Shown here: piece after piece, positions 1-64,000 of the stretch
Position numbering within the stretch: position 1 is the stretch's first letter
Layout of the letters: each line of letters opens with the position of its first letter
Origin: a virus
Reading direction: 5' to 3' (one strand)
Virus record (IMG/VR): IMGVR_UViG_3300011113_000257
Coordinates: 32,001 to 96,000 of that record
DNA length: 64,000 nt
Made by a program: the position numbers and the translations under genes
The notes under the pieces: generated by a model
What the model saw: the letters and a program-made list of their open reading frames with translations, nothing else
Databases searched by the model: none
Told to the model about the DNA's origin: nothing

Positions 1-368
1 ATCTGAGCATCTGCAAGAGCAGAAGCAGTCATTGCATGAGGTGCTGCTGAGAATGGGTGAGCAGTTGTAAGAAGGTCAGAGTACTTAGAAACTGAAGAGT
101 AAGAAACATGACCTTGCGCAAGATTAATGAATGACTTAAGTTCATTAAATGCGTAACTACGACGACTAGAGAAAAGACTAAAGTGGCGACTTTCGTTTAG
201 AGCACGCCAAACTACTTCGATAGCAGATGCATCAGTTACTTGACGTAGTGGAGCAACTCTGGAGTTAGCAGAGGCAACAACAGCCAAAACGTCTTGACGA
301 ATTAAAAGAGCCTGTTCAACTGCTGAACGACGCTTCACGCCTTTAGTTACTTTAGTTCTGTTATTCAC
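1..368 (-). CDS. Partial CDS running off the left edge; probable virion/head-region protein
   Basis: GTG at 368 overlaps the stop of the next gene; frame is open to position 1 (VNNRTKVTKG...AFNELKSFINLAQG...YSDLLTTAHPFS). Confidence 0.65.
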   Translation of the reverse strand, partial: MNNRTKVTKGVKRRSAVEQALLIRQDVLAVVASANSRVAPLRQVTDASAIEVVWRALNESRHFSLFSSRRSYAFNELKSFINLAQGHVSYSSVSKYSDLLTTAHPFSAAPHAMTASALADAQ

Positions 369-1480
369 GAAGAAGAACCCTTCTCGAAGCGAGGCAATAA
401 GTCAGCGTCTTTACTGTCGTATGTATATTCTGCCACATTTTTTACACGACTATATGGGTCTTCGTTATCTTTAACTGCTCGCAACCACGTTGCGCGAAGT
501 GCTGGGATAACTTCATAACCTAAACCAGAAAATTCTGCTAAGGCAGTAATAGCATCTTCTGTTGATTCGTATTCTTCTAAATCTTTAAGGGTTGTAGAAA
601 GTTCTTGCTCGTAGTACATGTCATCTACATCTTGCTTAAGTTTTGCTCTGTCGTATTCAATAACAGCATCATCGTTGACAGCACCTTCAGGAAGAACTGC
701 AAAACGGCATTTGCCCATAGGCTCTACTGGTAGAGCAATAATTTGGCACTGGTCTCCGCCTTGATAGAAAACGCAGTTAGCACAGATGACACCAATCGAA
801 GCAACTTCATTTTCTGCAGCAGGAGTATAGCCAGCCCAAACGCCAATCTGGTCTTCGTTGAACTTTCCGTGCTTAGCAACAACTTCAAGCAGAGCATCTG
901 CTAGGTCTCGCTCTTCTGGAACCAATCGAGCAGAGGCTGTAAGCGCTGAAGCAGAACTTTTTGTACTACGAGGATGTGACGCAGGAAGTAAGTCGTTATC
1001 TTGCTTGTAGGCAGCGTTAGAAGGCTTTCCAGACTTAAGAAGTTTTAGGAAAGCGTTAACGCGAGCCATAGCCCACTGGTCGCGAGTCATACCTGGTCGA
1101 TGTGAGACTGAGAAAGCACCTGCTCCACGGCGGTAAACAGCCTTAAGCATTCCTAAAGTAGCCTTGCGACCTTCTTTAGCCTTTTCGTTATGGTCAGAGA
1201 CTTTATTTTTTAGAGACTCTTCTACTTTTGCAGAAAACTTAATAGCCTTAGATTTTCCAGTTGAGGCAGAGCCTTTAGGGTTTGTGCTGGAACCTTTAAT
1301 TCTGTCTTTCTTTGGAGCAGGAGTCTGAGAAATAGTTCTTTTCTTTTTCGCTGCAAATTCTGCATCGCTTGAATCGTCAGAAGCATCTATTGGCACACAG
1401 TTAGGAACCATTTGTCCATCTTTGCCTTTCTTCATACCAACTTGCTTATAGCCATCCCAGCAAGGATTATTATCAGGCAT
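365..1480 (-). CDS. Multi-domain head-region protein (DUF5824-like domain plus HiPIP-like Cys motif)
   Basis: YRRGAGAF..SHRPG..QWAMARVNAF motif; CANCVFY..C..C motif; directly downstream of the portal gene. Confidence 0.5.
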   Translation of the reverse strand: MPDNNPCWDGYKQVGMKKGKDGQMVPNCVPIDASDDSSDAEFAAKKKRTISQTPAPKKDRIKGSSTNPKGSASTGKSKAIKFSAKVEESLKNKVSDHNEKAKEGRKATLGMLKAVYRRGAGAFSVSHRPGMTRDQWAMARVNAFLKLLKSGKPSNAAYKQDNDLLPASHPRSTKSSASALTASARLVPEERDLADALLEVVAKHGKFNEDQIGVWAGYTPAAENEVASIGVICANCVFYQGGDQCQIIALPVEPMGKCRFAVLPEGAVNDDAVIEYDRAKLKQDVDDMYYEQELSTTLKDLEEYESTEDAITALAEFSGLGYEVIPALRATWLRAVKDNEDPYSRVKNVAEYTYDSKDADLLPRFEKGSSS

Positions 1481-3218
1481 TTTCTACACCTTCTGTAGGC
1501 GGACCAAACAATTCAGGGAAGTTTTCTACTGTTGGTTCTAGAGTCATACCAGTTTCAACTGGTTCTTCTGTAGGGGCTTCAGGGGCTTGAGGCTCCTCTG
1601 GTGTTGGCTCTATTGGTGCTTCTCCTGAAAGGGCTTGAGTAACCTCAGGTGGAAGTGGACCAACAGAATTAGCCTGTTGCGCACCCTTAATCTTTGTCAT
1701 CATGTCAGGAGCAAGGGCAGCGAGTGCTGCTTCTGTAAGTTCAGGTGTGAGCATTCCTTTTTCGAAGAACATACGAATTGCAAGTTCTTCAGGAGTAGGT
1801 GCATCTGCATCCGAGAAACCGTGAGCATGTCGCCAAGTAGAAAGCGAGATTGCCATCTTGTCAAAACCTGCATCAGCATCAGCAGCGCGGTCATTGCGAG
1901 TTGAAATTGCTGATGGGTCATACCAAACAACAATGCGGTCTACGTCTGATTCTGCGAAACCATTTGCCAAAAGGTAAGGGCGTAAGTAAACAACTGTAAT
2001 TGCATCTGCAATAAGAAGCATGAGTGGCTCAATATGGGTCTTGTAGAGCGTCTCATCAATCTGCAGGGCGTTTGAGTACTTGACGTTGGCTAAGCCAGTG
2101 ATTACGTCTTTAGGCACGTCTACGCCCTGCAGAATGCGTTCCAGTACGCGGTCAGCACGTTGGGCTAGGGCAGGGTCAAAGGAGCGCTCAAACTTAAATT
2201 GCTTAATAGCATCGCCAAGTTCTGCAGGACCACGAATGATAAGTGGAACAACTGCGCTGGCAGAGTCCTCATCCTTAATAGGAGTGGTCATTGCATCGAT
2301 AAGTTGCTCTTCAAAGTCGTCTTGCTGTTCTTCAATAAGAATGTCTGGGTCTACGTCTACGTCATCAGAGTATGGGTAGTCAGGTTGTGCATTTGCTGCA
2401 ACGCTTAGACCATCTGGTAAGTAAAGTGCGCCAGCGTTGAGGCGTGAACGCGCTGTTGCACGGAAAGTACGATTAAGAAGTAGAAGTTCTGCGCAAAGGT
2501 CTAACAAACCGCGTAATGATGAGTCTGCCTCGTCTGAGTAGCGTGGGTGTGAGCGCCAGATGCGTCCTACAAATGCTTGACTACCTAGTTGATGGCTAGA
2601 TTTGTTGTTTGAGCCACCCATACCGTTGCCCATAGCCTGTTCACGGCGACCAATTACGCTGTAACCACCCTTAGGGTCTGCAAGAACTTCGTCAACGGAC
2701 TTAATATCCCACGACTCAGAAGTTCCACGCATAGGCTGTGAAGGCATTTGCACTAAGTAGCATTCGCCAGCAACAGAAAGGTTAAGAGCAGCGTCGCGCA
2801 AGAGTCCAGCCTGACCACCGTAAGCGGAATCAAGACGACCTAAGGCGCGTTCTGCGCCATCCTTCATGCGTTGGTCAATAATTGAAGAGTCTCTTACATT
2901 TACAGGAGTTTCAGAAGGATTTTCTACAACTGCTGCGTAAATGCGAATGCGTGAAATTACAGAGGCTACAAGATTGAATGCATATTTTAATTCGCCGATT
3001 GCATCGTAGTATTCCCAAGCCTCGGCTTGCCAAGAAGATGAATTAGAAGAGCGACGTGCGCGAAATTGTTCGTATTCCCCTTTGTCCCCAATTTTCATTT
3101 GTTGCGCTGCAGCAGTTAAAGGACGAATTGCTGAATATGGCAGTGGTTCTAGTGGAGTACCACCAGAATTTAAAGCGCGTACTGGACGGTCGGCATCATC
3201 GCGACTAAATACACCCAT
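1473..3218 (-). CDS. Phage portal protein (actinophage type)
   Basis: 581 aa; WQAEAWEYYDAIGEL, NLSVAGECYL, RIWRSHPRY..EADS, SAVVPLII motifs typical of actinophage portals. Confidence 0.8.
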   Translation of the reverse strand: MGVFSRDDADRPVRALNSGGTPLEPLPYSAIRPLTAAAQQMKIGDKGEYEQFRARRSSNSSSWQAEAWEYYDAIGELKYAFNLVASVISRIRIYAAVVENPSETPVNVRDSSIIDQRMKDGAERALGRLDSAYGGQAGLLRDAALNLSVAGECYLVQMPSQPMRGTSESWDIKSVDEVLADPKGGYSVIGRREQAMGNGMGGSNNKSSHQLGSQAFVGRIWRSHPRYSDEADSSLRGLLDLCAELLLLNRTFRATARSRLNAGALYLPDGLSVAANAQPDYPYSDDVDVDPDILIEEQQDDFEEQLIDAMTTPIKDEDSASAVVPLIIRGPAELGDAIKQFKFERSFDPALAQRADRVLERILQGVDVPKDVITGLANVKYSNALQIDETLYKTHIEPLMLLIADAITVVYLRPYLLANGFAESDVDRIVVWYDPSAISTRNDRAADADAGFDKMAISLSTWRHAHGFSDADAPTPEELAIRMFFEKGMLTPELTEAALAALAPDMMTKIKGAQQANSVGPLPPEVTQALSGEAPIEPTPEEPQAPEAPTEEPVETGMTLEPTVENFPELFGPPTEGVENA

Positions 3219-3257
3219 TTATTACTCCTTTGTCGTTTTTATTACGGAGCATGAGGG

Positions 3258-3557
3258 TTATTCCTTGTTCTCATACGCGGTAAGCAATCCCGCCATCGCA
3301 GAAAGTGCTAATGCAACTGCAAAAAAGCGGAATGTTGTTGCATCGATTGTATACCAAGTTGCAAAGCCTAATCCTAGCCACACACTAGAGCACCACTCGC
3401 AAGTAAATAGGTATCCTATGCGTGTAGTTTCTGGTGGATAGCGGTTCCATATCTTATTTCTGACGTTAGAAAAAATTTCATCTTGCGTAACTAGCCTTGT
3501 AGCGCGATAAATTGCTAGTGAAAACACAATAAAATCAACAATATTTAGAGTTTGCAT
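3258..3557 (-). CDS. DUF1360-family membrane protein
   Basis: LAIYRATRLVTQDEI and LFTCEWCSSVW motifs; usual position next to portal. Confidence 0.75.
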   Translation of the reverse strand: MQTLNIVDFIVFSLAIYRATRLVTQDEIFSNVRNKIWNRYPPETTRIGYLFTCEWCSSVWLGLGFATWYTIDATTFRFFAVALALSAMAGLLTAYENKE

Positions 3558-3565
3558 ATAAATCC

Positions 3566-4223
3566 TTAGTTAGCGCTCAAAATTGAGCCAACTGGTGACC
3601 AGTTTTTTAGTCGTGAACCGCAACCACAAGACTTATCTTTTTTAACTGCGATAATTTTATTCGTAACTGTAATAAAACGTGTTATTTTTTGTTGGTCAAC
3701 GTCTTTTTGCGTGTATTGCTCCCTAAAAAACATCACAGGACCAGTACTAGAATCAACGCCAATGTAAACAGTTGTCTCATCTGCAATAACACGGGCAACA
3801 GGGAGCAGTTTTGAGCCTCTCACTGCAGAGTTTTGTTGGTGATTGATTTGGTACATATCTATGTTTGGATATGTTTCGCTTGGAGTAATGTGAACATTGG
3901 CTGGAAAAGTGTCTAAAAGTCTCAAGAGGGGTTTCCTATCGGATGTAGTGCGTGAATTGGAAGTCTTCCCAACCAAGCATTTCGGTAGCAAGTTCGGTGG
4001 AAATGATAATAGGTGATTCGGGACTTGAACTGTTCAGTCTTTTCTGAAAATCGTCTTCTGAATAAATGTAAGTAGCGTTTTTGAAGGCTTGTAGTTCCTC
4101 GCGAGGGATTGAAAGTGGTTTTGGTGGCGTTCCGTGACTAGTTAGGGCTTGAAGAAGCCTTGATTGGGGGTGGTCTGAGCGTGATGGGTTTAACCACACA
4201 ACACAGCAAAGGTCAGTTGTCAT
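3566..4223 (-). CDS. Two hypothetical proteins (3566-about 3991 and 3936-4223)
   Basis: Contiguous ORFs in the minus-strand operon; the first ends in a CGCGSRL motif; its true start is uncertain. Confidence 0.55.
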
Positions 4224-4687
4224 AGGTTTGATAGTCCTTTACTTACTCGGCGAAACATTGCACGAGGGGAGACCTCGCAGGCTTTAGCGATTCTTTGGAC
4301 GGGAACGCCTTTTAGGTATAAATCGGTGGCAAGTTTGGTTAGGTCTTCATTTGCTAGGCGAAATGGCGAGGACGGGGGCGTTTTTGCTCGACAGCGTTGC
4401 GCTAGATGAGAAAGACGCTTAAGTTCTGGAACAAGTTTAGGTGGGACTTTAGGGGAGATTGGGCGTACAGGAAGATTAGGAGTTGGTAGAGGGGCTGGGT
4501 TTTTCTCGTCTGTGTAGCCAGTGTCTTCCTGTTTAATCCAGTTATAAACCGTAGATTTTGGGCGCGGAGGTATTAGGGAGTCGCCTAGTTCTTTGAGAGA
4601 CCAACCAGCCTCGTGGAGCGCCAAAAGACGGTTTGGAATTAGTGGTCCAAGTGAGTTCAGAAACTCTTTTTCAGATTCTGGGAGCAT
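4220..4687 (-). CDS. Double helix-turn-helix DNA-binding protein
   Basis: GWSLKELG..KSTVYNW and GVPVQRIAKACEVS motifs; leaderless (TACAAT-N6-ATG). Confidence 0.65.
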   Translation of the reverse strand: MLPESEKEFLNSLGPLIPNRLLALHEAGWSLKELGDSLIPPRPKSTVYNWIKQEDTGYTDEKNPAPLPTPNLPVRPISPKVPPKLVPELKRLSHLAQRCRAKTPPSSPFRLANEDLTKLATDLYLKGVPVQRIAKACEVSPRAMFRRVSKGLSNL

Positions 4688-5271
4688 GGCTCTATTGTAC
4701 AGAGTTTTCTCTTAAGTGTTTCTCCTCGCAGTCACGGGCGAGTTGGGGGACAACGTATTGTTTGCCGCACCAGTCGCAGAACCAAAGATGGTCGTAATTA
4801 GACTTCGAGTTCGAGTCTGACAAAGAGTTCCTTTCGACACTTACATTCTAAGCCGGGATAAGTTGAACGGAAAGACGAAAAAGGTGAACAGTAACTTTAT
4901 TTGGATTTGGGCGCTGAGGCGGCTGTCGTTGTTTCGTACACTTGTTCTAATCGTTTCGGCATTTTTATTTGAATTTTCAACTAACAAACTTTTAGAAATT
5001 TTTTATTTCTTTGTGCCTTTGTCTTTAAGTTTGCCTTTGCTTTTTGTCTTTATCCTTTTACCTTTTTGTGTGCCTGCCTTTATGACTTGCCTTGCCTTAT
5101 GAGTGTTGCCTACTCATTAAACACGCTCAACACGCTGAAGGAATACAATTATTTTTCCTAGTGTCATAAGGCTTTTCAAAGTATTTACTAAATTCAACTT
5201 GCACTAACCTGACTTTTCTGAGACAATTGTTTTATCAAGTTGCAAGGGGCAACTGATAGAAGGAGACCAAG

Positions 5272-5478
5272 ATGTCTAACTACCTAACCAAGTCGTATGA
5301 GATTCGCGCCTACACTTTAATGGGCGAGTTCATCTGCGTAGAGTGTGGAGAAAGTCTTTTCAGAAACTCTGACGATGACCCTCAGCCAGTGTTCAGTGAC
5401 CAGTGGAACACTCAGGAGATGCTTGAGACTTATGGGCTAGAAATACCTTGCTTCGCCTGTTACGAAGAAATACGATAG
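5272..5478 (+). CDS. Small Zn-ribbon protein in a promoter-hairpin-terminator cassette
   Basis: CVEC...CFAC; RBS AAGGAG; own promoter and terminator. Confidence 0.7.
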   Translation: MSNYLTKSYEIRAYTLMGEFICVECGESLFRNSDDDPQPVFSDQWNTQEMLETYGLEIPCFACYEEIR

Positions 5479-5489
5479 CCAAAGGCATA

Positions 5490-5523
5490 AGCCCCTACAC
5501 CGCAAGGTGTGGGGGTTTATCTT
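5490..5523 (+). terminator. Intrinsic terminator
   Basis: AAGCCCCTACACC-GCAA-GGTGTGGGGGTTT followed by a T-rich tail. Confidence 0.75.
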
Positions 5524-5647
5524 TGCTTACCGCAGATAGGCATAACCGCAACACGCCAAAAACTTTTTACCGTATGACTTGCATTAACCTGACTTTTCTG
5601 GAATAATCATCTTATGAGGTTGCAAGGGGCAACCGCGAGAGGAAGCA

Positions 5648-5959
5648 ATGACCGTAGAAAAACTAATCGAAGAATACCTAGAGGTTCTAAACGATAAGGC
5701 ACTAACTATCTGCACTACCGCATACGGAGTAAGCAAGGGACGTAAGTTTGCAAAGGTACTGGCACACGGTACTCAGACATCAGTACACGCTTTCGTAAAC
5801 CTAGAGAACGGTGACGTAATCAAGCCAGCAACATTCAATGCACCGCAGAAAAATTCTGACGGTACTTTTTCAGTCCGCTACAACTTAGTGGATGACGAAT
5901 CACGCAAGGCACTATTCGCAGAGTTAGACCCGTATGGTCACTACCTTTACGCAAGGTAG
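5648..5959 (+). CDS. Conserved phage hypothetical protein
   Basis: GRKFAKV..SVHAFV..GDVIKPA motif; own cassette. Confidence 0.75.
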   Translation: MTVEKLIEEYLEVLNDKALTICTTAYGVSKGRKFAKVLAHGTQTSVHAFVNLENGDVIKPATFNAPQKNSDGTFSVRYNLVDDESRKALFAELDPYGHYLYAR

Positions 5960-5967
5960 CCAACTAG

Positions 5968-6008
5968 AAAAACCCCCCCACCGCAAGGTGAGGGGGCTTT
6001 CTTATTTA
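5968..6008. terminator. Bidirectional intrinsic terminator
   Basis: AAAACCCCCCACC-GCAA-GGTGAGGGGGCTTT between convergent genes. Confidence 0.75.
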
Positions 6009-6015
6009 CGAAAGA

Positions 6016-6285
6016 TTAAACGCTTTCGCTTTTCTTGCCTTTTGACTTTGTATCAACCGAGTTAAACACTTCATCAATTTCTGCATCAGACAAGTCACCG
6101 TCATTAATGTAGGCGCGTGATAAGCCCTCGACTACGGTAGCGACTCCACCGACTCCAGCCATAAGAATTGCTTGCCAGAGTTCGACTCCAGCAATAGTTC
6201 CAGCACCGATAACCGATAGACCTGAAGCAGAGAATACGGCAAGAATACGCAAGGTAATCTTTCGTATCTTATTAGTTACTGTCAT
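6016..6285 (-). CDS. Small two-TM membrane protein (holin-like)
   Basis: Two hydrophobic segments; RBS GGAAGGA before ATG at 6285. Confidence 0.6.
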   Translation of the reverse strand: MTVTNKIRKITLRILAVFSASGLSVIGAGTIAGVELWQAILMAGVGGVATVVEGLSRAYINDGDLSDAEIDEVFNSVDTKSKGKKSESV

Positions 6286-6387
6286 AGTGTGTCGTCCTTC
6301 CAAAATTTCACACGGTGCTAAAACAATTTCAGCACCCAGCCTTACGAGTTTATCGCAGGTATTGGGTGCTGAAATTATTTGTGGCAA

Positions 6388-6663
6388 CTACTTAACAATA
6401 ATTCTCATTGCTGTCGGTGCAGTTACTTCAACAACTGGTGCAGGTGCAGGTTCGACAACTGGTTCAATAATTGGTTCTGGTTCTGGCTCAACCGTAGGTT
6501 CAACTACGACTGGTTCAGGTGCAGACTTCCTACCTTTGTATGTCTTTGCAACTGGTTCTTCTACCGTAACTTCCGCTACTGGTTCGACAACTAATTCAGT
6601 CACGGACTCTTCGAGTTCCGCAACTTCATCAACTGTCACTTCAAGTTCTGGATTCAGTTCCAT
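6388..6663 (-). CDS. Acidic Pro/Glu/Val-rich low-complexity protein
   Basis: VEPEPEP repeats; RBS AAAGGA before ATG at 6663. Confidence 0.6.
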   Translation of the reverse strand: MELNPELEVTVDEVAELEESVTELVVEPVAEVTVEEPVAKTYKGRKSAPEPVVVEPTVEPEPEPIIEPVVEPAPAPVVEVTAPTAMRIIVK

Positions 6664-6864
6664 AGTATTCCTTTGTTGAGGTTGTGCCTTGTATCTATTG
6701 TAAGACACAACTCAACTTCCTAGTTCTCTCTAATAGAGAGTAACGCAAGGCTAACCGCGTTAAGACCGAAAGCAAGTGTTAGCAAGTCTTTGCCTAACAT
6801 TGCCGAAACTACTGCCAATACCCCCGCGCCGAGCGAGGCTACTGCCACCCAAATAATTTCAGTT

Positions 6865-7059
6865 CTATTCACTAGAAACCTTTTTCGGGCGAGTTCGACC
6901 CTTTAACCGAGTAGACGAGTCACGCAACTCAACGCCTTCAGCCCAAACTGCCTTCCGCGCTGTACGGTAGCAAACATCTAGTTCACTAGCAATAGTTTCA
7001 ATAGACTTACCTTCTAGGTACATTTCGCTTGCTTGCTTACTAATTTTCTTGACAATCAT
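6865..7059 (-). CDS. Small HTH protein
   Basis: YLEGKSIETIASELDVCYRT. Confidence 0.65.
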   Translation of the reverse strand: MIVKKISKQASEMYLEGKSIETIASELDVCYRTARKAVWAEGVELRDSSTRLKGRTRPKKVSSE

Positions 7060-7307
7060 TATTTACTTTTCCTTTTCTTTTTCTATGTAGGGGCTTGCCC
7101 TACCCCCTTAGGGGTAGAGCAAGTCTTTACAACTTTGAGATAACTCAACGGTATCCACCTTGCATCTATCTGGCGTAGCCAAGTTCTCTGCTACTACAAA
7201 CATCGCAATCAGTATTACCGCAATGAATACGTTCCGAACACGTTCTCCGCGCTTAGTAAGTTTCATCTTGCTCTCCTTTTCGTTGAACCATTCAACTAAG
7301 GACAATC

Positions 7308-8252
7308 TTACGCACTAACCTGCACTTTGTCAAGTCCAGACACGCGAGTCTTTTCATAGACGTTAGCCACTACTTCAGCCCAGATAGACGGCGTATGCGT
7401 ATGAGGTTGATAACCACCCGCACCGCCTATCAACACGCGCCCTTGAGCGTAAGTGTTAGCAATGTCCGCAACTATGTCTGAGGCGTATGCATAGCCGTCA
7501 TAGTCAAATTGCAAACTAGCAAGCGGGTCAGTCTTGTGACCATCCGCGCCAGTAGCCAGTAGCACAACATCAGGTTGATACTTATCCGCAAGTTCACGGA
7601 TGTCATCCATAGCCTGAGCAAACTCCAAGTTCCCAGCACCACGAGGCAACGCCCAGTTGTAAACTGAATTTTTTTCGTCGTGACCACTACGCCCAGTTCC
7701 AGGGAATACAGTCCCGTCGTGAATACTCATAGTTGGAATGTCCGTATGGTAAAGCAATGCCTCAACTCCGTCACCGTGATGAGCATCCCAGTCAATGTAC
7801 ATAGTCTTTAGACCTGCTTCACCGAACTTCTTTCCAGCCCAAGCAATGTCATTAAACACGCAAAAACCACTTGAGTAGTCATAGTGAGCGTGATGCTTTG
7901 CACCTTGAGGATTAAAGCCAACTTGCACTTCTCCAGCAATCATCTTCTCAACTAGCCGAGCCGTACCTGCAAACATCTTGAGCGCAGTAAGACCAAGTTC
8001 TGGTTTTGTTCCTGCCCACTCATTCGATAAGCCAAGTAGCACTTCTTGAATGTAGGCAGGGTGATGCACTTTATGTAGTTCTTTAATGTCCGCATCCGTG
8101 CTTTTAGGCGCAACAATCTTTACGCTATTTTTGCCTAACTTGTCAATAAGCAAGTCGGTAGCAAGCAATGCGCGTTCTGGATTAGTAGGGTGACCTTCAC
8201 CTAACTGCCAATCCAAATAATCATTTCCGTATGCAATGTGTAATTTTGTCAT
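7308..8252 (-). CDS. Zn-dependent histone deacetylase / AcuC family deacylase
   Basis: HP.NP.R, GAKHHA, GFCVFND, DWDAHHGDG, GADGH..DPL and GAGGY motifs all intact. Confidence 0.93.
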   Translation of the reverse strand: MTKLHIAYGNDYLDWQLGEGHPTNPERALLATDLLIDKLGKNSVKIVAPKSTDADIKELHKVHHPAYIQEVLLGLSNEWAGTKPELGLTALKMFAGTARLVEKMIAGEVQVGFNPQGAKHHAHYDYSSGFCVFNDIAWAGKKFGEAGLKTMYIDWDAHHGDGVEALLYHTDIPTMSIHDGTVFPGTGRSGHDEKNSVYNWALPRGAGNLEFAQAMDDIRELADKYQPDVVLLATGADGHKTDPLASLQFDYDGYAYASDIVADIANTYAQGRVLIGGAGGYQPHTHTPSIWAEVVANVYEKTRVSGLDKVQVSA

Positions 8253-8759
8253 TTAGTCATTTCCTTTCTTCTCTAAATCTAGTAACCACTTTTCGTAGTC
8301 TTTGTTGCAAAGTACAAGAACACTTCTTGACTGTCGCAAGTATGTGATACTTTCCTCAGCCGAGTAGCCTCTACTCATTAGCACTAATGCGCTAACAAGT
8401 CCAGACCTATTCAGCCCAGACAAGCAACGAATCAGAACACTCTTTCCCGCGTCAAGTTCGTAGTTCACAAAGTCCACTAAAAATTTCAGTTCTTCTTCGT
8501 TAAACTCCGCAACACTTCCATCTTCAAAGTGTTGCCGAAACTCTCTAACGTGCCAGTCCACGGGATTACTCCAAGCGTGTAGTGTCACCACCGTATCAAA
8601 GTCCTGCTTTGTAATCCGTGGTTCTATCTCTGGCTTTCCAACAATGTCATCTTCATCAGTTCCGCCCATAAATAAATTGGGATAAACTTCTGTCCATAAC
8701 TCTTTTGGCATCAGTTCCGCATAAGTTCCGAGTCCTTCTTCCTTTTCGTATTTTGTCAT
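8253..8759 (-). CDS. Dual-specificity / tyrosine protein phosphatase
   Basis: CX5R loop CLSGLNRS. Confidence 0.88.
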   Translation of the reverse strand: MTKYEKEEGLGTYAELMPKELWTEVYPNLFMGGTDEDDIVGKPEIEPRITKQDFDTVVTLHAWSNPVDWHVREFRQHFEDGSVAEFNEEELKFLVDFVNYELDAGKSVLIRCLSGLNRSGLVSALVLMSRGYSAEESITYLRQSRSVLVLCNKDYEKWLLDLEKKGND

Positions 8760-8924
8760 TTTTTCCTTTCCCTTGAAGAATAACAGGTTAATAACATTTT
8801 GTCAAATTGACGGGAAAAGATAAAACCCTGTTATCAAATCGTTATCAAATGGATTAGGAAATGTCAGGGTAATGCGCTATGCTTAGTACATAAGCCAACA
8901 AGGGGTTGGTGAAAAGGGGTAACA

Positions 8925-9167
8925 ATGAATTGCACTCAATGTGAGAGAAAGGCTTACTCCGTAGGTCTTTGTACTGCGCACTATATGGCTAACTATCGGG
9001 CAAAGAAAAAATACGGCATACCTACCAAAGTCTCTAAGCGACACGGTGGCTGTGTAGAGGCTGGTTGTGAGCGAGAGATTTACTCAAACTCCATTTGCAG
9101 GACACACTATATGAGGGTCTATCGCCGTAGGGTAAAGATACGAAATAAAGAAGGTCTAAAGATTTAG
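8925..9167 (+). CDS. Small protein with two C-C-C-H Zn-finger repeats
   Basis: C..C...GLC..HY twice; own TGTCAGG-type promoter at 8855-8883, hairpin and RBS. Confidence 0.7.
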   Translation: MNCTQCERKAYSVGLCTAHYMANYRAKKKYGIPTKVSKRHGGCVEAGCEREIYSNSICRTHYMRVYRRRVKIRNKEGLKI

Positions 9168-9347
9168 AATCCTATACACGGGCTCACAAGGGTCGCCACC
9201 TTCGTCAGCGTATTCCTGTTCTTCAGGGGTTAAGTAATCCCAACCACTATCGTGTACCGCGCAATACTGCTCGCTAATCCACCCTTTTGTTCTGCCAAAC
9301 AGTATCCACTCCGCGCGTTCATCCCATTCTTCGTCTTGCATCTGCAC
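9156..9347 (-). CDS. Hypothetical protein
   Basis: GWIS..YCAVHD..GGDPC motif. Confidence 0.6.
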   Translation of the reverse strand: MQMQDEEWDERAEWILFGRTKGWISEQYCAVHDSGWDYLTPEEQEYADEGGDPCEPVYRILNL

Positions 9348-9358
9348 CCCTAAAAATT

Positions 9359-9919
9359 TCAGTTATCTTTGTACTGTACCGCAATGTGGATAGTTCCGCC
9401 AGTACCTGAATCCAAGTAAGACGAAATAGTTATGGCTTCTTTTAGATAAGTCTTTGCTTCCTCGACCGTAACTTTAGTCCTGACCATAGAATGCAATGCG
9501 CCAAGCGCGAATGATGAGCCACTACCAATACCGTAGATACCTGCAACATCTCTTGCCCAGCAGTAGTCATCATCAATCTCGTAGACAACACCATTAACGC
9601 AAAGGATAATGTTAAACTCTTGGTTTCCGTCTTTTGCGTAACCATTTGTTTCAAAGTAGCCCCTGATTACTGGAATTACTTTAGTAGAAACAAACCTGTC
9701 AAGTTTAACTCCACTTAAGTTTTCCGCATCAGGTAAAGGAATGTCCGCAAGTAAGTTCACAGCCCTCAAGTCTCCTGCAGCACCTATGAGATAGTTCCCG
9801 TTCTTAGATACTTTCTTTATCCCACTTGGTAAAAGATAAACTCTGTTGTCTGATGAAATTTGAGAGTCAAACCCAACAACCGTAAATCCGTCTCCCTGAA
9901 TTGCTGCAATAGTTGTCAT
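9359..9919 (-). CDS. Proteasome beta / HslV-like Ntn-hydrolase
   Basis: N-terminal MTTIAA (Thr1 nucleophile), D-S-Q, KV, AG, GIGSGSSFALGAL and DSGTGG motifs. Confidence 0.85.
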   Translation of the reverse strand: MTTIAAIQGDGFTVVGFDSQISSDNRVYLLPSGIKKVSKNGNYLIGAAGDLRAVNLLADIPLPDAENLSGVKLDRFVSTKVIPVIRGYFETNGYAKDGNQEFNIILCVNGVVYEIDDDYCWARDVAGIYGIGSGSSFALGALHSMVRTKVTVEEAKTYLKEAITISSYLDSGTGGTIHIAVQYKDN

Positions 9920-9936
9920 TAGAAAAGATTTCAGTT

Positions 9937-10858
9937 CTAGACTTCGTAGTCAATCGCGTCATCCCAGAGCAGGTCTTTAAGTTCATTTTCATACTTTGCT
10001 GAGTTCCAACCATTAGTTTTTTCCGAGATGTCTTCCTCATCAACAATCGAATCTAAAGACAAAACTGCCGTGTAGCCGTCATCCTCAAACATAATAATTA
10101 ACTTAGTGTCATCTCTTTCCGCGTCATCAACGATAGCAACAACAAAGGACTCGCCCGTACGATTAGTGTGGTACGCGCTCTGGAGAATTTCTAGTCTGCT
10201 CATAGCAAAAACATTACCGCATCCTTAGAAAGGCTATTTTTGCTTAAAAAACCTACTTAAAAACAGTAGTGAGCCTGTCGCTTAGGTTTACTATCTTGAC
10301 TATCTTGCTAGTGTTGTCTGGATTAAGTTCCCTAATCAACGCACTAGCCTTTGGATTATTGACCGCACTAAGTTGCTTATGGGCGTAGGCAATAGCCAGC
10401 CCCAAAGAGGTTTGAGTTCTACTCTCGAACGGAGGCTTTATTTCTTTGCCCTTCGAGGTCATTAGTGATACTGAATACTTCATACCTTTAGTCTACCTAA
10501 AAGATTTCATTTGTCAAGTTAATCAAAATACTCAATAACTACCGCGCCCACGAAAGAAACCGCGCCAACTATAAGGGTTGCTACCAAGTAAGTAGGCGTT
10601 ATCACTACTGGCTTTAGCAGACCGATAAACATAAGTTGTAGTTCTAGTAGTGCTAAAGGCAATGAGCCAATAGCAACAAAAGTTAAAACATCCCGTAAGT
10701 GGAATAGAAACATCTCTTAGACCTCCCACTCTCTGTAGCAATCTTGGCAAACCCAATCGAGGGTTATCCAATCGGTGCTTGACGGTGAAACATTAAAACC
10801 ACCGCGAACTGAATCTCCGCACTGTGGACACTGATGTGATTCCTTAAACTTTAACATC
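9937..10858 (-). CDS. Four small hypothetical genes (9937-10203, 10253-10483, 10519-10713, 10717-about 10858 Zn ribbon)
   Basis: Each has an RBS or a leaderless promoter. Confidence 0.6.
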
Positions 10859-10929
10859 TTGCTCTCCTTTTTATCGCCCCTTGCGATAGTTCTATCATAA
10901 CACAAGTCTCTGACCTTTGTCAAGTTAAA

Positions 10930-11056
10930 CGCTAGACGCGCCACCGAAAGGGGATAAGGTGACGCGCCTAACATTTATGAGTGGGGAGAAAGGGGGGGCA
11001 ACCCCACTCGTATTCGGAGCATAGGGAGAAGGGAGAAAACCCTCGCTCTACGAACT
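10930..11056 (-). ncRNA. Candidate three-hairpin small RNA with anti-Shine-Dalgarno loops
   Basis: Extended -10 TGCTAAAGT at 11062-11070; three stems with loops TTTTCTCCCTTCT, TTGCCCCCCCTTTCT and TTATCCCCTTTC; no ORF. Confidence 0.7.
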
Positions 11057-11204
11057 CCTCTACTTTAGCATAAAAAAATTTCAGTTATGCCTCCGTGTCG
11101 GAAAATTTAACAATCCCCACAAACTGACTTACTCGAAACCTTTTTCGAGTCAAGCCCAAACCTTTTACCGCATCTCCAACAATTAGTAAAGATAGTCACT
11201 ACCC

Positions 11205-11935
11205 TCACTCCCCAATCTCTGGAATGTCGTAGTCGTTCTGCCAACCGCACTTAGGGCAAGTCCAAACACCGCGCCCCCAGTCGTCAAAAGATACTTCCTC
11301 TGTACCCTCAAACTTGCAGTCAATCTCCGCGCCTGACTGAAACTCAATAATGCCTTTGCACTCTAGGTCATCAATCTCTGCTGAATCCGCGTAGAATCCT
11401 GAACCTCTTAGTGAACCTTCGTAACTCATTTTGTTTCCCTTCTTCTATCGCCCCTTGCGATAAATCTATTTAACCACATAATCTGACTAATGTCAAGTTA
11501 CTTGATAACTGTGCCTGTCCAACCCTCTGGAATTGAGTATTTAGTTTTTAGTGCCGTGTGAAAAGTGTCCACAACTATCTGACAAACACCGTCTAGTATC
11601 TCGTCACTCATTCCGTCAAGGTATGTCCGCAAGTTTTCCTGCAACTGTTCTTGCAATTCAAAAGTATTCATCTTGTTCTCCTTTCAAGAGTAAAGTTCCC
11701 CAACCCTAAATTTCCAAAACATCTAGGGGTGGGGAATCCTTTATTTGTCGTTGATACCTAACAAAGCGAAAATTTCATCTTCGTTCAAGACAGTAACCTT
11801 GTCGCCACTATCATCAACAATTTTTACGCTAGTTACACGGTAAGAGTTAGCAACCAAGTCACGAACTTCTTGCGCCGTGTTAGCGGTAAAACTGTACTCG
11901 TTATCTTTCGACTTCATTGTTACGTTGTAAGCCAT
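11205..11935 (-). CDS. Three small hypothetical genes (11205-11429, about 11500-11671, 11741-11935)
   Basis: Strong RBSs GAAGGGA and GAAAGGAG before each ATG. Confidence 0.65.
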
Positions 11936-11959
11936 TTCGTTCTCCCTTCTTGGCTCTAC

Positions 11960-12152
11960 CCTTCCCGCACTTTGCGGAAAAGTTTTCAGTTTATGAAGTA
12001 GGTAGGTGGCTCTCTCAACCACCTGTATGCGCTTCCCCACGCTTCCTATTCGGCTACCTACTTCAGTATTGACTGGCGAACTACGCACCGCACTCCAGTT
12101 GTAGTTTTCTTACCTAGTGCAAGACCAGTCAAGTCTTTCTCTATTTAGTTAT
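11960..12152 (-). ncRNA. Candidate structured RNA or long structured leader
   Basis: Perfect 12-bp stem 11994-12005/12054-12065 and 8-bp stem 12069-12076/12125-12132, each enclosing sub-helices; own promoter 12158-12187. Confidence 0.5.
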
Positions 12153-12188
12153 GACCCTAGTCTATCATACTAGGTTTGCTTTCGCAAG

Positions 12189-12267
12189 TCCCAAGAGTAG
12201 GAATCGAACCTACCGTGCCAAAGCGAGTGATTTACAGTCACCTTCCCCACCTTGAGGAATCCTTGGG
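12189..12267 (-). tRNA. tRNA-Tyr (GUA), atypical
   Basis: Acceptor CCCAAGG/TCTTGGG+A, anticodon loop CTGTAAA, T-arm GTAGG-TTCGATT-CCTAC, long variable loop; own promoter about 12286-12316; no encoded CCA. Confidence 0.8.
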
Positions 12268-12624
12268 GTTATTTAGTTATGGAACTAGTTTATCATACTA
12301 GTTATCTTTTTGCAAGTTCTTCGATTAATCTTGTTCGGCGTACAACATCTTTCGTACTCCAACCTTGACCAATCTCCGCGCAAGACTCCAAGTAGTAATC
12401 TAAGTCCTGAATTTCATCGTGAAGTTCGTTCACGGTGAGTTCCTCTACTGGTTTGTTTCTTGTAAGCATCTTTGCCCCTTTCGTTCCTCAAGTGTACAAC
12501 ACTTTCCTGACAAATGCAAGTCACGGGAAAAGATAATTTAGCGAAGGCGGGACTCAGAATAAAAAATTTCAGTTTTACCAAAAAAGAAAACCCCCGCAAT
12601 GCGCGAGGGCTTTCCATTTTTAGA

Positions 12625-13466
12625 TTAGTAGTTTTCGTTCACCCAATCCACAACGTCTTGCATTTTATCCGCGCTACGCGCTACCGCTAGAAAGTTTTCA
12701 TCTTCTAGTAATAGGCTTTCGTGAACAGTGGTCTCACCTGCTACGAAACCCAGTACGACTCTTAGATTAAGAGTTGATAGTAGTTGTCCTGTTGCCATTT
12801 TTTCACCCCTTTCCGTGTGATAACACGAGTCTATCATACCTACCTGACATTTGCAACCCTAACGCCCGAGCGTGGTGGGGCTAGTTGCCCCCACCACCGC
12901 ATTCGCCATCGGCGAATTCGAGACAACCGCCACAGCAGTCGTCACAAGTACGCACCCAGATAACATCTAGGGCAGGAATGTGTAGAGTTGAGTGAGTTGA
13001 GGTTGTGTTGCAGAATTGGCATTTGGACATTTGAAACCCCTTTAGGTTTAGTATCAAGACCCCTTGCCTTGATGAATCAAGTCTATCATACCTACCTGAC
13101 ATTTGCAAGCACATAAGAAAACCCCCTCCGTAGAGGGGGCTTTCCAAAGGGGTCGCGCTAGACGTTAAATAGTTTTTGCACGGCGGTTAGTGCCTTTATG
13201 TCTTTACCACCAATGTGCCAATCGTATTGACCGTAGTTAATTCCGCTTTCGTAGTTCTTCCAGTCGTAGATACTCGCGACAAATACTTCGCCAGTTGTTT
13301 CATCTTCAAACTTTAGCAACCATTCTGCCTGTACTTTATCTTCGGTATAGCCCAAGTAGTGTGGCTCTCCCAACTTTTCTACGATAGTCGCGTAGGTTGT
13401 TCTTACATAACCAAGTAGGAAAGTTCCGCTTGTGTCTACAGAATTACTTTTTTCTATGAGTTTCAT
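12625..13466 (-). CDS. Three single-gene cassettes (12625-about 12798, 12881-about 13030, 13158-13466)
   Basis: Each has a TGTCAG promoter, 5' hairpin and AAAGGG RBS; the last carries an ASIYDWK..WHIGG motif. Confidence 0.65.
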
Positions 13467-13624
13467 TTTTTCTCCCTTTCGTGGTATTTCCACTACCTAA
13501 AGTAAACCACTTTATCTGACAAAAGTCAAATCAAATTAAATCCCGCGTGTCCCTAAAAAATTTCAGTTTTACGTTCCCGCACAAAAAAAATAACCCACCC
13601 CGTAGGGTGGGCTACTTTTGTAGA

Positions 13625-14098
13625 TTAGAATCTGCGAGCGCAGACCGGGCCGATACCGCGAGCAACTGATACCTCATCAGTTAATTCACGACCGCAAGCG
13701 CAACATACGCCAAACTGGATACCGTAATCGCAAGCCTGTTCAAGAGTCATCTTGTCATCAGCCGAGATAGCACGGATGTAACTAGGGTCGTACTGGAATG
13801 ACCCACCAACCAACTTGGTTGCGTATGGGCGACCTGACGACTGCGAAATCTTAACGCGGTAGACAGAACCCTCCTTAAAGTAAACGCCGACCTCAAGGGC
13901 GACAACTGGCGCGGTGGTGCGTGGCTCACGCGGTGCGTATGGAAACGACCGCAAAGCGTCAATGACGGAACTAATTTCGCGCTTGGATAGCGCGGTGATG
14001 TCGCCTAAAGAAGCGCGGAACGTGTCCGAAACTGCGCGTGAAGCGAGCAGGGACTGGGCATACGAGATTTGGCTCTCGGTGGCTTGTGTTGTGTTCAT
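13625..14098 (-). CDS. DUF6011-domain protein
   Basis: C-terminal CCACGRELTDEVSVARGIGPVC; N-terminal ATESQI motif; leaderless promoter TTGACT-N17-TAAGGT-N6-ATG. Confidence 0.75.
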   Translation of the reverse strand: MNTTQATESQISYAQSLLASRAVSDTFRASLGDITALSKREISSVIDALRSFPYAPREPRTTAPVVALEVGVYFKEGSVYRVKISQSSGRPYATKLVGGSFQYDPSYIRAISADDKMTLEQACDYGIQFGVCCACGRELTDEVSVARGIGPVCARRF

Positions 14099-14476
14099 AG
14101 AACAACCTTATCAAACAACCTGATAAAAGTCAAGCCAACAACTCATAACTATTTTTTCCGGGCAGCGGCGGCGGCAGAACTGAAATTTTTTATTTCTCCC
14201 GCGCAAGAAAAAAATCCCCACCTTTCGGCGGGGTTCTTTCTTTGGTTTAGGCTCTGGTTAGAAAGCGTTTTCCCTCGTGGCGGTGGAACAATGCGATTCC
14301 GTAGCGGTGGGCTACTTCTTTTCCGCATAAGTAGCAATTTGCTTTCCCGTAAAGTTTTCCAAACATTTTGTTCTCCCTCTATCGGTTACTTCCTGCAACC
14401 TGATAAATCAAGTATAACACACTAACCTGACAAATGCAAGTTAGGTGCGCCAGCCGTAGCCAGCGCACCCGTAACC

Positions 14477-14821
14477 TTAAACGGCTAACCCAAATTCCTT
14501 TAGGAACTCTAATTGCTTTTCGGTAAGTCCAGTAGTTTCGCCCTGTCCGTCATTAGATGTAAGAAATACATCTCCAACGATTATGTCTGTACCAATTCCG
14601 TACTTGTCCCAGAATAACTGAGTTGCAATTCTATTTGGCTCTAGTCCAATTAGTTTGCCCTCTTCGTTTAGCCATAGGTCAATCTCTTCACCTACGACCG
14701 CGCACTCAATCCAACCGTCTACCGCGTTACGAATTACTTCGTAAGACTGTCCAACTGTGAACTCGCGAGTTTCAACTGTGCCGTCTACTCCAATGAATAG
14801 ACCCTTTGCTTTGTCGCTCAT
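14477..14821 (-). CDS. DUF3846-family protein
   Basis: VDGWIE, WLNEEGK..GL..N..AT and DIIVGDV motifs. Confidence 0.75.
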   Translation of the reverse strand: MSDKAKGLFIGVDGTVETREFTVGQSYEVIRNAVDGWIECAVVGEEIDLWLNEEGKLIGLEPNRIATQLFWDKYGIGTDIIVGDVFLTSNDGQGETTGLTEKQLEFLKEFGLAV

Positions 14822-15144
14822 TTGCTTCCCTTTCTCTGTGGTACTTCCACTAAAAAATAATAACACATCTCCCTGACATTTGCAAATTATCTTTTCCGCG
14901 TGTCCCCTGACCTAAAAAATTTCAGTTATCTAACTCAGCGCAAAAAGAACCCCGCACTTTCGCACGGGGAACTTTTTGTTTGGTTAAAGTATTTCTCCTA
15001 CTGTTGCTTCCTCGCAAGGGTCGCAAATCCAACCCTCTACTCCGTGCTGGTCAAAAGGAATCATAGTGTCCTTGCATTCAACGCATACAACGTATTTTGT
15101 CCCGTCTGTAGACGTAGCAACTAAACTATCTAATGCGTTCATCT

Positions 15145-17452
15145 TTACACCTCCCCTGCTTCTAAAGTTTCAAAGTAGTTGTTCACATCAACAATCGAGC
15201 AAGGCTCGCATTGTTCATAACCTCCGTCAAGACTGAACTTGTCTAGCGCGTTACCGCACTCTACGCACTTCTCATCTTCGCCTAGTGCTTCTTCCGCACC
15301 GCGTAGTAGCCATTCATCAAATCCTTGTAGCACTTTGCTACCTCCCTTTCTTGTATTCCCATTGTAGCGCATTAGCCTGACATTCGCAAGTTACCGCGCA
15401 AAAAGAAAGAGCGAGCCTTTCGGCTCGCCCCTCCTAGAGTTTAGTAAGTAGCAAAGGTTCGATTAGAGCCTAAGTCCTTAGCAAATTCGTAGATGTGTTC
15501 AAGGTTGATTGTTTTGCTTTCGCCCTTGTTGTTGAAAGCAACCGTGTCGCCTTGAAAGTAACGATACTTTTCCCAACCAACCGAGATAATTACCGCAACC
15601 CAGTCGTCTTGTAGGTGTCGCTTGAATACTTCTGCCCAGTCTACCTCGACAGTTTCATCTTCTTCTTCACTCCACACACTCCATAGGTTTGCTTCACCGT
15701 CTGGGTCAGCGTCAATAAATCCGTAAAGTGTTACGCCGTCTTTCTCTTGCGTAATTACTTCAACAGGATAGTTTGCAAGTTCTGTCTTAAACGCTTCCGC
15801 GTCTTTAACTGCAAAGTAGTTGCTTCGTGCCTGACCAAAAAATTGAGCCATTTCTTATCCCTTCCGCAAGTAAGCCCTTCTTACTCGCTGTATCTATAAT
15901 ACTAAATTACTTGACTATTGTCAAACTCTCCTTGTAAGAGTCCGCAACTTTTGCACACGAAATCATCTATCTCAAGTTCGTAAAAGTATCTGTGCTCGCA
16001 GTCTACGCGCCAAATTGAATAACACTCGCAAGCAAAACAACGGTGCTTATCTTCGCCGAGTTCGATTACCTCATCTTTTTGGATAATCCAATTACAAGTA
16101 TCACACCGAAAAGATTTCACTTTTTCATTCGAGTTGTTGCTGACGTAAATCCATTCCTCTGACATTAATCGTTCCCTTGTTCATAGCAGTTGTAGCAAGT
16201 CCAACCGCTTTCGATTAGGTCATCATCTAGCAAGTCGCATTGGCAGTTTATGGTGTCCGCGTTCATTAGAACACTCTCCCATACTCGTTTTCAACTACTG
16301 ATAAATCAACAGGTGATGTAACTTCCCATTGTTCGTATGGTGTTGGGTCGTAACTATCTCGGCATTCGTTACACCATAGTTCGGGAAACCAACGGTGCTT
16401 TTTAGACATTTCGGCGATTGGAAAGTCTTGTTCGCAATCCACGCAAAAATCGTTTTCTTCTGGTATTTCAACTCCAAGCCATTGTGTCATTTTGTTCTCC
16501 TTTTTGTTTTCGCGGGCTATCCGCTTAGTAATACTTTATCATACTATTTTGTTTGGTGCAAGTAGTAGGGGGCTTGCGCCCCCCACCGCATTTGCTAAAC
16601 GTATTCACATACTAGTTCTAGTAAATCCGCGTAAGTTTCTACCCCATTTAATAAGCCGTAGATAGCGTCTGTTAGTTCTGTAGAGTTCCTGATAGTTTCA
16701 ACTAGCAAACTTTCCTCAACTAGCAAGTCACCTGCAAGACAACGAATTGTCATTTCTGCACTCATTTTGGTTTCCCTTTCTTGTAAGGAGTTTCCTTACA
16801 TTTCTAATAGTACGGACTTTCTTGACATTTGTCAAGTGATTACGCAAACTCGTTTATTGCGTGTCGGCGTTGGGCAGACCTGTCACGATTACGGCGTGTA
16901 CGCCTATCCGCAAACTTTGCAGACTTTTGGTTTAGGACATAGTTCCCTCGACCTGTCACTAGATTGTCTAGTGGACTCTTGCGCTTAGCCATCTCTGACT
17001 CCTTTCGATAAATCTATTGTAGCACACTTCCCTGACATTATCAAATCGAACCGCGCTCGGCGTGTCGCAATTTAATAATCTCCGTAAAAAATTTCAGTTA
17101 TGAAAATAAGAAAACCCCCACTTTTGGTGGGGGCTTCCTTGCCTTACATAAATCGGTGGTAGAACTCTACTACCTTTTCCCGTGCCTCTTTCCAGTCTGC
17201 CGTAGCGCAGATAGTGACTGTCTGCTCGATACCATTCACATCATCTACCCAACCTATGGCTTCATAGATAGTCACGCCGTCATCATAGTCATAGACCCTG
17301 ACTTCGGCATCTACCGTTTCGTTCATCTCGATAGTGATTGCGTTGTCTGTTACTGGGTTAAGTAGCACCCGTGTAATTCGACTTGCTGGGTGGCGTAGCG
17401 TGGCTAGAAATAATCTAGTGGTTTCGCTGTATGTTGGAATTGTAGTTTCCAC
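15145..17452 (-). CDS. Run of small acidic / Cys-rich hypothetical genes (incl. 15145-about 15336, 15441-15851, 15902-16165, 16266-16490, 17144-17452)
   Basis: ORF track plus cassette signals; several further ORFs under 60 aa with clear RBSs. Confidence 0.65.
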
Positions 17453-17585
17453 TTTTGTTTTACCCCTTTTGAGTTATCTACCGCGCCTTGCGGTATGTAG
17501 TAATCGTATCATACCTTTATGACATTTTCTGTATTTCGAGAAAATAAACCCCGCCCGTAGGCGGGGCTTATCTCGAGTATCCGCA

Positions 17586-18101
17586 TTAGCAGATAGAGAA
17601 CCCACCGCTTTCGGCTAAGAACTCCGCGAACTCGCGTACGTTCTGAACATCAAACGGGTAACTTGCTGCCCAATTCTCTTTTGAGCCAACACCGTCACAA
17701 CCATTACACCAGCCGAACTCGCGCCCGACAAGGATAGCCACTTCTGGTGATAAGGCTCGGTCAGGCTGACCCGCACTCACGCCAACTTCATCTGTACGAA
17801 TACCTGTTGAATTGCAGTGCTTACAATCCTCGCGTGGTAAATCCGCAATCTCTGCGTAGTAGTCTTTTTGGTACTGGGCGGTATGTCCTCGACCAATCTT
17901 TTCAAACAAGATGTTTGATAAAGCAATCGCGCCTTCGGCGTTTAGCCCATCTCCATCATTGTATTCACCACTTACTTCTGAAGTAAGTTCAGGTGCAACT
18001 TCAATGCAGTAATTCCAAAGTGGTCGCCACCACCATACATTGTTGCGGAAGTATTCACCGCGCTCTGTTGTCGGTGCAGTTCCAAAAACGTCCATTCCCA
18101 T
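17586..18101 (-). CDS. Hypothetical protein with DnaJ-like CxxCxxxG Zn motifs
   Basis: MGMDV..YFRNNVWWWRPLW; CKHCNSTG and CNGCDGVG; start set by RBS GAAGGGA. Confidence 0.7.
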   Translation of the reverse strand: MGMDVFGTAPTTERGEYFRNNVWWWRPLWNYCIEVAPELTSEVSGEYNDGDGLNAEGAIALSNILFEKIGRGHTAQYQKDYYAEIADLPREDCKHCNSTGIRTDEVGVSAGQPDRALSPEVAILVGREFGWCNGCDGVGSKENWAASYPFDVQNVREFAEFLAESGGFSIC

Positions 18102-18655
18102 TTGGGTTTCCCTTCTGTAAGCAAGTCCCTCTTGCTCACTCTGTGAGTTTATCATACTAGCCTGACATTCGCAACTCAAACGAAAAACTTTTTTCGTGTC
18201 GCCATAACTGAAATTTTTTAAGTAGGCAACAAAAAATCCGCGCAATCTTCCGCGCGGACTTTCTTTTGTTTAGAACTTGTAGGTGATGTTAAAGTCTTTC
18301 CGCGTGAACGGGATAAAGGTTTCCCCGTACTCCACATCTCCAGCGTAATTTGTACCGATTTCGTAGCGAACTACAATCTCATCATTCTCTACGAACACGC
18401 TAACTAATTCTGAAAGATAACTTGTAGTCGCGTAATCTCTCCAGTTAGTTGTGATGTCCTCGATAGCGGTGTCTATTGTGTCATACAAAACTTCGCCGTC
18501 TACTTCGATAATGTCTATTGTTCTCACGTCTGACATTTTGTTTCCTCTCTTTCGCAACCCCTTGTTGCTAGTACCTAGCGTACCCTACTTCCCTGACATT
18601 TGCAAGTTGAAAAAGGGGCGAGTTTCCCCGCCCCCTTTTCGTGCGCCCTCCGCGC

Positions 18656-19129
18656 TTACCAAGAACTCTTGTAAGCAAAACTCCAGCCCTCTGGAACTTT
18701 AGAGAGTATGCGCCCAAGTTGAACAAGGGTATCTTCAACCTGTTCCCAATACCACTCGTCAATCTCATACGAGCCGAAGAAGAAACCTGCTTGAGTTGGT
18801 AGCAATTCTTCCGCCAACTCTTTGTTCTTGCTTTTCCAAACTTTCATACAGACATCATTTAATTCCTGCAACTGCTCTCGGCTAACGTAATACTCCGCGC
18901 AATTATCTTCACCCTCTTGCACGTTGTCCACGAACCATTGGTGTATCTGGTTAGCCTTGCGCCAGTAGCCAACTTTTACCTTGACCGTAATTGACGGGTA
19001 CTCCTCGTTCTCGAAATCTCCTGCGCCAATCGCATCAGAAACTTTTGCGTATGCATCTCTGGTTGCTTGTTCTTGCCATTCGCCACCTGATAGGTAGTTA
19101 CTTGCATAAAGGTACTGGTCTAGTCCCAT
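18656..19129 (-). CDS. Conserved phage hypothetical protein
   Basis: MGLDQYL..YWRKANQIHQWF..LLPTQAGFFFG..YKSSW. Confidence 0.75.
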   Translation of the reverse strand: MGLDQYLYASNYLSGGEWQEQATRDAYAKVSDAIGAGDFENEEYPSITVKVKVGYWRKANQIHQWFVDNVQEGEDNCAEYYVSREQLQELNDVCMKVWKSKNKELAEELLPTQAGFFFGSYEIDEWYWEQVEDTLVQLGRILSKVPEGWSFAYKSSW

Positions 19130-19297
19130 TTTGTTTTCCCTTCCGTAAGCAAGTCCGTCTTGCTCACTCTGTAAGTTTATCATACTAGCCTGACATTTGC
19201 AACCTGAACGCGAAACTATTTTTTCCGCGCCCGCGCCAGAAAAAATTTCAGTTTTCAATTTGAGATAAACGCGGATTTCTCCGCGCTCTCTCGTTTG

Positions 19298-21656
19298 TTA
19301 TTCGACTTCGTTATCCGCAAGGATTTGCTTGACGGCTTCAATCGCTTCCTCTAGAGTTTCGCAAACTTCCCACCACTCATCGTCAGCCTTTGGCTCATAG
19401 AACTCAAACCAATTATTATTCACCCAGACATCTTGCTCTGCGTGTGCCGTGTTGAACTCTGCCAACTTCGTGTCCGTGTCAATCCCTGCGGAGATTAGGT
19501 CGCTTGTGTAACGCCAGACATCTCCGTTAGGTAGGTTGATACGCATCTCGCCGTTAGACCCAATGTGAAACTCTCGGTCGCCCGACTTAACTACGGCTAG
19601 AACTTCCCAGCCGTTAGTCCAGCAATAGAACGCCGAGTCTGTCTGCTCTGGGTTCTGCTCTACTAAATACTCAACCGTGTAATCCATCACGCCACCTAGT
19701 CCTCGTCTGACTCAACTCGGACACCGCAAGTAAAACACTTTAAGTTTTCCCAGTCAGGGTACTCGTAGCAAGTATCGTGGATACAGTCGTTAGTATCGAA
19801 CACCGCGCCAAGTAGTTCCAACAAACCGTCAAGGTACTCTACGGGGAACGCTTTCATCTCGCCGTACTTTGACGGTAAGGAAACAACTCCCGACATAATG
19901 TCCTCTGAAAGTTCCGCAAGAAAGTCAAACTGCTCTTGCAACATTTCATAGTCAATGTTTTTCATTTTGTTTTCTCCCCATTGAGTTCTAGCAACACCGC
20001 ATTTAGAGTGTCGTAAAGTTCTTCGTCTTTTGCGTAGTTCGCATCATTGTCAATCGCGTGAGTCCACTCATTTGTTGCCGTGTCGTAAACAGTTCCGTCA
20101 AAGTAACGAGTTTCATTTTCAATGTTCCACTTGCCTGTTTCGGTATCGAAACACACTACATAGTGATGCTGTGTAGTTGAGGGGTAGTAACCCTGCTCGC
20201 CTTCACAAGTTTTGCAGAACGGTGTGCAGTCGAAACCGCCCCCGTGTTCTGGACACTCAACCATTTCTAGTTTGCTCATTTTGTTTCCCTTTCTTAGAGT
20301 GAGTCCCTCTCGCTCTATGATAAGTATACGCCCCTAGCCTGACATTTGTCAAATCAGGGGCGCACACCGCGTGTTACCAATTCAGTTCTTCGCCATTCTC
20401 GTCTTGGAAGATTAAGTCACTCGTATCTGCCGTGTGACCCCAACCGCAACTAAAGTCATTCTCAATCCACACTTCAACTCTCTGCATAATGTCCCACAGG
20501 GTTATTTCACTATGTGGAGTTTCAGTTTCCGCGTGTATGTCGTTAGCAATCTGGTTTACGTCATACGAGACAACTTTCATCACGTTAATGCGTTCTGGTA
20601 ATTCTCTCATTATTTCTCCATTCCGTGTCCAACGTGGACTAATCTAATTTCTGGCTCGCCGACTTCGATTCCCCAGCCATTCTTTAGTAGTTCTAATGCT
20701 TCTTCTTCGCTAGTGCAAAGTTTAAGATTCTTAGAGTCAATCTCTAATGTCTTGATTACTTGAAACTCGTAACGCATTTGGTTTCCCTTCCTTAGCAAGC
20801 CCTTCTTGCTAATAACTCTATGATACATCAATACCCTGACATTTGCAACTTGAACACGAAATTATCTTTTCCCGTGCCTTCGCTGAGTTCCGCATAAAAA
20901 ATTTCAGTTTTGTGAAACCAAGAAACCCCTAGCCTTTCGGCTAAGGGCATCTTTTGGATTAGGCGGTGATTAGTCCCTCGTCTATCAAGGTGCTGGCAAT
21001 TCTGCCGTAAGAACCTTGCAGTTGCCACGCTAGTCGCGTATCAACTAGTTGCTGAAACAAGTTAATTGTTTCTTCTCTGTCAAGATTACCTTCTTCGAAC
21101 TCGATGATTAAGTTCGTGATGTCGTGTAGTGACATTTGCTTCCCTTTCGTATTCGCCGTACTTCGGCTTATGTAGTAAGGATACACTAAACCCCTGACAT
21201 TTGTCAAGGGCTTAGTGTCCCGTGTCTTTAGTCTTCTTCTTCGTACTCATCTTCGTCTTCGTCTTCGTCTTCGTCTTCGTCTTCACGGCATCTGTCGCAG
21301 ATTGAGTCATAGTCCGCGCCAGACTCGCCACATAGTTGGCAAAACTCGTCTTCGTATCCCTGTGGGATTATGCTTTCGTATCCCTCGTTAGGGTCGTCCT
21401 CGTTAGTTGCTACTGATTGCACAAACTTTAGCCCGCAAGAGCCTTCGTACCAACGCTTGACTAGGGTAAGCATTTCGTCAGGGGTTGAGTCGGTAACAAG
21501 GAAACTTCCGTCCTCGCCATAGCCCCACTCTGCACTCTGCTTGACTTGCTGGTCGTCTTTCAAGATGTAAATCTTGTGACAACCATCAAACGAGATGCCT
21601 TTGGCTTCGTCAAGTTCTGCCTTAACTTCGTCCCAGATGTCTTGGAAAGTAGTCAT
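19298..21656 (-). CDS. Run of small acidic hypothetical genes (19298-19690, 19696-19965, 19962-20279, 20374-20610, 20610-about 20777, 20959-about 21135, 21228-21656)
   Basis: ORF track and RBSs; the last gene ends in a poly-Asp/Glu tract encoded by (GTCTTC)n at about 21250-21285. Confidence 0.65.
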
Positions 21657-21889
21657 TTTGATTTCCCTTTCTATCAGTAAGCCTTTCTTGCTGATAAAAC
21701 TATCATACCACACTATCCTGACATTACCTAATCGGGGCTTTAGCGCGTGTCGCAGAAAAAATTTCAGTTATCTAAAATTACGAAACCCGTACCAAAAAAA
21801 TTTCAGTACGGGCTTCGCTTAGAAACTGTCGGAAGGCTGACACACGCTGGAAGGACGATACCCCCCGACAGGGCTTATGGGTTATTCAA

Positions 21890-23698
21890 TTATCCGTTAC
21901 GGTTTCCCATAGCGGTTAGTGCTTTCGCACACGCTTGTCCGATAGCGTTGGACGCTTCCGTTGGAGAAGCCACACCGCTTAACGGCTCTACCGTTGTCCC
22001 CCTTAGGAGACTTCTGGCACTTGAACCGTTGTCGAACGGTATCCATACTACCGCCACGCCGTTGCTCTCACACTGCGACACCCAACTCCGAGCCTTTTGG
22101 GTCTCGTCGTAAGTGTACACGCCGTCGGATACCACGACTAAAAGCCTAGCACCGTCACCGTTGAGCAGGTTCAACTCGCCGTCTATTGCCTTGAACGCCT
22201 TGTCAAACTTTTCCGTACCGTCTGGTGCTGTGTACACCGTTACGTCCGTTAAGTGCTGACCAGACTTGAGCGTAGGGAACACGTCGTCGCCGTAGTACAC
22301 CATCGCGCACTTGCCTTGGACTCGCCGAGTTGCTTCCGACATTACCCACGCCGTTGTCGCCATCGGTTGCATCGCCGAATTCATCGAACCGCTAATGTCT
22401 ACCATCACGCCGACCTTTAGTGTTGGCTCGTCCGTTGTCTTACGGACTCGCTTACGCCAAGGTTGCGCCGTTGGTTGCATACCTATCGCCTTGTGTGCTT
22501 CGTTCTGCATAGCCGAGCGAGTTCGTAGCCGTCCACCGGGAACAATGCTACGCACTTCAACAACATCGCGCTCGCGATACTTTGCACGCTCTAATGCGCT
22601 CGCCACTTTCACCGCGCTGATACGCTCGTCTGCCGTAGGCTTACGAACCTCTGTTGCATAACTACGAGTACGAGTAGATGCTGATGGACCAGTACCTCGC
22701 CCGAAAACTTCTTGAGCAACTTTAACATTCTCACGACTTTGCTTTGCACTGTCCGCGCGATTCTTAACTTCCTCTTTCCATTCCTCTGACTCCTCTTGGT
22801 CTGCAAGTTCGGAGTAGTTAGACACCGCAACATTTTCAGATGCTTCTTTCAACTTCTCAAGTAACTCTTTTAATGCTTCGCCAACTTCAGATGTAGACTC
22901 ACCACTTCCACCAGAAGTACTTTCACTACCAGAATTATCCTCGCCACGTTCGTTTGCAAGGTCGCGAACAATCTGTGCCCACTCACGCGCTAATGGATAA
23001 ACAGGTTCCATGTTTCGATGGTCTGTGTGTGTAATGAAACGCTCGATAACACTGCATAACTTTTCAACAGTTTCGTTGCCTAAGTATTCCTCTATAAATT
23101 CTGTAACCTCTAGAACATCATCACGCTCTAAAATTCCACCAATGATTCGACCATGCACTAGTCCAACTAAAGTTGCAATGTTTGAAACACTACCCTGTGT
23201 CAAATCCTCTGACTCAAAATCTGCAATAACAATTTCCATTGCACTTGAGCATAGAAATGCGCGATACCGAGCATCAAGCAAAATACCTTGTGCTTCGATT
23301 CGTGATTCCTCAAGAAGCATTAGTGCTTCGTACTCGTCTGACTTTAATGCTTCGTAAGCAGACTCTAAACTCCACTTCGAGAAACGAGCGTGAAATGCTT
23401 CGTGCATTATCGCGCCAGTTGCCTTTGGAAATTCGTACTGCGTTGAGCGTTGATTAATGTCGCTAATGTGTTCTGGCTTAATGCCAAACCCGAAAGCAAT
23501 TTCTGTGTTCACTTCAATTTCTGCAATCGCTGGCTTGTAGCACGCTGGCGCATTGCTACCTGCAACAGGAGATGCAAGTCCAACTAAATCACCGCGACCT
23601 GCGATTGAGTTTGCTAGTTGCGCAATCTGCGAACCAACTGCATACCATTCTGGATGTCTTTCACCAGAAGTCTTACTGTGTGTGTCAATGTGTGCCAT
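21890..23698 (-). CDS. VWA-domain protein with HExxH metallopeptidase-like N-terminus (CobT-like)
   Basis: HEAFH, LEESRIE; MIDAS DISGSM, GT, VVVSDG; start set by RBS GGAAGGAG. Confidence 0.85.
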   Translation of the reverse strand: MAHIDTHSKTSGERHPEWYAVGSQIAQLANSIAGRGDLVGLASPVAGSNAPACYKPAIAEIEVNTEIAFGFGIKPEHISDINQRSTQYEFPKATGAIMHEAFHARFSKWSLESAYEALKSDEYEALMLLEESRIEAQGILLDARYRAFLCSSAMEIVIADFESEDLTQGSVSNIATLVGLVHGRIIGGILERDDVLEVTEFIEEYLGNETVEKLCSVIERFITHTDHRNMEPVYPLAREWAQIVRDLANERGEDNSGSESTSGGSGESTSEVGEALKELLEKLKEASENVAVSNYSELADQEESEEWKEEVKNRADSAKQSRENVKVAQEVFGRGTGPSASTRTRSYATEVRKPTADERISAVKVASALERAKYRERDVVEVRSIVPGGRLRTRSAMQNEAHKAIGMQPTAQPWRKRVRKTTDEPTLKVGVMVDISGSMNSAMQPMATTAWVMSEATRRVQGKCAMVYYGDDVFPTLKSGQHLTDVTVYTAPDGTEKFDKAFKAIDGELNLLNGDGARLLVVVSDGVYTYDETQKARSWVSQCESNGVAVVWIPFDNGSSARSLLRGTTVEPLSGVASPTEASNAIGQACAKALTAMGNRNG

Positions 23699-23835
23699 CT
23701 CTGGCTCCTTCCTTTTGTACGCCCCTTTGACGTACTCTGTGAGTTTATCATACCTTCTTGATATTTCCAAATTGAAGGGTGGGGAGTCGGGAAACACTCA
23801 CGAAAACCGACTCCCCTTAGCAAGGATGAAAGGGA

Positions 23836-24867
23836 CTAAATCCTTGCTGGCTTGTATTCCGCACCAAACACGCGAGACAGAACATCTGCCACGATTGGTC
23901 TGTCCATCTCTGGTGCAGAAGCAAGTAAGTTCGAGATACCAAACGGAACCCCGAATGTTGTAACGATGTCGCGGAACGCTAAAAGTTCGCGCATCTGTGG
24001 AGCCCACGAGACTTCACCAGACTCTTGTTTCTTAGCAAGATTCTGCGCAACAGTAACGAGGTTGCTAGGTACACCTAAGGTGCGAGCAAGTGACCAGTCA
24101 GTTGCCATCTCTGCTTGAACAGTAAAGCGAGATAGTAAGGCTTCTGAAAGTCGTACTCCCGGAGCATTAGGGTTAGTTGCACCCACAACATAAAAGTCAG
24201 GGTGAACCTTAACAGTACCTCTGTCAGGATTAGCAGTGACAGTAATTTCGCCACGTCCATCCATCACGCCATACAAACCTGAAAGTTGCTTAGGGTCAAT
24301 CAGACCAATCTCGTCAATGAACAAGACTGCACCTTCCTCTACTGCTCGCACAAGTGGACCATCTACCCACTCGAAACCACCAGCAGGATTCTGTACGAAC
24401 CCACCAAGGAAGTCTGACATTTCGATGTCAGCAGTTCCAAGTACTGTGTACATATTTCCACCAAACGCTGCTTCGACTAATGCAGTCTTACCAGTTCCCG
24501 GTGCGCCATAAAGCAACGCGAACATTGGCGAGCCAACTTTGTCTGTGACAGACAAGGTAGTTGCTTCACGAGCCTTGCGTAATGTTGCAACATCTTGATG
24601 TTCACCCCAAGTACGAGCGTGGTACACACTTCCATTTGGACGAATGTATTGACTACTACTTGATTCAAGTGTGACACCTGATGTTGTAATTGGTGTCGCT
24701 ACGCGAGCAACGCGAGGTGCGCGTTCTACGAAACGACCTTGTGGTAAAACCTGCGAGATTACTCTCATAGATGCTTCTGTTGATACTGACTGCGCAACCA
24801 TGTCGTCTAACATGGAAGTGAATTCAGTTCCCCACTTTGAATAAATTTCATTTTCTTTGATGCTCAT
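23836..24867 (-). CDS. MoxR/CobS-type AAA+ ATPase
   Basis: Walker A GAPGTGKT, WVDGPL, Walker B LFIDEI, ATNP, LSEALLSRF. Confidence 0.9.
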   Translation of the reverse strand: MSIKENEIYSKWGTEFTSMLDDMVAQSVSTEASMRVISQVLPQGRFVERAPRVARVATPITTSGVTLESSSSQYIRPNGSVYHARTWGEHQDVATLRKAREATTLSVTDKVGSPMFALLYGAPGTGKTALVEAAFGGNMYTVLGTADIEMSDFLGGFVQNPAGGFEWVDGPLVRAVEEGAVLFIDEIGLIDPKQLSGLYGVMDGRGEITVTANPDRGTVKVHPDFYVVGATNPNAPGVRLSEALLSRFTVQAEMATDWSLARTLGVPSNLVTVAQNLAKKQESGEVSWAPQMRELLAFRDIVTTFGVPFGISNLLASAPEMDRPIVADVLSRVFGAEYKPARI

Positions 24868-24883
24868 AATTTTCAGTCCCTTT

Positions 24884-25351
24884 CTACGCTGTGAACATTT
24901 CTGGATAAGATAATGCAGTTCGAGTCTGGTTGATTCGATGCACGACCTTAGTTGGAGTCTTACCTTCTGTTACATCTGTCAAGTCTTTCTGTGAAACTTC
25001 CACAAAAAATGGCTTGCCAATAAGTACGCTACTAATTGAAACGCGCTTCATAAACCACGCTAGTGTTTGAAGTCGCTCCTCGCGATGGTTCTCTGATGTA
25101 ACCCCTGTTGCTGGGTCTACGAGACTACGCTGAAGTGCTTGCACCTTCCATTGTTTCTTTGGCTGTGATGCCGAAAGACGACGATAGTAGACACGCGCTG
25201 TCGAAAAATTTCCAAGTTCATTCCAACCATCTGGAGTAATGAACATCTGAAAAATCTGTTGGTATTCATTCTTGAATTCCGCGTACAAGGCTGTGCCCTG
25301 TACTTTCTTTTCTGGGTCTGTAAGCAGACCAAGAGGTGTTTCTGTTGACAT
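24884..25351 (-). CDS. Hypothetical protein, first gene of the MoxR operon
   Basis: RBS GAAAGGA; promoter TTGACT-N17-TAAACT at about 25398-25426. Confidence 0.7.
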   Translation of the reverse strand: MSTETPLGLLTDPEKKVQGTALYAEFKNEYQQIFQMFITPDGWNELGNFSTARVYYRRLSASQPKKQWKVQALQRSLVDPATGVTSENHREERLQTLAWFMKRVSISSVLIGKPFFVEVSQKDLTDVTEGKTPTKVVHRINQTRTALSYPEMFTA

Positions 25352-25475
25352 AGTGAGTATTTCCTTTCTTTATGTCTTTTGTCCCTGTGACATTTCTAGT
25401 TTAGCATAACGCTATGATGGAGTCAAATCGGGGTAGGAGTATGTCTAAGGAGACCTACCCCGACCTGACTTCTAA

Positions 25476-25808
25476 CTACTTAGCGACAATGATGTCGTAA
25501 GTAGAAACCTTTGAACAGGTTTCGTATGCTTCTGGATAAACTTCTTTCAGAAGCGTTGAGTCCACATTGGTGCGTGAACGTGGTGCAAGTTCCACTACTG
25601 GAAGCCCTGCGACAGTACCAACCTTGGCAGAACCAATTAGGTCACGAATTGCGCTGTCAAGTTCTGACTTTGCTTTTTCGAGTTCCTTGATTGCAAGTTT
25701 TGCGTTAGCAAAATCTGCAAGCAGGTTCGCGATGTTGGTGTTGTCCAATTCAACGGTGGACGTTTCCGTGACAACCTGTGTTGTCGTTACCTGTGTGCGT
25801 ATGCTCAC
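25476..25808 (-). CDS. Hypothetical coiled-coil protein resembling the C-terminal region of YqaJ-type proteins
   Basis: R..VD...LK..YPE.Y motif; GTG start after GAAAGGGG. Confidence 0.55.
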   Translation of the reverse strand: MSIRTQVTTTQVVTETSTVELDNTNIANLLADFANAKLAIKELEKAKSELDSAIRDLIGSAKVGTVAGLPVVELAPRSRTNVDSTLLKEVYPEAYETCSKVSTYDIIVAK

Positions 25809-26122
25809 TTTGGCGATTCCCCTTTCAAGGAAAGTTCGATAGACCATCTAACGAACAGTTCTAACTTTACGCCCTACACCTGACATTTGTCAAATCGAGC
25901 GTTTCCACCCCGATTTCTCGGGCTGTTTTCGTTCATAGAACCAATGTAACACATTACCCTGACATCCGCAAGTTTATTTGATAACGATTTGATAACGGAC
26001 CGGGAACTGAAATTTTTTAGTTCCGGGTTGTTGAAGGCGGGCTCCAATAAAAAATTTCACTTTTGGGCAAAAAGAAACCCCCGTTCGAAACTCACTGGTT
26101 TCGATTTAACGGGGGTTGGTCT

Positions 26123-26311
26123 TTAGAGTTCTTGCTCCCACTTTTCGATGTCAAACATTTCCCAGATTTCATCATCTGTGAAATTTTCCTTCAACCAAAT
26201 AGCGGTGCGCTTTTGGACTACTGGGTTTTCGTCTACTGGCTTAGCAGTTCCGAAGATGCTACCCATAAGGGCTTGGTATGCGTGTGCGTTTGCTTCATGC
26301 GGTTTGTTCAT
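26123..26311 (-). CDS. Hypothetical protein
   Basis: Promoter embedded in the end of the upstream gene; AGGAG before ATG. Confidence 0.6.
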   Translation of the reverse strand: MNKPHEANAHAYQALMGSIFGTAKPVDENPVVQKRTAIWLKENFTDDEIWEMFDIEKWEQEL

Positions 26312-26772
26312 ACTCCTACGGTAACACGAGGCACTGACATTTCTTCAGGTGTCCAAATGTAGGGGAGGTCACTTGGCGTATCGGGAAAAAATTCAGAGTA
26401 GTACTCAGGGGCTTTGCGCAAGAGATTCGAGCGGTGCGATTCGTGGAACCGTGAGTTCCCGATGAACCAAGGCAAGCCTTCGTACCGCTTACCTTGCACC
26501 GTTAGGTCTCGCATCTTCTCGATGAAGTACGGTAGCAGGTTGTCGACATACCCTCTCCGTTTCCACTCCAGCGACATTATTGAACCGTAGTACGCGAGTG
26601 CGAACTCGTGCCCACGCCACATCTTGGTCGCAGGGTGGTTGACCCAACCCGTTGTCTCGCCGTTGAGCGCCATCAGTATTTGCTTGGTCTCAACCCGTTG
26701 CTTCCCGAGCCGTCGGTAGTCCAATACCCTCGCCGTCTTTTCAAAATCGGCGTATGGCAGGAACGTCTGCAT
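26308..26772 (-). CDS. Pyrimidine-dimer DNA glycosylase-like (MSMEG_6728 family)
   Basis: MQTFLPY..LD..RLGKQRVE, HPA.KMWRG, SHRSNLLRK and LPYIW motifs. Confidence 0.82.
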   Translation of the reverse strand: MQTFLPYADFEKTARVLDYRRLGKQRVETKQILMALNGETTGWVNHPATKMWRGHEFALAYYGSIMSLEWKRRGYVDNLLPYFIEKMRDLTVQGKRYEGLPWFIGNSRFHESHRSNLLRKAPEYYSEFFPDTPSDLPYIWTPEEMSVPRVTVGV

Positions 26773-27893
26773 TAGCCCTCGCCGTTCTCTCGAACTAGCG
26801 CGATGGCTCTCGCCATGCCTGCAGACCAACCGTCGTTAAACGCGACATCCGTCTCGTCCATTTCCTCAGCGTCCGTCATGTCTTCTTCGGTTACCCGTTC
26901 CCACTCCTCCATTAAAATTTCTAATAGTGTCATGTGGTCACGCCCGCTAACGCCCACGCCTTCTTGAGGTCGCGGTCGAAGTCGCGTTGCAACTTATCCC
27001 ACGCCGTTTCGTCAAAAAGGATTGGGTGCGCCTCTTGCTTATTTCTGCTAAGCACTCGCCGTATAAAAGATTTCAGTTCCGTGTAGTTCATGTTCTTGCT
27101 CCTCCTTTGTTTTGCGGGGCACGCCGTGTGCCTCGCCGTCGTGATGTATTAACTTTATGATAAAAGTTTCTAGATGTCAAGCGCGTACTCTGGGAGTTCC
27201 ATCCCTGCCCCAACTAACGCGCGCCGTATTAAACCTTGCTGACGCGAAGTTGTCTGCGAGTATTTATCTACGTTCAGATAAGTAACCTGACGTTTTTCTG
27301 TGTTTATACTAGCCATCCGTGTTGAGTAAGAGTAGATGTCGTAGATGATGTCGCCACCAGCGTCGCACCATTTCGAGGCTCTCATGCTGTGACCGTGCTT
27401 GAATGGTTTGAATGCTGGAATAAATTCTTCTGCAATTTCTTTGTAACTAGGCATTTTTATTTCCCTTCCCGTTGATGTGTCTCACCAACAAGAACCATTC
27501 TATCATACCAACCTGACATTCGCAACTTAAGGCACGCCATTAGATTTCTTCAGTGTCTTCCATTAGTTCAGGAAGATTTTCCTCAACCATCTCCCAGAAG
27601 GTATCAAAAATTTCGATATTCTCTCGAACCTCTTCAACGGGTGCATCGTATTCAATGGTAACGATTTCGTGGACGTGCTCTTCGTCTTCCTCAACGTGGT
27701 GAGTTCGAAACACATAGTCACCGTCTTCGGTGATTAGGTAATTAATAAACATCACGGAGCACTCAGATGTGAGCGCGACTTGGTATGTCTCGGTTAGGGG
27801 GTCGTAGATAGGACAGCAAGCAGAAATGATGTCGTGCATGTAGTGCCCTTTTTTGATGACACGGCTTGGGTGAATGTTGTTCGGTTTGTTCAT
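26772..27893 (-). CDS. Small hypothetical genes (26772-about 26933, about 26938-27091, 27170-27454, 27540-27893)
   Basis: 27170-27454 has YSYST..YSQTTSRQQ; cassette promoters at 27512 and 27916. Confidence 0.6.
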
Positions 27894-28284
27894 ACTAGCA
27901 GTATTGCACATCCGTCTGACATTTCCAAATCGGGCTCAGGGCACACCGTTTAAAAAATTTCAGTTTTGAGTTTGCACGGATGGATTTTGCGGTCCTAGCC
28001 CGGAAAATATAAAAAGGAGGCGGGTGGCCTGGGCGGCTCTTCCAGGCTAAGCGGTTTAACCGTTTAAAAGATTGCGTCAACAATCAGGGCGGCTAGAATA
28101 AGCGCCCCGAGAAATGCAAAAGGAAATTTAAACTCGCTCATCGGTCATCTCGGCGGTCAGCATCTTAACCAGTTCCGTTGCGCGGTTGGCTCTTGCGGTT
28201 ACGCGGATGTGCTCTTCGCGGGTCTTCGCAAGCGGGATGTCTGCGGTTAGGTCACGGGCTAATTCTTCGGCGACTGCTAATAAG

Positions 28285-29268
28285 TTATTTGTCATCAGGG
28301 CTCGCCGCCTGGTCTTCTGAGGCTGCATCCGTTATTATATTTTCCGGGCGGTCATCAGGATTGGATACAATCACGGCATCCGTTATCTCGTAGGTGGCTA
28401 CATCCGTTGGTGTTTCTTCCGGGGACAGGACGCTATAAACGCTCGCCGCTCCTGCAGCAAGCCGTTGCAATCTTTCAGCAACAATGACATGTGGCGGTCG
28501 CGCATCGTTGACTTCGACATCAACGCTAAGTTCCATTCCTCCGCGCACGCCCGCACGGTCGAGAATCTCCGTCGCCGCTTTTAACTTAACGGGTTCAGAC
28601 TCAGCGTTCTCCATCATATCTTCTAGAACGTCGACTGCATACGGTGCGGCTTGGATGAGTTTGCGTCTCGCCCGTTCTACATCTTCGCCCGGTTTGCGGA
28701 CGGACTTTAAGTGGGCTCGGCACAAGCCGTCATCTTTGAGGCGACCAGATGCCCACAACATACAGCGCAAGCCGTCATCCTTGATAGTTCGGCATCGCGT
28801 CGGGAGAACTGCGGGTTGCTTTCTTTCGCTCGCCGTTGGTTCGTTTTGTTCCGCTACCCACTTACGGGTCGCGCCGATAACCCAAGGCGGAGAAATCTTC
28901 ATGGCGTTGTCATCAAGCAGGAGGTCAACACCCGTTAGGTAATCTGAATTATTATTTGAACCGTCAACTAAAAGCGGTCGCTTCTCAACGAGTGAGAGGA
29001 CACGCCGTTCGCGCATTGCCTCTGGAGACCGTGCGGCTATCATACCCGTTGGGTTACCCGTTGCGTCGTAAACGGAATCCCAGTTGTAATGGGCTCGCCG
29101 TAATAGGGAGCGGTTGTCGTAGGTGTCGTCGCACACGCCCCGTTCGTGCTCTATGATACCGAGTTCGGAAAGGTCGGGGCGTAGGTCTAGCGGTGTATCA
29201 AGGCGTGGCGCTCTATCCGTTGGGTCATCTTTGGGACCCTCGGAATCAAACTTTATAACTTCTGTCAT
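28285..29268 (-). CDS. Zn-finger plus helical-domain protein, possible terminase small subunit
   Basis: C..C..C..H finger followed by AVDVLEDMM..VKLKAATEILDRAG. Confidence 0.45.
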   Translation of the reverse strand: MTEVIKFDSEGPKDDPTDRAPRLDTPLDLRPDLSELGIIEHERGVCDDTYDNRSLLRRAHYNWDSVYDATGNPTGMIAARSPEAMRERRVLSLVEKRPLLVDGSNNNSDYLTGVDLLLDDNAMKISPPWVIGATRKWVAEQNEPTASERKQPAVLPTRCRTIKDDGLRCMLWASGRLKDDGLCRAHLKSVRKPGEDVERARRKLIQAAPYAVDVLEDMMENAESEPVKLKAATEILDRAGVRGGMELSVDVEVNDARPPHVIVAERLQRLAAGAASVYSVLSPEETPTDVATYEITDAVIVSNPDDRPENIITDAASEDQAASPDDK

Positions 29269-29383
29269 GCCTCGCCGTTCAATAAAAAATTTCAGTTATC
29301 GTCTCACAATGTGGAACGATTGCTCGCCGTTAAAAAATTTCAGTTTTGCGGGCGGGGAAGCCGCCGCTGCCTGGAAGTTGTAA

Positions 29384-29599
29384 CTATTTTTTCTTGGGGG
29401 CGGGAGTCGCCGTCTTCTTTTTGGCAGGTGCCTTTTTAGCCGGGGCTTTCTTGGCTGGTGCCTTTGTTGCGGATGGTGCAACAACTGGGGCTGGGGCTGG
29501 GGTGGTGTCTAGGAAACGACCCTTTTTGTCGCGTGGCATTTTCTCGGCGGCTTTGCGTCGTGCGCGGGAGCCAAGAAGTTCTTTTAATTTTTTAAGCAT
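29384..29599 (-). CDS. Small basic histone-H1-like protein
   Basis: PAKKA repeats; PRDKKGRF. Confidence 0.6.
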   Translation of the reverse strand: MLKKLKELLGSRARRKAAEKMPRDKKGRFLDTTPAPAPVVAPSATKAPAKKAPAKKAPAKKKTATPAPKKK

Positions 29600-29612
29600 T
29601 GGGAGTTCCGTT

Positions 29613-29834
29613 CTAGTTCTTTGTGATGGAGGCGGAGTTTGAGTCGCCGACCTGTGTGGATGCGATACTGGACAAAACGGACAAAAGGGCAGCGCCGAGG
29701 GAAACCTTTAGGGTGTCTACGGTTGCGATGGTAAAGATGCCAGCCATGTCTGAACCGACAAGGGCAATGAAGGTTTGGGCAAAGGTTTTAATCGCTCTTT
29801 CGGCGAGGTCGTTCAAGAACTTTTTATTATACAT
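29613..29834 (-). CDS. Holin, r1t family
   Basis: AERAIKTFAQT and ALLSVLSSIAS motifs. Confidence 0.82.
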   Translation of the reverse strand: MYNKKFLNDLAERAIKTFAQTFIALVGSDMAGIFTIATVDTLKVSLGAALLSVLSSIASTQVGDSNSASITKN

Positions 29835-30150
29835 AAAATGTCTCCGTTGTCAAATCCAGCGTGTGTATCTTTTATAACGATTAGATAACAAGATGATAAC
29901 GGTTTAAATCTCGGACGATTTTTTTGGCGCGTGGAGAGAGTGGCGAGCCGTTTTGCCCCTTCTATAAAGAGAACCCCATAAAATAAGGGTTTTCTAGTAA
30001 CTAAGTATTATACACTTTTAGCCCTAAAAAAGTGTTTATATTTGGGCGTGTCGCATCACTTTTCTGGGTTCAGAACTGCCCAGACTGCCCAAGCACAGAC
30101 TCCAACACCGATAGCCAATCCGACAACTAATCCAACTAGAAACTCAAACA

Positions 30151-31009
30151 TTAGACTTCCTCTCTACATTCCTGACATAATAAAGCATCATACCCTGTTG
30201 CGTATGACGTGGCGTGTCCGCTCTTAGTTACAGGAACGGGAGTCACAATCTCGTCAACTTTTCCGCATCTGTCGCACTTCAAATCAACAATCCATTCTGC
30301 TGATTTACCTGACATTATCAAGGCACTCAATCCGCGACTCAAGGCGTGCATAGCCCCACCACCCACAGTCCTGCGTAGGAATGCGCGAGTATCGTCAACT
30401 TCTAGAACTGCTCTAGGAGATTTGCAAGGGCAGTCCAACCGAGAAGGCTTACACATAATTTCCCCAGCAATTTCCTTATGTCGTGACATTCCGTGCCCAC
30501 AGATACAGATTCGGCTATCCCTGACTTTTCCCCTCTGCTTGTGAGCATTGTCGGTTATTACTGCCATATCAGGGTCAACCCCAATGGCTATCAAAGCATT
30601 TCTTGCACTGTCGTCAGTCGTCATAATTTTCCATTTCTTTGGATAGGTTTTCCGCAATCTCGATAAAAGTCATTTCATCCTCGATGCTCTTTTTTAACTC
30701 GGAGTAGAGCCCTAGCATGGCTTGCGTTTTCTTAAAATTAAGGTATGATGTATAGCCCACCACAGCCAGTCCTGCACCCAAAAAGGCACTCAGTCCTACG
30801 AGCAAATATTCCATCAACTAATCCCCATCTCTAGTCTCCAACAATACTTCCTTAACCCCGTGACTGTCAAGCAGTGACTTCACAACTTCCTTAGCCTTGA
30901 CTTCCCATCTGTCTTTTTCTTCCTGACTTAAATCATTCATACCATTTGGGAACCAATATCTCAGGGTATCGTCCACGAAATTCTCGTAGGCTCGCTTCAT
31001 CCGACTCAC
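30151..31009 (-). CDS. Three hypothetical genes (30151-about 30624 Cys-rich, 30614-30817 membrane-anchored, 30818-31009)
   Basis: Contiguous ORFs; CICGH..H..C..C.C motif. Confidence 0.6.
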
Positions 31010-31020
31010 ACTAACTCCTT

Positions 31021-31380
31021 AAAGTTATCCACAGGCGCACCCTGATTCCAACTATAGTACCGACTATAACATAAAAAAACTAAACATTAAACATAAAACA
31101 TAAAAGTCAACTATATTTTACCAACCCCCCTAAGCGCACGCATACGCGCGTATGGAAAATATAGTTAACTTTTATGTATGGTGTATAGTTATTTTAGTGT
31201 TACTAGTCAGATTATTTTATCCGAAAATATTTTTTTCTGCTAGTAACTTACCACTTCGACTCATTTCGACCCGAAACTAAACATTAAAAAACCATACACT
31301 ATAAACCATACACTAAACATAAAAGTCGACTATATTTCCCAGACCAAAATCACAAATCCAACACAAAGTTATCCACAGCC
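31021..31380. other. Putative replication origin: AT-rich, iterons, two DnaA boxes
   Basis: TTATCCACA at 31025 and 31369; ACATAAAAGTYRACTATATTT at 31098, 31157 (inverted) and 31317; lies at a divergent strand switch. Confidence 0.55.
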
Positions 31381-31445
31381 CTTACCTCAAAAATTGCCAC
31401 ATCACCCCCCTTGACAGACCCAAATCCAAGGAGTAACCTACCGAT

Positions 31446-31754
31446 ATGAATTCTGAAATATACCTGACTCTTGAAGAGTACAACGATTTTGTGTCACAGG
31501 CACATGCTCAATATATGATAAACCGTCTGCAACATACTCCGTCAGACACCTACAAAAAGTATCATCCGTCTGACCTTGCAATCGAAACCGCATCATTCTT
31601 TGAAGCGTCCTATTTAGTGCTTGACTCCTATCTAGATATAATCACAGCACGACTACGCGCAGAGAGAGAAGCAAAACAAGAACCCGTAGAACCATTCTTT
31701 GACCACAAACCAACCAAGCCAAAGAAGGAAAGAAAGCAAGTAAAAGAGAAATGA
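31446..31754 (+). CDS. Hypothetical protein
   Basis: Leaderless promoter TTGACA-N17-TAACCT-N6-ATG. Confidence 0.65.
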   Translation: MNSEIYLTLEEYNDFVSQAHAQYMINRLQHTPSDTYKKYHPSDLAIETASFFEASYLVLDSYLDIITARLRAEREAKQEPVEPFFDHKPTKPKKERKQVKEK

Positions 31755-32237
31755 GATATTTAATGAAAAAAATTAAACTAATAAAAACCAACCGACTCCT
31801 AAAAAAGCACGTTGGTAAATCAACTTACTGGGATTAAGTAGGAGAACTAATGACACATATGATTTCGGTAGGGACACACGAATTATTACTAAACCTGTTT
31901 GAGGAAAAGATAGACCTAGAAACATTTAAGAATCTTTCTAATCTACCTGAAGAAGAACTCAACGCAATTTTAGAACTCTTATTAGAAACAGGTTGCTAAA
32001 ACTAATGTCTATGTTTCGCATATTTGTTTTAACTACGGCTACAGGATTGGCATGGCTTACTTTATTTAATCAGTTAAATAGAGAGACTATTATAAAAACT
32101 ACCCTGTTTTCATTATTTCTTTCTTTTGTATTATCTTTGATTAAGAACAAGCAACAAAAATAAATAAGCAATTCATTATATCCGCAACGACAAACAAAAT
32201 TGGACAATCAAAAAAGTCCAATAAAGAAAGGGCTTTT

Positions 32238-32528
32238 ATGCTTCTTAGAAAGTATATCGGAGAGACACTATTAAAAGAACGCACCAAGCAAGGAAGAACA
32301 CTAAGAGACGTATCTACTCAAGCAACTGTTTCTCTAGGATATCTATCTGAACTAGAAAGAGGTCTAAAGGAAGTTTCTTCTGAACTCTTAAATGCAATCT
32401 GCGAGGCTTTAGTTATAAGCCCCGTTGACCTGTTAATAGATGTAACTGCATCTATGAGCCAAGATTTAGGGAGGGAGTTGGATAATGAGTTATATTCCAT
32501 CAACCATAAAGAATCAATTAGTATCTAA
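32238..32528 (+). CDS. ClgR-like XRE HTH regulator
   Basis: LLR..IG..L..R..QGRTLRDVS..A.VSLGYLSELERG.KE.SSELL..IC.AL, near the actinobacterial ClgR consensus. Confidence 0.82.
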   Translation: MLLRKYIGETLLKERTKQGRTLRDVSTQATVSLGYLSELERGLKEVSSELLNAICEALVISPVDLLIDVTASMSQDLGRELDNELYSINHKESISI

Positions 32529-32771
32529 ACTTCTAGACCTAAACGATAAGTCAGCATTCCTTAGAGACCAAAATCCCTCCTATAAAAAAGTAGTATGCAC
32601 AGCAATAGTTGAGACACTAGAAAAAGGACTTAGAGAGTGTTATGCAAGAGAGATACTTGCTTATCACGAAGTGGAGTGTCAGAATGATGGCTACCCATAT
32701 TCCTGTACCTGTAGAGATGTTGCAGACATGATTATTGGAGAGATTTTAGGGGATGAAATTGGTGAATTTAA

Positions 32772-33179
32772 GTGAAGAACTCTGACTTTGATATTGACTT
32801 CTCTAACGGAAGAGCAGGGGAAGACTCTGTTGCCCAAGTATTAAACATCTCTACCGTTGAAGTTAAGCGCGACCTAAAATGGTTTGACACCAATAACTTC
32901 TTTATAGAGTACGAATGCTTTAACATCACCCAAAACAAATACATCCCAAGCGGTCTTAAAACCACCAAGGCTACGCACTACGTCTTTGTTTTAGGTGACA
33001 CTTTTATAGGGCTTCCGACCCAGCAACTAAAAGATTTAATCAACAAGAAGTTCCATGAAGGTACCCTAAGAGATGTAGACTGCTATATACCACCAAACCA
33101 AAGCAGGGGTTATCTTGTCACCGTTCAAGACATTCTGGAATACCAAAAAGAAAAAGGAAGAGAACTTACAAATGCATAG
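32772..33179 (+). CDS. PD-(D/E)XK nuclease-like phage protein
   Basis: VEVKRD..NFFIEY..SGL.TTKA. Confidence 0.5.
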   Translation: MKNSDFDIDFSNGRAGEDSVAQVLNISTVEVKRDLKWFDTNNFFIEYECFNITQNKYIPSGLKTTKATHYVFVLGDTFIGLPTQQLKDLINKKFHEGTLRDVDCYIPPNQSRGYLVTVQDILEYQKEKGRELTNA

Positions 33180-34234
33180 TTCCGTAAACCCAAAAGACAT
33201 TGCTTCCTACGGTGAACTTTTAGAAGAACTTCATAGGTATCAAAAGATGACTGCAAACCTTGCACACTTCCAAGACATCACCTATGAGTTAGCAACTATT
33301 CATCAAAAACAAGGAGATATCTGTTTAGGTTGTCCCCGTTCTATGACTGCCAAAGATGGTGTCATCTACGGTAAGTATTCTGAATGCAGTGTTGCTATCT
33401 GCATTGAAAAGCATAAGATAACTCCTAACCTAATGACCCGTCACGACATGGGAATACAGATTAATAAACTTACAAATAAAATAAATAAGTTAGAAGAGCA
33501 ACTTAAGAATATTAAAGAAGAACACTGCGAAGTTGCAGAAGGTGTTTGCAGTTTAAACCCGTGCCCAACAAAACATTTCTGCATAACATCTGGTTTTACT
33601 AAGGGGTAGAATATGAAGATGGAATACTACACACCTACATTTATCAAAAAGAAAATGGATGCCATCAAGCGCGTTCGCAACCTACACCAACCCAAAATGT
33701 GGAGTTTGCACGATGTTAAAGATATATGTTCAGAATGCAAAGTTCCATACCCCTGCAACACCATTAAAGCATTAGACGGTTAGTAGCGCGAGAACATACC
33801 TGTAAGTTTTGCGGAGTATTACTTACAGCAACATCTGTAAAAAAGATTGAGAAAGAGTACGAACTTCACATCAAAACCGACTACCATATATCTCAAGTAG
33901 AGTTAATAAAAGAGATACGCAAGCAAAGACTTCTTTTACTAGGAAACAAATGAGCGATAAAGAGAACGAAGAAGAAGAAGAATACCTAGCAGGTGTACGA
34001 GAATCTATGCAAGGTTTATCTGACGCTCTAACAGCAAGACTAGAGAGAATGCAAATGTTTCACAGATACACTCAAGCAATGATGCGAGACGATTTTGTTG
34101 GGATGGTAGAGGCTCTTGGCTATTCAGAGGATATTCTTAAAGATATGACGTACCCAGAGATAATGGAATCAATGGTTGTACGAGTAGCAGACTTAGCAAA
34201 AGAAGTTGGCTTCGACATAAATGGCAAAGATTAA
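33172..34234 (+). CDS. Several hypothetical genes (33172-33609, about 33613-33783, 33950-34234)
   Basis: Contiguous plus-strand ORFs. Confidence 0.5.
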
Positions 34235-34412
34235 AAGGTTCAAATAATGTGTAATCAAATGGAAGATGCTGCGCATGTTTATAAAATGAAAAAAGAAGTT
34301 TGGTTAGAAGTACTAAGCGATTACCCAAGCGAAGGCGAAGAAGAGCGGTTATGGCATTGCTTGCATGGCAGGGCTTATGGAATCAACTGCAAAAAATGCG
34401 AGAGAGATGACG

Positions 34413-34829
34413 ATGACTAAACCAAAAGCAATCATTGTTGATATTGATGGAACCGTCTCACACAAAAACGATAGAGATATTTACGACTACGAAAAGTCTC
34501 TTGATGATTCCTCTGACGCAGTAATCATTGAAATAGTTAAATCTCTCTGGCTCCAGAACTACAAGATTATTTTTATAACAGGTCGCTCGGACGAATGTAT
34601 TGCAGTAACCCGTGAGTGGCTACGACTTCATTGTCCTCCATACATCGGTCTTTATATGCGACAAGCAGGAGACTTCCGTAAGGACTCAATCATTAAGAAA
34701 GAACTCTATGACCAATACGTTAAAGACCAATACGATGTGCTTTGCGTATTTGATGACCGCAATCAGGTTGTGGACATGTGGCGCGAGATTGGTCTTAAGT
34801 GTCTACAAGTACAGCCAGGAGATTTTTAA
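34413..34829 (+). CDS. HAD phosphatase, T4 polynucleotide kinase 3'-phosphatase-like
   Basis: DIDGT, ITGR, LYMR..GD.RKD..IK and FDDR.QVV.MWR motifs. Confidence 0.88.
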   Translation: MTKPKAIIVDIDGTVSHKNDRDIYDYEKSLDDSSDAVIIEIVKSLWLQNYKIIFITGRSDECIAVTREWLRLHCPPYIGLYMRQAGDFRKDSIIKKELYDQYVKDQYDVLCVFDDRNQVVDMWREIGLKCLQVQPGDF

Positions 34830-35207
34830 GTGGAACGCTCTTTCGAGGATAAGTTAGAAATTGTAGCATCAGCGTTTTATAGTCGCTTTGATGAAGAAGG
34901 TGAAGCAGAAATTTTACAAAAGATTTTTAATTCACACGACCTATCAGGTGCTGTTGCATTAGCAGTAGTCGGAGGAGATGTCGAGATTAAATCTGACGAA
35001 GCAAAAGGTTGGATTGAAGAAACATATAGAGTTCTAGATGCTATCTTTGATTTCCCAGAGGAGGAGTCTTAAATGAACCAAGACGATTATGAAGAAGACA
35101 ATTATGAAGAAGACGTAAAAGATTCTTTAAAACTTTTTGCTTCCATTACTGTTCCCGTACTTATATTCTCTATTGCTATTTGGTTTCTATCTGCCTAGAC
35201 TTATCTA

Positions 35208-35852
35208 ATGCATACATACGACGTAAGACAGATAGAATCCAAAGAGACACACGACTACCTTCTTAACATCCACTATGCAAAGCGTCTCCCACAGATTATG
35301 TACGCATACGGTCTATTCCGAGATGACAACCTTGTTGGTGTAATTACTTATGGTCGTCCACCTGCACCGTCTGTGTCTAAGGGCGTTTTAGGAACTGAAC
35401 ATAAGAATCTAGTTCTTGAACTTAATCGTTTATGTCTTAAAGACAATCTTAAAAACGAAGCGTCACAACTTGTCGCAGGTTCTTTCAAACTTCTTCCTAC
35501 TCCACTTGCAATTATTTCTTATGCAGATACATCACACGACCATCTCGGTATTGTGTATCAAGCAACAAATTTTCTCTATACAGGGCTCTCATCTAAACAT
35601 ACAGACTGGGCAGTAAAAGGAATGGAAGGGACTCACACAAGAACTTTTAATCACATCGCTGATGCAATACCCGGAGATAAAAAGAATCTCGAAAAGATTA
35701 AAGAACTTTATGGTGACCGCTTCTACTACATTGACAGACCAAGAAAACATCGGTACATTATCTTGTTAGGGAGCAAGTCAGAAAAAAGAACTCTTAAAAG
35801 TCTTTTGAAGTACCCTGTTCTTCCATATCCAAAAAGGAGTAAAGATGCTTGA
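35208..35852 (+). CDS. Mom-family (GNAT) DNA modification protein
   Basis: IHYA, ELNRL, ISYAD..H.G.VYQATNF.Y.G and KHRY motifs. Confidence 0.8.
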   Translation: MHTYDVRQIESKETHDYLLNIHYAKRLPQIMYAYGLFRDDNLVGVITYGRPPAPSVSKGVLGTEHKNLVLELNRLCLKDNLKNEASQLVAGSFKLLPTPLAIISYADTSHDHLGIVYQATNFLYTGLSSKHTDWAVKGMEGTHTRTFNHIADAIPGDKKNLEKIKELYGDRFYYIDRPRKHRYIILLGSKSEKRTLKSLLKYPVLPYPKRSKDA

Positions 35853-36134
35853 TAGCAAAGGTGATTACCACCCTAATGACCCATCTGCAGAGAACGAAAG
35901 ACTGTACAGAATTTTAGATAAACTGAACAGTATTAGAAAGCACTCTCAAGTACGAGGAGACTCAGAGCAGTTTATTCTTGGCATCTTGCTAAGTACTGAC
36001 ATCGTAACTGCCGAAATACGTGGAGAAATTCATAAAATAGATGGCAGTAATACCCACCCCGACCAAATACCCCTAATCTAGCACTGCTAGTATTTTAACT
36101 CTTACTCAAATACCACCCCCAAAAAAGGATACTT

Positions 36135-38189
36135 ATGTCTGCCGTCACTTTTGTTTTTCGTCTAAATGAAGAGTTTGTTGCTTCTTATAAAGATAAGAAA
36201 GCACCATTTGGATATAGAGACGCAGGCGGTAACTCGGTAGGTGAAATTACTTTCCTACGCACTTACTCACGCAAGAAAGAAGACGGCACTAAGGAAACTT
36301 GGGTGGATGTTTGTGAGCGCGTTATTAACGGAATGTACTCGCTTCAGAAGGAACACTGCAAGACTAATCGTCTTCCTTGGTCTGATGCTAAGGCTCAGGC
36401 TTCTGCAAAAGAAGCATTCGACCGTTTGTTCCATCTCAAGTGGACACCACCAGGTCGCGGACTTTGGGTTATGGGAACTCCGATTGTAAACGTACAAAAG
36501 AACTCCGCAGCACTACAGAACTGCGCGTTTGTATCAACACTTGAAATGACTAAGAACAATCCTGCTAAGCCATTTGGTTTCTTAATGGAAGCATCAATGC
36601 TTGGCGTTGGCGTTGGCTTTGATGATAAGGGTGCTGAAAAAGAATTCACTATCTACGCACCTAAATCAGAGTGCACAACAATGGTTATCCCAGATACTCG
36701 CGAGGGCTGGGTTGAATCAACTGTTGAACTTATTAACTCTTACCTAAAGGCAGACCACAACTGCTTAGAATTTGACTACTCAGAGATTCGTCCTGCTGGC
36801 GCACCTATTGCAACTTTTGGTGGAACAGCAGCAGGTCACGAACCTTTAGAGCGTCTACATAACTACATCCACAAACTATTCAAAGGACGCGCTGGTGAAC
36901 TCGTTACTAAAAAAGATATTGCTGATATCGGCAATCTTATTGGCGTTTGTGTTGTTAGCGGTAATGTTCGTCGTAGTGCTGAACTTCTTATTGGCTCCAT
37001 TGATGACGCTGATTTCCTTAATCTTAAAAACGCTGATGTATTCCCCGAACGAAACTCCTACGACCCCGACGCTCCTGGCTGGGGTTGGATGTCTAATAAC
37101 TCGGTAGCAGTTAGCGTAGGTCAAGACCTTTCACCAATCGTTGATGGTATTGCTCGCAACGGCGAGCCAGGTGTTATTTGGATGGACGTATCAAAGAAGT
37201 ACGGTCGTCTTGCTGACCCAATCAACAACAAAGACCATCGCATTGCTGGCTACAATCCTTGTGCAGAACAGTCACTTGAATCATTTGAAATGTGCACCTT
37301 AGTTGAAACATACCTAAACCGTCACGATTCATTAGAGGACTACAACCGCACACTTAAGTTTGCATACCTCTACGCTAAGACTGTAACTCTTCTTCCAACA
37401 CACTGGGAAGAAACAAATGCAATCATGCAACGTAACCGTCGTATCGGAACCTCGATGTCAGGCGTAGCAAACTTTGCTGACCGTAAGGGTTTACCTGTTC
37501 TCCGTGACTGGATGGATAAGGGCTACGAGAATGTTAAGAAGTATGACACTATCTATTCAGAGTGGTTAGGTATTCGTGAATCAATCAAAACAACAACCGT
37601 CAAGCCATCAGGAACAGTATCTATCCTTGCTGGTGAATCGCCCGGAGTTCACTGGACACCAGGTGGAAAGTTTTTCAACCGAGCAATACGCTTTGCAAAT
37701 TCTGACCCTATGCTCCCACTTTTCAAAATGGCAAACTACAGAGTCGAACCAGCAAGCGAATCCCCAGACACCACTTCAGTAGTGTTCTTCCCAATCAAGT
37801 CTGATGCAGAACGCGCAGAACGCGACGTAACCATCTTTGAGAAGATGTCACTTGCTGCAGTTGCTCAGCGTTACTGGTCAGATAACTCAGTATCCGTTAC
37901 CGTTTCATTCGACCCAGACACTGAAGCAGAGCATGTTGGAACTGTCTTGCATATGTACGACGGTCAGTTAAAGACTGTTTCATTCCTACCTTCAGGTAAC
38001 TTCACTTACCCACAGATGCCTTACACGCAGATTACTGAAGAAGAATATGAAGCAGAACTTTTAAAGTTGTTCCCAATCGACTTCACTGGTGTCTATGCAG
38101 GTATGGCAGCAGATGCAATCGGCGAAGCGTACTGCACCACCGATGCTTGCGAAATCAAACTCATTACAGAGAACAACAAGGATAAGTAG
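36135..38189 (+). CDS. nrdJ: Class II adenosylcobalamin-dependent ribonucleotide reductase
   Basis: PPGRGLW, NCAF, GNVRRSA, NPCAEQ, RNRRIG and VKPSGT motifs; C-terminal CTTDAC. Confidence 0.95.
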   Translation: MSAVTFVFRLNEEFVASYKDKKAPFGYRDAGGNSVGEITFLRTYSRKKEDGTKETWVDVCERVINGMYSLQKEHCKTNRLPWSDAKAQASAKEAFDRLFHLKWTPPGRGLWVMGTPIVNVQKNSAALQNCAFVSTLEMTKNNPAKPFGFLMEASMLGVGVGFDDKGAEKEFTIYAPKSECTTMVIPDTREGWVESTVELINSYLKADHNCLEFDYSEIRPAGAPIATFGGTAAGHEPLERLHNYIHKLFKGRAGELVTKKDIADIGNLIGVCVVSGNVRRSAELLIGSIDDADFLNLKNADVFPERNSYDPDAPGWGWMSNNSVAVSVGQDLSPIVDGIARNGEPGVIWMDVSKKYGRLADPINNKDHRIAGYNPCAEQSLESFEMCTLVETYLNRHDSLEDYNRTLKFAYLYAKTVTLLPTHWEETNAIMQRNRRIGTSMSGVANFADRKGLPVLRDWMDKGYENVKKYDTIYSEWLGIRESIKTTTVKPSGTVSILAGESPGVHWTPGGKFFNRAIRFANSDPMLPLFKMANYRVEPASESPDTTSVVFFPIKSDAERAERDVTIFEKMSLAAVAQRYWSDNSVSVTVSFDPDTEAEHVGTVLHMYDGQLKTVSFLPSGNFTYPQMPYTQITEEEYEAELLKLFPIDFTGVYAGMAADAIGEAYCTTDACEIKLITENNKDK

Positions 38190-38506
38190 TGGCAATACTG
38201 AATCTAAAAACAAACGAGTTCGACAAGTTTATTGCCAACGCAGAAGTCCCAGTAGTCGTTGATTACTGGGCAACTTGGTGTTCACCTTGCAAGATGGTTC
38301 TACCAATTCTTGAAGAACTTTCTACTGATTATGAAGGCAAGGTAATTATTGCTAAGGTAGATGTTGACGCAGAACCAGAACTTATGGATGGTATCCGTTC
38401 TGTTCCGACAATCCGCGTCTTTCAAAAAGGCAAGAAAGTCAAGGAAATTGTTGGAGCAAAGAATAAGCCAGCGTTGCTCAAGGAACTAGAAGACTACTTA
38501 GGGTAG
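38189..38506 (+). CDS. trxA: Thioredoxin
   Basis: WCSPC active site; SVPT cis-Pro motif. Confidence 0.9.
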   Translation: MAILNLKTNEFDKFIANAEVPVVVDYWATWCSPCKMVLPILEELSTDYEGKVIIAKVDVDAEPELMDGIRSVPTIRVFQKGKKVKEIVGAKNKPALLKELEDYLG

Positions 38507-38515
38507 AATACTAAT

Positions 38516-38704
38516 ATGCCTACATATGATTACACCTGCTCAAATGAGCACGTCTACACAGAAGAGCGTTCAATCCACGAGGACCAGAAGATAACTGAGT
38601 GTCCAGAATGTAAAGAAACTCTTAAGCGTATTTTTATTGCTGTTCCAGTTTCTTTTCAAGCACCTGGCTTCTACGCAAAAGAACGAAAGAGTTTAGGACT
38701 GTGA
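38516..38704 (+). CDS. FmdB-family Zn-ribbon protein
   Basis: MPTYDYTC..H..CPEC..F..GFY. Confidence 0.85.
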   Translation: MPTYDYTCSNEHVYTEERSIHEDQKITECPECKETLKRIFIAVPVSFQAPGFYAKERKSLGL

Positions 38705-38970
38705 GCCTCCAACCACTAACAGGTTCAGGTATCCAATTAGATACAGTAACCAATACTGCTCCAGTAGAACCCGGAGACCACGACAAGTTTGCGCACTATG
38801 CTCCAAAAGATGAGATTACCTACGCACTTATTTACGGCGTTCCAATCATTGCTCTTTGCGGTAAGCAGTGGATTCCATCCAGAGACCCCAAGGGTTTTAG
38901 TATCTGCCCTGCTTGCAAAGAAATTTACGAACAACTATCTGAAGACAATCCTGACGACTACATGTCTTGA
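38701..38970 (+). CDS. DUF3039 family protein
   Basis: GDHDKFAHY..G.P..ALCGK.W.P.RDP....CP.CKEIY. Confidence 0.85.
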   Translation: MSLQPLTGSGIQLDTVTNTAPVEPGDHDKFAHYAPKDEITYALIYGVPIIALCGKQWIPSRDPKGFSICPACKEIYEQLSEDNPDDYMS

Positions 38971-39046
38971 TAAACTAGACGTTGACATACGTTTGGCATA
39001 GTAAATAGGACTGTGCCTGTTTGTAACTGGAAGTACAGGCAGGAAT

Positions 39047-39994
39047 ATGAAGAAATACAATGCGCTTATCTGCGCACTCATTTTAGTTATTGGAGCCTCG
39101 GCTGTCCCAGCCTTAGGTCTTAATAGAGGCGATTACCAATTAAAAGAATCTAAATCTAACCAAGTAATTAAAACTGGTAAATGGACTACTTTAAATTTTA
39201 AGGGCGATGACTCCCTTAAAAGAACAAAAAACTACCGAACCCTGTTCTGCACAAAGGTTCATCTTGATACCAGAAAAGGTTCTCCCACCTATGTGAAGGT
39301 ACGCTTTGCTCGCGTCAAAGGCGGACCAAATGACACCACTGGAACAAATACTTGGGTCACCAAAGGGTTTACAGGTAGATATTGGCAAGGCGCTCTGTGC
39401 TGGACTATAGACACAAAATACCCGATTGTAGCCCAAATCAAGATTGAAGGACCTAAGAAAACCTACACTTCACACCTTCGTCAGTTCAAGGCTTGGTCTC
39501 CACCTTATGAACTCCCGGCTGATATGACAACACCCGCTCCAACTGCTACGGTGGATGTAGTTCAATAGAGTAAAATAAAACTCTACTTAGAAAGGACGAC
39601 AATGACTGTTGAATATGTTTCATGGAAAGCAGGCGACCCAAAGATTAAACCTGCTCCACAGGTAATCAAGCCTAAGACTTGGACACAACTAGATTTTGGT
39701 GCACAAGATTCAATTGTTCCTAAAAACTCAGGTATTGCTAACTGGGCATTTTACTTAAACGTAAGCAAAGATGGCGGAGCAAAGCATATGAAGATTCGCT
39801 TTACTCGCGATATCGGAACTAAGGATGCAGACTTTACTGGTCAGCGTATGCTCGACCTAACATTAGACAACATCCACTCAGGTACTTGGTTCTTTAAGGC
39901 TAACAAGGGTCAACCAGTTGGTCTTGAGGTTTACCACGAAGGAACAACCGCAATGACAATCATCACTCGTGAATTGAAGATGTGGATTCCGTAA
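39047..39994 (+). CDS. Two tandem paralogous beta-rich proteins (39047-39568 with signal peptide; 39602-39994)
   Basis: Shared Q.IK...WT.L.F...D and RF.R.....D.TG motifs. Confidence 0.6.
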
Positions 39995-40547
39995 CCTTTA
40001 ATCTGAAGAGGCGGTAGATTTTTCTACCGTCTTTTCTTTTTTTCCAAACACGGAAGAATCCAAGTTCAGAACCAATCACGCGAACTCTTTTATAAACTCC
40101 TGTGCGGGTTCCTTCTGTATCAGAACCTGCTTGGTCACTTGTTGTATCACCCTCGACAACTTCATAACCAACTGTTAACCCCCACTTGCGAACCACCCCA
40201 ACAACAATACCTACATGCGTTGCTCTTCCTTCTTTCTCGAAGTCATAGAACGCTAGGTCTCCTTCTTTAACTCTCCACCATTGTATCTGTTCAGAGTTTT
40301 TAAGTAAGTGTTCATAACCAATATTACAAGACGCAAACCCTTTTTTACTTGAAACTTCAACTAACTCACTTGCACCGATTTTTGCAAAGCACCACGAAAC
40401 GAACATGGCAGAGTATGGATTGTTGTTTAACCCGTACCACTTTCCGTACTTACTATCTCGATTAGGTCCGTTGGTGTAACCAACCTCTTCTAAAGCGACA
40501 CTTATAAGTTCGGACTTGGAAGTTTTAATCTTCGGAGGATTCTGCAT
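39963..40547 (-). CDS. CHAP-domain protein with catalytic Cys replaced by Ser
   Basis: KYG.WYG..PYSAMFVSW, GDL.F.D, HVGIV, EGDT. Confidence 0.75.
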   Translation of the reverse strand: MQNPPKIKTSKSELISVALEEVGYTNGPNRDSKYGKWYGLNNNPYSAMFVSWCFAKIGASELVEVSSKKGFASCNIGYEHLLKNSEQIQWWRVKEGDLAFYDFEKEGRATHVGIVVGVVRKWGLTVGYEVVEGDTTSDQAGSDTEGTRTGVYKRVRVIGSELGFFRVWKKRKDGRKIYRLFRLKVTESTSSIHE

Positions 40548-40857
40548 TTTCCAGTTTCTTTTGCTCTTTACGTTCTTTCACAACATTCTCGACTGTCTTA
40601 TTCTTCCAGTGTACCGTCTTTACTCTGGACATATAGAACGAACGAAACACGGAGTACCCTTTTCGACCACCAACAACATCAATCCATTCAGCAGTTGGAG
40701 TCTTAACATGCTTAACAAATCTAAATCTACCTGCCTCACCAGTAATAGATAGTTCTGTACCAGCAACTACAGTTCGACCATTAACTTGAATCTCATTCTT
40801 TACTGTCCAAGTATCTGGATATGCTTTGGTTTTTCCCTTGCTAGATTTTTTCATCAT
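40525..40857 (-). CDS. Conserved actinophage hypothetical protein
   Basis: GE.GRFRF.KHV..EWID..FRSF; leaderless TGTCAGG-type promoter at 40864-40892. Confidence 0.7.
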   Translation of the reverse strand: MMKKSSKGKTKAYPDTWTVKNEIQVNGRTVVAGTELSITGEAGRFRFVKHVKTPTAEWIDVVGGRKGYSVFRSFYMSRVKTVHWKNKTVENVVKERKEQKKLENAESSED

Positions 40858-40944
40858 AGTTAAATCGTATCATACCTTCCTGACAAACGCAAATCCCCTG
40901 CGAGTTACAAGGTCTAAACTACTTTTTATGATACCGTTTACTCT

Positions 40945-42021
40945 ATGCCTGAAGTATCAATACCAAAGAGTGTACCAACTGCTGATGACTTATTTGGTGC
41001 AAAGACGAAACAACTTGCGCGTTTCTGCGAAGAACCAGCGTGGTCTGCCTATAACCCGTCTATTTGCTACACCGAAGAGCATGGCTACTTGGTACTCCTA
41101 CGCTCCTCAAACGGCTGGCTACGCGACCACAGACCAGAGTGGCAAGTAGAAACAGGTGAAGAACTTACCACCGAAGATTCTTATGAAACTCCCGGAGAAT
41201 GGTATCAGGCTTCATATATTAATTCCGTTTTAGGAACAGAGAAGTATTTTAGAAATAGAATGTTTCTTGCAAGTCTAAACACAAAAACACTTAATCTTTC
41301 TTACTTGAAAGAAATAGACCTAACTCAGGCTTACGCACAAGCCCCAGCAAAACTTATAAGAGGAATTGAAGATGGAAGACTCTACTACGACGGAGAAACG
41401 CTACGAATCTCTGCGACGGTATTTGAAATTGGGCACATTAATGTTGCTCGTATTTGTTCTGTTGAACTGGACTTAAGCGGAGATAGCCCACGCGGTGTTT
41501 CTTTTGAGATGTTTGATTCTCCTATTAATGAAGACACCGTTGAGAAAAACTGGATGCCTGTTCACAAGTCATCTATTTTTAATCCAGATGATGTTAATTT
41601 TGATTATCTCTATTCTTCAGGAAAGACTTACACGATTAAAGACCACTCCCTCAAAGAAGTTGGTGGACCAGCACCATCCGTTAGAGGTGGCTCACAACTT
41701 ATCGGTTTAGAGAATGGAACTATGTTAAGCATTGTTCATCAGTGCGTTTCAGCCGAGTACATCAGATTTGCTAACCTAAGCAAGGAAGCACTATTCCGTC
41801 GTCGCTATGTTCACCGCTTTATGCAATACGACGAAAAGGGAAGAATCATTAAAGTTTCCGATATGTTTAACTTCCTAAACAAGTCAATAGAGTTTGCAGG
41901 TGGAATGGCAATCCACGAAAACAAACTGCTAGTTAGTTTCGGTGCCCTAGATTCATCAGCACACATAGCATCCATCCCCCTTAAAAACGTCTTGGCGAAT
42001 CTTCGTCCTCCTCGTATTTAA
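40945..42021 (+). CDS. Five-bladed beta-propeller glycosidase/phosphorylase-like protein (GH130-like)
   Basis: YNPSI, EDGRL, EKNWMP, RGGS and IEFAGG motifs. Confidence 0.65.
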   Translation: MPEVSIPKSVPTADDLFGAKTKQLARFCEEPAWSAYNPSICYTEEHGYLVLLRSSNGWLRDHRPEWQVETGEELTTEDSYETPGEWYQASYINSVLGTEKYFRNRMFLASLNTKTLNLSYLKEIDLTQAYAQAPAKLIRGIEDGRLYYDGETLRISATVFEIGHINVARICSVELDLSGDSPRGVSFEMFDSPINEDTVEKNWMPVHKSSIFNPDDVNFDYLYSSGKTYTIKDHSLKEVGGPAPSVRGGSQLIGLENGTMLSIVHQCVSAEYIRFANLSKEALFRRRYVHRFMQYDEKGRIIKVSDMFNFLNKSIEFAGGMAIHENKLLVSFGALDSSAHIASIPLKNVLANLRPPRI

Positions 42022-42066
42022 GTCCTATGAAGTCGACAAAATCGAACTTTACATTATAGAGGAACA

Positions 42067-42444
42067 ATGGTACTTAGCGGAGAAGACGACGACAACGAGT
42101 CTGAAAAAGATGTAGAAGATGTAATTGACTTCCTCGTTGCAACAGGTGCTTTAGAACTCACCTCTATAGATAAAAACGGAGACCCTGTTTACAGGATTAC
42201 TAGTATTTGTAAAGACTTGTTTCCCGATTTGTATTATGAACATATGAGACAAGCAGATGACACCTCCTTTGCTTTATGGCAAAAAGGTTTACTAGAAATT
42301 GCTTTTGGTGAAGATGGTACTAACTATGTCACGATGACCGCAGAGAACTACTTAAAGTATTTAGATATTGCTGACGAGTTATCCGAAGAAGAGGAAAGCG
42401 TTATGTTTGTCTTAATAAATAAGAACATCTTGGACGCTCAGTAA
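42067..42444 (+). CDS. Acidic hypothetical protein
   Basis: ORF track. Confidence 0.6.
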   Translation: MVLSGEDDDNESEKDVEDVIDFLVATGALELTSIDKNGDPVYRITSICKDLFPDLYYEHMRQADDTSFALWQKGLLEIAFGEDGTNYVTMTAENYLKYLDIADELSEEEESVMFVLINKNILDAQ

Positions 42445-42482
42445 AACTTGACACCACTCTAGGCTTTTTGTAGCCTATACAT

Positions 42483-42662
42483 AGTTCTTGATGTATTAGG
42501 TGTTTTCTGCCAGTTCTACTAATACACCAAGACTTTTCGCAGAAATGTGGTTTGTTCTCCTTTCCTACATTTTTTTGGAAGCGGGTTGCTCCGCCACTTG
42601 CGAACACGGAGCATATATAAAAACCGCCCCACCGAATTTAATTCTGCGTAGGGCGGTTTATT
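42483..42662 (+). ncRNA. Candidate three-hairpin small RNA with anti-RBS loop, plus terminator
   Basis: Promoter TTGACA(42448)-N17-TAGCCT(42471); three stems; loop 2 is TTTGTTCTCCTTTC; terminator 42621-42663. Confidence 0.7.
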
Positions 42663-42671
42663 TATTAAGTT

Positions 42672-43193
42672 TTATAGTCTTCTAAACTGGATTTTCTTAC
42701 TCCAGATTTTTTCAATTTTTACTACTCCACCAGGCTTCGGAGAATGTAAAACTTTTCCGTTTCCTGCGTAGATTGCGACGTGGTAAATATGACCACCTGA
42801 CGAAAAGAAAAATACCAAGTCACCGACCTTAGCATCGCTACGAGCAATCTTTTTTGACTGCTTGTATTGACCTCCAGTGGTTCTTGCTACTTCCTTACCT
42901 TTCTTCTTGTAGATGTACTGAGTAAACCCAGAACAGTCAAAACAGTTAGGACCTGTTCCACCTTTGCAGTAAGGGGTTCCTAAATACTTTAGACCAGTTT
43001 TGTATGTGGATAGAAGGTTTGCTAAAAGGCTTTGATTAGCCCTAGCCTTACTTTTTATTTCTCCTAGACTTATATTCGACTTTACTGATAATTCATTAGC
43101 GTTGGCTTGACCCTGGGCTACTGGTGGCGATACGACCATGACGGACATAAGAAGCGCAGTAACGGTGGTCAAAACCTTGGTTCTGACTAACAT
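42672..43193 (-). CDS. Secreted NlpC/P60 peptidase
   Basis: Signal peptide; LGTPY..GG..FDCSG, GDLVFF, HVAIY.G, HS. Confidence 0.92.
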   Translation of the reverse strand: MLVRTKVLTTVTALLMSVMVVSPPVAQGQANANELSVKSNISLGEIKSKARANQSLLANLLSTYKTGLKYLGTPYCKGGTGPNCFDCSGFTQYIYKKKGKEVARTTGGQYKQSKKIARSDAKVGDLVFFFSSGGHIYHVAIYAGNGKVLHSPKPGGVVKIEKIWSKKIQFRRL

Positions 43194-43344
43194 AGGCTTT
43201 AAGTTTACCAGACTGGTATAATATTCGGCAAATCCAAACCTTACAAACCCCACTAAAACGGTTTTTGGATTTGTCGTCTTCTAAAGTTTTTTATCCAGTG
43301 AAGTCTGAAAAAATGACTTTTCTATTATATAGAAATCAAAACTG

Positions 43345-44088
43345 TTACTTTTTCTTCTTCTTTTTACTGTTTGGGTTATATCCAAGAGCCTTTTTCTGCG
43401 TAGCAAGCCACTCATCGTAGTTTGATTCAACAACCCATACTTGCTTATGATGCCCAAATACAGCCCCTGTATGAGCCACCATAGGGATTTTAAGAGACTG
43501 TACGCGCTCACAGAAGGTTAAATCCTCAGAGAGCCACTTGTTATCCCCAATCGGACCGTCTTGGAACCAAGCCCAATCCTCACCAAAATGCTTGCTGTAC
43601 CCCTTACGGACTTCCTCAAGCACGGAACGGTGAATCATCATTGCACCAGTTCCCGCTGCATAAATCTCAACTAAGGAATTCTTTGGATAGTTGTAAAAAG
43701 GTTGAACACCTAACTCCCCACCAAGGTTCACAAAGATAAGCGGAATAGGTTCTAACTTCCCTGGCTCTGGAACACTACCTGCGAAGTAGAGTCCGCTAAC
43801 AAAAGGATAAACGTCTTTGTCTGCACTGTTCACAAGTTTCTCAAAACCGTCTTGACTGATGTGCTCATCAGCATCAACCATAAACAACCAGTCATCTGTT
43901 GTTGAATCAAGAAAGTTTTTTACTTGAATGTTTCGACTTTTGGCTAATAAACCTAGCCCCTGAACACTATGAAAGTTGCCTACTCTTTTAGGATTATTCC
44001 TAATCAATTCCATTATACTATGCGCAAAGAACGCATCAACATCACCGTGGTGACACCAACTAATACATACTGTTTCGTTATCCTGCAT
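43345..44088 (-). CDS. GT-A fold (family 2-like) glycosyltransferase
   Basis: SRN, WLFMVDAD, GTGAMMIHRSV, SEDLTFC, GHHK; leaderless start at 44088. Confidence 0.82.
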   Translation of the reverse strand: MQDNETVCISWCHHGDVDAFFAHSIMELIRNNPKRVGNFHSVQGLGLLAKSRNIQVKNFLDSTTDDWLFMVDADEHISQDGFEKLVNSADKDVYPFVSGLYFAGSVPEPGKLEPIPLIFVNLGGELGVQPFYNYPKNSLVEIYAAGTGAMMIHRSVLEEVRKGYSKHFGEDWAWFQDGPIGDNKWLSEDLTFCERVQSLKIPMVAHTGAVFGHHKQVWVVESNYDEWLATQKKALGYNPNSKKKKKK

Positions 44089-44146
44089 GGAAAAACAATA
44101 GCACAGTCGTCTTGTTATCTCCATCCAACAGGCGTATGATTTCCCT

Positions 44147-45247
44147 ATGACTGACGAAATATGGCACAAATTAGAACGCTCAAACTCACCCCTGACTTCT
44201 CAAGTGCAGATGGATGATGTTACAGAGAACCTAATCAAACCATTTGACTATCAGTCAGAAGGTGAAGAATCCTTCTACCCATATCTAGTCCCTCTAGATA
44301 TTCCTAAGGACTTCGGTATCGGAGTCATTGTTGGAGCCTCTGGCACGGGCAAGTCGACTCTTCTCAAATCATTTGGTAACCCAGTACATCCCGAATGGTC
44401 AGCACAATCTATCGCTTCTCACTTTGAGAGCGCAGTAGAGGCAAATGAGAAGTTCTCGGCGGCGGGTTTAATGTCCGTGCCAGACTGGGTAAAGCCTTAC
44501 AGCGTCTTATCTACTGGTCAGCAATTCCGAGCAGACCTTGCTCGCTCGCTTCACGACGGCGCAGTCATTGACGAGTTCACTTCTGTTATTGATAGAACTG
44601 TTGCCAAGGCAGCGTCTACGGCTATGTCTCGGTATGTACGCAAAAACGGAATACGCAACATTGTTCTAGCAACCTGCCACAGAGATGTCCTTGAGTATTT
44701 AGAGCCAGACTGGGTTATTTACACAGACCGTGGCGAGTGGACTACTGGGAGGTCACTTCGGCGACCAGAACTGGACATCACGATTTATCCTTGCTCAAAC
44801 GAAGTTTGGGGCTACTTCGCTAAGCACCACTATTTATCCGAATCGCTCAACAAGTCAGCACACTGCTACTTGGCATTCAGCGATGGAAAAGTAGTTGGCT
44901 TCGTTGCTTCACTGGCGTACCCCTCAGGAAGCGTACAGAACGCTTACAGAGAGCACCGCTTAGTAATCCACCCTGATTATCAGGGCTTTGGCATTGGTCC
45001 ACGTCTTTCCGAAGTTATAGCCAACCACTACATTAGTAACGGCAAGCGTTACTTCTCAAAGACTTCCCACCCCCGTCTAGGTGGATACCGCGACCAGTCC
45101 CCTGTATGGAAGCCAACCTCAAAGAACCACATGAAACGAAAAGACGGACAAGACGCTACAAAAACACGGTGGACTATTAATCCTGACCGTTGGTCTTATT
45201 CTCACGAATTCATCGGAGAGCCCGGAAAAATCGATTCTAAGATATAA
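44147..45247 (+). CDS. ABC-type ATPase fused to Mom-like GNAT acetyltransferase
   Basis: GASGTGKS, LSTGQ, IDEFTS, TCH; then HHYL and RLVIHPDYQGFGIG. Confidence 0.82.
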   Translation: MTDEIWHKLERSNSPLTSQVQMDDVTENLIKPFDYQSEGEESFYPYLVPLDIPKDFGIGVIVGASGTGKSTLLKSFGNPVHPEWSAQSIASHFESAVEANEKFSAAGLMSVPDWVKPYSVLSTGQQFRADLARSLHDGAVIDEFTSVIDRTVAKAASTAMSRYVRKNGIRNIVLATCHRDVLEYLEPDWVIYTDRGEWTTGRSLRRPELDITIYPCSNEVWGYFAKHHYLSESLNKSAHCYLAFSDGKVVGFVASLAYPSGSVQNAYREHRLVIHPDYQGFGIGPRLSEVIANHYISNGKRYFSKTSHPRLGGYRDQSPVWKPTSKNHMKRKDGQDATKTRWTINPDRWSYSHEFIGEPGKIDSKI

Positions 45248-45388
45248 TAAGTACAATTATTTATGTGCTTATACACATAAAGTTATCCACAGGCTAAAAG
45301 TGGCGTGTTTGATGGCTTATGGACATAACCATCGTATACACTTAAACTTAAGTGTTTACGTTTTATTGCCTAAGAAAGGGCGCAAACA

Positions 45389-45664
45389 ATGGATATTAAT
45401 TGGAGATTACCGTTTGAAATCTTAGCCGAACTGTTTTTGTTCGTTTTAGGGTGGACTTTAGTTGCAGTAATGGCTTTTATTACATTTGCAATTGTTCTTG
45501 GTTTAGCAAAAGGAACTAAGCAAGTCATTGTTGGAAGTAGAAAAGAAAAGAAAGCAAAGGTAGAAGAAGAAGAACCTATTCAACCTATGCTTGGTGTTAT
45601 TGAGCCCCCAGACAATCTAACTAATCTCCAACTCAAAAGACTCTTTGAGCGTGGAGCAGACTAA
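45389..45664 (+). CDS. Small membrane protein
   Basis: N-terminal hydrophobic helix; RBS GAAAGGG. Confidence 0.6.
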   Translation: MDINWRLPFEILAELFLFVLGWTLVAVMAFITFAIVLGLAKGTKQVIVGSRKEKKAKVEEEEPIQPMLGVIEPPDNLTNLQLKRLFERGAD

Positions 45665-46052
45665 CCGACCTTCGTGGGATAACTACTACTTAGATATTGC
45701 TAAGGCTGTCTCGGCAAGAGGCGATTGCATTCGCGCTCAACACGGAGCAGTAATTGTAAAAGACCACAAGATTGTATCCACTGGATATAATGGAACTCCA
45801 GCAGGGGATGAACGCTCCTGCGGTGCTACAGGTCAATGCCCAAGGGCTCTTGATTACTCGTCGGAACACTCAAAGGGTCAATATGACCTATGTTGGAGTA
45901 CCCACGCAGAGTCAAACGCGCTTCTACGGGCTTCCTGGAGCGACCTTCAGAACGCAACTATCTATATAACTGGTCAACCTTGCCCCGGTTGCTCAAAACT
46001 AATCGCATCATCAGGAGTAAGCAGAGTCATATGGGAAAGAGACCAACAATAA
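45645..46052 (+). CDS. dCMP deaminase
   Basis: RPSWD.Y, TGYNG, HAE.NA, PC..C. Confidence 0.92.
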   Translation: MSVEQTNRPSWDNYYLDIAKAVSARGDCIRAQHGAVIVKDHKIVSTGYNGTPAGDERSCGATGQCPRALDYSSEHSKGQYDLCWSTHAESNALLRASWSDLQNATIYITGQPCPGCSKLIASSGVSRVIWERDQQ

Positions 46053-46756
46053 TGGATGCCACATTCAGTTCAGAAATGACAGTAGAACTTGTCAAGCACA
46101 GCGCTTCTGATTCAGACATTGCTTTCGCTGCCAGAGTCTCTACCCAAGGTGAGCGCTCTAAAGAAACCACCATGGGAGAGATTGGTGGTCTGATTAACTT
46201 TCTAATGCGCGAGAGACACGGCTCCCCATTCGAGCACTCTACGATGACTTTCTATGTCAAGGCTCCAATCTTTGTTTGGCGTGAGCATATGCGTCATCGC
46301 ATGGCAAGTTACAACGAAGAATCAGGACGCTACAAGACACTAGAGCCACACTTCTATGTTCCAGACAAAGACCGTAAGTTAGTCCAGATTGGAAAGACTG
46401 GCTCTTACACATTTGAAGAGGGAACTCTTATGCAATACGGAAGCGTGCTTGCTGGATATCTTAAAGGCTCTAAGGCTTCATACGAAGCGTACTTAAAGAT
46501 GCTTGAGTCTGGTATTGCTAAAGAAGTTGCTCGCGGAGTTCTACCAGTGAATATTTACTCCAGTGCTTATGTAACTATGAATGCTCGTGCGCTTATGAAC
46601 TTTCTTAGTCTGCGTAAGTCTGACCCTGAATCGCACTTTCCTTCCTACCCCCAGCGAGAGATTGAGATGGTTGCGGAGCAGTACGAAGAAATCTTTAAAA
46701 CTTTGATGCCACTTACCTACAATGCTTTTGTTAAGAATGGAAGAGTTGCACCTTGA
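46052..46756 (+). CDS. thyX: Flavin-dependent thymidylate synthase
   Basis: AARVS, HGSPFEH, RHR..SYNEESGRY, E.AR.VLP and NAR.L.NF..LR motifs. Confidence 0.95.
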   Translation: MDATFSSEMTVELVKHSASDSDIAFAARVSTQGERSKETTMGEIGGLINFLMRERHGSPFEHSTMTFYVKAPIFVWREHMRHRMASYNEESGRYKTLEPHFYVPDKDRKLVQIGKTGSYTFEEGTLMQYGSVLAGYLKGSKASYEAYLKMLESGIAKEVARGVLPVNIYSSAYVTMNARALMNFLSLRKSDPESHFPSYPQREIEMVAEQYEEIFKTLMPLTYNAFVKNGRVAP

Positions 46757-47682
46757 CTTATCCAACCATCTCAGACTTAGGCGGTGAGGCTCACCTTATT
46801 CGCAGGTACGCCATGCCTCCTAATAAGAGTTGGAGCGCGTTCAATCCATCGATAGTACTTTCTAATGAAGGAGAGTATTGGATTGCATTCAGAGCAAGTA
46901 ACTATATTTTTTCTGACACAAGAATATCTGTAAAACTTACAGCAGGTAATAGAGTACGAAACAAGATGTTTATTGTTCGTCTCAAGGATGACTGGTCGTT
47001 TGATGAAGAGACCCTAAAAGAAATTACTGTAACTAATGTTAGAGACAACATCATTAGAGGGTTAGAAGACCCAAGACTTTTCTGGGATGGAACAAGTTAT
47101 TGTATTAGTTCTACCTATCTAGAAAAAGATAATCCAATAGCAAGAATTTCAAAGATAAGAATTAAATCTTTAGAAGACCCTGAAGTTTTATCTATAGAAA
47201 TCTACCCGTCTCCCAAAAATCAAATTGAGAAAAACTGGATGCCAGTACAAGATACAGAATCTTTTATCTATGATTACTGTTCCGTGGTTACTAATGGACA
47301 GGTCATACAGCACAGCGTAAATAAGAAGTACGAAACATTTAGAGGTGGTACTCAGGTAATACCGCTCGGAGACGGAACAAGTATTGCACTTATTCACGAA
47401 ATCTACTCGGTAGTCGTTAGAGCAGTCAATCCAACAACTTTTTCATCTACAACAAATGTAAGAAACTATAGTCATAAATTTGTTAGATACAACAAAGACT
47501 TAAAACCAATTCAGTGCTCAGAAGACTTTATCTTTGTAAAAGAAGGAATTGAGTTTGCTTCTGGCATAGCGCCTATAAAAGATGGATTTGTTATTAGTTT
47601 AGGCAGGTCAGATTTGGCTTCGTATGTGGCAACCATAAGTAAAGAAAATGTACTAGCAACACTTAAGGATTTAGATGTCTAA
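46753..47682 (+). CDS. Second GH130-like beta-propeller protein
   Basis: FNPSI, GLEDPRL, EKNWMP, RGGT and IEFASG motifs. Confidence 0.65.
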   Translation: MTYPTISDLGGEAHLIRRYAMPPNKSWSAFNPSIVLSNEGEYWIAFRASNYIFSDTRISVKLTAGNRVRNKMFIVRLKDDWSFDEETLKEITVTNVRDNIIRGLEDPRLFWDGTSYCISSTYLEKDNPIARISKIRIKSLEDPEVLSIEIYPSPKNQIEKNWMPVQDTESFIYDYCSVVTNGQVIQHSVNKKYETFRGGTQVIPLGDGTSIALIHEIYSVVVRAVNPTTFSSTTNVRNYSHKFVRYNKDLKPIQCSEDFIFVKEGIEFASGIAPIKDGFVISLGRSDLASYVATISKENVLATLKDLDV

Positions 47683-48337
47683 CGGAATTGCTTATTTATA
47701 TGCTCGCGTCTCTACCCAGATTCAGGTAAACGACGGAGTAAGTCTCGATGCTCAAGTTAGACAAATGGAGTATGCAGCACTTGCAGCGGACTATGAACCC
47801 GTTGTTTTAAGAGAAGAAGGGCGCTCAGGTAAAAGTATTCAGGGTCGTCCAGTACTACGAAACGCGCTAGATGACCTAGACGCAGGAAGGGCTCAGGCTA
47901 TTTATGTCACAAGACTCGATAGATTGGCGCGTTCGACTAAGGACTTTCTTTCAATTGTTGACCGTTCACATAAATACGGTTGGCGTTTGGCTTTACTTGA
48001 TTTGGGGCTTGATACTGCTACGCATCAGGGAAGGTTTGTTGTTACGATTATGGCGGCGATGGCGGAAATGGAACGCGGAATGATTTCTGAGCGTCAAAAA
48101 GATGTACATAGAGACCGAAGAAGTAGTGGAAAGAAGTGGGGGATTGACTTAGGACCACTGCCAGATATTGAACAAAACATAAGAGAACGCATTTATAAAG
48201 AAAGAAATTTAGGACTTTCTTATCAGTTGATAGCAGACGGATTAAATGCAGAAAGCATACCAACTGCGCATGGTGGAGAGAAATGGTACGCAGCAACAGT
48301 AAGAAATTCTTATTTAGCGTACAAAAAAACAATGTAA
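47675..48337 (+). CDS. Serine recombinase (resolvase family)
   Basis: YARVST, SGK...RP, RLDRLARS, E.ER.MISER; C-terminal IADGLN..G.KW. Confidence 0.92.
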   Translation: MSNGIAYLYARVSTQIQVNDGVSLDAQVRQMEYAALAADYEPVVLREEGRSGKSIQGRPVLRNALDDLDAGRAQAIYVTRLDRLARSTKDFLSIVDRSHKYGWRLALLDLGLDTATHQGRFVVTIMAAMAEMERGMISERQKDVHRDRRSSGKKWGIDLGPLPDIEQNIRERIYKERNLGLSYQLIADGLNAESIPTAHGGEKWYAATVRNSYLAYKKTM

Positions 48338-48399
48338 AATAAGAACAAGGTTCGCGCTGACACACGAATTAATATTCTGCCCTTGCTGGAGGGGTTACT

Positions 48400-50394
48400 T
48401 TGTTTAAGACTCTAAGAGTTCTTGGTGCTCTTTTTTACTTATCTTTATTTGCTTTAATTGCACCACCCCCTCCAGCAAGTGCGTCTATTGCCGAACAACC
48501 TTGCAATCAAGTCTCTTGGACTCAAGAAGACGATGTTGCCCACGAAATGGCTTTGCCTTATAGCCTTCCTCTTGGAGACACTACATACAATACAACCTAT
48601 GTAACTACCAACGGAACTTTAACTTTTGGGACACCTGACCCAACATTTCACACATATCCAAGTACTCCTTCCATCTCTCTTGCAGGCTGGGACTGGGTTA
48701 CTTGGAGTGGTGGCTATTTAAGTTATGGAGTTACTGATACAGGCTTCTGCGTTGAATGGAAAGTTCGTCCATTCCCACAGAGTTCAGGTGATTTTACAAC
48801 AATCAAACTAACTGTTGACACTTCACGCCTACCTACTTGGTCTGGAATTGTTGAAACAACAGGCTGGCTTCCTTCAGATTTACGTCGCGGTATTCGTTTC
48901 CAATCAGGTGAAGAGGTGGTCCAAATCTCAGAGGCGTTCACCATTAACGGTGGACTCCCAGTTGAAATGCAGACTTGTTGGGATGGAACAATTATCCCAA
49001 TGTCTGCAACATGTCCTGCAGAACCACCACCCGGTCAATGCTGGGATGGCTCTACAGTTGTTTACGGGCAAACCTGTCCACCAGTCCCACCTGACACACA
49101 ATGCTGGGACGGTACTTGGATTGCATGGAGTCAAACCTGTCCACCTCAACCGCCCCCAATAACTTGTTGGGATGGTTCAGTAATTGCTCACAACCAAACC
49201 TGTCCACCAACTCCGCCTGACACACAATGTTGGGACGGCTCAACTATTCCTTGGAATCAAACTTGTCCACCAACTCCTCCAGATATTGTTTGCTGGGATG
49301 GCTCAACTATTTCTTGGAATCAAACCTGCCCACAAACACCACCACTAGTTGAGTGTTGGGATGGTTCGGAAGTTAACTGGAATGAGCAGTGTCCACCAGA
49401 GCCACCACCTGCAATTGTTTACCCAGACGATGCAATATACATTACAACTAACGAAGGGGGAGAACTTACTTATGTTGCCCCAGTTGGTATGAAAATTAAT
49501 CAAATCTTATTTGCATCATATGGAACACCAAATGAGTACCAATACGGAACATGTCACGCTGAAAACTCTGCAATGCTTGTATCGAATGCTGTATCTAATG
49601 ACACCTTAGTCATTAATGCAAATAATGGAGTCTTTGGAGACCCTTGTGGTGGAACTGAAAAATATCTTTCTGTAGTTCTTACTATTGAAGTTGACCCTAA
49701 CTATGTAGAACCAACTCCAACTCCTACTCCAGAACCGACACCCACTGAGACAGTAGAACCCACCCCAACGCCAGAACCAACACCAGAGCCGTCACCATCA
49801 GTATCACCGACACCAGAACCGACTTTAGAACCTTCACCTACACCGACACCCACACCAACAGTCCTGCCCACATCAGAACCAACAGTAACTCCAACAGTTG
49901 AGCCGAGCCCAGAACCAATACCTTCAGAGACTTCAACACCAGAACCAACTCCTACTCCTACTGAACCAATTATAGAGCCTGTTCAAGAAGTCATAGATAA
50001 CGCTTCTGCTGATGGAATTATTACTGACAGTGAAAGAGAAATAATCTCTAATGCTCTCGTCGAGGAATATGCTGATACATCAATTCCATTTGATGTTTTT
50101 GAAGAGTCTGGTTTGGATTACGAAGACTTGCCACCCGAGCAACCAGTTACTTTAGAAAACGGTGTAGTTATTACTGCTGAAATTGCCGATGCACTTGAGA
50201 TTTTTGAAGACCCTTCCGAACTCCTTTCCGCAGTTTTAACTGACCCAGGGAAGGCACTTAAAGCCATTGCGAATGTTGGTGCCGATTTGTCACCAGAGGT
50301 TCGTAAGGACGCACAGGCAATCACTGTTTCGGCAGTCATTGTGTCACAAATAATTGCTGGAACTTCAGCACTAACCCTAGCGAGGAATCAATAA
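48400..50394 (+). CDS. Surface/secreted protein: NIDO-like domain, seven Cys repeats, SUEL-type lectin, PT linker, C-terminal anchor
   Basis: Signal peptide; YVTTNG.LTF; CWDG repeats; ILFASYG..G.C..FGDPC.GT.KYL. Confidence 0.72.
48976..49410 (+). repeat. Seven tandem 63-bp (21-aa) CWDG-x8-CP repeats
   Basis: Visible directly in the protein and DNA. Confidence 0.92.
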
Positions 50395-50624
50395 TGAAAG
50401 CCATACTGATATGGATTAAAGATGCCTTCATTGAATCACTAAACCAAACATGGACTTTATTAGGTATGTTTATCGCTTGGTGCGTTCTTGAAGGAAGTGC
50501 AAAGACCGTTGTAGGTTATGCAATAACACTGTCACTAGCAATCTGGCTGCTTACAATTAAATTAAGAGGTCCACTTGACCTTGAGATTGTGCATAAAGAT
50601 GAAGACGAAGAAGCCCCCAAATAG
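50394..50624 (+). CDS. Small two-TM membrane protein coupled to the surface protein
   Basis: TAATG overlap; WTLLGMFIAW.VLEGSAK. Confidence 0.7.
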   Translation: MKAILIWIKDAFIESLNQTWTLLGMFIAWCVLEGSAKTVVGYAITLSLAIWLLTIKLRGPLDLEIVHKDEDEEAPK

Positions 50625-50711
50625 GGGGCTTTTTCCTTTATACAAGCAATTTGCATAAGAGATACAAAGTCTGTACCATAGAGTTATGACACACGCTAAA
50701 GACATAAAGAA

Positions 50712-51182
50712 ATGGAGAAAGAAAAAATGAGTGATTTACTCCTTGAGTACACTGAAAAAATCCTTCCAATCTTGCCTTTAGCAAAAAAGGCATATGGTTC
50801 TAGGTCGCAAAAAAGCGTAGAGCACGATGCAAGTCGTCAATACACGGATTTTCTAATTGAATTTCAATCAAAAGGTGGCAGTCTTCCGCAGTTAGCAAAG
50901 AGTCTAAATGTTGCTTATCCCGGTGTAAGACGACGAGTTGTAATGAATGACGTAAATTTGTCTTCAATAAAGCCAAAAACTCGTGCTACAAAGCAAGAAA
51001 ATATTGAAGCAGTAGACCGTGTAAAAAAGGCAAAAGAAATTGGTGTTGACCAGTATCACGACCAACTTGCTGTTGAATATAAAAATGGCGTATCTTTGTC
51101 AGTTTTAGCCCGCGAAATGGGTCTCAGTTCCGCCGCACCACTGTATTATGGAGTACAGAGTAGTTTGAAGCGTAACGTCTAA
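50712..51182 (+). CDS. Double HTH DNA-binding protein
   Basis: GGSLPQLAKSLNV and GVSLSVLAREMGL. Confidence 0.65.
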   Translation: MEKEKMSDLLLEYTEKILPILPLAKKAYGSRSQKSVEHDASRQYTDFLIEFQSKGGSLPQLAKSLNVAYPGVRRRVVMNDVNLSSIKPKTRATKQENIEAVDRVKKAKEIGVDQYHDQLAVEYKNGVSLSVLAREMGLSSAAPLYYGVQSSLKRNV

Positions 51183-51240
51183 AACAAAAATTTAAGCCCT
51201 CATGCTACTCAGCGTGAGGGTTTTGTTTTTTGGAGGAATA

Positions 51241-52650
51241 ATGGGTAAGAGTTTAATGGAGCAAATTGCCATGCTCTCCGAGGAAGAACGTAATGCTGTT
51301 CTTTCTGATATGGATATGGACTCTCTTATCTGGGACTGGAAGGCTTGGGGAAGACCAGAACAACAAACACCAGAGGGTAACTGGAATATTTGGGCATATA
51401 TCGCTGGTCGCGGTGCTGGTAAAACTAGAACTGCTGCTGAATGGGTTCGTGAAGAAGCCAAGCATACAAATAAGGGACAACTTAGATTTGCTTTAGTTGC
51501 TCGTACTGCAGCAGACGTTCGCGACGTTATTGTCGAAGGTGAGTCAGGAATTATCAATGTTTCGCCACCGAGTGAGAAGCCACACTATGAACCGTCTAAG
51601 CGTCGTCTAACTTGGTCTAACGGAAATACTGCAACTTGTTTTACTGCTGACGAACCTGACTCACTTCGTGGTCCGCAATTTACTCACGCATGGGGCGACG
51701 AAGTTGCTGCTTGGCGACAGACTCCAGATGCTGCTGGTATGACTGCCTTTGATAACTTACGAGTTGGTACTCGTCTTGGGGACCGACCAAAAATTATGTT
51801 GACTACAACACCAAAGCGCGTACCGCTTTTATATTCTTTAATAGAAGAATCAAAGAAAAGTGAAAGTGTAGTAATTACACGCGGTAGCACTATGGATAAT
51901 GCAGGTAACTTATCTGGCGCTTACATGGAAGCAATTATGGGTGTGTATGAAGGTACCCGTCTTGCTGCTCAAGAACTTTATGGCGAAATGCTTGACGACA
52001 TTGAAGGTGCTCTTTGGACTATTGAAATGGTTGAAAGAAACCGACATGGGTCATTTCCTCTAGGAACACCTCTTAGATGTATAGGAGTAGACCCATCTGT
52101 GGCAGAAAATCCAAGAGATGAGTGCGGAATTGTTGTATGCGCTTCTACTGGAGATAGAGATTTATACAAACGCGAAGCATGGGTACTTGAAGATGCATCT
52201 ATTCTAGGCTCACCTGAAGTCTGGGCTAATAAAGTTGTAGAGATGGCTCGTAAGTGGATGTGTCCAGTTATTGCTGAAGTAAACCAAGGTGGGGCTTTAG
52301 TTCGTAATGCAATTAATGCTATTGACCCAAATGTTAAAGTTTTAGAGGTTCACTCAAAGCACGGTAAGCAACTTCGCGCTGAGCCTACTGTTCTTGCATA
52401 TGAGCAAGGACGTGTTCACCATATTGGATTCTTAGCAGAACTTGAAGACCAAATGACTTCATGGATTCCCGGTGAAGGAAAATCTCCAGACCGTGTAGAT
52501 GCTTTAGTACATGCACTAACAGCATTACTTATTAAACCACCTCAAGGTTTTGTAGGCGGAAAAATAACCGCCCACTCCCCTGCCCGTCGAAAGATTGACT
52601 TAGGCAGGAGAGGTGGCGGTATGGGTGGTGCTAGGGTCTTTAAACCTTAG
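51241..52650 (+). CDS. terL: Terminase large subunit
   Basis: AGRGAGKTR, LRGPQF..AWGDE, TTTP, QE..GE, IGVDP, E.NQGG, K..RA and SPDRVDA motifs. Confidence 0.95.
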   Translation: MGKSLMEQIAMLSEEERNAVLSDMDMDSLIWDWKAWGRPEQQTPEGNWNIWAYIAGRGAGKTRTAAEWVREEAKHTNKGQLRFALVARTAADVRDVIVEGESGIINVSPPSEKPHYEPSKRRLTWSNGNTATCFTADEPDSLRGPQFTHAWGDEVAAWRQTPDAAGMTAFDNLRVGTRLGDRPKIMLTTTPKRVPLLYSLIEESKKSESVVITRGSTMDNAGNLSGAYMEAIMGVYEGTRLAAQELYGEMLDDIEGALWTIEMVERNRHGSFPLGTPLRCIGVDPSVAENPRDECGIVVCASTGDRDLYKREAWVLEDASILGSPEVWANKVVEMARKWMCPVIAEVNQGGALVRNAINAIDPNVKVLEVHSKHGKQLRAEPTVLAYEQGRVHHIGFLAELEDQMTSWIPGEGKSPDRVDALVHALTALLIKPPQGFVGGKITAHSPARRKIDLGRRGGGMGGARVFKP

Positions 52651-53381
52651 ACCAACTTAAATCCATATTTCTTTGCCATCTCTGACATAGACTTTTTGCC
52701 AGGAATACCATCAGCATCTTTACCATGGTAGCCCAACTTATGTTGCCACAACTTGTAGGCTTCTCTAGTCTTCTCATCAAAAGTTCCGTTAGCAGGAATT
52801 TTTGCACCGCATAGGTCAATTAATGCTGACTGCACGACTTTAACATCGTCATTAGTGGCACCATAAACAAGACCAGATAAATGTACAATCTTGTTTGGTT
52901 TCTTTGGTGTAGGAGTTACAATTGCAACACCCTTTTTCCAAAGACCAATCTTGCGTTCTGAAGGAGCATTCTTGTCAATAATGCCAGGCATATCTAGGAA
53001 CGGATTGCTTACATCATTACCATAACGGAATGGTGAAACACGAGTTTCTAAGTGTAAGTGCGGCCCGGTGGAGTTACCTGTATTCCCAGAGAGCCCCAAT
53101 TCCTCTCCTTCAGCAACTTTTTGACCTTTTTTCACAGTTGGCTTTGACATATGGCAATACCAAATATCTACAGTTCCTTTATCGGATTTGCAAGTAAGAA
53201 TTACAACTTTGCCATATGACTTGTCGTTAAGAACATCTTTGATTGTTCCTGCAGCAACTGCAAATAAAGGAGTACCAACAGGGCAAGCAAAATCAATTCC
53301 CGTGTGACGCTTTGCTGAATAGCGAGGGTTTGGACGACCCCAAGGTTGAGAGACCTTAGGGTTTTTTAGTGGACTAGCCAT
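52647..53381 (-). CDS. Endolysin: M23 peptidase plus peptidoglycan-binding domain
   Basis: HTGID, YCHM, GNTGNSTGPHLH; C-terminal WQ..LG....ADGIPG. Confidence 0.9.
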   Translation of the reverse strand: MASPLKNPKVSQPWGRPNPRYSAKRHTGIDFACPVGTPLFAVAAGTIKDVLNDKSYGKVVILTCKSDKGTVDIWYCHMSKPTVKKGQKVAEGEELGLSGNTGNSTGPHLHLETRVSPFRYGNDVSNPFLDMPGIIDKNAPSERKIGLWKKGVAIVTPTPKKPNKIVHLSGLVYGATNDDVKVVQSALIDLCGAKIPANGTFDEKTREAYKLWQHKLGYHGKDADGIPGKKSMSEMAKKYGFKLV

Positions 53382-53442
53382 TTTTAAATCCTTAGTAGGT
53401 AGAAAAACAATGTTCTTCTATTTTACCTGAACTAAAGTTTTC

Positions 53443-56082
53443 CTATCTAGCAAATCTAGTAGCAGTGCCCCAGTCAATTTCGTTATTAGTCACCTGACGA
53501 GGCTTCAAGGAACGACCCATAATTATTGCTTGAGAACCCTGACCTACGACTTCTACGTTTCTTTCCAACATCTTACGCTGGAATGCAGTCTGAGTCATAG
53601 GTTTTTCGCCACGCTCTTCAGCCCAAATACGGTAAATAACATACAAAGACTTAATTGGGGTAGTAGCACCCTCATTTAAAATAGTTTCTTCTTCAAGGAA
53701 CAATCCAATACGGTCTTCATTCTTTCGGTAGATTTCTGCTGCTTCAGAGACAACTGAACACCAACCAAGAGCATCACGAGAACTTGAACCAAGCATTTTT
53801 ATTGCACCTTCAACAGCCCAAGAAAGAACAGCAGGAAGAGCGCCCTCTGGGTCAAAAATGTATTCTTTTAAGTCTGGGTCTGGATTCTCGGGAACAAATG
53901 TAAATGGAATTGGACGAATACGTCTCCACATTGCATCATCATTAATAATTGGACGATGATTAGTAGATATCCAAAGTTTTGCTTGAGCCTTAAAAGTAAA
54001 TGGACGCTCACCAGGAGAACGCGCAGAAATTTCTTCGGAGCCAGTTAATTTTTTAACTGAGTTCTCTTTTAAGCGCTCTGAGTCAGGAAGTTCGTCAACC
54101 CAAACCATACGGCGACCACGAAGTTCAGCCCAGTGATAAAGGTCAGAACCTGATGCATTACCGTCACCACTAGCAAGAATGCTTGAGTCAAATGGCCAGG
54201 CATATTGTTGTGTACCAAGACATTTTACAATTGCTTCAACAAATGTATTCTTACCAGAACCTGCAGGACCGTAAACCAAAAACATCAAGTCATACTTACT
54301 AAGACCAGTAAGAGAGTAGCCAGCAGCACGTTGTAGCCAATCTTGGAACTCTTTATCTCCACCAGTTGCAAAATTTAGAAACTCCTCCCAGCGTATGTTA
54401 CGAGTACCAGGAGAATAAGCAACAGGTGCTCTACGAGTTATGTATAGGTCTGGTCTATTTTTTAGTAGTTCTCCAGAACGTAAATCAACAACGCCATTTA
54501 AGACTCCAAGCATGTGAGGATTAGAATCCCACTGGTCTACTGCAACTCTAATACGACGGTCAGAGTTTGCGTTCTCGATTGCAGACTTTAGTCTGGCATT
54601 TGATTTAGAATTTTGCGCCCATTTAATAACGTCTGATTGTTTGTCAGAATCACCATCATAGTTTTTTACTTCACTAGCAATAACAGGAGCAAGACTTTTT
54701 GCAAGTTCTTGCATTTCTAAACCCTCAATGTCTGGCTTCCAGTAACCACCGTCCCAGTGAAACCAACCAAGACCCTCTGAGTAACGAACTGCTTCACCGA
54801 ATGTATCTACAAATCTACGACCATTACCTGTATCGGATAAGGTACGTTGCCCAACGATTCCGCCATCTTCTTCGCTAATAGCATCAGTATCTTTTGGAAC
54901 ATTTAAGTTAGCAAGAGAAGATGCTTCAGCAACTGATTCACCTTTGTGGATACTTTCAGATACGGCACCAGCAAGAGTTCCCGGCAAAAATTCTGACTCT
55001 CCAGAAAAATCTGATGTTGATTTAGGATTAAATTTTGCTTGAGTTTCTTCAGTTGATTTTTTAGCCCAACCGTTTTCCGCATCGCCAATACCGGGCCAAA
55101 GCATATTTGACTTAGGGTTGTTGGCAACAAAATCTATGGCGCGACGAACGTGCATAAGTAGACCGCCCTGACCTTCAAGAGGTAGAGGTGGTTTTACCTT
55201 TTCAGCATTAAAGCGAATCATTAAAGTTTCAAGCGCCTCGCGACCGTGAGGTTTATCTACTGGATATTCATTAGCAAGAGAGCAAGTTAGTTTATAAATA
55301 TCTACAGCGCGAGAGCCTTCTTCAATTCCATCTTCAAGAATTTTACGAATTTCTTCTTTGTTTTTACCAAAATCAACATCGTCAAAGGTTGCACTCCAGT
55401 CCATAGCCCCAAGAGAAGAACTTAGAGATTTCGAAGAAGTAGAACGACGACCACGCTTACGCAAAAAATTTAAAAGTTCTTCTGGCGCTTGAGCCATCTC
55501 GGTTTCCCAAGGAGCCTTTCCTTCAGCCCATTCATAATTTTGACCAGAGAAGTGGCGTGAAGGTGCAATAAGAACATAACCATTGTGCTTAATATCAATA
55601 CCTTTGATACCAGCAGATTTTAAATTTCCAACTAAATCTTCAGATGCATCGCATCGATAAAAAATATGACGACCACGCATAGTCTTTCCACCAAGCGTGT
55701 ACTCACCAGTGAGTGCTTCAACAGTTGGAGGCAGATTACCTTCAACTAGTTTTTCAAACTCTTCAAAAGAATCGTGACCACCCGAGCGAGGGTCAATATC
55801 AATTACAAAAAATCCTGAAGGACGACAGAAGACACCAATATTTGCTTCTGAATCACGCTCCCACCAGCGTTCAATAACATTTACGTCACTAGATGCTTCA
55901 GTGTGCCATCCGCTAATCGCTGGATGCTTACCTACATCTTTAGGTTCAGCGTGGGCTTGGCTACAAGTACAACGACCGCCAACAATTCCATAACAAGGGA
56001 GAATTTTCCATCCTTGTGAGGCATACCAAGAAGTTGCCTTACTAAATCTGCCATCAATGTTTGCTTCATCATGCCGAGACAT
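53443..56082 (-). CDS. Bifunctional primase-polymerase fused to SF3 (D5/P4-type) helicase
   Basis: GKHP, NIG, IDIDPR.GG, GRH, PS.H.SG; D.GN..RF; GPAGSGKNT, VKKLTG, AMWRRI. Confidence 0.92.
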   Translation of the reverse strand: MSRHDEANIDGRFSKATSWYASQGWKILPCYGIVGGRCTCSQAHAEPKDVGKHPAISGWHTEASSDVNVIERWWERDSEANIGVFCRPSGFFVIDIDPRSGGHDSFEEFEKLVEGNLPPTVEALTGEYTLGGKTMRGRHIFYRCDASEDLVGNLKSAGIKGIDIKHNGYVLIAPSRHFSGQNYEWAEGKAPWETEMAQAPEELLNFLRKRGRRSTSSKSLSSSLGAMDWSATFDDVDFGKNKEEIRKILEDGIEEGSRAVDIYKLTCSLANEYPVDKPHGREALETLMIRFNAEKVKPPLPLEGQGGLLMHVRRAIDFVANNPKSNMLWPGIGDAENGWAKKSTEETQAKFNPKSTSDFSGESEFLPGTLAGAVSESIHKGESVAEASSLANLNVPKDTDAISEEDGGIVGQRTLSDTGNGRRFVDTFGEAVRYSEGLGWFHWDGGYWKPDIEGLEMQELAKSLAPVIASEVKNYDGDSDKQSDVIKWAQNSKSNARLKSAIENANSDRRIRVAVDQWDSNPHMLGVLNGVVDLRSGELLKNRPDLYITRRAPVAYSPGTRNIRWEEFLNFATGGDKEFQDWLQRAAGYSLTGLSKYDLMFLVYGPAGSGKNTFVEAIVKCLGTQQYAWPFDSSILASGDGNASGSDLYHWAELRGRRMVWVDELPDSERLKENSVKKLTGSEEISARSPGERPFTFKAQAKLWISTNHRPIINDDAMWRRIRPIPFTFVPENPDPDLKEYIFDPEGALPAVLSWAVEGAIKMLGSSSRDALGWCSVVSEAAEIYRKNEDRIGLFLEEETILNEGATTPIKSLYVIYRIWAEERGEKPMTQTAFQRKMLERNVEVVGQGSQAIIMGRSLKPRQVTNNEIDWGTATRFAR

Positions 56083-56271
56083 AAATCACCTCGGAAAGTA
56101 AACTAGGCAGAAATCCCTGTGTCATTTAATCGTTTTCTCCTTTCAAGGACGTTTGCGCGTCGTAAGAAGACTATACCTTAACCCAAGCAAAAAGCAATAG
56201 AGCCACCCTAAAATAGTAAGGTTTATGCTATAGTAGTCATACGCGCTATAAGCGAATCTACAGTATACACC

Positions 56272-56610
56272 TTGAAAGGTGACACCGTGTCGTTATTTTC
56301 TCAATTCGTAATGTTTATTGGCGGGGCAGTAACCATTACAGGTGCTCTATATGCCATATATAAAATTGCTAAAAGACTAGAAGATGCTATCGGAACTGAC
56401 TCAAAAGGCAGAACCATTTCTGAGCGCCTAGATAGGGTAGAGCACCAACTATGGGAGAATGGTGGCTCGTCTCTAGCAGATAGAGTAAATACTATTGAAA
56501 TGCATAGTATAAAAACATCAACTGAAATACAGTTTATTAAAGAACTTATTGTAAATAGTTCAACTTCAGTTGCTGCTGCTAAAAAGCCTAGAACAAGAAA
56601 AACATCATAG
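56272..56610 (+). CDS. Single-TM membrane protein (lysis-associated type)
   Basis: N-terminal TM; NGGSSLAD motif. Confidence 0.6.
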   Translation: MKGDTVSLFSQFVMFIGGAVTITGALYAIYKIAKRLEDAIGTDSKGRTISERLDRVEHQLWENGGSSLADRVNTIEMHSIKTSTEIQFIKELIVNSSTSVAAAKKPRTRKTS

Positions 56611-56716
56611 TTTTCTAACAGTTTTATACATTATATAAGTTTCGACACACCAGTAACACGAGTCACATAAATTGTAATTATTTCTGTTAAAGTTCTTATA
56701 TGTCTAGTCACAAGAC

Positions 56717-57028
56717 TTGATAACAAGAAGGACTGTTATGGGTAAATTAGCAGAAAAAGTCTCGGAACTTTCAGCACCTCAATTTGGACTCCCCTGCGGA
56801 GTTTCAAAAGTAATGACAAAAATGGACAAAGACGACAAAAGTACTTTAGAACTAATTTTATTTCCGCAAACTGAAAAAGTTAAGCGATTCTCTAATCGCC
56901 AAATTTACGAACTACTTCTTTCTGAAAATTACGATGTTGCTCAATCATCAATTGCACTACATCGTCGTAAGCAGTGTCGTTGTTTTACAGGAATTAATGC
57001 TCGTATTGAAGCACTTGGAGATAAATAA
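56717..57028 (+). CDS. Small Zn-binding protein upstream of the phosphoesterase
   Basis: C...HRRKQCRC. Confidence 0.6.
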   Translation: MITRRTVMGKLAEKVSELSAPQFGLPCGVSKVMTKMDKDDKSTLELILFPQTEKVKRFSNRQIYELLLSENYDVAQSSIALHRRKQCRCFTGINARIEALGDK

Positions 57029-58239
57029 TGTCTGAAAGTTTTGCAAAAAAAGTTTTAGAAGAGTTAGCAACTCCAGGACAAACTGGCTCAGATAGACGTT
57101 TGCAAGACACCCCTGAAGCATGGAAACCTCGTATGGACATTGACCATAAAACAGGTGGCTTTGTTGTAAGTACTCCACGACCAGCAGGTAATACCGCAGA
57201 TGCAGATGCAATCCTACGAGATTTTGATTTAGACCCTGCTTCTTGGCGAGTCACAAGTGTGCGCCAAAGTAAGTGGCAGTCTGCTAACCAAGAATGGCTT
57301 GAATCCTATCGAGTATCTGTTGTACCAGCAGATATGGTTGCAGAAGAAGATGTAGTTGATATAGAAAAACTTATTGATGAAGTAAAAAAGTGGAAGCCAG
57401 AAAAAGGTATTAAAAAAATATCTGGAAAAGGCGCATACGTTATAGTTCCAAGTGACCAACAAATTGGTAAAAAAGCAAATGGACAAGGCACTGCAGAGTC
57501 TGTAGCAAGAATTCTTGACTTAACTGACAGCGCACTTGCTCGTTATAAAGAACTTGTAAAAATAGGTCGTCCATTAGGAACAGTTGCTTTTTTATTGGCA
57601 GGTGACCACGTTGAAGGTAACGTATCTCAGAATGGTCGCTTACAAAGTCCAGCAGCGTCAGACTTAGGTCAGACAGAGCAGACTCGTGTTGCTCGTAGAG
57701 TACTCATGCAACAAATTAAAGCGTTTGCTCCTCACTGCGAAGAACTAATTATTGCAGTAGTTAACGGAAACCATGATGAAGTAACGCGACAAGTTGTGGC
57801 AGACCCTTCAGATGGTTGGAACGTAGAGATTGCTTCAGCAGTACAGGATGCCTGCGCAGAAAATCCAGCATTATCTCATGTTAAATTTCGCTACCCAGAA
57901 AAAGACCACCAAACACTTACTGTAAATATTTGCGGAACCCTTGTTGGGCTTTTTCATGGACACCAAAGTGGTAAGGACGTAACTAAATATTTATCGGGAC
58001 AGGCAGCAGGTCAAACTGCACTTGGACAAGCAGACATGTGGGTATCTGGTCACTACCACCACTTCAAGGCTCTTGATGTTGGTTCGCGTTTATGGTTACA
58101 GGCTCCAACTACTGACCCAGGCTCTCCTTGGTGGCGTGACCGTTCAGGTTTAGAAAGTAAGCCAGGACTACTAACATTTACAGTTGGTGAAGATTTAGAC
58201 CCACGCGGAGATATCAGCGTGATTCAAACAAAACTATAA
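57028..58239 (+). CDS. Calcineurin-like metallophosphoesterase / nuclease
   Basis: SDQQIGK, GD..EG, GNHDE, HGH, GHYHH. Confidence 0.85.
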   Translation: MSESFAKKVLEELATPGQTGSDRRLQDTPEAWKPRMDIDHKTGGFVVSTPRPAGNTADADAILRDFDLDPASWRVTSVRQSKWQSANQEWLESYRVSVVPADMVAEEDVVDIEKLIDEVKKWKPEKGIKKISGKGAYVIVPSDQQIGKKANGQGTAESVARILDLTDSALARYKELVKIGRPLGTVAFLLAGDHVEGNVSQNGRLQSPAASDLGQTEQTRVARRVLMQQIKAFAPHCEELIIAVVNGNHDEVTRQVVADPSDGWNVEIASAVQDACAENPALSHVKFRYPEKDHQTLTVNICGTLVGLFHGHQSGKDVTKYLSGQAAGQTALGQADMWVSGHYHHFKALDVGSRLWLQAPTTDPGSPWWRDRSGLESKPGLLTFTVGEDLDPRGDISVIQTKL

Positions 58240-58249
58240 AAAATTTTAG

Positions 58250-58738
58250 TTAGGGCTTCTTTCGAGAAGCCCTTTCTTTTTTCTTATTTTCACGGTCAGC
58301 GTGGTAAGCCTCTACAGCATTTGCGCTGGAGCGTCCACGCCAAGCAAAACCACATTCAGTGCAGGTAACTACTTTTGCGCGAGTCCAGCGTCCACCAGGC
58401 GGAAGTTTTTCAATAGATGTTGCTAACTTGCTAGGACGGGCAGTGCAGTAAGGACAGTTTGGCGGACGGTTACGTTTACGTTCTTCGCCATTGTAAGCCA
58501 CAGAGAGCGCTCTACGGAGTTCAATCTCGTCCTTGCCTCCCCAGATACCCCAAATCTCTCTGTGCTCCAGTGCCCATTGTAGGCAGTCCTTTCGAGCAGG
58601 ACAAGAGAAACATAAATTTTTTGCTTTATTTCTTTCTTCTGAATCCTTTGAATGGAACCATGTCATATATTTTTTGTTTTCTGGTTTTGCGCATAAAGCA
58701 TCGCGTTGCCAGTTAAGACTAATAGCAGGTTTCCACAT
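58250..58738 (-). CDS. whiB: WhiB-family regulator with C-terminal Zn ribbon
   Basis: W...A.C, AK.LC..CP....CL, GIWGG; extra CPYC...CTEC. Confidence 0.88.
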   Translation of the reverse strand: MWKPAISLNWQRDALCAKPENKKYMTWFHSKDSEERNKAKNLCFSCPARKDCLQWALEHREIWGIWGGKDEIELRRALSVAYNGEERKRNRPPNCPYCTARPSKLATSIEKLPPGGRWTRAKVVTCTECGFAWRGRSSANAVEAYHADRENKKKERASRKKP

Positions 58739-58785
58739 AGAACACAATTATATTAAAAGATACAAAAAAACAGCAGGCAGACACG

Positions 58786-59419
58786 CTAAAAATCTACTAA
58801 AGTTACTTTTTTTATTTCCTCTACTAAATCTCCATACTCTGTGTATCCGTCCGAATCGCAGATACTAAGTTCAGAATCAGTATCCGTAACCCCAGCGTAT
58901 GCGTGTGTGACAGATGCTTTTGAAAGCATGTTAAAACCATCAAGTAACGAGTCAGCAATTCCATCTCTTTGAAGGCAAGATGCTAGAGCCCTTAATACAA
59001 CATCTTCATCTAAAGTTACATGGTCAACTGTATAAAAAACCATACTATTTGGGTGAGATTCATCGTAGCCTAAACCGTACCACTCTTCCCAGAGAGATTG
59101 ACCTACTCTAGAATCCTTCATCAAAAGCCTCGTCATCATCTCCAAGAGACATAACAAAATTACTTTCTAGTTCATCATCTTCTAGAAAATATACTTCTTT
59201 AGGATTCACCATTTGATAGATTCCAGCAACGGTGATTGAACCACACATGCAACAAGTTTCTACTGATTCAGTGTTTACTTTTTCTGGGACATCTACACTA
59301 ATCAATTTCATTAAGATTTGACCATCTTCATTCATGCTCTCTGGCTCCCAGAGAATGTGGTCATCTAAATAACATAGTTCGCACATAGCCATTGGTCTAG
59401 GGGCTTGTTCTGCTGACAT
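58786..59419 (-). CDS. Two acidic hypothetical proteins
   Basis: Contiguous ORFs; CELC...CCMCG in 59108-59419. Confidence 0.6.
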
Positions 59420-59452
59420 CTCAAAGACCTCCTGAGGACTATGTGAAACAGT

Positions 59453-59752
59453 CTACAGCAACTTAAAATTAGTTATAGTCCGTAAAGGTATTCTTTTTTG
59501 ACTTCTTATATTGGACAGTTCTTTAGGGGATAGACCACCCCAAACACCAAAAGTTTCGTGATGTATGCCCCATTCAGCACAATCATTTATGTGAACACAG
59601 TTAGCGCATAACTTCTTAGCCAAATGCACATTAGTAAAGTTTGTGTCTATTTGTTCTGGGTCATCTTCGTCTGCAGAATAAAAAAGGTCTCCACCAACTT
59701 CTCTACAAATAGGAGTTTCAAATTCCCAAGGTTCGCGAAGTTTTTTACTCAA
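59453..59752 (-). CDS. whiB: WhiB-family regulator
   Basis: C, AKKLCANC....DC, E.FGVWGGLS. Confidence 0.88.
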   Translation of the reverse strand: MSKKLREPWEFETPICREVGGDLFYSADEDDPEQIDTNFTNVHLAKKLCANCVHINDCAEWGIHHETFGVWGGLSPKELSNIRSQKRIPLRTITNFKLL

Positions 59753-59779
59753 GACCGTCCCGTTTCTGTTTTAAAAAAT

Positions 59780-60091
59780 TTACTTACTACTTTCTACACT
59801 ACCTACTTCAAAACCGCAACCAGCGTATCCAGCAATATCAATCCATGTATCAGGTTGGAAACCAGACTTTGAAGCGTAACGCGCTAACTTCAAACCAACC
59901 ATCATCATTGCAACATCTTCAGGAGTAATCTCTGTGCCAACAATTACAGACCAAATTTTTGCAATACGAGTAAAGTTTTCTTCTGGACCGCCATACTGTA
60001 AATCTCTATCTCCAGATATAATTTTTGCTGCTTCACGCAGAGCCTCTACACGAGGAAGGACATTTTGTTCCTGAGGGACCTGTTCAGACAT
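59780..60091 (-). CDS. DUF6378 family protein
   Basis: GDR..QYG..NF.RIA.IW..DVA.MM..LK..D...DIAGYA. Confidence 0.8.
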   Translation of the reverse strand: MSEQVPQEQNVLPRVEALREAAKIISGDRDLQYGGPEENFTRIAKIWSVIVGTEITPEDVAMMMVGLKLARYASKSGFQPDTWIDIAGYAGCGFEVGSVESSK

Positions 60092-60727
60092 CTCTACCTC
60101 TTACTATTATGGTTGCTTCGTAGTCGTTATCAGCAGATACATCTACATTCTCAACTACATTAATTTCATAATTAAATTTTGATTTTACATCTTCTACATC
60201 TATTTGAAAAAAATCAGAAATTCTGTGCTCAGCAATTTCTATCAATTCATCGTGACTATCAGCATATACAGTAAATTTAAGAGATGTTACAACACTCATA
60301 GAATTGCAATCAGTTTTTCTAGTTTATATGGTGAGTAGTGAGAGCCATCTAGTACTGGCTCTTTTCCATCTGTAGTTTTAATAATAATGTCGCCATAACG
60401 AACGGCTACTACACGACCTCTTCTTCCATTGTGAAGTTGACCTAATTCTCCTTCAAATGCATCTGCCATAACACGAACCTCATCCCCAACTCTTACAAAA
60501 CCCGGACGCGCTGGTTCCCAGATTTCATCCGAAGGAGATTCAACAATTGAAACGCTACAAGCAAGAAGAGAGAATAGTTGAGTAACTTTATTGTCATTCT
60601 TATCTTCGTGACTTAGTGTTGACCAAACTTCTAGTAGTTTTACTACAGAAGTTCCAACGTCAACAGGAACCTTTGCTTGCTCTAGTTGGCTCTTAGCCCA
60701 ATTAGTGTCTAGTTTTTTCATATACAT
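60084..60727 (-). CDS. Two hypothetical proteins (60084-60299, 60296-60727)
   Basis: Overlapping start/stop codons within the operon. Confidence 0.65.
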
Positions 60728-60756
60728 ACCTCGCTGTGTAGTTTAATTTTAGTGTA

Positions 60757-61770
60757 CTAATCGTTAAATATCGCTGATGAAACTCTTTCTAAAGTTTCTT
60801 CATAAGTATTAATTGCTTTTTTATAGTCTTTTTCCTGACTTATAGCAAGTTGAACTCTTTCAGAGTCAGACATATCCTCAACGGTATGACCAAGAACTGA
60901 CCAAGACTCTCCAAGATATGATGTATGTTTCCAATCAGAAATCACAGGAGTTTTAACAAATAAAGATTGAGCAAGGTTTACTGACCACCAAGGCTCGTCA
61001 TTTTTGTATACCGAAATAAGAGAACCAATAGATTTATTTAAGTTAGATAGAACTGAAGAATTCCCTGCAGTTTTTGAGACAACCATAGGAGATGCTTCCC
61101 TAGATAAAGTTTTAGATATTTTAGATATCCAAGGGGTCTTGGTGTCATAAGACCAACCAGAAACGTCTGACTTCATATATAAACCAGTACTACTAAGATT
61201 TTTAAAAGTAACAGAATCTAGACATAATGGCTCTACTAAATCATCAGATAGATTAGGTATGTGATTAGTGACATTAGAATTTTTAAACCAAGGAAAAGAC
61301 GGAACTAAAGTAGAGTTCCAATTATTTTTATATAAATCTTCTACTACAGACTGAAGTCTTTCTAGTTCCTTATGCTTGCTTGCGTTAAAAAACTCACTTC
61401 TACGAGAGTAAAAGTCTTTTACTAAATCATCTGGATTCTGAGATATCGCCCTAATTCCGTTCCACAACCTGTGAGGCTCTGGAGCATCAACTAGATATTT
61501 TAGATTAGTTACAGATTTAGCCCTGTCAATAACTGACAAAGCACCATATAAACGATACGCAGTAATACTTGTAGGGGCTGTAAGACCGACAACTACTGTG
61601 TCATATTTACTTAACTGCGCCTCTGTGAGTCGCATTGACGGCGTATCCCACACAACTTCGTGACCTGCTTCGGTTAAAGATTGAACAAGTAAACCAGTAA
61701 ATGTAGGAATTTTTTTAGCAACAGACGACGAAGTTTGAGCAGAACTACATCCAGTGATGAGCACTTTCAT
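60757..61770 (-). CDS. Putative GT-B fold glycosyltransferase
   Basis: MKVLITG..L...GHEV.W..YD.VVVG N-terminus; PV..DW near the C-terminus. Confidence 0.5.
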   Translation of the reverse strand: MKVLITGCSSAQTSSSVAKKIPTFTGLLVQSLTEAGHEVVWDTPSMRLTEAQLSKYDTVVVGLTAPTSITAYRLYGALSVIDRAKSVTNLKYLVDAPEPHRLWNGIRAISQNPDDLVKDFYSRRSEFFNASKHKELERLQSVVEDLYKNNWNSTLVPSFPWFKNSNVTNHIPNLSDDLVEPLCLDSVTFKNLSSTGLYMKSDVSGWSYDTKTPWISKISKTLSREASPMVVSKTAGNSSVLSNLNKSIGSLISVYKNDEPWWSVNLAQSLFVKTPVISDWKHTSYLGESWSVLGHTVEDMSDSERVQLAISQEKDYKKAINTYEETLERVSSAIFND

Positions 61771-61859
61771 ATTTGTAACCTATCTCGTTTCTATACTTTG
61801 TGAACTAATAAGAAAACCTTCCAACTTTCGCTGGAAGGTAATCTTACTAAGTCAAAGAC

Positions 61860-62396
61860 TTAGAACGGTGCTGACGGCGCTGCTGGCGCTGGAGCAGGTG
61901 CTGGCGCTGGAGCAGGTGCTGGAGCAGGTGCTGGAGCAGGTGCTGCTTGAGCCTGTTCTACAGCCCAAGGGTCTGTAGTAGGTGCTGCTGACTGAGCAGA
62001 GAAGTAACGCTTGATTTCGTTCTTCTTGTTACCCTGCCATACGCGACTACCAACCTGTGCACGGAATGCACGACCACGAAGAGCCTGCTCAATTTGAGCG
62101 TTGCTTGGACCTTGGTCAAAGAAATCTTTACCAAGACCAAGTGCCGACATCTTCGAGAAGAAGATACCAAGTGCGCTTGGATTGTCTGTAGTTACAACTA
62201 AGTTGTCCCAAACAAGACGCTTGTTATGAGGTCCACCCTGAACTTCAGCCTTAACTGAGAACATAGTTTTACCCGATTGAGTTTGCTTTGCAACGCCCTC
62301 AAGAACTACCAAGTCGTAGTCACCGTCTGGTAGTGGTTCGTATGATGATGTTTCTCCAGCCTCTTTAATGAGGTCTGACCAGTTTAAGGTACTCAT
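61860..62396 (-). CDS. DUF669-type ssDNA-binding protein
   Basis: YEPLPDG.Y, WDNL, NEIK; (PA)n tail ending in PF; adjacent to Sak4. Confidence 0.8.
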   Translation of the reverse strand: MSTLNWSDLIKEAGETSSYEPLPDGDYDLVVLEGVAKQTQSGKTMFSVKAEVQGGPHNKRLVWDNLVVTTDNPSALGIFFSKMSALGLGKDFFDQGPSNAQIEQALRGRAFRAQVGSRVWQGNKKNEIKRYFSAQSAAPTTDPWAVEQAQAAPAPAPAPAPAPAPAPAPAPAAPSAPF

Positions 62397-62399
62397 ACC

Positions 62400-63179
62400 T
62401 TATCCTTCTTTCTTTGTCGTTTTGGTAGCCGATGCTACAGGTTGCTTCTCACCGAAAACAATGTCAAGCATACGTTCGATGGAAAGATTTTCTTGATGAA
62501 CAGCAGAGCCAAGGCGACCTTGAACACGCTCTCCTGCTTCGTACTGATTATTACGTTCTACATACATCTTACGAACTTTGTATGCAGGACTTAATGGGTC
62601 AGGATTAGGAACTTCCTCAGTTGTAATTGCACCAAGGATGTCATAAAAGTATGGAGCCTGAATTGCTAACTGACCCTGCAAGTAAGGACGCATACGTCCA
62701 TCTTGACCTGTACGAGCCATTGCAGTTAAGACTACTGCTTCTAATGGATTAGTTGCGTGCATAGTTAAATCACGAAGGTCGCGTAAAAGACCGCCCATGT
62801 GACGAAGTAATTCGCCCCATTGTTGCATCTTCATTTGCTCGCTACCTGCGATGCTATCTACACACTTAACTTGAAGTTCAGAGATTGAGTCAATAATAAG
62901 ACTCTTAAACTGATGTTTTCCGCTCTGAAGCCACTGATATGCCTTAATGACATCTTGATAGTCTCGAACTTGTACGACACATGTGTCCCAAGTTCCGTCT
63001 GCTACTGGTGGCTCCTCTCGGAGTGGGTCCCAATACTTAACAATGATAGGGAGGAATCTATGTCCACCCTCAACGTCAAGCATTAGGCGCGGATACGGCG
63101 CGGTGACCGCAAAAGTGGACTTTCCAACTTTTGACTCACCGTAGACCATAACTGTTAGTGAACGCTGAATGTCACCCAT
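62400..63179 (-). CDS. Sak4-like AAA_24 ATPase (single-strand annealing)
   Basis: YGESKVGKST, LDVEGG, IIDSISE. Confidence 0.85.
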   Translation of the reverse strand: MGDIQRSLTVMVYGESKVGKSTFAVTAPYPRLMLDVEGGHRFLPIIVKYWDPLREEPPVADGTWDTCVVQVRDYQDVIKAYQWLQSGKHQFKSLIIDSISELQVKCVDSIAGSEQMKMQQWGELLRHMGGLLRDLRDLTMHATNPLEAVVLTAMARTGQDGRMRPYLQGQLAIQAPYFYDILGAITTEEVPNPDPLSPAYKVRKMYVERNNQYEAGERVQGRLGSAVHQENLSIERMLDIVFGEKQPVASATKTTKKEG

Positions 63180-63182
63180 AAG

Positions 63183-64000
63183 TTAATCGCTACCTTTCTT
63201 GTCATTTTCGTAATATGAATAGGGGTCTCCCTCTTCAAACATTTCTGTCAATGCTTGTTCTCCTGCACTTCCATCGTCAAACAGAGTACATACAGTAAAA
63301 AATTGACACTTCCACTTACAATCACGGGTCGCATGAGGATACGCAACTGATGCATGGCTTGTACCTTCGTCAAGTGCTGTACGCACTCGCATTAGGTCTG
63401 CAATAGTACCGTGGATACGGTCCCAAAATGAGCGCAACGTGAAGATATTATGTCGCACTTCAATCTGGTCGTAGAACGGTGGTTTTGCTGAAGCAGTACG
63501 CTTTACCTTTTTTAGCATCGTAAAGATGCCACCTTCGGAGCGTTCTCCTTCTTTATTCTGGAAAGACTCCAGAAGCATATAAGTTAGCACCTGTTCGTTC
63601 ATAGGTGCAAGATTGGCAAAGTCTGAGAGCGACCCACCAACAGTTTTAAAGTCACGAAACATACGCACACCGTCAATCCTGCGACGAACACGCATATCCA
63701 ACTTACCTTGAAGTTCTACTTCACCGTTGAATAGAGGAGCAATAATTGTTTCTTCTGTAGAAATCATTTCTAGTTCAGAGTCAATACCGTTCTCTTCAAC
63801 CCACTGCTCGTAGCCCTCAAGCATAATACGACCTAGTTCGGCTTCGCTATCAAGAGTGTCAGTGTCCCGAAACTCCGAGATAAGAGTCTCTCTATCAAGG
63901 TCAACTAATCGAGAATGAGCCTTTAGTAGAGGAACACCATTTGCATAGTGGTCGTCAAGGGCAGCATGGATACGAGAACCTAATGCAAGCGCACCCGTGT
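63183..64000 (-). CDS. Cas4/RecB-like PD-(D/E)XK exonuclease, 5' end outside the window
   Basis: GS.IHAAL, GKLD, DFKT, Q...Y, C.W.C.F...C; frame is open to the edge. Confidence 0.85.
   Translation of the reverse strand, partial: TGALALGSRIHAALDDHYANGVPLLKAHSRLVDLDRETLISEFRDTDTLDSEAELGRIMLEGYEQWVEENGIDSELEMISTEETIIAPLFNGEVELQGKLDMRVRRRIDGVRMFRDFKTVGGSLSDFANLAPMNEQVLTYMLLESFQNKEGERSEGGIFTMLKKVKRTASAKPPFYDQIEVRHNIFTLRSFWDRIHGTIADLMRVRTALDEGTSHASVAYPHATRDCKWKCQFFTVCTLFDDGSAGEQALTEMFEEGDPYSYYENDKKGSD

Follow-up and report, generated by a model that had tools for sequence, protein, structure and literature searches.

Why should the leaders of many early genes in one phage carry hairpins whose stems vary freely while the loops above them follow a common rule? 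The question arises in an uncultured, 111-kb actinobacterial phage, of which a stretch of 64,000 nucleotides (the window) was analysed. Two WhiB genes in the phage support an actinobacterial host, which the nearest phage proteins likewise favour. About 20 leaders had originally been predicted to carry a hairpin with a 5-nt loop beginning with A. This observation is confirmed, with all ten hairpins quoted in that prediction found as written, and the count is larger: 28 leader hairpins lie in the window between positions 5238 and 27494, 25 of them on the minus strand and three on the plus strand. Neither an Rfam family nor a paper that describes this early-leader hairpin was found.

Leader hairpins and their orthologs

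Strict A-first pentaloops close 23 of the 28 hairpins. The loop AAGGG occurs ten times, AGGGA, AAAGG and AAGUA twice each, and eight further loops once. AAGGG is displayed on the minus strand at 20792-20812, 18554-18568, 15866-15888, 13053-13073, 11444-11464 and 10872-10888, and ahead of plus-strand genes at 8894-8910, 5618-5634 and 5238-5254; throughout the 110.9-kb genome, all ten hairpins with an AAGGG pentaloop (dG <= -5) are located in leaders. The minus strand further carries AGGGA at 20296-20316 (with one mismatch) and 18117-18139, AAAGG at 23717-23735, ahead of a gene for a vWA-type protein, and at 21673-21695 (with one internal mismatch), and AAGUA at 21155-21167 and 14838-14850. The single-copy loops, all on that strand, are ACGGA (19145-19167), ACGGC (27118-27132), ACAGG (25380-25392, on a stem of 4 bp), AAGGC (17479-17495), AGGAA (14384-14400), AGACA (27466-27494), AUAGC (16512-16524) and AAAUA (13481-13493). 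Four other minus-strand hairpins have A-xxx-U loops, folded by RNAfold to triloops with a closing A-U pair: AAACU (16782-16800), AAAGU (11960-11982, without a canonical -35 box upstream) and AUGGU (25834-25856 and 7282-7296). Only the minus-strand hairpin at 12813-12828 breaks the rule, with a UAUC tetraloop that is kept identically in a close relative.

Orthologous genes of related phages have unrelated stems and the same loop class. Ahead of the vWA-type gene, the orthologs on contigs L201 and L202 display AGAGG and AAACA on unrelated stems; the L202 and L207 counterparts of 15866-15888 show AAGGA and AGGGA, again on different stems; and for 21673-21695 the L114 ortholog has AAGGA and that of L201 another stem with AAGGG. 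The 4-bp ACAGG hairpin has longer stems and identical loops on L116 and L201, and the AGACA hairpin shares its loop with an L116 ortholog that shows one-sided stem changes. On L124 the stem of 20296-20316 is identical and the loop reads ACCGA. A relative also has AAAUA in place of AAGUA at 14838-14850, AGGGA in place of AGGAA at 14384-14400, and AGAUG in place of AAAUA at 13481-13493. The hairpin at 18554-18568, with AGGGA in a close relative, has its arms swapped with respect to 5238-5254 and its loop orientation unchanged.

Across 14 contigs of related metagenomic phages, 95 non-redundant promoter-proximal hairpins were counted. Loops of 5 nt close 64 of them, and 61 of these start with A, with the consensus A-R-R-G-R and with GG in 45 of the 61 (74%). 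Perhaps the loop has no function and has simply not yet diverged among cassettes that were recently duplicated from one ancestor, as some stems do form paralogous groups (GCAAG, TATCGC and GTTGC types). However, the 61 hairpins contain 54 distinct 5′ arms, the loop class is shared by orthologs despite their unrelated stems, divergence affects loop positions 2-5 and spares position 1, and orientation is kept in the arm-swapped copies. Already disfavoured, a functionless loop is barely credible.

Stem covariation and selection on the loop

The stem covaries, as had been predicted. Counted from the loop, stem pairs 5-7, which are not imposed by the selection of the set, are paired in 84, 78 and 62% of cases compared with 35-42% in controls, and all six pair types are seen at positions 2-6 and five at positions 1 and 7. 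G.U pairs occur in 30 of the 61 hairpins, where the opposite strand would have A.C mismatches, and the element therefore acts as an RNA on the sense strand.

An A-first pentaloop hairpin is present in 20 of 32 leaders, compared with 1.69 +/- 1.31 (maximum 6) in 100 dinucleotide shuffles, and the summed leader MFE is -293 kcal/mol against -162 +/- 10.6 kcal/mol in such shuffles (z ~ -12). Among background hairpins of the window, 5-nt loops make up about 12.5%, and 28-38% of those begin with A. The 20 strict terminators found genome-wide include 11 tetraloops, a single 5-nt loop (CAAAA) and no A-first loop; terminator loops of this phage are GAAA, UACG or GCAA tetraloops, unlike those of the leader hairpins. 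Loop length and first base are thus enriched over shuffles, background and terminators alike. The original argument that a plain stabilising hairpin needs no fixed loop is also supported, since the loop retains its size and its first base where stems and loop positions 2-5 differ, as they do even between orthologous leaders. This indicates a loop selected beyond the needs of a plain hairpin. Nor is an A-first loop the thermodynamic optimum, because the pentaloop model penalises an A.A first mismatch (PMC9074901). Selection acts on both the size and the first base of the loop across the lineages.

A probable protective hairpin at the 5′ end

Start sites were predicted from promoter geometry only, with conserved leaderless genes as the calibration. 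In the window, the -10 box and the ATG are separated by exactly 6 nt in three leaderless genes and in one more, short ORF of this kind; two relatives keep the arrangement for one of the three genes, and +1 is therefore placed at nt 7 downstream of the -10 box. Pairing begins 4-11 nt past the -10 box (mode 6-9), and the stem start is 0-4 nt away from the predicted 5′ end. From the stem end to the start codon the median distance is 16 nt, and the hairpin adjoins the ribosome-binding site; purines make up 82% of the leader tails. Among promoter-bearing early genes, nearly all have one hairpin each together with an individual promoter, and many have their own terminator.

The best explanation, with a probability of roughly 0.55, is a 5′-terminal protective hairpin that belongs to a standard early-gene cassette and carries a selected G-rich loop with a putative reader. 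The cassette would consist, in order, of a terminator, a AACTGAAATTTTTT box, a sigma70-type promoter, the hairpin, a purine-only tail with the ribosome-binding site, and a small gene. Host RNA polymerase would initiate at, or 0-4 nt from, the first paired base and leave a near-blunt stem-loop at the 5′ end of the message, which should be a poor substrate for 5′-end-dependent decay. Three activities expected in an actinobacterial host could be hindered: RNase J as a 5′ exonuclease, RNase E through its 5′ sensor, and a pyrophosphohydrolase needing unpaired 5′ nucleotides. The messages are short and mostly monocistronic, and their opposite end would be guarded by the terminator hairpin. As the stem would hold all leader pyrimidines paired, the ribosome-binding site a few bases downstream could not be sequestered. 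The loop, 5 nt of purines with A first and GG in three of four copies, would be a selected display that is read by a putative partner.

Both 5′ stem-loops and polypurine or Shine-Dalgarno (SD)-like 5′ stabilisers are established, one of them mycobacterial (PMC3997798 and its references; PMC2358910). Like the stabilising stem-loops of E. coli ompA and papA and of B. subtilis aprE and ermC, the phage hairpins would be expected to block 5′-end-dependent decay (PMC3997798). In contrast to those stabilisers, which have no loop requirement, the phage element has kept its 5-nt size and first A across lineages, in over 60 copies, and is serial, with one per early gene. Protection alone leaves the loop rule unexplained, because loop size and the first loop base would both be free in a pure stabiliser and because A.A first mismatches are penalised. 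Two further observations speak against protection: the plus-strand copies at 5238 and 5618 lie behind a different promoter type, with start sites that are only tentative, and some related lineages manage early expression without any leader hairpin. Those lineages have CA-rich unstructured leaders in its place, and early expression can thus proceed without it.

Possible partners of the loop

The original prediction had further proposed that AAGGG loops are kissing partners or decoys for RNAs with CCCUU loops. A candidate partner, whose membership is uncertain, lies on the minus strand at 10925-11075 and is recognised by its fold (z = -7.2) and its conservation. This RNA folds into three hairpins, and both AAGGG(G) and the early ribosome-binding site are complementary to its C-rich loops, UUGCCCCCCCUUUCU and UUAUCCCCUUUC. 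Its long hairpin, with the loop UUA(Y)(Y)CCCUUU(Y), is found again, on covarying stems, in eight related contigs (G001, L200, L124, L201, L202, L203, L207 and L227). The C-loop hairpin is found in 17 of 19 loci with at least three A-first pentaloop leaders versus 19 of 110 other loci, counts that are phylogenetically non-independent. In addition, ribosome-binding sites of the AAGGG type are far commoner in early (15 of 40) than in late genes (2 of 42).

Small RNAs with C-rich loops base-pair with SD sites or with the G-rich loops of hairpins, as in S. aureus RNAIII on rot mRNA, the UCCC motif of Rsa RNAs and actinobacterial 6C RNA. The phage likewise combines a multi-hairpin C-loop RNA with G-rich leader loops and G-rich ribosome-binding sites. 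With two or three hairpins bearing CCCCUUUC loops, this RNA could contact both the 5′ loop and the GGG-type ribosome-binding site and shut off early messages much as RNAIII does, which would be compatible with a protective stem; alternatively, the loops could be decoys that soak it up. Such pairing is possible for the GG loops, about three quarters of the set, and the conserved RNA does co-occur with them. It fails for the other quarter (AAGUA, AAAUA, AGACA, AUAGC, AGAAA, AAAGC), which are non-complementary and yet obey the same size and A-first rule, and a closed pentaloop allows 4-5 bp at most. The interaction in the phage is putative, and no homology to RNAIII, Rsa or 6C was found, with no Rfam match at E <= 1 in 5000-28200. 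As the C-loop RNA also occurs in L212 and L218, lineages without leader hairpins, the ribosome-binding site is the simpler and likelier main target, and a kissing or decoy role of the loop is possible though doubtful.

The loop itself could also be a mini-SD, touched by the 16S rRNA 3′ tail of the 30S subunit so that ribosomes are held at the extreme 5′ end, either as a stabiliser of the STAB-SD/polypurine type or as a standby site serving the real ribosome-binding site, which lies some 5 nt further downstream. The hairpin is directly next to that site, and the G-rich consensus fits, as the commonest loops AGGGA, AAGGG, AAAGG and AAGGA can pair, judged by eye, with UUCCU or UUUCC of the canonical anti-SD. 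Known stabilisers of this type also have a purine-rich SD-like sequence near the message 5′ end and include one phage early RNA and one actinobacterial example (B. thuringiensis cryIIIA, the SP82 early RNA segment in B. subtilis and mycobacterial katG). These sequences, however, are single-stranded and 8-9 nt long, whereas the phage shows only 5 nt in a closed loop that pairs poorly. Perfect SD pentamers are avoided (AGGAG and GGAGG are absent and AAGGA is rare, at 2 of 61), the dominant GGG forms require a G.U pair with 16S, and one loop in four does not resemble an SD. Since the model predicts neither A-first loops nor a fixed size, ribosome contact of this kind is unlikely.

A fixed loop size and first A on variable stems are a signature of shape-plus-base readout, which a boxB- or operator-type tag would provide if an RNA-binding protein of phage or host origin recognised the purine pentaloop with its first A and controlled antitermination, translation or decay of every tagged early message. 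Lambdoid N proteins bind purine pentaloops, and their nut boxB sites are likewise small hairpins just downstream of early promoters. The boxB loops, however, are G-first and GNRA-like, and a lambda-type boxB/nut site is not supported for the A-first phage loops. Lambdoid boxB is paired with boxA, occurs once per operon and serves terminator read-through. In the phage, no boxA-like element can fit in the tails, each gene has one hairpin, and no need for read-through is seen, since each such gene has its own promoter and, in many cases, its own terminator. The only Arg-rich candidate reader is a conserved 50-aa early-region protein (16840-16992) with a helix-like motif (..DRRTRRNRDRSAQRR..) and a hairpin-free leader of its own; searches of Pfam, PHROGs and PDB sequences gave no match for it, and it is also present in lineages whose leaders have no hairpin. 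The proposed boxB-like membership could thus not be upheld, and given the wide variation at loop positions 2-5, a protein-read tag in general is quite unlikely. The loops AGGGA, ACGGA and AAGGA do match the A-N-G-G-A of CsrA/RsmA sites in short hairpins. Unlike those sites, AAGGG, the commonest loop in the genome, is without GGA, and the genome contains no CsrA homolog, which also counts against a protein tag. CsrA is not known from Actinobacteria.

In layout, the hairpin cassettes resemble repeated intergenic modules before small orphan early genes, as in the PeSL (promoter-early stem-loop) cassettes of T4-type phages, which combine a strong sigma70-like promoter, a stem-loop and an SD site in modular fashion (PMC2839356). 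In PeSL, the stem-loop has GGGG...CCCC stems, is placed around the promoter and serves as a terminator or attenuator (PMC2839356), whereas the hairpin described here lies inside the transcript, is without a U tract, and has free stems and a constrained loop.

Leader hairpins of the early genes share a constrained loop

For 32 start codons picked blind to structure, the preceding 62 nt were folded and their hairpins enumerated with energies. Together with one further plus-strand leader beyond these 32, 28 leader hairpins were found (5238-27494), each a small stem-loop between the -10 box and the ribosome binding site (RBS). Strict A-first pentaloops, i.e. 5-nt loops starting with A, make up 23 of them, the others being four A...U loops, closed to triloops by RNAfold, and one UAUC tetraloop in a hairpin that is identical in the closest relative. 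The hairpin is absent in four leaders; three genes and a fourth, short ORF have no leader at all. An A-first pentaloop fold was obtained in 20 of the 32 folded leaders vs 1.69 ± 1.31 (maximum 6) in dinucleotide shuffles, and the summed minimum free energy of the leaders was -293 kcal/mol vs -162 ± 10.6 kcal/mol in the shuffles. Among background hairpins of at least 5 bp in the window, about 12.5% have 5-nt loops, and A comes first in 28-38% of these. All ten hairpins quoted in the original prediction, which had described some 20 such leaders, are in the sequence as written, and the enrichment of loop size and first base on which it depended is borne out against both shuffles and background hairpins. 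Ten hairpins with an AAGGG pentaloop and a dG of -5 or lower exist in the whole genome, every one of them in a leader.

Strict terminators, of which the genome has 20, carry other loops: 11 are tetraloops (GAAA four times, GCAA, UUCG, and CGUA/ACGG, which is the UACG type), a 5-nt loop is seen in one, and A comes first in none of them. The two plus-strand genes at 5272-5478 and 5648-5959 are preceded by an upstream motif of another type (AACCTGACTTTTCTG, about 17 nt, TTATCA or TTATGA). Both carry the same AAGGG hairpin (5200-5650), nearer the putative -10 box.

Conservation and covariation in related phages

Relatives were gathered by a promoter-motif scan and two protein-anchored scans of viral contigs, giving a set that leaves out three further relatives known from protein matches. 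All contigs passed through one fixed pipeline (promoter score, leader from the -10 box to the first SD-bearing start codon, RNAfold), which was chosen over a covariance model because a hairpin of 13-29 nt with a free stem is too information-poor for specific searches. This yielded 95 non-redundant promoter-proximal hairpins from 14 contigs, 64 with 5-nt loops, and 61 of these 64 were A-first. Loops of 5 nt exceed the 12.5% background (p ~3e-35), and A at the first position exceeds the 54% A of unpaired tails (p ~7e-13). In a close relative (119.7 kb) all 13 pentaloops are A-first, and the same holds for 10/10 in contig L201, 12/12 in L202, 5/6 in L200, 5/5 in L227, 4/4 in L219 and 3/3 in L233, among others. 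The three G-first pentaloops (GACAA, GTAAA, GTAGA) occur in relatives only. Position 2 of the loop is A in 28, G in 24, C in 8 and U in 4 cases, position 3 is a purine in 97%, position 4 is G in 77%, and position 5 is A in 35, G in 24 and C in 5. GG is found within 45 of the 61 A-first loops, the most frequent being AGGGA (18) and AAGGG (12).

The stems, in turn, vary freely, with 54 distinct 5' arms among the 61 hairpins. In a loop-anchored gapless comparison, stem pairs 5, 6 and 7 from the loop, which lay outside the selection criteria, were paired in 84, 78 and 62% of copies vs 35-42% for slid or shuffled partners. Pairs were counted on the gapless anchored set in Python because MAFFT had displaced 10 of the 64 loop-anchored sequences. 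Stem positions 2-6 show all six pair types, and positions 1 and 7 show five. The loop is closed by C-G or G-C in 54 of 61 copies. One or more G.U pairs are present in 30/61 hairpins (40 of 416 pairs); as the other strand would have A.C mismatches in their place, the element is an RNA of the sense strand. A DNA palindrome or operator is ruled out by the freely differing stems and by the G.U pairs in half of the copies.

Orthologous genes with unrelated stems are the strongest evidence for an RNA with a covarying stem. The leader of the vWA-type gene reads GUACGUC-AAAGG-GGCGUAC in this genome; its counterparts are GUGGGUC-AGAGG-GACUCAC (L201) and GUAAGUC-AAACA-GGCUUAC (L202). At 21656 the leader stem is of the GCAAG type in this genome vs the UAUCGC type in L201, the loop being A-first with GG in both, and for the leader at 19129 each of three lineages shows an unrelated stem, with the loops ACGGA, AGGGA and AAAAA. 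Where orthologs retain their stem, loop changes are confined to positions 2-5 and position 1 stays the same (AAGGG/AGGGA, AAAGG/AAGGA, AAGUA/AAAUA, AGGAA/AGGGA, AAAUA/AGAUG and AGGGA/ACCGA). Copies with swapped arms (GCAAC...GUUGC vs GUUGC...GCAAC) retain the orientation of the loop. The leader hairpin is a real, selected and clade-wide RNA element.

Leader hairpins are absent from the other lineages bearing the marker genes and from Actinomycetia phage DSL-LC01, the nearest named phage. Leaders in these lineages (contigs L140, L138 and L193, and DSL-LC01 itself, L118) are short, unstructured and CA-rich (CACAUACACACAAAGGAGCG), and the DSL-LC01 cassette has GATTCTAAAGATGTTATAAT promoters followed by CAACAACGACGAAAGGACAA. 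Because related lineages use hairpin-less leaders, the hairpin represents a clade-specific design and answers no general need. No Rfam family matched the leader hairpins: the window gave zero matches at gathering score and, at E ≤ 1 (5000-28200), only sub-threshold terminator and tRNA matches. A full-text literature search found no description of such a hairpin.

Position in the transcript and probable 5'-end protection

The early region (about 5200-28000) consists of small genes that lie almost exclusively on the minus strand. A sigma70-type promoter of its own (TTGCAA/TTGACA, followed by ATGTCAGG and an extended -10) precedes most of these genes, many have their own terminator, and separate tetraloop terminators stand upstream of early promoters. 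The early-gene RBS is GAAAGGGAAAC, the AAGGG type being used by 15/40 early vs 2/42 late genes (Fisher p = 2.7e-4); late genes have RBSs of the AAGGA or GGAG types. Some 16 copies of a box, AACTGAAATTTTTT, stand after a terminator and ahead of the following promoter, in the early region only (6850-29350; e.g. at 29345, 21765, 19250, 17100, 13565 and 12575), and a distant relative has TTGTAAATTTTTTAGG at this position.

In the leaderless genes (minus strand, starts at 14098, 10483, ~27883 and ~25940), exactly 6 nt separate the -10 hexamer from the ATG; the DUF6011 gene (13625-14098) retains this spacing in two relatives. As leaderless genes have these 6 nt, +1 is placed at the 7th nucleotide after the -10 box. 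Pairing in the hairpins begins 4-11 nt downstream of the -10 box (mode 6-9). Judged from these spacings, 0-4 nt would be unpaired at the predicted 5' end and, in the most frequent design, +1 would itself be paired. The stem-loop would then lie within a few nucleotides of the transcript 5' end, as in 5'-terminal stabilisers. From the end of the stem to the start codon there is a median of 16 nt, and this tail is 54% A and 28% G; no shared pyrimidine motif or boxA was found in the tails between hairpin and start codon. Purine-rich tails devoid of a U tract rule out a terminator or attenuator. PeSL stem-loops are terminators placed around a promoter (PMC2839356), unlike the leader hairpins, which stand downstream of the inferred start site and are followed by purines and no U tract.

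Protective 5' hairpins are textbook elements and are thought to act by shape alone. With a rough probability of 0.55, the core role of the leader hairpin is protection of the 5' end within the standard early cassette. Base pairing at the 5' end hinders enzymes that start decay there, and the leader hairpin and a 3' terminator hairpin would between them cap both ends of a short early message. The pyrophosphohydrolase of B. subtilis requires at least two unpaired 5' nucleotides (PMC3997798). Polypurine or SD-like 5' stabilisers have been described for one phage early RNA and in mycobacteria (PMC3997798; PMC2358910); compared with such STAB-SD elements, GG is present in 45/61 leader loops but in only 5 nt and within a closed loop. 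The leader hairpin would work much as an ompA-type 5' stabiliser does, with a constrained loop in addition. Promoter, cap hairpin and RBS could serve as a compact, portable expression module for mycobacteria, corynebacteria or streptomycetes.

Candidate readers of the loop

The protective anatomy explains the stem and its position, not the loop. In a pentaloop-specific model (PMC9074901), an A.A first mismatch costs 0.6 kcal/mol and the only bonus goes to a C-G closing pair. A thermodynamic optimum is ruled out by this penalty and by the terminator tetraloops of the genome (GAAA, UACG, GCAA). As A-first is not the optimum of stability, and classic tetraloops are used where stability is the goal, the loop is selected for something besides stability. 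More than 60 independent copies with more than 50 different stems keep an A-first, five-base purine loop, which suggests that actinobacteria or their phages have an unrecognised reader of mRNA 5' ends.

The original prediction offered a boxB-like protein tag or, for AAGGG loops, a kissing partner or decoy. The lambdoid boxB pentaloop is GNRA-like and G-first (GAAAA, GAAGA, GACAA). Leader loops differ from lambdoid nut sites in being A-first (61/64 pentaloops), in the absence of boxA from the tails and in the presence of one hairpin per gene, so that membership of the boxB/nut class is not supported. The single protein candidate found for an N-like reader, a weak one, is the conserved, Arg-rich 50-aa protein encoded at 16840-16992 (-), a basic protein with the conserved motif YVLNQKSxKFADRRTRRNRDR and 45 loci in related viral contigs. 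Its own leader has no hairpin. Homologs also occur in lineages with short, unstructured, hairpin-less leaders; no family or structure match was found in Pfam, PHROGs or PDB sequences. In the high-GC lineage L176, the RBS of its gene is paired with an upstream CUCCCUA segment. CsrA-type control was also considered and is ruled out, as a search of the genome with PF02599 gave no match at E ≤ 1 and AAGGG, the commonest loop in the window, contains no GGA as a CsrA site would.

Alternatively, the 3' tail of 16S rRNA is a candidate reader of an SD-like loop. The loops look SD-like, with GG in 45/61, but few contain a canonical SD pentamer, and a closed loop of 5 nt pairs poorly.

The only encoded candidate reader found, the Arg-rich protein being graded weak, is an RNA of the phage itself that may grip the leader loops by loop-loop contact. 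This promoter-driven RNA with C-rich loops (10925-11075, -) folds into three hairpins (z = -7.2), two of which display CCCCUUUC in 15-nt and 12-nt loops. The loops UUGCCCCCCCUUUCU and UUAUCCCCUUUC complement the early RBS GAAAGGG(G), and a counterpart is found at L114:12500-12660. Its 5' arm ends in UCACC, followed by ...CCUUUC, and resembles the 3' tail of 16S rRNA. Its long hairpin, whose loop reads UUA(Y)(Y)CCCUUU(Y), recurs with covarying stems in at least eight related contigs (the close relative, L200, L124, L201, L202, L203, L207 and L227); in L203 and L207 the C-rich loop is CUCCCUUU and the RBSs are AAGGGAG. As early RBSs favour AAGGG (15/40 vs 2/42 late), leader loop and early RBS both match the C-rich loops. 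The C-loop hairpin is present in 17 of 19 loci with at least three A-first pentaloop leaders vs 19 of 110 other loci, counts from loci that are not phylogenetically independent.

A partner with complementary loops is therefore encoded and conserved, and this part of the kissing or decoy proposal stands. However, about a quarter of the leader loops have no GG and are not complementary, and the C-loop RNA is also present in lineages that have no leader hairpins. The arrangement is like RNAIII-rot in its conserved complementary partner RNA and unlike it in the loops that have no GG. None of the three, C-loop RNA, 16S tail or protein, accounts for A rather than G at position 1.

Perhaps, though this is unlikely, the two elements form a two-part RNA circuit in this clade of freshwater actinophages, in which the C-loop RNA grips both the pentaloop and the GGG-type RBS and shuts off the whole early class. 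Its C-rich loops would mimic the 16S rRNA 3' tail and act by loop-loop kissing and RBS pairing, and genes with non-G loops would escape the shut-off. With leader hairpins and a co-occurring anti-SD-like RNA, a global RNA-based early-to-late phage switch becomes experimentally testable.

Phage, host and accompanying features

The window covers bases 32001-96000 of the source virus record, which has 110,857 bp and a G+C content of 44%. No DNA match to deposited phages was found, and a marker protein search gave no cultured close relative. The nearest matches of its MoxR-type ATPase are in DSL-LC01 (59%) and in phages of Microbacterium and Gordonia. Two WhiB-family proteins are encoded (58511-58711 and 59519-59716, -), so that an actinobacterial host is well supported.

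Ordinary phage cargo in the early region includes a gene with a pyrimidine-dimer DNA glycosylase domain (26308-26772, -) and a deacetylase-like gene, recognised by eye only (7308-8252, -). The gene for tRNA-Tyr (12188-12267, -) has its own promoter, and a second promoter after it (-35 at ~12187) drives a non-coding stretch (12000-12320, -); both transcripts start with a similar ...CAUAACUAAAUA... sequence. Finally, a hairpin with a C-rich loop (AGCAAGGAU-UUAGUCCCUUUC-AUCCUUGCU) follows the MoxR-type gene (23781-23848, -) and has counterparts with other stems in L198, L201, L202 and L203.

Follow-up and report, generated by a model that had tools for sequence, protein, structure and literature searches.

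In cuckoo sRNAs, two to four hairpins lie side by side; their stems vary, every loop carries an anti-Shine-Dalgarno (anti-SD)-like CCUCCUCCC motif, and the last hairpin is the terminator (PMC4615179). The RNAs of this ar14/cuckoo group (NfeR1, CcsR1-4/RSs0680) are encoded in alphaproteobacterial chromosomes (Rhizobiales/Rhodobacterales). 6C RNAs are defined by conserved runs of about six C in stem-loops; in these actinobacterial sRNAs, which include B11 of Mycobacterium tuberculosis, experiments have established that the C-rich loops pair without a chaperone with G-rich leader loops or unpaired tracts, often ribosome-binding sites (RBSs), and that the targets are thereby repressed (PMC6486639). 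The UCCC-motif sRNAs of Firmicutes expose UCCC or CU-rich loop sites, including one in the terminator loop, which bind SD regions (PMC4615179). Hairpins 7, 13, and 14 of Staphylococcus aureus RNAIII, RsaE/RoxS, and Listeria LhrC belong to this class. LhrC and RsaE harbor several exposed UCCC or CU-rich sites binding SD regions. Among phages, the loops of the c4 antisense RNA of P1 and P7 pair around the RBS of a phage mRNA and block its translation (PMC12197685). Phage-encoded regulatory RNAs have so far been described almost exclusively from enterobacterial phages and prophages, and actinophages are not mentioned in a 2025 review of phage-derived sRNAs (PMC12197685).

The RNA described here is encoded in a 64,000-nucleotide window, the whole stretch of DNA that was analysed, corresponding to bases 32001-96000 of a 110,857-bp IMG/VR viral contig with an estimated completeness of 83%. 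The window has a GC content of ~44% and encodes a portal protein, a large terminase, a primase, a ribonucleotide reductase, and a MoxR/CobS-like ATPase, as well as two WhiB-family proteins:

58511-58711, minus strand: WhiB-family gene (61.7 bits)
59519-59716, minus strand: WhiB-family gene (42.8 bits)

Judged by the portal protein, the nearest named phage is DSL-LC01 (69% identity), a metagenome-assembled Actinomycetia phage (PMC10611076), followed by large Microbacterium and Arthrobacter phages (47-61% identity). Furthermore, the window DNA is seen again in riverine, lake, estuary, and drinking-water metagenomes. The two WhiB genes, the actinophage portal relatives, and the recurrence in freshwater metagenomes make a freshwater actinobacterium very probably the host. 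The genome is organised as cassettes with terminators between them, and a tRNA-Tyr (GTA) gene is located in the early region at 12188-12267 on the minus strand, ~1.1 kb from the sRNA. A single ORF of 3827 residues (positions 20885-32368 of the genome, minus strand) ends at window position 368, beside the portal and head genes; DSL-LC01 possesses a 9.9-kb ORF in the equivalent place. A candidate second small RNA is found at window 42478-42670 on the plus strand, with a long hairpin, a GUUCUCCUUUCC-bearing region, and a strong terminator, its fold reaching a z-score of only -2.55.

The sRNA locus covers positions 10927-11055 of the minus strand, where three consecutive hairpins would form an RNA with a predicted length of ~125 nt. 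From 5' to 3', its elements and those that frame it are the following:

11073-11086, minus strand: box AACTGAAATTTTTT, one of 23 genome copies, abutting the sRNA promoter
11062-11072, minus strand: extended -10 element TATGCTAAAGT (TRTGnTAnnnT; TGCTAAAGT at 11070-11062), no -35 hexamer being evident
11012-11055, minus strand: hairpin 1, composed of three short helices; loop of 13 nt, UUUUCUCCCUUCU, at 11039-11027
10979-11009, minus strand: hairpin 2, stem of 8 bp; loop of 15 nt, UUGCCCCCCCUUUCU, at 11001-10987
10927-10976, minus strand: hairpin 3, putative terminator, a 13-bp core (10970-10933) with a 12-nt loop, UUAUCCCCUUUC, at 10957-10946
10894-10923, minus strand: next promoter, TTGACA-18-TATGAT with TG (11/12 matches), directly 3' of hairpin 3

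Extended -10 elements of the TRTGnTAnnnT type are typical of actinobacterial SigA promoters. In the window copy, hairpin 1 begins seven bases on from TATGCTAAAGT, and the 5' end of the sRNA is predicted to lie near 11055; the promoter at 10894-10923 marks the 3' limit of the unit. The initial annotation, made from the sequence alone, had described three consecutive minus-strand stems following an extended -10 element, and these are present: the minus-strand fold has an energy of -63.6 kcal/mol and a z-score of -7.45, is matched by none of 200 shuffles, and finds agreement in 20 distinct homologues (see below). The plus strand of the same locus reaches a z-score of only -2.41. The 13-bp third stem contains, as had been noted, two G-U pairs, which on the plus strand would turn into A-C mismatches and thereby mark the minus strand, and these positions covary in the homologues. 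Hairpin 3 can be extended to 19-20 bp (10976-10927), with GCGUUUAAC as its tail. The loops are open in the structural ensemble, and opening them costs only 0.1-0.4 kcal/mol. Two reading frames were rejected as coding, an unconserved ORF of 85 residues (10717-10974) and a 15-codon ORF within the RNA that is missing from the other lineages. No ORF is conserved across the sRNA copies, and the true downstream start is the ATG at 10857, which has its own promoter and SD.

Homologues were collected at 80 loci reached via the portal protein, with two DNA patterns in viral contigs and with one pattern in metagenome contigs. The copies were confirmed with a covariance model (R1), which was also run over whole related contigs. 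This yielded 24 copies, 20 of them distinct, from at least five lineages (A-E, the window copy belonging to lineage A), all of freshwater origin (phage contigs and lake metagenomes). In their alignment, 89.1% of the cells are paired, versus 35-51% in slid controls, and 17 of the 32 pairs are changed on both sides, values that none of 500 shuffles reaches. As an alignment fitted to a model leans toward that model, each distinct sequence was also folded alone, and the three-hairpin fold was recovered in 20 out of 20.

The three hairpins share the same design. Hairpin 1 displays five pairs with double-sided changes, and its loop core, UUCUCCCUUC, is invariant but for one A in three lineage-A copies. 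All seven modelled pairs of hairpin 2 vary, six of them with double-sided changes, to the point that its stems are essentially unrelated between lineages (GAGUGGGG, GGAUAGG, GGAUGAGG, AAAGUGG, and GAGCGGG); its loop keeps YCCCUU(U) throughout. In hairpin 3, 99.2% of the cells are paired, and six pairs have double-sided changes. Its top five pairs, UCACC/GGUGR, consist of four invariant pairs and one U-G/U-A, and the positions of its G-U pairs alternate between G-U/G-C/A-U and U-G/U-A in the homologues. The loops, with the motifs CUCCCUUC, YCCCUUU, and UUAYYCCCUUUY over the copies, are CU-rich and the best-conserved part of the RNA, so that the refutation named at the outset, homologues with unconserved or CU-poor loops, does not apply. 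Between the window and two relatives (L007/L095), the RNA is ~95% identical and the flanking proteins ~70-73%. The gene and its structure can be regarded as real with high confidence.

Relatives missed by the R1 model possess an analogous unit at the syntenic place, ~8-9 kb upstream of the portal gene, with the same order of an extended -10 element, three hairpins, and the next promoter. These divergent units are located as follows:

L021, 1308-1436: divergent unit, lineage F
L022, 1222-1351: divergent unit, lineage F
L031, 195-323: divergent unit, lineage F
L036, 1185-1316: divergent unit, lineage G
L043, 1212-1343: divergent unit, lineage G
L077, ~190-320: divergent unit, lineage H

Lineage F displays the loops CUUCCCUUUCU and CUCCCU and a middle hairpin with a plain tetraloop. 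In lineage G, which also includes L044 and L048, the loops are AUUCCCUUC, CUACCCU/AUACCCUA, and CUCCCUA/UUCCCUA, and lineage H has the loop AGUUAUCCCCCUUUCAU. Stem changes are compensatory inside lineage F and inside lineage G. Comparing these loops with those of lineages A-E leaves YCCCU exposed in hairpin loops as the sole universal feature.

A second model (R2, 24 sequences) run on 1 Mb of related loci returned known copies only, being too specific to detect the F, G, and H variants, and generic detectors of an extended -10 followed by CCCU-loop hairpins were too brittle for counting them. No match to the locus was found by blastn in 50,697 GenBank phages, nor by R1 in DSL-LC01 over 20 kb on each side of the portal gene. 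A pattern scan of 185,579 prokaryote genomes gave eight hits and no host link; the hits (Bacteroides, Polynucleobacter, and others) were set aside as chance, consisting of the 20-22-nt pattern alone or having a weak model score. Five loop-1 pattern matches in viral contigs (L102, L103, and L106-L108) were likewise discarded as unrelated sequences.

Loops of the hairpin-3 type have also been observed on other structures. The MoxR-like ATPase gene has two hairpins at its end (window 23848-23781, minus strand). The first of them (23848-23819) has an unrelated stem and a 12-nt loop, UUAGUCCCUUUC, of the type UUAnnCCCUUUC also seen in sRNA hairpin 3; this loop contains the stop codon of the ATPase gene. 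Two related phage contigs harbor a different structured RNA on the plus strand (L098, 1501-1629, and L099, 1501-1629), composed of a long branched hairpin and then a terminator-like hairpin; its loop, CUUAYCCCCUUUG, has the loop-3 motif on an unrelated stem.

The signals that frame the RNA are conserved as well. A TRTGnTAnnnT element is located 8-11 nt 5' of hairpin 1 in all 20 distinct homologues, its flanks diverging, in the forms TATGCTAAAGT, TGTGCTAAAGT, TGTGATAGAGT, TATGCTAGGCT, and TGTGGTAAAGT across the lineages, and each lineage has a TTGACA promoter element 3' of the sRNA. The stem of hairpin 3 has 12-15 bp and precedes 4-6 U (mostly 5-6) in lineages B, C, and D; in lineage E, the U-run is interrupted or weak. 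The window and lineage A have UUU only, absorbed into the extended stem, and termination may therefore be less efficient in the window copy. The 12-nt loop of hairpin 3 exceeds the 3-8-nt loop limit of the terminator scanner. The conserved -10 element, the next promoter, and the U-run of lineages B-D support the initial view of a stand-alone minus-strand gene with CU-rich, anti-SD-like loops.

The AACTGAAATTTTTT box is found at the equivalent place, 5' of the -10 element, in lineages A and D and in one E copy (L134). Its 23 copies in the phage genome (at most one mismatch) are nearly all in the early region, between window positions 6851 and 29345 and mostly on the minus strand (e.g., 12561-12574, 13555-13568, and 14914-14927). 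They usually come after a terminator, 28-42 nt 5' of a TTGCAA/TTGACA promoter; at the sRNA gene, unlike this usual spacing, the box adjoins the -10 element directly. The box may serve as a regulator site or delimit cassettes.

No terminator separates the upstream genes (11429-11205 and 11195-11107) from the hairpins, and the 3' end of the upstream operon could therefore be a further source of the RNA. Contigs of a ~90% relative from a run guessed to be of RNA (X20) extend over most of a 4.5-kb stretch and are uninformative on sRNA expression. Since the transcripts of the upstream genes must end here, the hairpins might act purely in cis, as a 3' UTR, terminator cluster, or insulator of that operon. 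They would then keep transcription from running on into the next cassette and shield the 3' end of the mRNA, and would do nothing in trans; the genome is indeed made of terminator-separated cassettes, and hairpin 3 with its U-run is a putative terminator in most lineages. We consider this explanation very unlikely, however, as a promoter-like extended -10 element is found at a fixed distance in every lineage and the loop sequences are more conserved than the stems, which a terminator does not need. Moreover, ordinary terminators of this genome have 3-8-nt loops, and those of the sRNA have 12-15 nt, always with the same motif.

How does this RNA compare with the described families? At gathering thresholds, Rfam gave no match over the whole window. 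The best match of the region is ar14 (RF02344), full-length over model positions 1-123 but below threshold (24.6 bits versus a gathering score of 58.8, E 0.015), and it is obtained with the window's own lineage A copy only, the scanned lineage B, B', and D copies giving no match. As in the ar14/cuckoo RNAs, three adjacent hairpins with covarying stems carry a repeated pyrimidine loop motif (20/20 distinct sequences). The phage loops differ, however, in carrying YCCCUU(U), with CCUCCUCCC in no copy, and the RNA belongs to actinobacterial phages and not to alphaproteobacterial chromosomes; the two are most likely convergent, not homologous. 6C comes from the probable host phylum and also possesses C-rich hairpin loops. 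In contrast to 6C, the phage loops have 3-5 C (mostly 3-4) followed by U, 6-7 C being found only in loop 2 of lineage A, and the RNA has three hairpins and is phage-encoded. A search with the 6C model (RF01066), which the first reading of the locus had pointed to, gave no match in either the window region or four other lineage copies, with E values of up to 10 allowed. As functional analogues, 6C and the cuckoo RNAs were nevertheless rightly chosen, ar14 even being the best, though sub-threshold, Rfam match. The UCCC sRNAs resemble the phage sRNA in their SD-binding loops but come from another phylum and have no sequence homology to it; the LhrC match of a lineage D copy reaches 23 bits versus a gathering score of 110. 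Like c4, the RNA is small and phage-encoded, with loops predicted to pair with RBSs. c4, however, uses one specific site pair in its own operon (ant); for the phage sRNA, no unique target was found, its loops are generic anti-SD motifs, and it has no Rfam match.

Given the sub-threshold ar14 match, the absence of CCUCCUCCC, the different taxa, the lack of a 6C match, and the weak LhrC score, the sRNA represents a new RNA family, similar in anatomy to the SD-blocking sRNAs with C/U-rich loops and a member of none of them. It displays the features of that class: a unit of its own from promoter to terminator, as predicted, no conserved ORF, and accessible SD-complementary loops.

By analogy with these RNAs, the reading with the best support, to which we give somewhat better than even credence, is that the sRNA pairs with RBSs and blocks translation. 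We infer that its own extended -10 promoter drives transcription, that the RNA ends at hairpin 3, and that it acts in trans as a non-coding RNA of ~125 nt. Its three large, open YCCCUU(U) loops, a C-for-U variant of the 16S tail CCUCCUUUCU, would pair with G-rich purine tracts that are single-stranded in the 5' leaders of mRNAs, most likely without a chaperone, as modelled on the 6C, cuckoo, and UCCC sRNAs. Candidate sites are GGG-type SDs (GAAGGGA, AAAGGGG, and AAGGGAG), the AAGGG/AGGGA pentaloops located just 5' of many early-gene SDs, and possibly host mRNAs. By occupying these sites, the loops would compete with 30S subunits, and translation would be lowered.

The same RNA and pairing could instead be directed at host mRNAs with G-rich leaders, the phage sRNA taking the role of the host's C-rich-loop sRNAs, 6C among them; during takeover, this might serve, for example, to halt replication or growth. 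Overexpressed 6C stops growth, and dnaB and panD are hit via G-rich tracts of their leaders (PMC6486639). Lineage A loop 2, with its 6-7 consecutive C, and the lack of conservation of the phage-internal targets described below point in this direction. The C-run falls to 3-4 C in other lineages, however, the 6C model matched neither the window nor the four other copies, and the complementary motif is abundant in the leaders of the phage itself, so that a mainly host-directed regulator seems unlikely.

Complementarity to RBSs was analysed with an SD consensus and leader statistics derived from a heuristic set of 192 genes. The phage SD consensus is GAAAGG(A/G), AAGGGA, or AAGGAG. The 3' tail of actinobacterial 16S rRNA, CCUCCUUUCU, is complementary to it. 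All the loop-RBS matches initially reported are present: AGAAGGGAGAA at 11950-11940 and AAGGGAGAAAA at 13478-13468 for loop 1, a bulged fit at 12482-12472 for loop 2, and GAAAGGGGA at 25826-25818 together with AAAGGGG at 12475 and 12806 for loop 3. Only those of loop 1 exceed chance and those of loops 2 and 3 do not. The complement of the loop-1 core, AAGGGAGAA, has three occurrences outside the gene versus 0.59 expected, two of which are at RBSs; the loop-3 9-mer has one versus 0.55, which is chance level.

The loops pair far better with start regions than with intragenic windows, and so does the 16S tail. With the phage leaders, loops 2 and 3 pair no better than their composition-preserving shuffles; loop 1 has 16 strong leader hits against 8.5 ± 3.6 in its shuffles, 3/100 of which reach that number. 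With correction for accessibility, the best targets, both of loop 1, are the genes 11741-11935 (-14.7 kcal/mol) and 13158-13466 (-14.6 kcal/mol). The former is confined to lineage A, and the lineage B orthologues of the latter have GGA for GGG (AAAAGGAGAAAA). Leaders of the early region have better scores than the remaining leaders (p 0.0017); since the 16S tail shares this bias (p 0.0018; loop-minus-16S difference p 0.077, not significant), early-gene-specific targeting was rejected. These data support a generic anti-SD character of the loops. They are not, as initially described, a different anti-SD loop on each stem, being variants of a single YCCCUU(U) motif that resembles the 16S 3' tail with C replacing U. 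Similarly, the idea of several guides tuned to particular RBSs of this phage is not supported, given that loops 2 and 3 perform like their shuffles, that the best loop-1 targets are unconserved, and that the 16S tail favours early leaders as much.

Pairing is also challenged by hairpin 3, the UCACC/GGUGR apex and conserved 12-nt loop of which look more like a recognition site for a protein or a specific RNA than like a plain seed. The RNA might then be a decoy or 16S-tail mimic that, pairing with no mRNA, sequesters a protein recognising pyrimidine-rich or 16S-3'-tail-like RNA, its three loops allowing multivalent binding; candidates would be KH- or S1-domain factors (ribosomal protein S1, Era), a phage protein, or a factor acting in 16S 3'-end maturation. 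UCACCU and CCUUU are building blocks of the 16S 3' end too. This apex, with its UUAYYCCCUUUY loop, is conserved above a covarying lower stem, the 12-nt loop motif is repeated on the unrelated stems of 23848-23819 and L098/L099, and the specificity of the loops for phage leaders barely exceeds that of shuffled loops. Against such a decoy, the UCACC is hidden within a stable stem, no candidate binding protein was found, the genome being devoid of a CsrA homologue, and the well-studied RNAs of like anatomy (6C, cuckoo/NfeR1, LhrC, RsaE, and RNAIII) act by base-pairing (PMC6486639, PMC4615179). We therefore assign it a low probability.

Under the favoured RBS-blocking reading, hairpins in the leaders of the phage genes are candidate partners of the sRNA loops:

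10872-10888, minus strand: leader hairpin UAUCGC-AAGGG-GCGAUA of a 46-aa zinc-ribbon gene (ATG 10857)
5244, 5624, and 8900, plus strand: leader pentaloop hairpins
10882, 11456, 13065, 15879, 18130, 18563, 19158, 20804, and 23728, minus strand: leader pentaloop hairpins
Leader of the gene 11205-11429: a hairpin plus GAAGGGAAA

Lineages A, D, and E share the first of these hairpins, and pentaloop leader hairpins are found in every sRNA-bearing lineage. Nine pentaloops are AAGGG, and AGGGA, ACGGA, AAAGG, and AAGGC variants also occur. Their stems differ, and the pentaloop nearly always starts 24-30 nt before the start codon, directly 5' of the SD. CsrA was considered as a ligand of the A(N)GGA pentaloops and rejected, the phage genome encoding no homologue; to our knowledge, CsrA is generally absent from Actinobacteria. 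AAGGGA is enriched 19-fold and AAGGGG 13-fold in leaders relative to coding sequences, and AAGGG or AGGGA is found in 27 of 65 early-region leaders versus 11 of 127 elsewhere (Fisher p 1.8e-7). AAGGG and AGGGA are exact complements of the sRNA loop cores CCCUU and UCCCU, and they fit the sRNA loops better than the 16S tail, for which a G-U pair is needed. This makes the AAGGG leader hairpins a candidate partner motif for the CCCUU loops.

Leader and loop sequences may also vary together. The use of AAGGGG in leaders is 23:31 in lineages A and D, which have CCCC in loops 2 and 3, versus 9:58 in lineages B, C, and E, where loop 3 carries UCCC/UUCCC. These counts are pseudo-replicated and phylogenetically non-independent, and the association is therefore suggestive only, a lead. 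In a more specific version of the mechanism, which seems rather doubtful, the sRNA would be a 16S-tail mimic acting as a timer that shuts off translation of the early cassettes at the early-to-middle switch. On a single early leader, its loops would bind the AAGGG pentaloop, via a kissing contact, as well as the adjacent GGG-type SD. The sRNA would out-compete the ribosome because its C pairs where the 16S tail offers U, and the motifs of loops and leaders would evolve together from lineage to lineage (CCCC with AAGGGG, UCCC with AAGGGA).

The sRNA thus defines a well-supported RNA family that is absent from the catalogues and widespread among actinobacterial phages of fresh water. Alphaproteobacteria (cuckoo), Actinobacteria (6C), and Firmicutes (UCCC sRNAs) have each evolved a like anatomy independently. 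The loops of the sRNA and the AAGGG leader hairpins of the early cassettes form a concrete, testable RNA-RNA pair. If RBS blocking is true, phages would share this chaperone-free, multi-loop anti-SD strategy, for the timing of their own genes or for the takeover of host translation, and the RNA would provide a compact, portable translational repressor for actinobacteria.

Follow-up and report, generated by a model that had tools for sequence, protein, structure and literature searches.

The window analyzed here, a stretch of 64,000 nucleotides, belongs to a freshwater actinobacterial phage, the nearest relatives of whose portal protein are found in Actinomycetia and in Microbacterium phages. 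Between 6 and 31 kb its genes lie on the minus strand. The original prediction had singled out five sites for their strong stems and long loops. The hairpins are present at all five, and short-loop terminators do occur elsewhere in the window (e.g., those with UACG tetraloops at 13122, 13594, and 17549), but a long loop is not in itself a mark of an anti-RBS element; in other long-loop hairpins, the loop carries the -35 box of a promoter, GATTTGACAAATGTCAG. When read on the strand that is transcribed, the majority of the long loops are complementary to ribosome-binding sites, and they are rich in C and U (UUAUCCCCUUUC, UUGCCCCCCCUUUCU, UUUUCUCCCUUCUCCC, UUAGUCCCUUUC, and UCUCCUUAG), the exception being the loop of hairpin B (UUUUCGUGAGUGUUUC). 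Loops of this kind were found in both of the forms proposed, on a putative stand-alone RNA (site 1) and on 3'-UTR hairpins (sites 2 and 3).

Sites 2 and 3 lie in a conserved module of three minus-strand genes. Gene-1 (24884-25351; 155 aa) is the first gene of an operon that also includes an ATPase gene (23836-24867; Pfam AAA_5), and a gene for a ~600-aa protein follows (21890-23698; 602 aa); the two transcripts would each end in long-loop hairpins. Site 3 (z = -5.1) comprises two of these, both on the minus strand. Hairpin A (23819..23848) has a 9-bp stem and a 12-nt loop (23839-23828), inside which sits the ATPase stop codon, and hairpin B (23781..23816) has a 10-bp G+C-rich stem and a 16-nt loop. 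The loop of hairpin A is complementary to the segment GAAAGGGACUGA (24873..24884, minus strand) of the ATPase translation-initiation region (TIR) over 10 nt, or over 12 nt with one G-U pair, and that of hairpin B to the segment GGAAAUACUCAC (25353..25364, minus strand) of the gene-1 TIR over 12 nt with one G-U pair. The duplexes have energies of -18.3 kcal/mol (-7.2±2.0 for shuffled loops) and -18.4 kcal/mol (about -7 for shuffled loops), respectively, with 0 of 500 shuffles as good in either case. A 12-nt loop paired end to end is sterically demanding, and this counts against loop/TIR pairing. Site 2 (21826..21871, minus strand) is the hairpin at the 3' end of the 602-aa gene, with a stem of 7-11 bp and a loop of 24-32 nt, GGGGUAUCGUCCUUCCAGCGUGUGUCAGCCUU, in which an anti-SD segment, GUCCUUCC, is accompanied by a second box, GUGUGUCA. 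In this window its match to the TIR of its own gene is only 7 nt long (GGAAGGA at 23706-23712), and the energy of the duplex falls short of significance (P = 0.25).

Covariation of loop and RBS across related phages had been named beforehand as the refuting test, and for the 3'-UTR hairpins it is clear. Loop and TIR change together across ~40 diverged relatives, each of three separate tests giving a permutation p<5e-5 on representatives of <90% identity, a reduction that is the sole correction for phylogeny. The hairpin A region matches its own ATPase TIR over at least 8 nt in 9 of 44 representatives, compared to 1.2% of non-self pairs, and the matched words vary by lineage and include flanks outside the SD (GAAAGGGACU, AAGGGAGU, GGGAGGAUGG, ACAGGGAGA, CCAAGGAGU, GGAAGGAA, and GAAGGAGU). 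For the hairpin B region and the gene-1 TIR the figures are 19/40 and 11.5%, and for the 3' region of the 600-aa gene and its own TIR they are 25/41 and 20%, with a match length of 8.22 versus 6.51 nt in the 41 representatives and matches of up to 14 nt. One subclade (L005-L009) has a hairpin A loop of only 3 nt and no pairing. The site 2 loop is near-invariant among relatives while the stems differ; in the close clade it stays invariant while the TIRs drift, and something else must therefore constrain the loop as well.

Small RNAs derived from 3'-UTRs, such as CpxQ, DapZ, and the Streptomyces s-SodF, are stable terminator-proximal mRNA fragments that act by base pairing, with other genes as the targets; the loops at sites 2 and 3 are instead complementary to the TIR of the gene from which they come, and a processed 3' fragment is only putative. 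We propose that each loop would pair, as RNA, with a TIR on its own transcript, hairpin A with that of the ATPase gene, hairpin B with that of gene-1, and site 2 with that of the 600-aa gene, and that the most likely effect would be to limit translation. An mRNA could fold back on itself to form the pairing, or stable fragments of its 3' end could act on sister copies, as for icaR of Staphylococcus aureus. In icaR, a C-rich 3'-UTR motif pairs with the SD region of its own mRNA, which blocks the initiation complex and makes a substrate for RNase III (PMC3868564), and a 5'/3'-UTR interaction has also been described for Bacillus subtilis hbs (PMC5737220). Judged by their sequences, sites 2 and 3 follow this icaR-type 5'/3'-UTR principle, in that the SD/TIR of an mRNA finds its complement in the 3'-UTR of that mRNA. 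The icaR motif lies in a long 3'-UTR, whereas here it is held in the loop of an operon-terminal hairpin 0-20 nt past the stop codon; moreover, the operon has two genes and a hairpin for each of them, the position of the pairing shifts among SD, spacer, and leader, and the setting is a phage. The icaR case was established by experiment, whereas the support here is covariation over ~40 lineages.

Site 1 (10926..11058, minus strand) is a conserved, putative small RNA of ~130 nt with three hairpins. Hairpins H1 (~11055-11012), H2 (11009-10979), and H3 (10968-10935), all on the minus strand, have the loops UUUUCUCCCUUCUCCC, UUGCCCCCCCUUUCU, and UUAUCCCCUUUC in that order, and the loop lengths are 16, 15, and 12 nt. 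The folding energy of the 133-nt RNA is -63.4 kcal/mol (z = -7.5); the U-tract after H3 is good in relatives and poor in this phage. Immediately upstream (11062..11086, minus strand) is an early-region box, AACTGAAATTTTT (11086-11074), of which the early region has ~20 copies, and then an extended -10 element, TGCTAAAGT (11070-11062), whose TGnTAnnnT pattern has identical placement in all site 1 homologues. We describe this as a presumed promoter because a consensus promoter scanner makes no call there. A covariance model of the RNA (R1) detected seven further loci in relatives, at 97-136 bits, and gave no match in 48 of 50 more distant contigs. Both sides have changed in 12 of 27 pairs, and 95.8% of cells are paired, compared to 32-45% in slid controls. 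The loops are near-invariant while the stems differ among relatives, with four different H2 stems distinguishable by eye. In relatives with 66-75% ATPase identity, site 1 alone in its neighborhood keeps conservation at the DNA level, and its homologues combine indels of a non-coding type with conserved structure.

We suggest that site 1 is independently transcribed and that its three loops, rich in C and U, mimic the 16S rRNA 3' tail. The early genes of the phage have purine-rich SDs of the AAGGG type, to which the loops are broadly complementary. Loop matches of at least 7 nt are found at 21/42 early TIRs and at 8/86 other TIRs (Fisher P = 7e-7), and the share of AAGGG-type SDs among TIRs is 22% in genomes that have the small RNA compared to 5% in three genomes without it. 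In the relatives G003, G004, and G006, each genome has 8-12 early TIRs that match one of the small-RNA loops across 9 nt or more, in almost every case via AAGGGAGAA(A), the complement of loop 1. In the present genome, matches of at least 7 nt to TIRs are no better than with shuffled loops (29 versus 22, P = 0.17), and the expectation that the loops would outdo a null preserving the SD core was not borne out (3 versus 5.9 at >=9 nt, with shuffles keeping the CCCUU core). The breadth of the complementarity to early AAGGG-type SDs argues for a class-wide anti-SD regulator, comparable to the cuckoo/NfeR1 or 6C RNAs, rather than a gene-specific guide.

RNAs of the cuckoo family (αr14/NfeR1 and CcsR1-4; Rfam RF02344) have two to four hairpins in about 123 nt, with variable, compensating stems and a conserved aSD-like motif in each loop, and these redundant seeds occlude TIRs (PMC4615179, PMC10746234). 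Site 1 is similar in having variable compensating stems and three hairpins in 133 nt, within the range of two to four hairpins in about 120 nt, but the cuckoo loop motif CCUCCUCCC (PMC4615179, PMC10746234) is absent, the site 1 motifs being UCUCCCUUCUCC and CCCCUUUC. An Rfam search of the whole window at the gathering threshold gave no match. The best match of site 1 was to the model of ar14, itself a three-hairpin aSD-loop RNA, with the full model aligned (24.6 bits, E = 0.015 for 601 bases); membership of RF02344 was rejected at this score, for which the gathering value is 58.8, and on the lack of CCUCCUCCC in the loops. Cuckoo/αr14 RNAs are alphaproteobacterial whereas site 1 belongs to an actinobacterial phage, and the resemblance is most likely convergent. 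The 6C sRNA (B11; Rfam RF01066), found in Actinobacteria and so in the same phylum as the host, binds multiple mRNAs through C-rich hairpin loops without a chaperone (PMC6486639). It has two hairpins, each with six or more C in the loop, whereas site 1 has three, with a seven-C run in loop 2 only and loops that are C/U mixtures mimicking the 16S tail; in the region searched, RF01066 was not matched even at E<=10, and site 1 was rejected as a 6C member. Site 1 thus resembles cuckoo/αr14 and 6C in design and belongs to neither family, while the principle at sites 2 and 3 is icaR-like.

Site 4 (25421..25470, minus strand; z = -7.7) has a 17-bp stem and a 16-nt loop, UCUCCUUAGACAUACU, and the 3' arm of the hairpin extends into GATTTGAC, the -35 box of the promoter that follows. 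The stem is conserved, while UCUCCUUAG is confined to the closest clade, the loops of other clades being unrelated. The loop and part of the stem form an 11-nt complement to the start region at 26311 (-12.7 kcal/mol, P = 0.086). We take site 4 to be probably a terminator/promoter module, with the loop match only a candidate. The site 5 RNA (42449..42662, plus strand) begins with TTGACA-17-TAGCCT, where the consensus scanner makes no promoter call in this window, and continues with four plus-strand hairpins with loops of 13-21 nt: a first hairpin (42484-42533), a terminator-like hairpin (42545-42570) with the loop UUUGUUCUCCUUU, one with a GCGAACA loop (42587-42613), and a terminator (42621-42659). 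It is conserved in three subclades, with both sides changed in 10 of 20 pairs, and would be, after site 1, another conserved RNA, one of whose loops is anti-SD-like. In relatives the RNA runs on into a downstream gene, so that it may serve as a leader and not act in trans.

The original prediction went further and envisaged a genome-wide set of guide-like loops, each using 10-13 nt in trans as a putative shut-off or timer of SD-led early genes, from which leaderless genes would escape. We consider this unlikely. The complements quoted do exist, and there are 11-nt examples between site 2 and the TIR at 6285, between site 4 and 26311, and between small-RNA loop 1 and the TIR at 13466; the early TIRs are, moreover, stereotyped and enriched for loop complements. 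As gene-specific matches in trans, however, these are at chance level against composition-matched controls. The best loop/TIR complements in this genome equal a complement-only control (10 versus 10 at >=8 nt and 4 versus 2 at >=9 nt), and the outcome was the same in nine relatives; 128 × 128 comparisons yielded 4 matches of at least 11 nt, where we estimate that about 2-3 are expected; and self and non-self matching are barely apart genome-wide (4.2% versus 2.6% at >=9 nt). The 6285 word, UGGAAGGACGA, and the site 2 loop are both kept in G000, G001, G006, and G007, but the leader there is conserved as a whole and the match is without covariation. Among 332 3' hairpin loops from 10 genomes, matches of at least 8 nt within the same unit number 9, compared to 3.6 expected, and because they come mostly from the gene-1/ATPase/600-aa module, the system is not genome-wide. 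The idea that many genes are leaderless had little basis, as a strict promoter-plus-start pattern leaves only 6 candidates, several of them with an SD-led start just downstream.

It is also quite unlikely that the hairpins are mere terminators or 3'-end stabilizers whose C/U loops match purine-rich SDs by composition and have no function. All of them do stand where a transcription unit ends and a promoter immediately follows, many 7-8 nt matches arise from composition alone, and the hairpin A loop is reduced to 3 nt in some relatives. Nonetheless, TIRs of the same phage match far better than the equally purine-rich orthologous TIRs of other phages, and the matched words take in non-SD flanks and, in distant relatives, segments of the leader or start codon (e.g., CAACCUAC and CACCCAAUG). 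Canonical intrinsic terminators have a G+C-rich stem, a loop of 3-8 nt, and a U-tract, and loops of 12-32 nt are atypical; a run of U7 follows the site 5 hairpin at 42545-42570, but hairpin B has no U-tract, its 3' flank being ACCCUUCA, and that of site 2 is UUUCUAAG.

Least likely of all, and in our view very improbable, is that the C/U-rich loops bind a protein (ribosomal protein S1 or a phage RNA-binding protein), with the small RNA as a sponge, or that the small RNA targets host rather than phage mRNAs: near-invariant loops on varying stems, repeated identical loop motifs (typical of sponges of the CsrB/RsmZ type), and loop/TIR matching in this genome no better than the core-preserving null would suit it, but in relatives 8-12 genes per genome have the stereotyped early TIR with which loop 1 is perfectly complementary over 9-11 nt, and the 3' hairpins of each phage have three different loop words, each tracking a different TIR, which one protein specificity cannot explain.

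The joint explanation that we regard as best, and as probable, is one of 3' hairpins directed at their own genes together with a class-wide anti-SD small RNA, with sites 4 and 5 as a third group. The five sites would then be three different things sharing one principle, a hairpin loop in which the complement of a ribosome-binding site is presented. The structures are present, they are conserved, and loop and TIR covary; from these we infer the direction of regulation, its action in cis or in trans, its timing, and expression. As read from the sequence, the system looks like an RNA-only brake on translation, which would be limited to a single gene module plus one or two small RNAs and would not extend to the whole phage genome.

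The 110,857-bp phage record that contains the window as bases 32001 to 96000 is closest, by its portal protein, to Actinomycetia phage DSL-LC01 and to large Microbacterium and Arthrobacter phages; a near-identity DNA search of a collection of deposited phages found no close relative. A search with the AAA_5 ATPase encoded at 23836-24867 recovered 80 related IMG/VR loci, with identities of 55 to 97%. From about 6 to 31 kb, the genes are encoded on the minus strand, and sites 1 to 4 were therefore read on that strand; site 5, flanked by convergent genes, was read on the plus strand. At gathering thresholds, no Rfam family matched anywhere in the window. A tRNA-Tyr (GTA) gene is located within the early region, at 12188-12267 (minus strand).

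Hairpins are present at all five sites for which they had been claimed. Folding is much more stable than that of shuffled sequence at site 1 (10926-11058; z = -7.5), site 3 (23781-23848; z = -5.1), and site 4 (25421-25470; z = -7.7), and weaker by this measure at site 2 (21826-21871; z = -1.4) and site 5 (42449-42662; z = -2.5). The sense-strand loops are mostly C/U-rich, like the 3' tail of 16S rRNA, which in Actinobacteria reads ...CCUCCUUUCU-3'. The contrast drawn with short-loop terminators elsewhere was borne out: G+C-rich 7-bp stems carry UACG tetraloops at 13122-13139, 13594-13611, and 17549-17566 and a UAAG loop at 7100-7117 (all as sense-strand loops), unlike the long-loop class. That class does contain anti-ribosome-binding-site loops, but it is not uniform, since several of its loops consist of the -35 box and spacer of the next promoter, GATTTGACAAATGTCAG. 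Hairpins with this element in the loop or 3' arm are found at 20329-20362 and 21183-21218 and at site 4, where the 3' arm runs into the -35 box; these compact terminator/promoter modules are kept in relatives. A further box, AACTGAAATTTTT, occurs in about 20 copies on the minus strand between 6864 and 29345 (for example at 11086, 12574, 13568, 14927, 17099, 19253, 20909, 21769, 21808, 27965, 29297, and 29345). Nearly every copy directly follows a terminator and precedes a GATTTGACA-type -35 by about 45 nt; the box could mark out the early cassettes as an UP-like element or as the binding site of a factor.

The predicted pairing of the 3' hairpins at sites 3 and 2 with the translation-initiation regions (TIRs) of their own genes is the strongest result of the analysis. 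The genes concerned form a module in which gene-1 (24884-25351) and the ATPase gene share one operon, followed by a gene for a 602-aa protein (21890-23698) that matched no family in a Pfam search. Two hairpins 3' of the ATPase gene are kept in all relatives. The 12-nt loop of hairpin A (23819-23848) pairs with GAAAGGGACUGA in the ATPase TIR at -18.3 kcal/mol in the duplex computed for the window, and the loop of hairpin B (23781-23816) pairs with GGAAAUACUCAC in the TIR of gene-1, the first gene of the operon, at a computed -18.4 kcal/mol; with shuffled loops the energy was about -7 kcal/mol, and not one of the 500 shuffles equalled the real loops.

Covariation between loops and ribosome-binding sites across related phages, which the original prediction had proposed as a check, is present for these 3' hairpins in sets of representatives below 90% protein identity (permutation p < 5e-5 in each of three tests). 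Complements of at least 8 nt join the hairpin A region to the ATPase TIR of the same phage in 9 of 44 representatives, against 1.2% of non-self pairs; the hairpin B region to the gene-1 TIR in 19 of 40, against 11.5%; and the 3' region of the ~600-aa gene to its own TIR in 25 of 41, against 20%. The words matched by hairpin A are lineage-specific and reach outside the Shine-Dalgarno (SD) core (AAGGGAGU, GGGAGGAUGG, ACAGGGAGA, CCAAGGAGU, GGAAGGAA, and GAAGGAGU), and those typical of hairpin B are AAACACCCA, GGACACCCA, ACACCCAA, and CAACCUACAA. For the ~600-aa gene, where the mean longest self match was 8.22 nt versus 6.51 nt, the words include UUGACGGAAGG, UGACGGAAGGAU, GAAAGGACAAG, and CAAAGGACAAACAA, the last of 14 nt. 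The site 2 loop is nearly invariant in the close clade while the stems differ, and it is bipartite, with GUCCUUCC opposite the SD and GUGUGUCA opposite a box, UGACACAC, that several relatives have in their leader.

An antisense reading frame behind hairpin A was ruled out, as no plus-strand ORF of at least 50 aa starts from the TTG at 23844. We also rejected a DNA operator or inverted repeat as the explanation of the loop/TIR pairs, since the three words of any one phage differ and each changes with a gene of its own. The RNA pairing that we prefer could take place within one molecule, or stable 3' fragments could act on sister mRNAs. Downstream of the ATPase gene in one subclade of relatives, L005 to L009, hairpin A is kept with a 3-nt loop that has no complement to the ATPase TIR, and hairpin B still matches the gene-1 TIR; these loci are a natural loss-of-loop variant and a useful control.

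Site 1 encodes a candidate RNA of three hairpins on the minus strand. In relatives with 66 to 75% ATPase identity, nothing of its neighborhood outside 10926-11058 can still be detected at the DNA level. A covariance model built from six sequences, R1, found further copies in two more contigs, and all homologues score 97 to 136 bits. In hairpins 1 and 3, both sides have changed in 12 of 27 pairs, and 95.8% of the alignment cells are paired, against 32 to 45% in slid registers; hairpin 2 has four different stems among the homologues. The loops are nearly constant: UUUUCUCCCUUCUCC, CCCCUUU(C/U), and UUA(U/A/C)(C/U)CCCUUU(C/U). An extended -10 (TGnTAnnnT) lies upstream of every copy; in this phage, the early-region box AACTGAAATTTTT takes the -35 position. 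Most relatives have a U-tract after hairpin 3. An exact search of IMG/VR with the loop 1 17-mer returned only contigs already known and unrelated coding matches. Only 2 matches to R1 were found in 50 more distant contigs, so the RNA is restricted to the clade or the other contigs are incomplete. On this comparative evidence, the predicted small RNA at site 1 is a conserved one.

A possible target of its loops is the stereotyped early-gene TIR, which in this phage is [AG]GAA(A)GGGAAAC(A)AAAAUG (minus-strand starts, 11205-27454) and in the relatives G003, G004, and G006 is (A)CAAGGGAGAA(A)..AUG; non-early genes have AAGGA(G) instead. We take this stereotype to be reminiscent of the start-associated sequences of cluster K mycobacteriophages. 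Complements of at least 7 nt to a small-RNA loop are found in 21 of 42 early TIRs and in 8 of 86 elsewhere (Fisher P = 7e-7), and the share of AAGGG-type SDs among TIRs is 22% in the seven genomes with the small RNA, against 5% in three related genomes that yielded no copy of it. For this genome, the shuffled and core-preserving nulls are decisive, and the loops do not surpass either: 29 TIRs match at 7 nt or more versus 22 with composition-preserving shuffles (P = 0.17), and 3 match at 9 nt or more versus 5.9 when the CCCUU core is preserved. The match is stronger in relatives than in this genome. G003, G004, and G006 each have 8 to 12 early TIRs that match at 9 nt or more, nearly all via AAGGGAGAA(A), the complement of loop 1. 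Taken together, the seven genomes have 46 TIRs with a match of this length, where full shuffles gave a mean of 13.6 and core-preserving shuffles a mean of 24.0; the summed maximum of the core-preserving shuffles barely reaches 46. We conclude that the site 1 RNA is probably an anti-SD RNA for a whole class of TIRs, rather than a collection of gene-specific guides.

The wider claim of a genome-wide system guided by gene-specific matches fails. Across ten genomes, the best complements between all 3' hairpin loops and all TIRs equal those of a complement-only control. When each gene's 3' flank was compared with its own 5' region genome-wide, enrichment was marginal (4.2% versus 2.6% at 9 nt or more), and among 332 loops there were 9 own-unit matches of at least 8 nt against 3.6 expected, mostly from the gene-1/ATPase/~600-aa module. 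The gene-specific matches in trans on which the original prediction drew have the sizes expected by chance. The site 2 loop has an 11-nt complement, UGGAAGGACGA, in the TIR (6285-6315) of the gene at 6016-6285 (minus strand); the orthologs of this gene in G001, G006, and G007 keep the match too, which makes four genomes, but the whole leader is conserved there and nothing covaries. At site 4, the match between the loop and the 26311 start region fell short of significance (P = 0.086) and is missing from the nearest relative, L001; the upstream TIRs of relatives offer this loop no more than a 7-nt SD complement, in L003 and L004. The many leaderless genes supposed to be immune came to six candidates under a strict pattern. 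The observation behind the original prediction is confirmed in substance and its interpretation partly supported: anti-ribosome-binding-site loops hold for the cis 3'-UTR hairpins and the one small RNA, but not as genome-wide guidance.

The conserved RNA of site 5 is preceded by a promoter-like TTGACA-17-TAGCCT, whose second element is TATAAT in a near relative. This RNA includes a terminator-like hairpin with a loop of the UUCUCCUU type and, after a linker, UUUUGGAGGCGCG, that is also conserved, a GCGAACA-loop hairpin; its stems covary across three subclades. The GCGAACA hairpin (42587-42613, plus strand) has the loop (C/G)CAC(U/C)(U/C)GCGAACA on a covarying stem preceded by GUGGGUUG; it matched no Rfam family and may be an undescribed leader motif. 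It also forms a 5' leader in several other phage groups (L150, L152, L154, L158, L167, and others), where the gene has the SD AAAGGAGA. Because of this, and because the site 5 RNA runs on into a gene in relatives, a leader or attenuator would be as likely a role for it as that of a trans-acting small RNA.

In the closest known mechanism to the 3' hairpins of sites 3 and 2, that of icaR, a UCCCC motif in the 3'-UTR base-pairs with the SD on its own mRNA; initiation is thereby blocked and an RNase III site arises (PMC3868564). A further precedent is the hbs mRNA (PMC5737220). The αr14/cuckoo RNAs have three hairpins with strongly compensating stems and an anti-SD motif, CCUCCUCCC, in each loop (PMC4615179, PMC10746234). 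The site 1 RNA shares this design but differs in motif, host group, and score: its best Rfam match, to ar14, is full-length but lies far under threshold (24.6 versus 58.8 bits). We treat it as an analogue and not a member, and likewise with respect to the actinobacterial 6C RNA (PMC6486639). We found no published description of pairing between a 3' loop and its own TIR in phages.

Judged from sequence, the finding would be a variant of known mechanisms, and its main interest would lie in the unusually clear covariation. We know of only a few bacterial mRNAs that pair both ends (icaR and hbs), each discovered gene by gene; here, covariation over about 40 lineages supports end pairing for three neighboring phage genes, with a separate loop for each cistron, and the lineages are a ready set of natural compensatory mutants for the study of how 3' ends control initiation. 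Tentatively, and as a reading that we hold to be slightly less than probable, this actinobacterial phage family may have an RNA-only governor of operon translation. Two terminal hairpins would serve two genes and one the third, each loop dedicated to the ribosome-binding site of one cistron, and the co-encoded multi-loop small RNA would exert class-wide control over early-gene TIRs; this RNA looks like a phage equivalent, in Actinobacteria, of the cuckoo/6C class. The elements deserve annotation in actinophage genomes and could serve as compact, protein-free expression limiters. To our knowledge, RNA regulation in phages of Actinobacteria is almost unexplored, and if the pairing is true, it would be a principle for the regulation of phage mRNAs that has not been described before.

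What the first reader, a model, noticed from the sequence alone, without database searches (positions are those of the whole stretch)
23781..23848. Two 3'-UTR hairpins whose loops match the RBSs of the two genes of their own operon
Seen: the operon (promoter about 25400, gene 24884-25351, MoxR 23836-24867) ends in two perfect stems. Stem AGCAAGGAU/AUCCUUGCU has loop UUAGUCCCUUUC, which pairs over all 12 nt (one G-U) with the MoxR RBS GAAAGGGACUGA (24873-24884). Stem GGGGAGUCGG/CCGACUCCCC has a loop with GUGAGUGUUUC(C), which pairs over 12 nt (one G-U) with GGAAAUACUCAC just before the first gene's ATG (25353-25364), mostly non-SD spacer bases. One loop per gene with only wobble differences is hard to attribute to chance. 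Inference: the finished mRNA, or its released 3' fragment, silences its own cistrons, giving a pulse of translation; this recalls 3'-5' fold-back in type I toxin mRNAs.
Basis: partly seen in the sequence, partly recalled or inferred. Interest (0 to 1): 0.9.

Follow-up and report, generated by a model that had tools for sequence, protein, structure and literature searches.

The report
Phage mRNA hairpins targeting own RBSs
Two RNA hairpins just after a phage ATPase gene carry in their loops the complements of the ribosome-binding sites of the two upstream genes, and compensating mutations keep this match in dozens of related phages, so it is very likely a real long-range RNA pairing on translation of a kind with few natural examples.

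Summary
Hairpin 1 (23848-23819) has a loop that pairs with the MoxR-like gene's RBS over 13 nt with one G-U. Hairpin 2 (23816-23781) has a loop that pairs over 12 nt with one G-U with the SD-to-ATG spacer of the first gene (gene A). Each match is the best complement of its loop within about 3 kb either side.

I compared 145 homologous loci in 68 lineages (MoxR 55-97% identical). Both pairings are kept by compensatory changes. Each loop matches its own locus better than other loci (0 of 50,000 permutations). Its best complement in the whole locus falls at the predicted start site in 11 of 43 loci for hairpin 1 and 25 of 66 for hairpin 2, against about 1-2 expected.

The partner follows operon structure. 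Where a promoter separates gene A from MoxR, hairpin 1 loses its anti-RBS loop and hairpin 2 tends to target MoxR's own leader.

The hairpins are not the operon end. They lack a U-tract, and a promoter and a third gene (CobT-like) follow.

The most likely mechanism is cis 3'-to-5' sequestration of the RBS, as in icaR. The regulatory outcome is untested. I class it as a new variant of a known kind. Other first-reader notes on this genome had flagged two similar hairpins.

The parts
25398..25426 (-). Promoter of the gene A-MoxR unit (TTGACT, 17 nt, TAAACT with an upstream TG; part of the TATGMTAAAST family)
   Evidence: Consensus scan; motif family found 7 times on the minus strand
25353..25364 (-). 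Target of the hairpin 2 loop: GGAAATACTCAC, covering the end of the SD and the spacer of gene A, 2 nt before the ATG
   Evidence: covaries with the hairpin 2 loop in relatives
24884..25351 (-). Gene A, 155 aa, no Pfam or PHROG family; conserved directly upstream of MoxR in nearly all relatives
24872..24884 (-). Target of the hairpin 1 loop: GAAAGGGACTGAA, the SD and spacer of MoxR; it starts at the last base of gene A's stop codon TAG (24886-24884)
23836..24867 (-). MoxR/CobS-like AAA+ ATPase, 343 aa (Pfam AAA_5; phrog_16448 and phrog_249)
23819..23848 (-). Hairpin 1: 9-bp stem whose 5' arm is the last MoxR codons; the 12-nt loop TTAGTCCCTTTC contains the stop codon and the anti-RBS
23781..23816 (-). 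Hairpin 2: 10-bp G-rich/C-rich stem with a 16-nt loop TTTTCGTGAGTGTTTC carrying the complement of the gene A start region; no U-tract follows
23742..23770 (-). Internal promoter for the third gene (TTGGAA...TATGATAAACT)
21890..23698 (-). Third gene, 602 aa. Its counterpart at the same position in phage DSL-LC01 is annotated 'cobalamin biosynthesis protein' (CobT-like; a vWA domain is my inference from that name). No Pfam or PHROG hit here
21826..21871 (-). Hairpin 3 after the third gene: 12-bp stem and 22-nt loop with TCCTTCC (complement of the gene's SD GGAAGGA) and GTGTGTCA (complement of codons 4-6). In relatives its loop matches the third gene's RBS, but mostly a generic RBS
21780..21818 (-). 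Canonical intrinsic terminator (18-bp stem plus T-run): the real end of the module

Best explanation
The mRNA of a conserved three-gene phage module (gene A, a MoxR/CobS-like ATPase, a CobT-like protein) folds back on itself. The loop of hairpin 1, which starts with the MoxR stop codon, pairs with the MoxR Shine-Dalgarno region about 1.05 kb upstream. The loop of hairpin 2 pairs with the SD-to-ATG spacer of gene A about 1.56 kb upstream.

Shown here: both pairings are under selection, specific to their locus, and follow operon structure.

Inferred: the pairing hides each ribosome-binding site once the 3' part of the RNA has been made. Translation would then be efficient only while the message is still being transcribed, or while ribosomes keep the duplex open. 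Two ribosome events must each melt the hairpin 1:RBS duplex: termination at gene A's stop codon, which abuts the MoxR SD, and termination at the MoxR stop codon, which is inside the loop. MoxR output would therefore be coupled to gene A translation and to its own ribosome traffic. Gene A, whose partner hairpin 2 is never translated, would be shut off after a delay. The expected net effect is a self-limited, stoichiometric burst of these proteins.
For: (1) Own sequence: 13-nt and 12-nt complements with one G-U each are the best hits of each loop within 3 kb upstream and 1.5 kb downstream. Shuffle p is 1.4e-4 and 7.7e-4. Duplex energy is -20.5 and -18.4 kcal/mol.

(2) Compensatory changes for hairpin 1 against the MoxR RBS. 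In L086 (91% identity) the RBS changes GGGAC to GGGAT and the loop changes GTCCC to ATCCC, which also turns the stop codon TAG into TAA. Other clades: L090 GAAGGAGATTA/TAATCTCCTTC (11 nt Watson-Crick), L017 GGGAGGATGG/CCATCCTCCC, L021 AAAGTGAGG/CCTCACTTT, L100, L110 and L121 9 nt each, L023 ACAGGGAGA/TCTCCCTGT.

(3) Compensatory changes for hairpin 2 against gene A. L068 has ACACCCAA/TTGGGTGT where this phage has ATACTCAC/GTGAGTGT. L085 has 12 nt Watson-Crick, L114 15 nt, L147 14 nt covering the start codon, and L023 CACCTAGC/GCTAGGTG.

(4) Controls. Self beats cross-locus pairing in 0 of 50,000 permutations for both loops. The best complement in the whole 6-7 kb locus falls in the predicted start window in 11 of 43 loci (about 0.9 expected, p about 1e-9) and 25 of 66 loci (about 1.7 expected, p about 7e-23).

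(5) Operon logic. With a gene A-MoxR gap of 35 nt or less, a hairpin 1 anti-RBS of at least 7 nt is present in 17 of 33 loci. With a promoter-sized gap it is present in 1 of 15 (p = 0.003). Hairpin 2 prefers gene A 21:8 in the first group and 3:7 in the second (p = 0.027).

(6) Specificity matrix of top hits. Hairpin 1: MoxR 6, gene A 3, third gene 1. Hairpin 2: gene A 10.5, MoxR 2.5, third gene 0.

(7) A stem of at least 9 bp follows the MoxR stop in 60 of 68 lineages, against 13% of control windows.

(8) Published precedent: distal anti-SD sequences pair with the RBS, block initiation and promote decay (icaR, PMC3868564; B. subtilis 8-mer screen, PMC12697547).
Against: No expression, structure-probing or end-mapping data exist for this RNA.

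Pairing every base of a 12-nt loop to a target is sterically impossible with the stem intact. Either only about 7-9 bp form or the stem opens.

Some clades lack one pairing: the L010/L022 clade has a 3-5 nt hairpin 1 loop, and L016, L017 and L021 have tetraloop-like hairpin 2 loops. Neither pairing is therefore indispensable.

The hairpin 1 loop also matches gene A's SD better in self than in cross comparisons, so phage-specific SD 'dialects' contribute part of the signal.

In distant clades the hairpin 2 target motif is shared by several transcripts' 5' ends, and a weaker copy lies just downstream of hairpin 2. The partner is therefore not always unique.

The direction of the effect (repression, protection or coupling) is inferred only.
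Confidence: 0.6

Rival explanations
1. The same cis 3'-to-5' pairing exists, but its role is protective rather than repressive. It would shield the purine-rich start region or the transcript 5' end from RNases when no ribosome is bound, stabilising the mRNA (hbs-like), or it would hold the RBS next to the stop codon so that terminating ribosomes re-initiate.
For: In distant clades the hairpin 2 target lies about 7 nt after the -10 box, at the extreme 5' end of the transcript and upstream of the SD. That is where 5'-end-dependent RNases act. The hbs 5'/3'-UTR interaction modulates RNase Y cleavage (PMC5737220). The MoxR stop codon is itself part of the hairpin 1:RBS duplex.
Against: In this phage and its nearer relatives the targets cover the SD, the spacer and sometimes the start codon itself. 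This is the classic geometry for blocking initiation. Distal anti-SD sequences were found to destabilise, not stabilise, mRNAs in B. subtilis (PMC12697547).
Confidence: 0.2
2. The hairpins are processed into a stable 3'-derived small RNA that acts in trans on several phage leaders carrying the same motif, serving as a temporal switch on a set of early or middle genes.
For: In distant clades the loop motif occurs once per 7-kb locus, while its complement sits at the 5' end or start region of 3-9 transcripts of the same phage. Stable G+C-rich stems would protect such a fragment.
Against: In this phage and its close relatives the target motif is essentially unique to gene A's start region (for example L068 has one copy). 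Partner choice follows the transcription-unit structure, which a trans-acting RNA would not require. There is no evidence of processing.
Confidence: 0.12
3. The hairpins are ordinary intercistronic stabiliser or terminator-like stem-loops. The complementarity would reflect generic anti-SD-like pyrimidine loops plus chance.
For: The loops are pyrimidine-rich and any such loop complements some SD. The hairpin 1 loop also scores above cross-locus background against gene A's SD. Hairpin 3's loop mostly matches a generic RBS.
Against: The matches extend into non-SD bases (CTGA, ATGG, GTGA, ATACTCAC) and covary. Within-locus top-hit enrichment is 12-15-fold. Hairpin 2 targets the spacer, not the SD. 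No U-tract follows, although the phage uses many canonical terminators.
Confidence: 0.04
4. The matches are DNA-level inverted repeats, either half-sites of a DNA-binding protein or recombination boundaries of a mobile MoxR cassette.
For: The repeats bracket the MoxR coding sequence (hairpin 1 and the RBS) and the gene A-MoxR pair (hairpin 2 and the start region). A further copy of the hairpin 2 target overlaps the next promoter's -35 in some clades.
Against: Many different sequence pairs are used across lineages, which a protein site would not tolerate. G-U (G-T) positions are accepted only in the RNA sense. The elements sit in hairpin loops and on RBSs. All 145 loci have the same gene order and orientation, and no joints were seen.
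Confidence: 0.04

Closest known systems
icaR mRNA 5'-UTR/3'-UTR pairing in Staphylococcus aureus (PMC3868564)
   Same: A pyrimidine-rich anti-SD motif located 3' of the stop codon of the same mRNA pairs with that gene's SD region. In icaR this was shown to block initiation-complex formation and create an RNase III substrate.
   Different: icaR is one monocistronic bacterial gene with a long 3'-UTR. Here there are two (possibly three) dedicated hairpins in a phage polycistronic unit, each loop addressed to a different cistron. One loop targets the spacer and start codon rather than the SD, the stop codon lies inside one loop, and the support is covariation across 68 lineages. No experiment has been done here.
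Long-range anti-SD-like sequences that repress B. subtilis mRNAs (Gill et al. preprint, PMC12697547)
   Same: aSD-like 8-mers hundreds of nucleotides downstream pair with the RBS, inhibit initiation and promote decay.
   Different: Those were synthetic substitutions, and such sequences are depleted from natural genes. Here natural anti-RBS sequences are conserved, displayed in hairpin loops and co-evolve with their targets, which implies selection for the interaction.
hbs mRNA 5'/3'-UTR interaction in B. subtilis (PMC5737220)
   Same: A long-range pairing between the two ends of one mRNA couples ribosome occupancy to RNase access.
   Different: The hbs pairing modulates an RNase Y site in the 5'-UTR rather than occluding the SD. 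It is a single gene, not loop-presented.
Long-distance RNA interactions controlling cistron translation in RNA phages (MS2 and Qbeta; Qbeta in PMC2978339; MS2 from my own knowledge)
   Same: Start sites of cistrons in a polycistronic phage RNA are controlled by pairing with sequences about 1 kb away, and ribosome transit opens them (translational coupling).
   Different: Those are ssRNA genomes in which the partner lies inside an upstream coding region. Here the phage is dsDNA and the partners are downstream hairpin loops at cistron ends.
hok/sok-type type I toxin mRNA fold-back
   Same: The 3' end of the full-length mRNA pairs with the 5' translation-activation region and keeps the mRNA translationally inert.
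   Different: There is no toxin ORF, no antisense RNA and no known 3' processing step. The genes are an ATPase module.

Membership tests
icaR-type 3'-to-5' anti-SD self-pairing | Anti-SD-like motif located downstream of the stop codon on the same transcript | tested here: met
   The hairpin 1 loop TTAGTCCCTTTC begins at the stop codon. Same strand, with no terminator between the promoter and the hairpins.
icaR-type 3'-to-5' anti-SD self-pairing | Base complementarity to the gene's own SD region, beyond generic SD/anti-SD | tested here: met
   13 nt with one G-U. It is the top hit within 3 kb upstream and 1.5 kb downstream. Self exceeds cross-locus pairing, and within-locus top hits number 11 of 43.
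icaR-type 3'-to-5' anti-SD self-pairing | The interaction inhibits initiation-complex formation and/or triggers RNase III cleavage | not testable with these tools
   Needs toeprinting, reporter assays or RNase assays.
Intrinsic (Rho-independent) terminator | G+C-rich hairpin with a short loop, followed directly by a U-tract | tested here: not met
   The loops are 12 and 16 nt. After hairpin 2 comes ACCCTTCAATTTGG. The scan lists no terminator here, while canonical terminators abound elsewhere, for example at 21818-21780.
Type I toxin mRNA fold-back (hok-like) | Small toxic ORF plus a cis antisense RNA, with 3' processing that releases the fold-back | tested here: not met
   The cistrons are a 155-aa protein and an AAA_5 ATPase. 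No Rfam family is found in the window.
Translational coupling by long-range SD sequestration (RNA-phage type) | The downstream cistron's SD is hidden in a long-range helix that an upstream ribosome must open | tested here: inconclusive
   Gene A's stop codon abuts or overlaps the paired MoxR SD (TAGaaagggac, TAAgggag). A terminating ribosome would therefore melt the duplex. The dependence itself is not testable here.
Any curated Rfam RNA family | Match at the gathering threshold | tested here: not met
   0 matches in the 64-kb window.

The most novel reading that the evidence does not exclude
A modular 'closed-loop' translation control in dsDNA phage operons. Each cistron ends in a hairpin whose loop holds that cistron's own ribosome-binding site. 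Initiation is then licensed only co-transcriptionally or by a ribosome terminating next to the duplex (one out, one in). This would set both the timing and the stoichiometry of the gene A / MoxR / CobT-like proteins without any protein regulator. In the more distant phages a single loop may address a leader motif shared by many transcripts.
Probability: 0.25. Interest if true: 0.85.

Novelty: new variant of a known kind. Interest (0 to 1): 0.74.

Why it matters
Natural long-range interactions between a bacterial mRNA's 3' region and its own ribosome-binding site are known from only a handful of cases. The 2025 preprint PMC12697547 lists three. Distal anti-SD sequences are generally selected against.

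Here a whole family of aquatic actinobacterial phages keeps such sequences, presents them in dedicated hairpin loops, addresses a separate loop to each cistron, and co-evolves loop and target. This gives a comparative, covariation-backed case that 3'-to-5' mRNA self-pairing is a selected regulatory device in phage operons.

It also offers a compact, testable system of two loops and two RBSs with natural compensatory variants. It can be used to study how transcription timing and ribosome traffic gate translation. An isolated relative, phage DSL-LC01, has the same module but only a weak 6-7 nt hairpin 2 match.

Tried and rejected
Rfam at gathering threshold: nothing in the window.

RNAalifold on 25 aligned 3' regions: MAFFT could not align stems that differ entirely in sequence and length, so the consensus fold was empty. 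I replaced it with per-sequence hairpin calling against control windows.

Public RNA runs: only assembled contigs were available. One metatranscriptome contig from a 90-95% relative spans 23683-24636, bridging both hairpins and the next promoter. DNA carry-over cannot be excluded, and contigs show no ends or levels. This is not used as evidence.

Downstream gene's leader as the partner of hairpin 2: only a weak signal (5.83 against 5.35). The 48 nt right after hairpin 2 give an intermediate signal (6.38 against 5.68), partly because the motif overlaps the -35 TTGACA. Both are weaker than the upstream leaders.

Generality in this phage: the large-loop hairpins at 25470-25421 and 26117-26076 do not match the RBS of their own preceding gene, and the paired hairpins at 11009-10926 give only generic SD-like 8-9-nt complements. 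The rule is not genome-wide.

Hairpin 3: self beats cross-locus pairing, but the within-locus top hit falls at its own start in only 2 of 27 loci. I treat it as consistent but not specific.

N-terminal extension of the third gene from GTG 23797 in the hairpin 2 loop: the frame is open, but a promoter and a strong SD plus ATG at 23698 make it unlikely. I did not pursue it.

An antisense ORF (23852-24118, plus strand) with the loop acting as its SD: the spacing is 15 nt and it would not explain the covariation.

Full report
CONTEXT. The window is bases 32001-96000 of a 110,857-bp uncultivated virus record with 43.7% G+C. Its only relative in the phage collection is Actinomycetia phage DSL-LC01 from lake water. 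Bases 1-31,000 of the window are a minus-strand block of small early genes. These are driven by a repeated promoter family and mostly closed by canonical tetraloop terminators with U-tails.

OBSERVATION. The minus strand reads as follows.
- A promoter lies at about 25426-25398.
- Gene A (155 aa, 25351-24884) follows.
- Sixteen nucleotides later comes a MoxR/CobS-like AAA_5 ATPase (24867-23836).
- Hairpin 1 (23848-23819) has a 5' arm made of the last MoxR codons. Its 12-nt loop TTAGTCCCTTTC contains the stop codon.
- Hairpin 2 (23816-23781) has a 16-nt loop TTTTCGTGAGTGTTTC.

Both hairpins are in the minimum-free-energy and centroid folds.

Shuffled loops reach these scores in 27 and 153 of 200,000 trials. 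The duplexes are about twice as stable as SD:anti-SD pairing. Each match is the best complement of its loop within 3 kb upstream and 1.5 kb downstream.

CORRECTION OF THE FRAMING. The hairpins do not end the operon. No U-tract follows hairpin 2. A promoter of the same phage family (23770-23742) and a 602-aa gene (23698-21890) follow at once. The counterpart of that gene at the same position in DSL-LC01 is annotated 'cobalamin biosynthesis protein', that is CobT-like. The module ends at a canonical terminator (21818-21780). The hairpins are therefore intercistronic.

COMPARATIVE TEST. I fetched 80 viral and 80 metagenomic loci that encode MoxR homologues of 55-97% identity. Of these, 145 were usable, and they collapse to 68 lineages. 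Gene A precedes MoxR almost everywhere. A stem of at least 9 bp follows the MoxR stop in 60 of 68 lineages, against 13% of control windows. The stem sequences differ completely between clades.

The loops track the start regions. For hairpin 1 against the MoxR RBS:

| Locus | RBS | Loop | Note |
|---|---|---|---|
| L086 (91%) | GAAAGGGATT | AATCCCTTTC | Compensatory C-to-T and G-to-A; stop codon becomes TAA |
| L090 | GAAGGAGATTA | TAATCTCCTTC | 11 nt Watson-Crick |
| L017 | GGGAGGATGG | CCATCCTCCC | |
| L021 | AAAGTGAGG | CCTCACTTT | |
| L100 | GGATGGTCA | TGACCATCC | |
| L110 | CCAAGGAGT | ACTCCTTGG | |
| L121 | ACGGAGGAC | GTCCTCCGT | |
| L023 | ACAGGGAGA | TCTCCCTGT | |

For hairpin 2 against gene A:

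| Locus | Gene A start region | Loop | Note |
|---|---|---|---|
| L068 | ACACCCAA | TTGGGTGT | |
| This phage | ATACTCAC | GTGAGTGT | Two double changes and one wobble relative to L068 |
| L085 | GGAAAACACTCA | TGAGTGTTTTCC | 12 nt Watson-Crick |
| L114 | GGAAAACACCCAATG | its complement | 15 nt |
| L147 | GACACCCATGGCAG | its complement | 14 nt across the start codon |
| L023 | CACCTAGC | GCTAGGTG | |

CONTROLS.
(a) Cross-locus permutation. Hairpin 1 against the MoxR start region scores 5.83 for self and 4.40 for cross pairs. Hairpin 2 against the gene A leader scores 7.60 and 5.70. Hairpin 2 against the MoxR leader scores 7.29 and 5.69. All three give 0 of 50,000 permutations.

One caveat applies. 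Hairpin 1 also beats background against the 'wrong' gene A leader (5.68 against 4.70), so phage-specific SD flavours contribute to the signal.

(b) Within-locus test, which is immune to that caveat. The single best complement of the loop in the whole 6-7 kb locus lies in the MoxR start window in 11 of 43 loci (about 0.9 expected, p about 1e-9). For hairpin 2 it lies in the gene A or MoxR start window in 25 of 66 loci (about 1.7 expected, p about 7e-23).

(c) Specificity matrix of top hits. Hairpin 1: MoxR 6, gene A 3, third gene 1. Hairpin 2: gene A 10.5, MoxR 2.5, third gene 0.

OPERON LOGIC. In 33 lineages gene A and MoxR are 35 nt or less apart. In 15 a promoter-sized gap separates them.
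- A hairpin 1 anti-RBS of at least 7 nt is present in 17 of 33 against 1 of 15 (Fisher p = 0.003).
- Hairpin 2 prefers gene A 21:8 in the first group. In the second group it prefers gene A in 3, MoxR's own leader in 7, with 5 ties (p = 0.027).

So the last hairpin tends to address the first cistron of its own transcription unit, and hairpin 1 addresses MoxR mainly when MoxR is an internal cistron. This is the expected pattern for a cis-acting RNA interaction.

COMPLICATIONS.
- In the distant clades the hairpin 2 target lies about 7 nt after the -10 box, at the transcript's 5' end. It is shared by 3-9 transcripts per locus, while the loop motif occurs once. A trans or multi-target role cannot be excluded there.
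- In some closer clades a further copy of the target overlaps the next promoter's -35.
- Some clades lack one of the loops.
- The third gene's own 3' hairpin (21871-21826 here) also matches its RBS better in self than in cross comparisons (0 of 50,000; up to 14 nt in L075). It mostly complements a generic RBS.
- Other large-loop hairpins in this phage do not match their own genes.

MECHANISM. Selection for loop-to-start-region base pairing is shown. The rest is inferred.

The geometry covers the SD, the spacer and sometimes the start codon. Published work shows that distal anti-SD sequences block initiation and promote decay (PMC3868564, PMC12697547). Together these point to RBS sequestration once the 3' segment has been transcribed, about 1.05 kb and 1.56 kb after the respective start sites.

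Gene A's stop codon abuts the paired MoxR SD, and the MoxR stop codon lies inside the hairpin 1 loop. A ribosome terminating on either gene must therefore open the hairpin 1:RBS duplex. This suggests coupling of MoxR translation to gene A and to its own ribosome traffic. Hairpin 2 is never translated and would close gene A's start site for good.

A protective (hbs-like, PMC5737220) or trans-acting role remains possible.

COMPARISON AND NOVELTY. The closest known case is the icaR 3'-UTR/SD interaction. The elements here meet its sequence-level criteria, but the functional criterion cannot be tested with these tools. They are not intrinsic terminators, because the U-tract is absent. They are not type I toxin fold-backs, and they match no Rfam family.

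The new features are these:
- the anti-RBS sequences are presented in dedicated hairpin loops;
- there is one loop per cistron within a polycistronic dsDNA-phage unit;
- one loop targets the spacer and start codon rather than the SD;
- the stop codon is embedded in one loop;
- the pairing is conserved with covariation across 68 lineages.

I class it as a new variant of a known kind, with high confidence in the pairing (about 0.85-0.9) and moderate confidence in the regulatory outcome (about 0.6).

Earlier first-reader notes on this genome had flagged the neighbouring hairpins at 25421-25470 and 21826-21871 as antisense-like. I verified the 11-nt complement claimed for the former by reading the sequence, and I tested the latter as hairpin 3.

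Noticed in passing
window 25421-25470 (minus strand): A 17-bp hairpin sits after gene 25808-25476, and its 3' arm overlaps the -35 of the gene A promoter. CATACTCCTAC (loop running into the stem) is the exact 11-nt complement of GTAGGAGTATG, the SD and start codon of gene 26311-26123, which lies two genes upstream across a terminator. It does not match its own gene's RBS.
   Followed up: partly
window 10926-11009 (minus strand): Two adjacent large-loop hairpins have strongly anti-SD-like loops (TTGCCCCCCCTTTCT and TTATCCCCTTTC). They lie directly downstream of a promoter copy at about 11072, with no obvious ORF between. This may be a small RNA carrying two anti-SD loops.
   Followed up: no
window about 11000-21000 (minus strand), e.g. 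upstream of the starts at 20777, 20279, 19129, 18101, 15851, 11429: Many early leaders share a short hairpin with a purine-rich loop (AAGGG, AGGGA, ACGGA) immediately 5' of an SD of the type GAAGGGAAA. The stems differ between copies.
   Followed up: no
window 25408, 23752, 19184, 18156, 16543, 12297, 11072 (minus strand): A repeated extended -10 motif TATG(A/C)TAAA(C/G)T, each with a TTGnnA-like -35, defines a phage promoter family. The 23752 and 18156 copies continue identically as CACAGAGT; the 19184 copy reads TACAGAGT.
   Followed up: partly
L071, L050, L065, L075, L043 (whole loci): In distant relatives every promoter (ctaaag..tataat or cctgatataat types) is followed about 7 nt later by a phage-specific 7-9-nt leader motif (ACCCACTAC, CCACCACA, CAACCTAC, AACGACGAA). 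The single hairpin after MoxR carries its complement, so one loop may address many transcripts.
   Followed up: partly
window 26076-26117 (minus strand): A terminator-like hairpin with a U-tail has an unusually large 22-nt loop containing GTGAGTTTC, which resembles the hairpin 2 loop motif GTGAGTGTTTC.
   Followed up: no
window 23797 (minus strand): The reading frame of the 602-aa gene stays open upstream to a GTG inside the hairpin 2 loop (the ORF list gives 635 aa). This is probably not used, since a promoter and a strong SD plus ATG lie at 23698.
   Followed up: no
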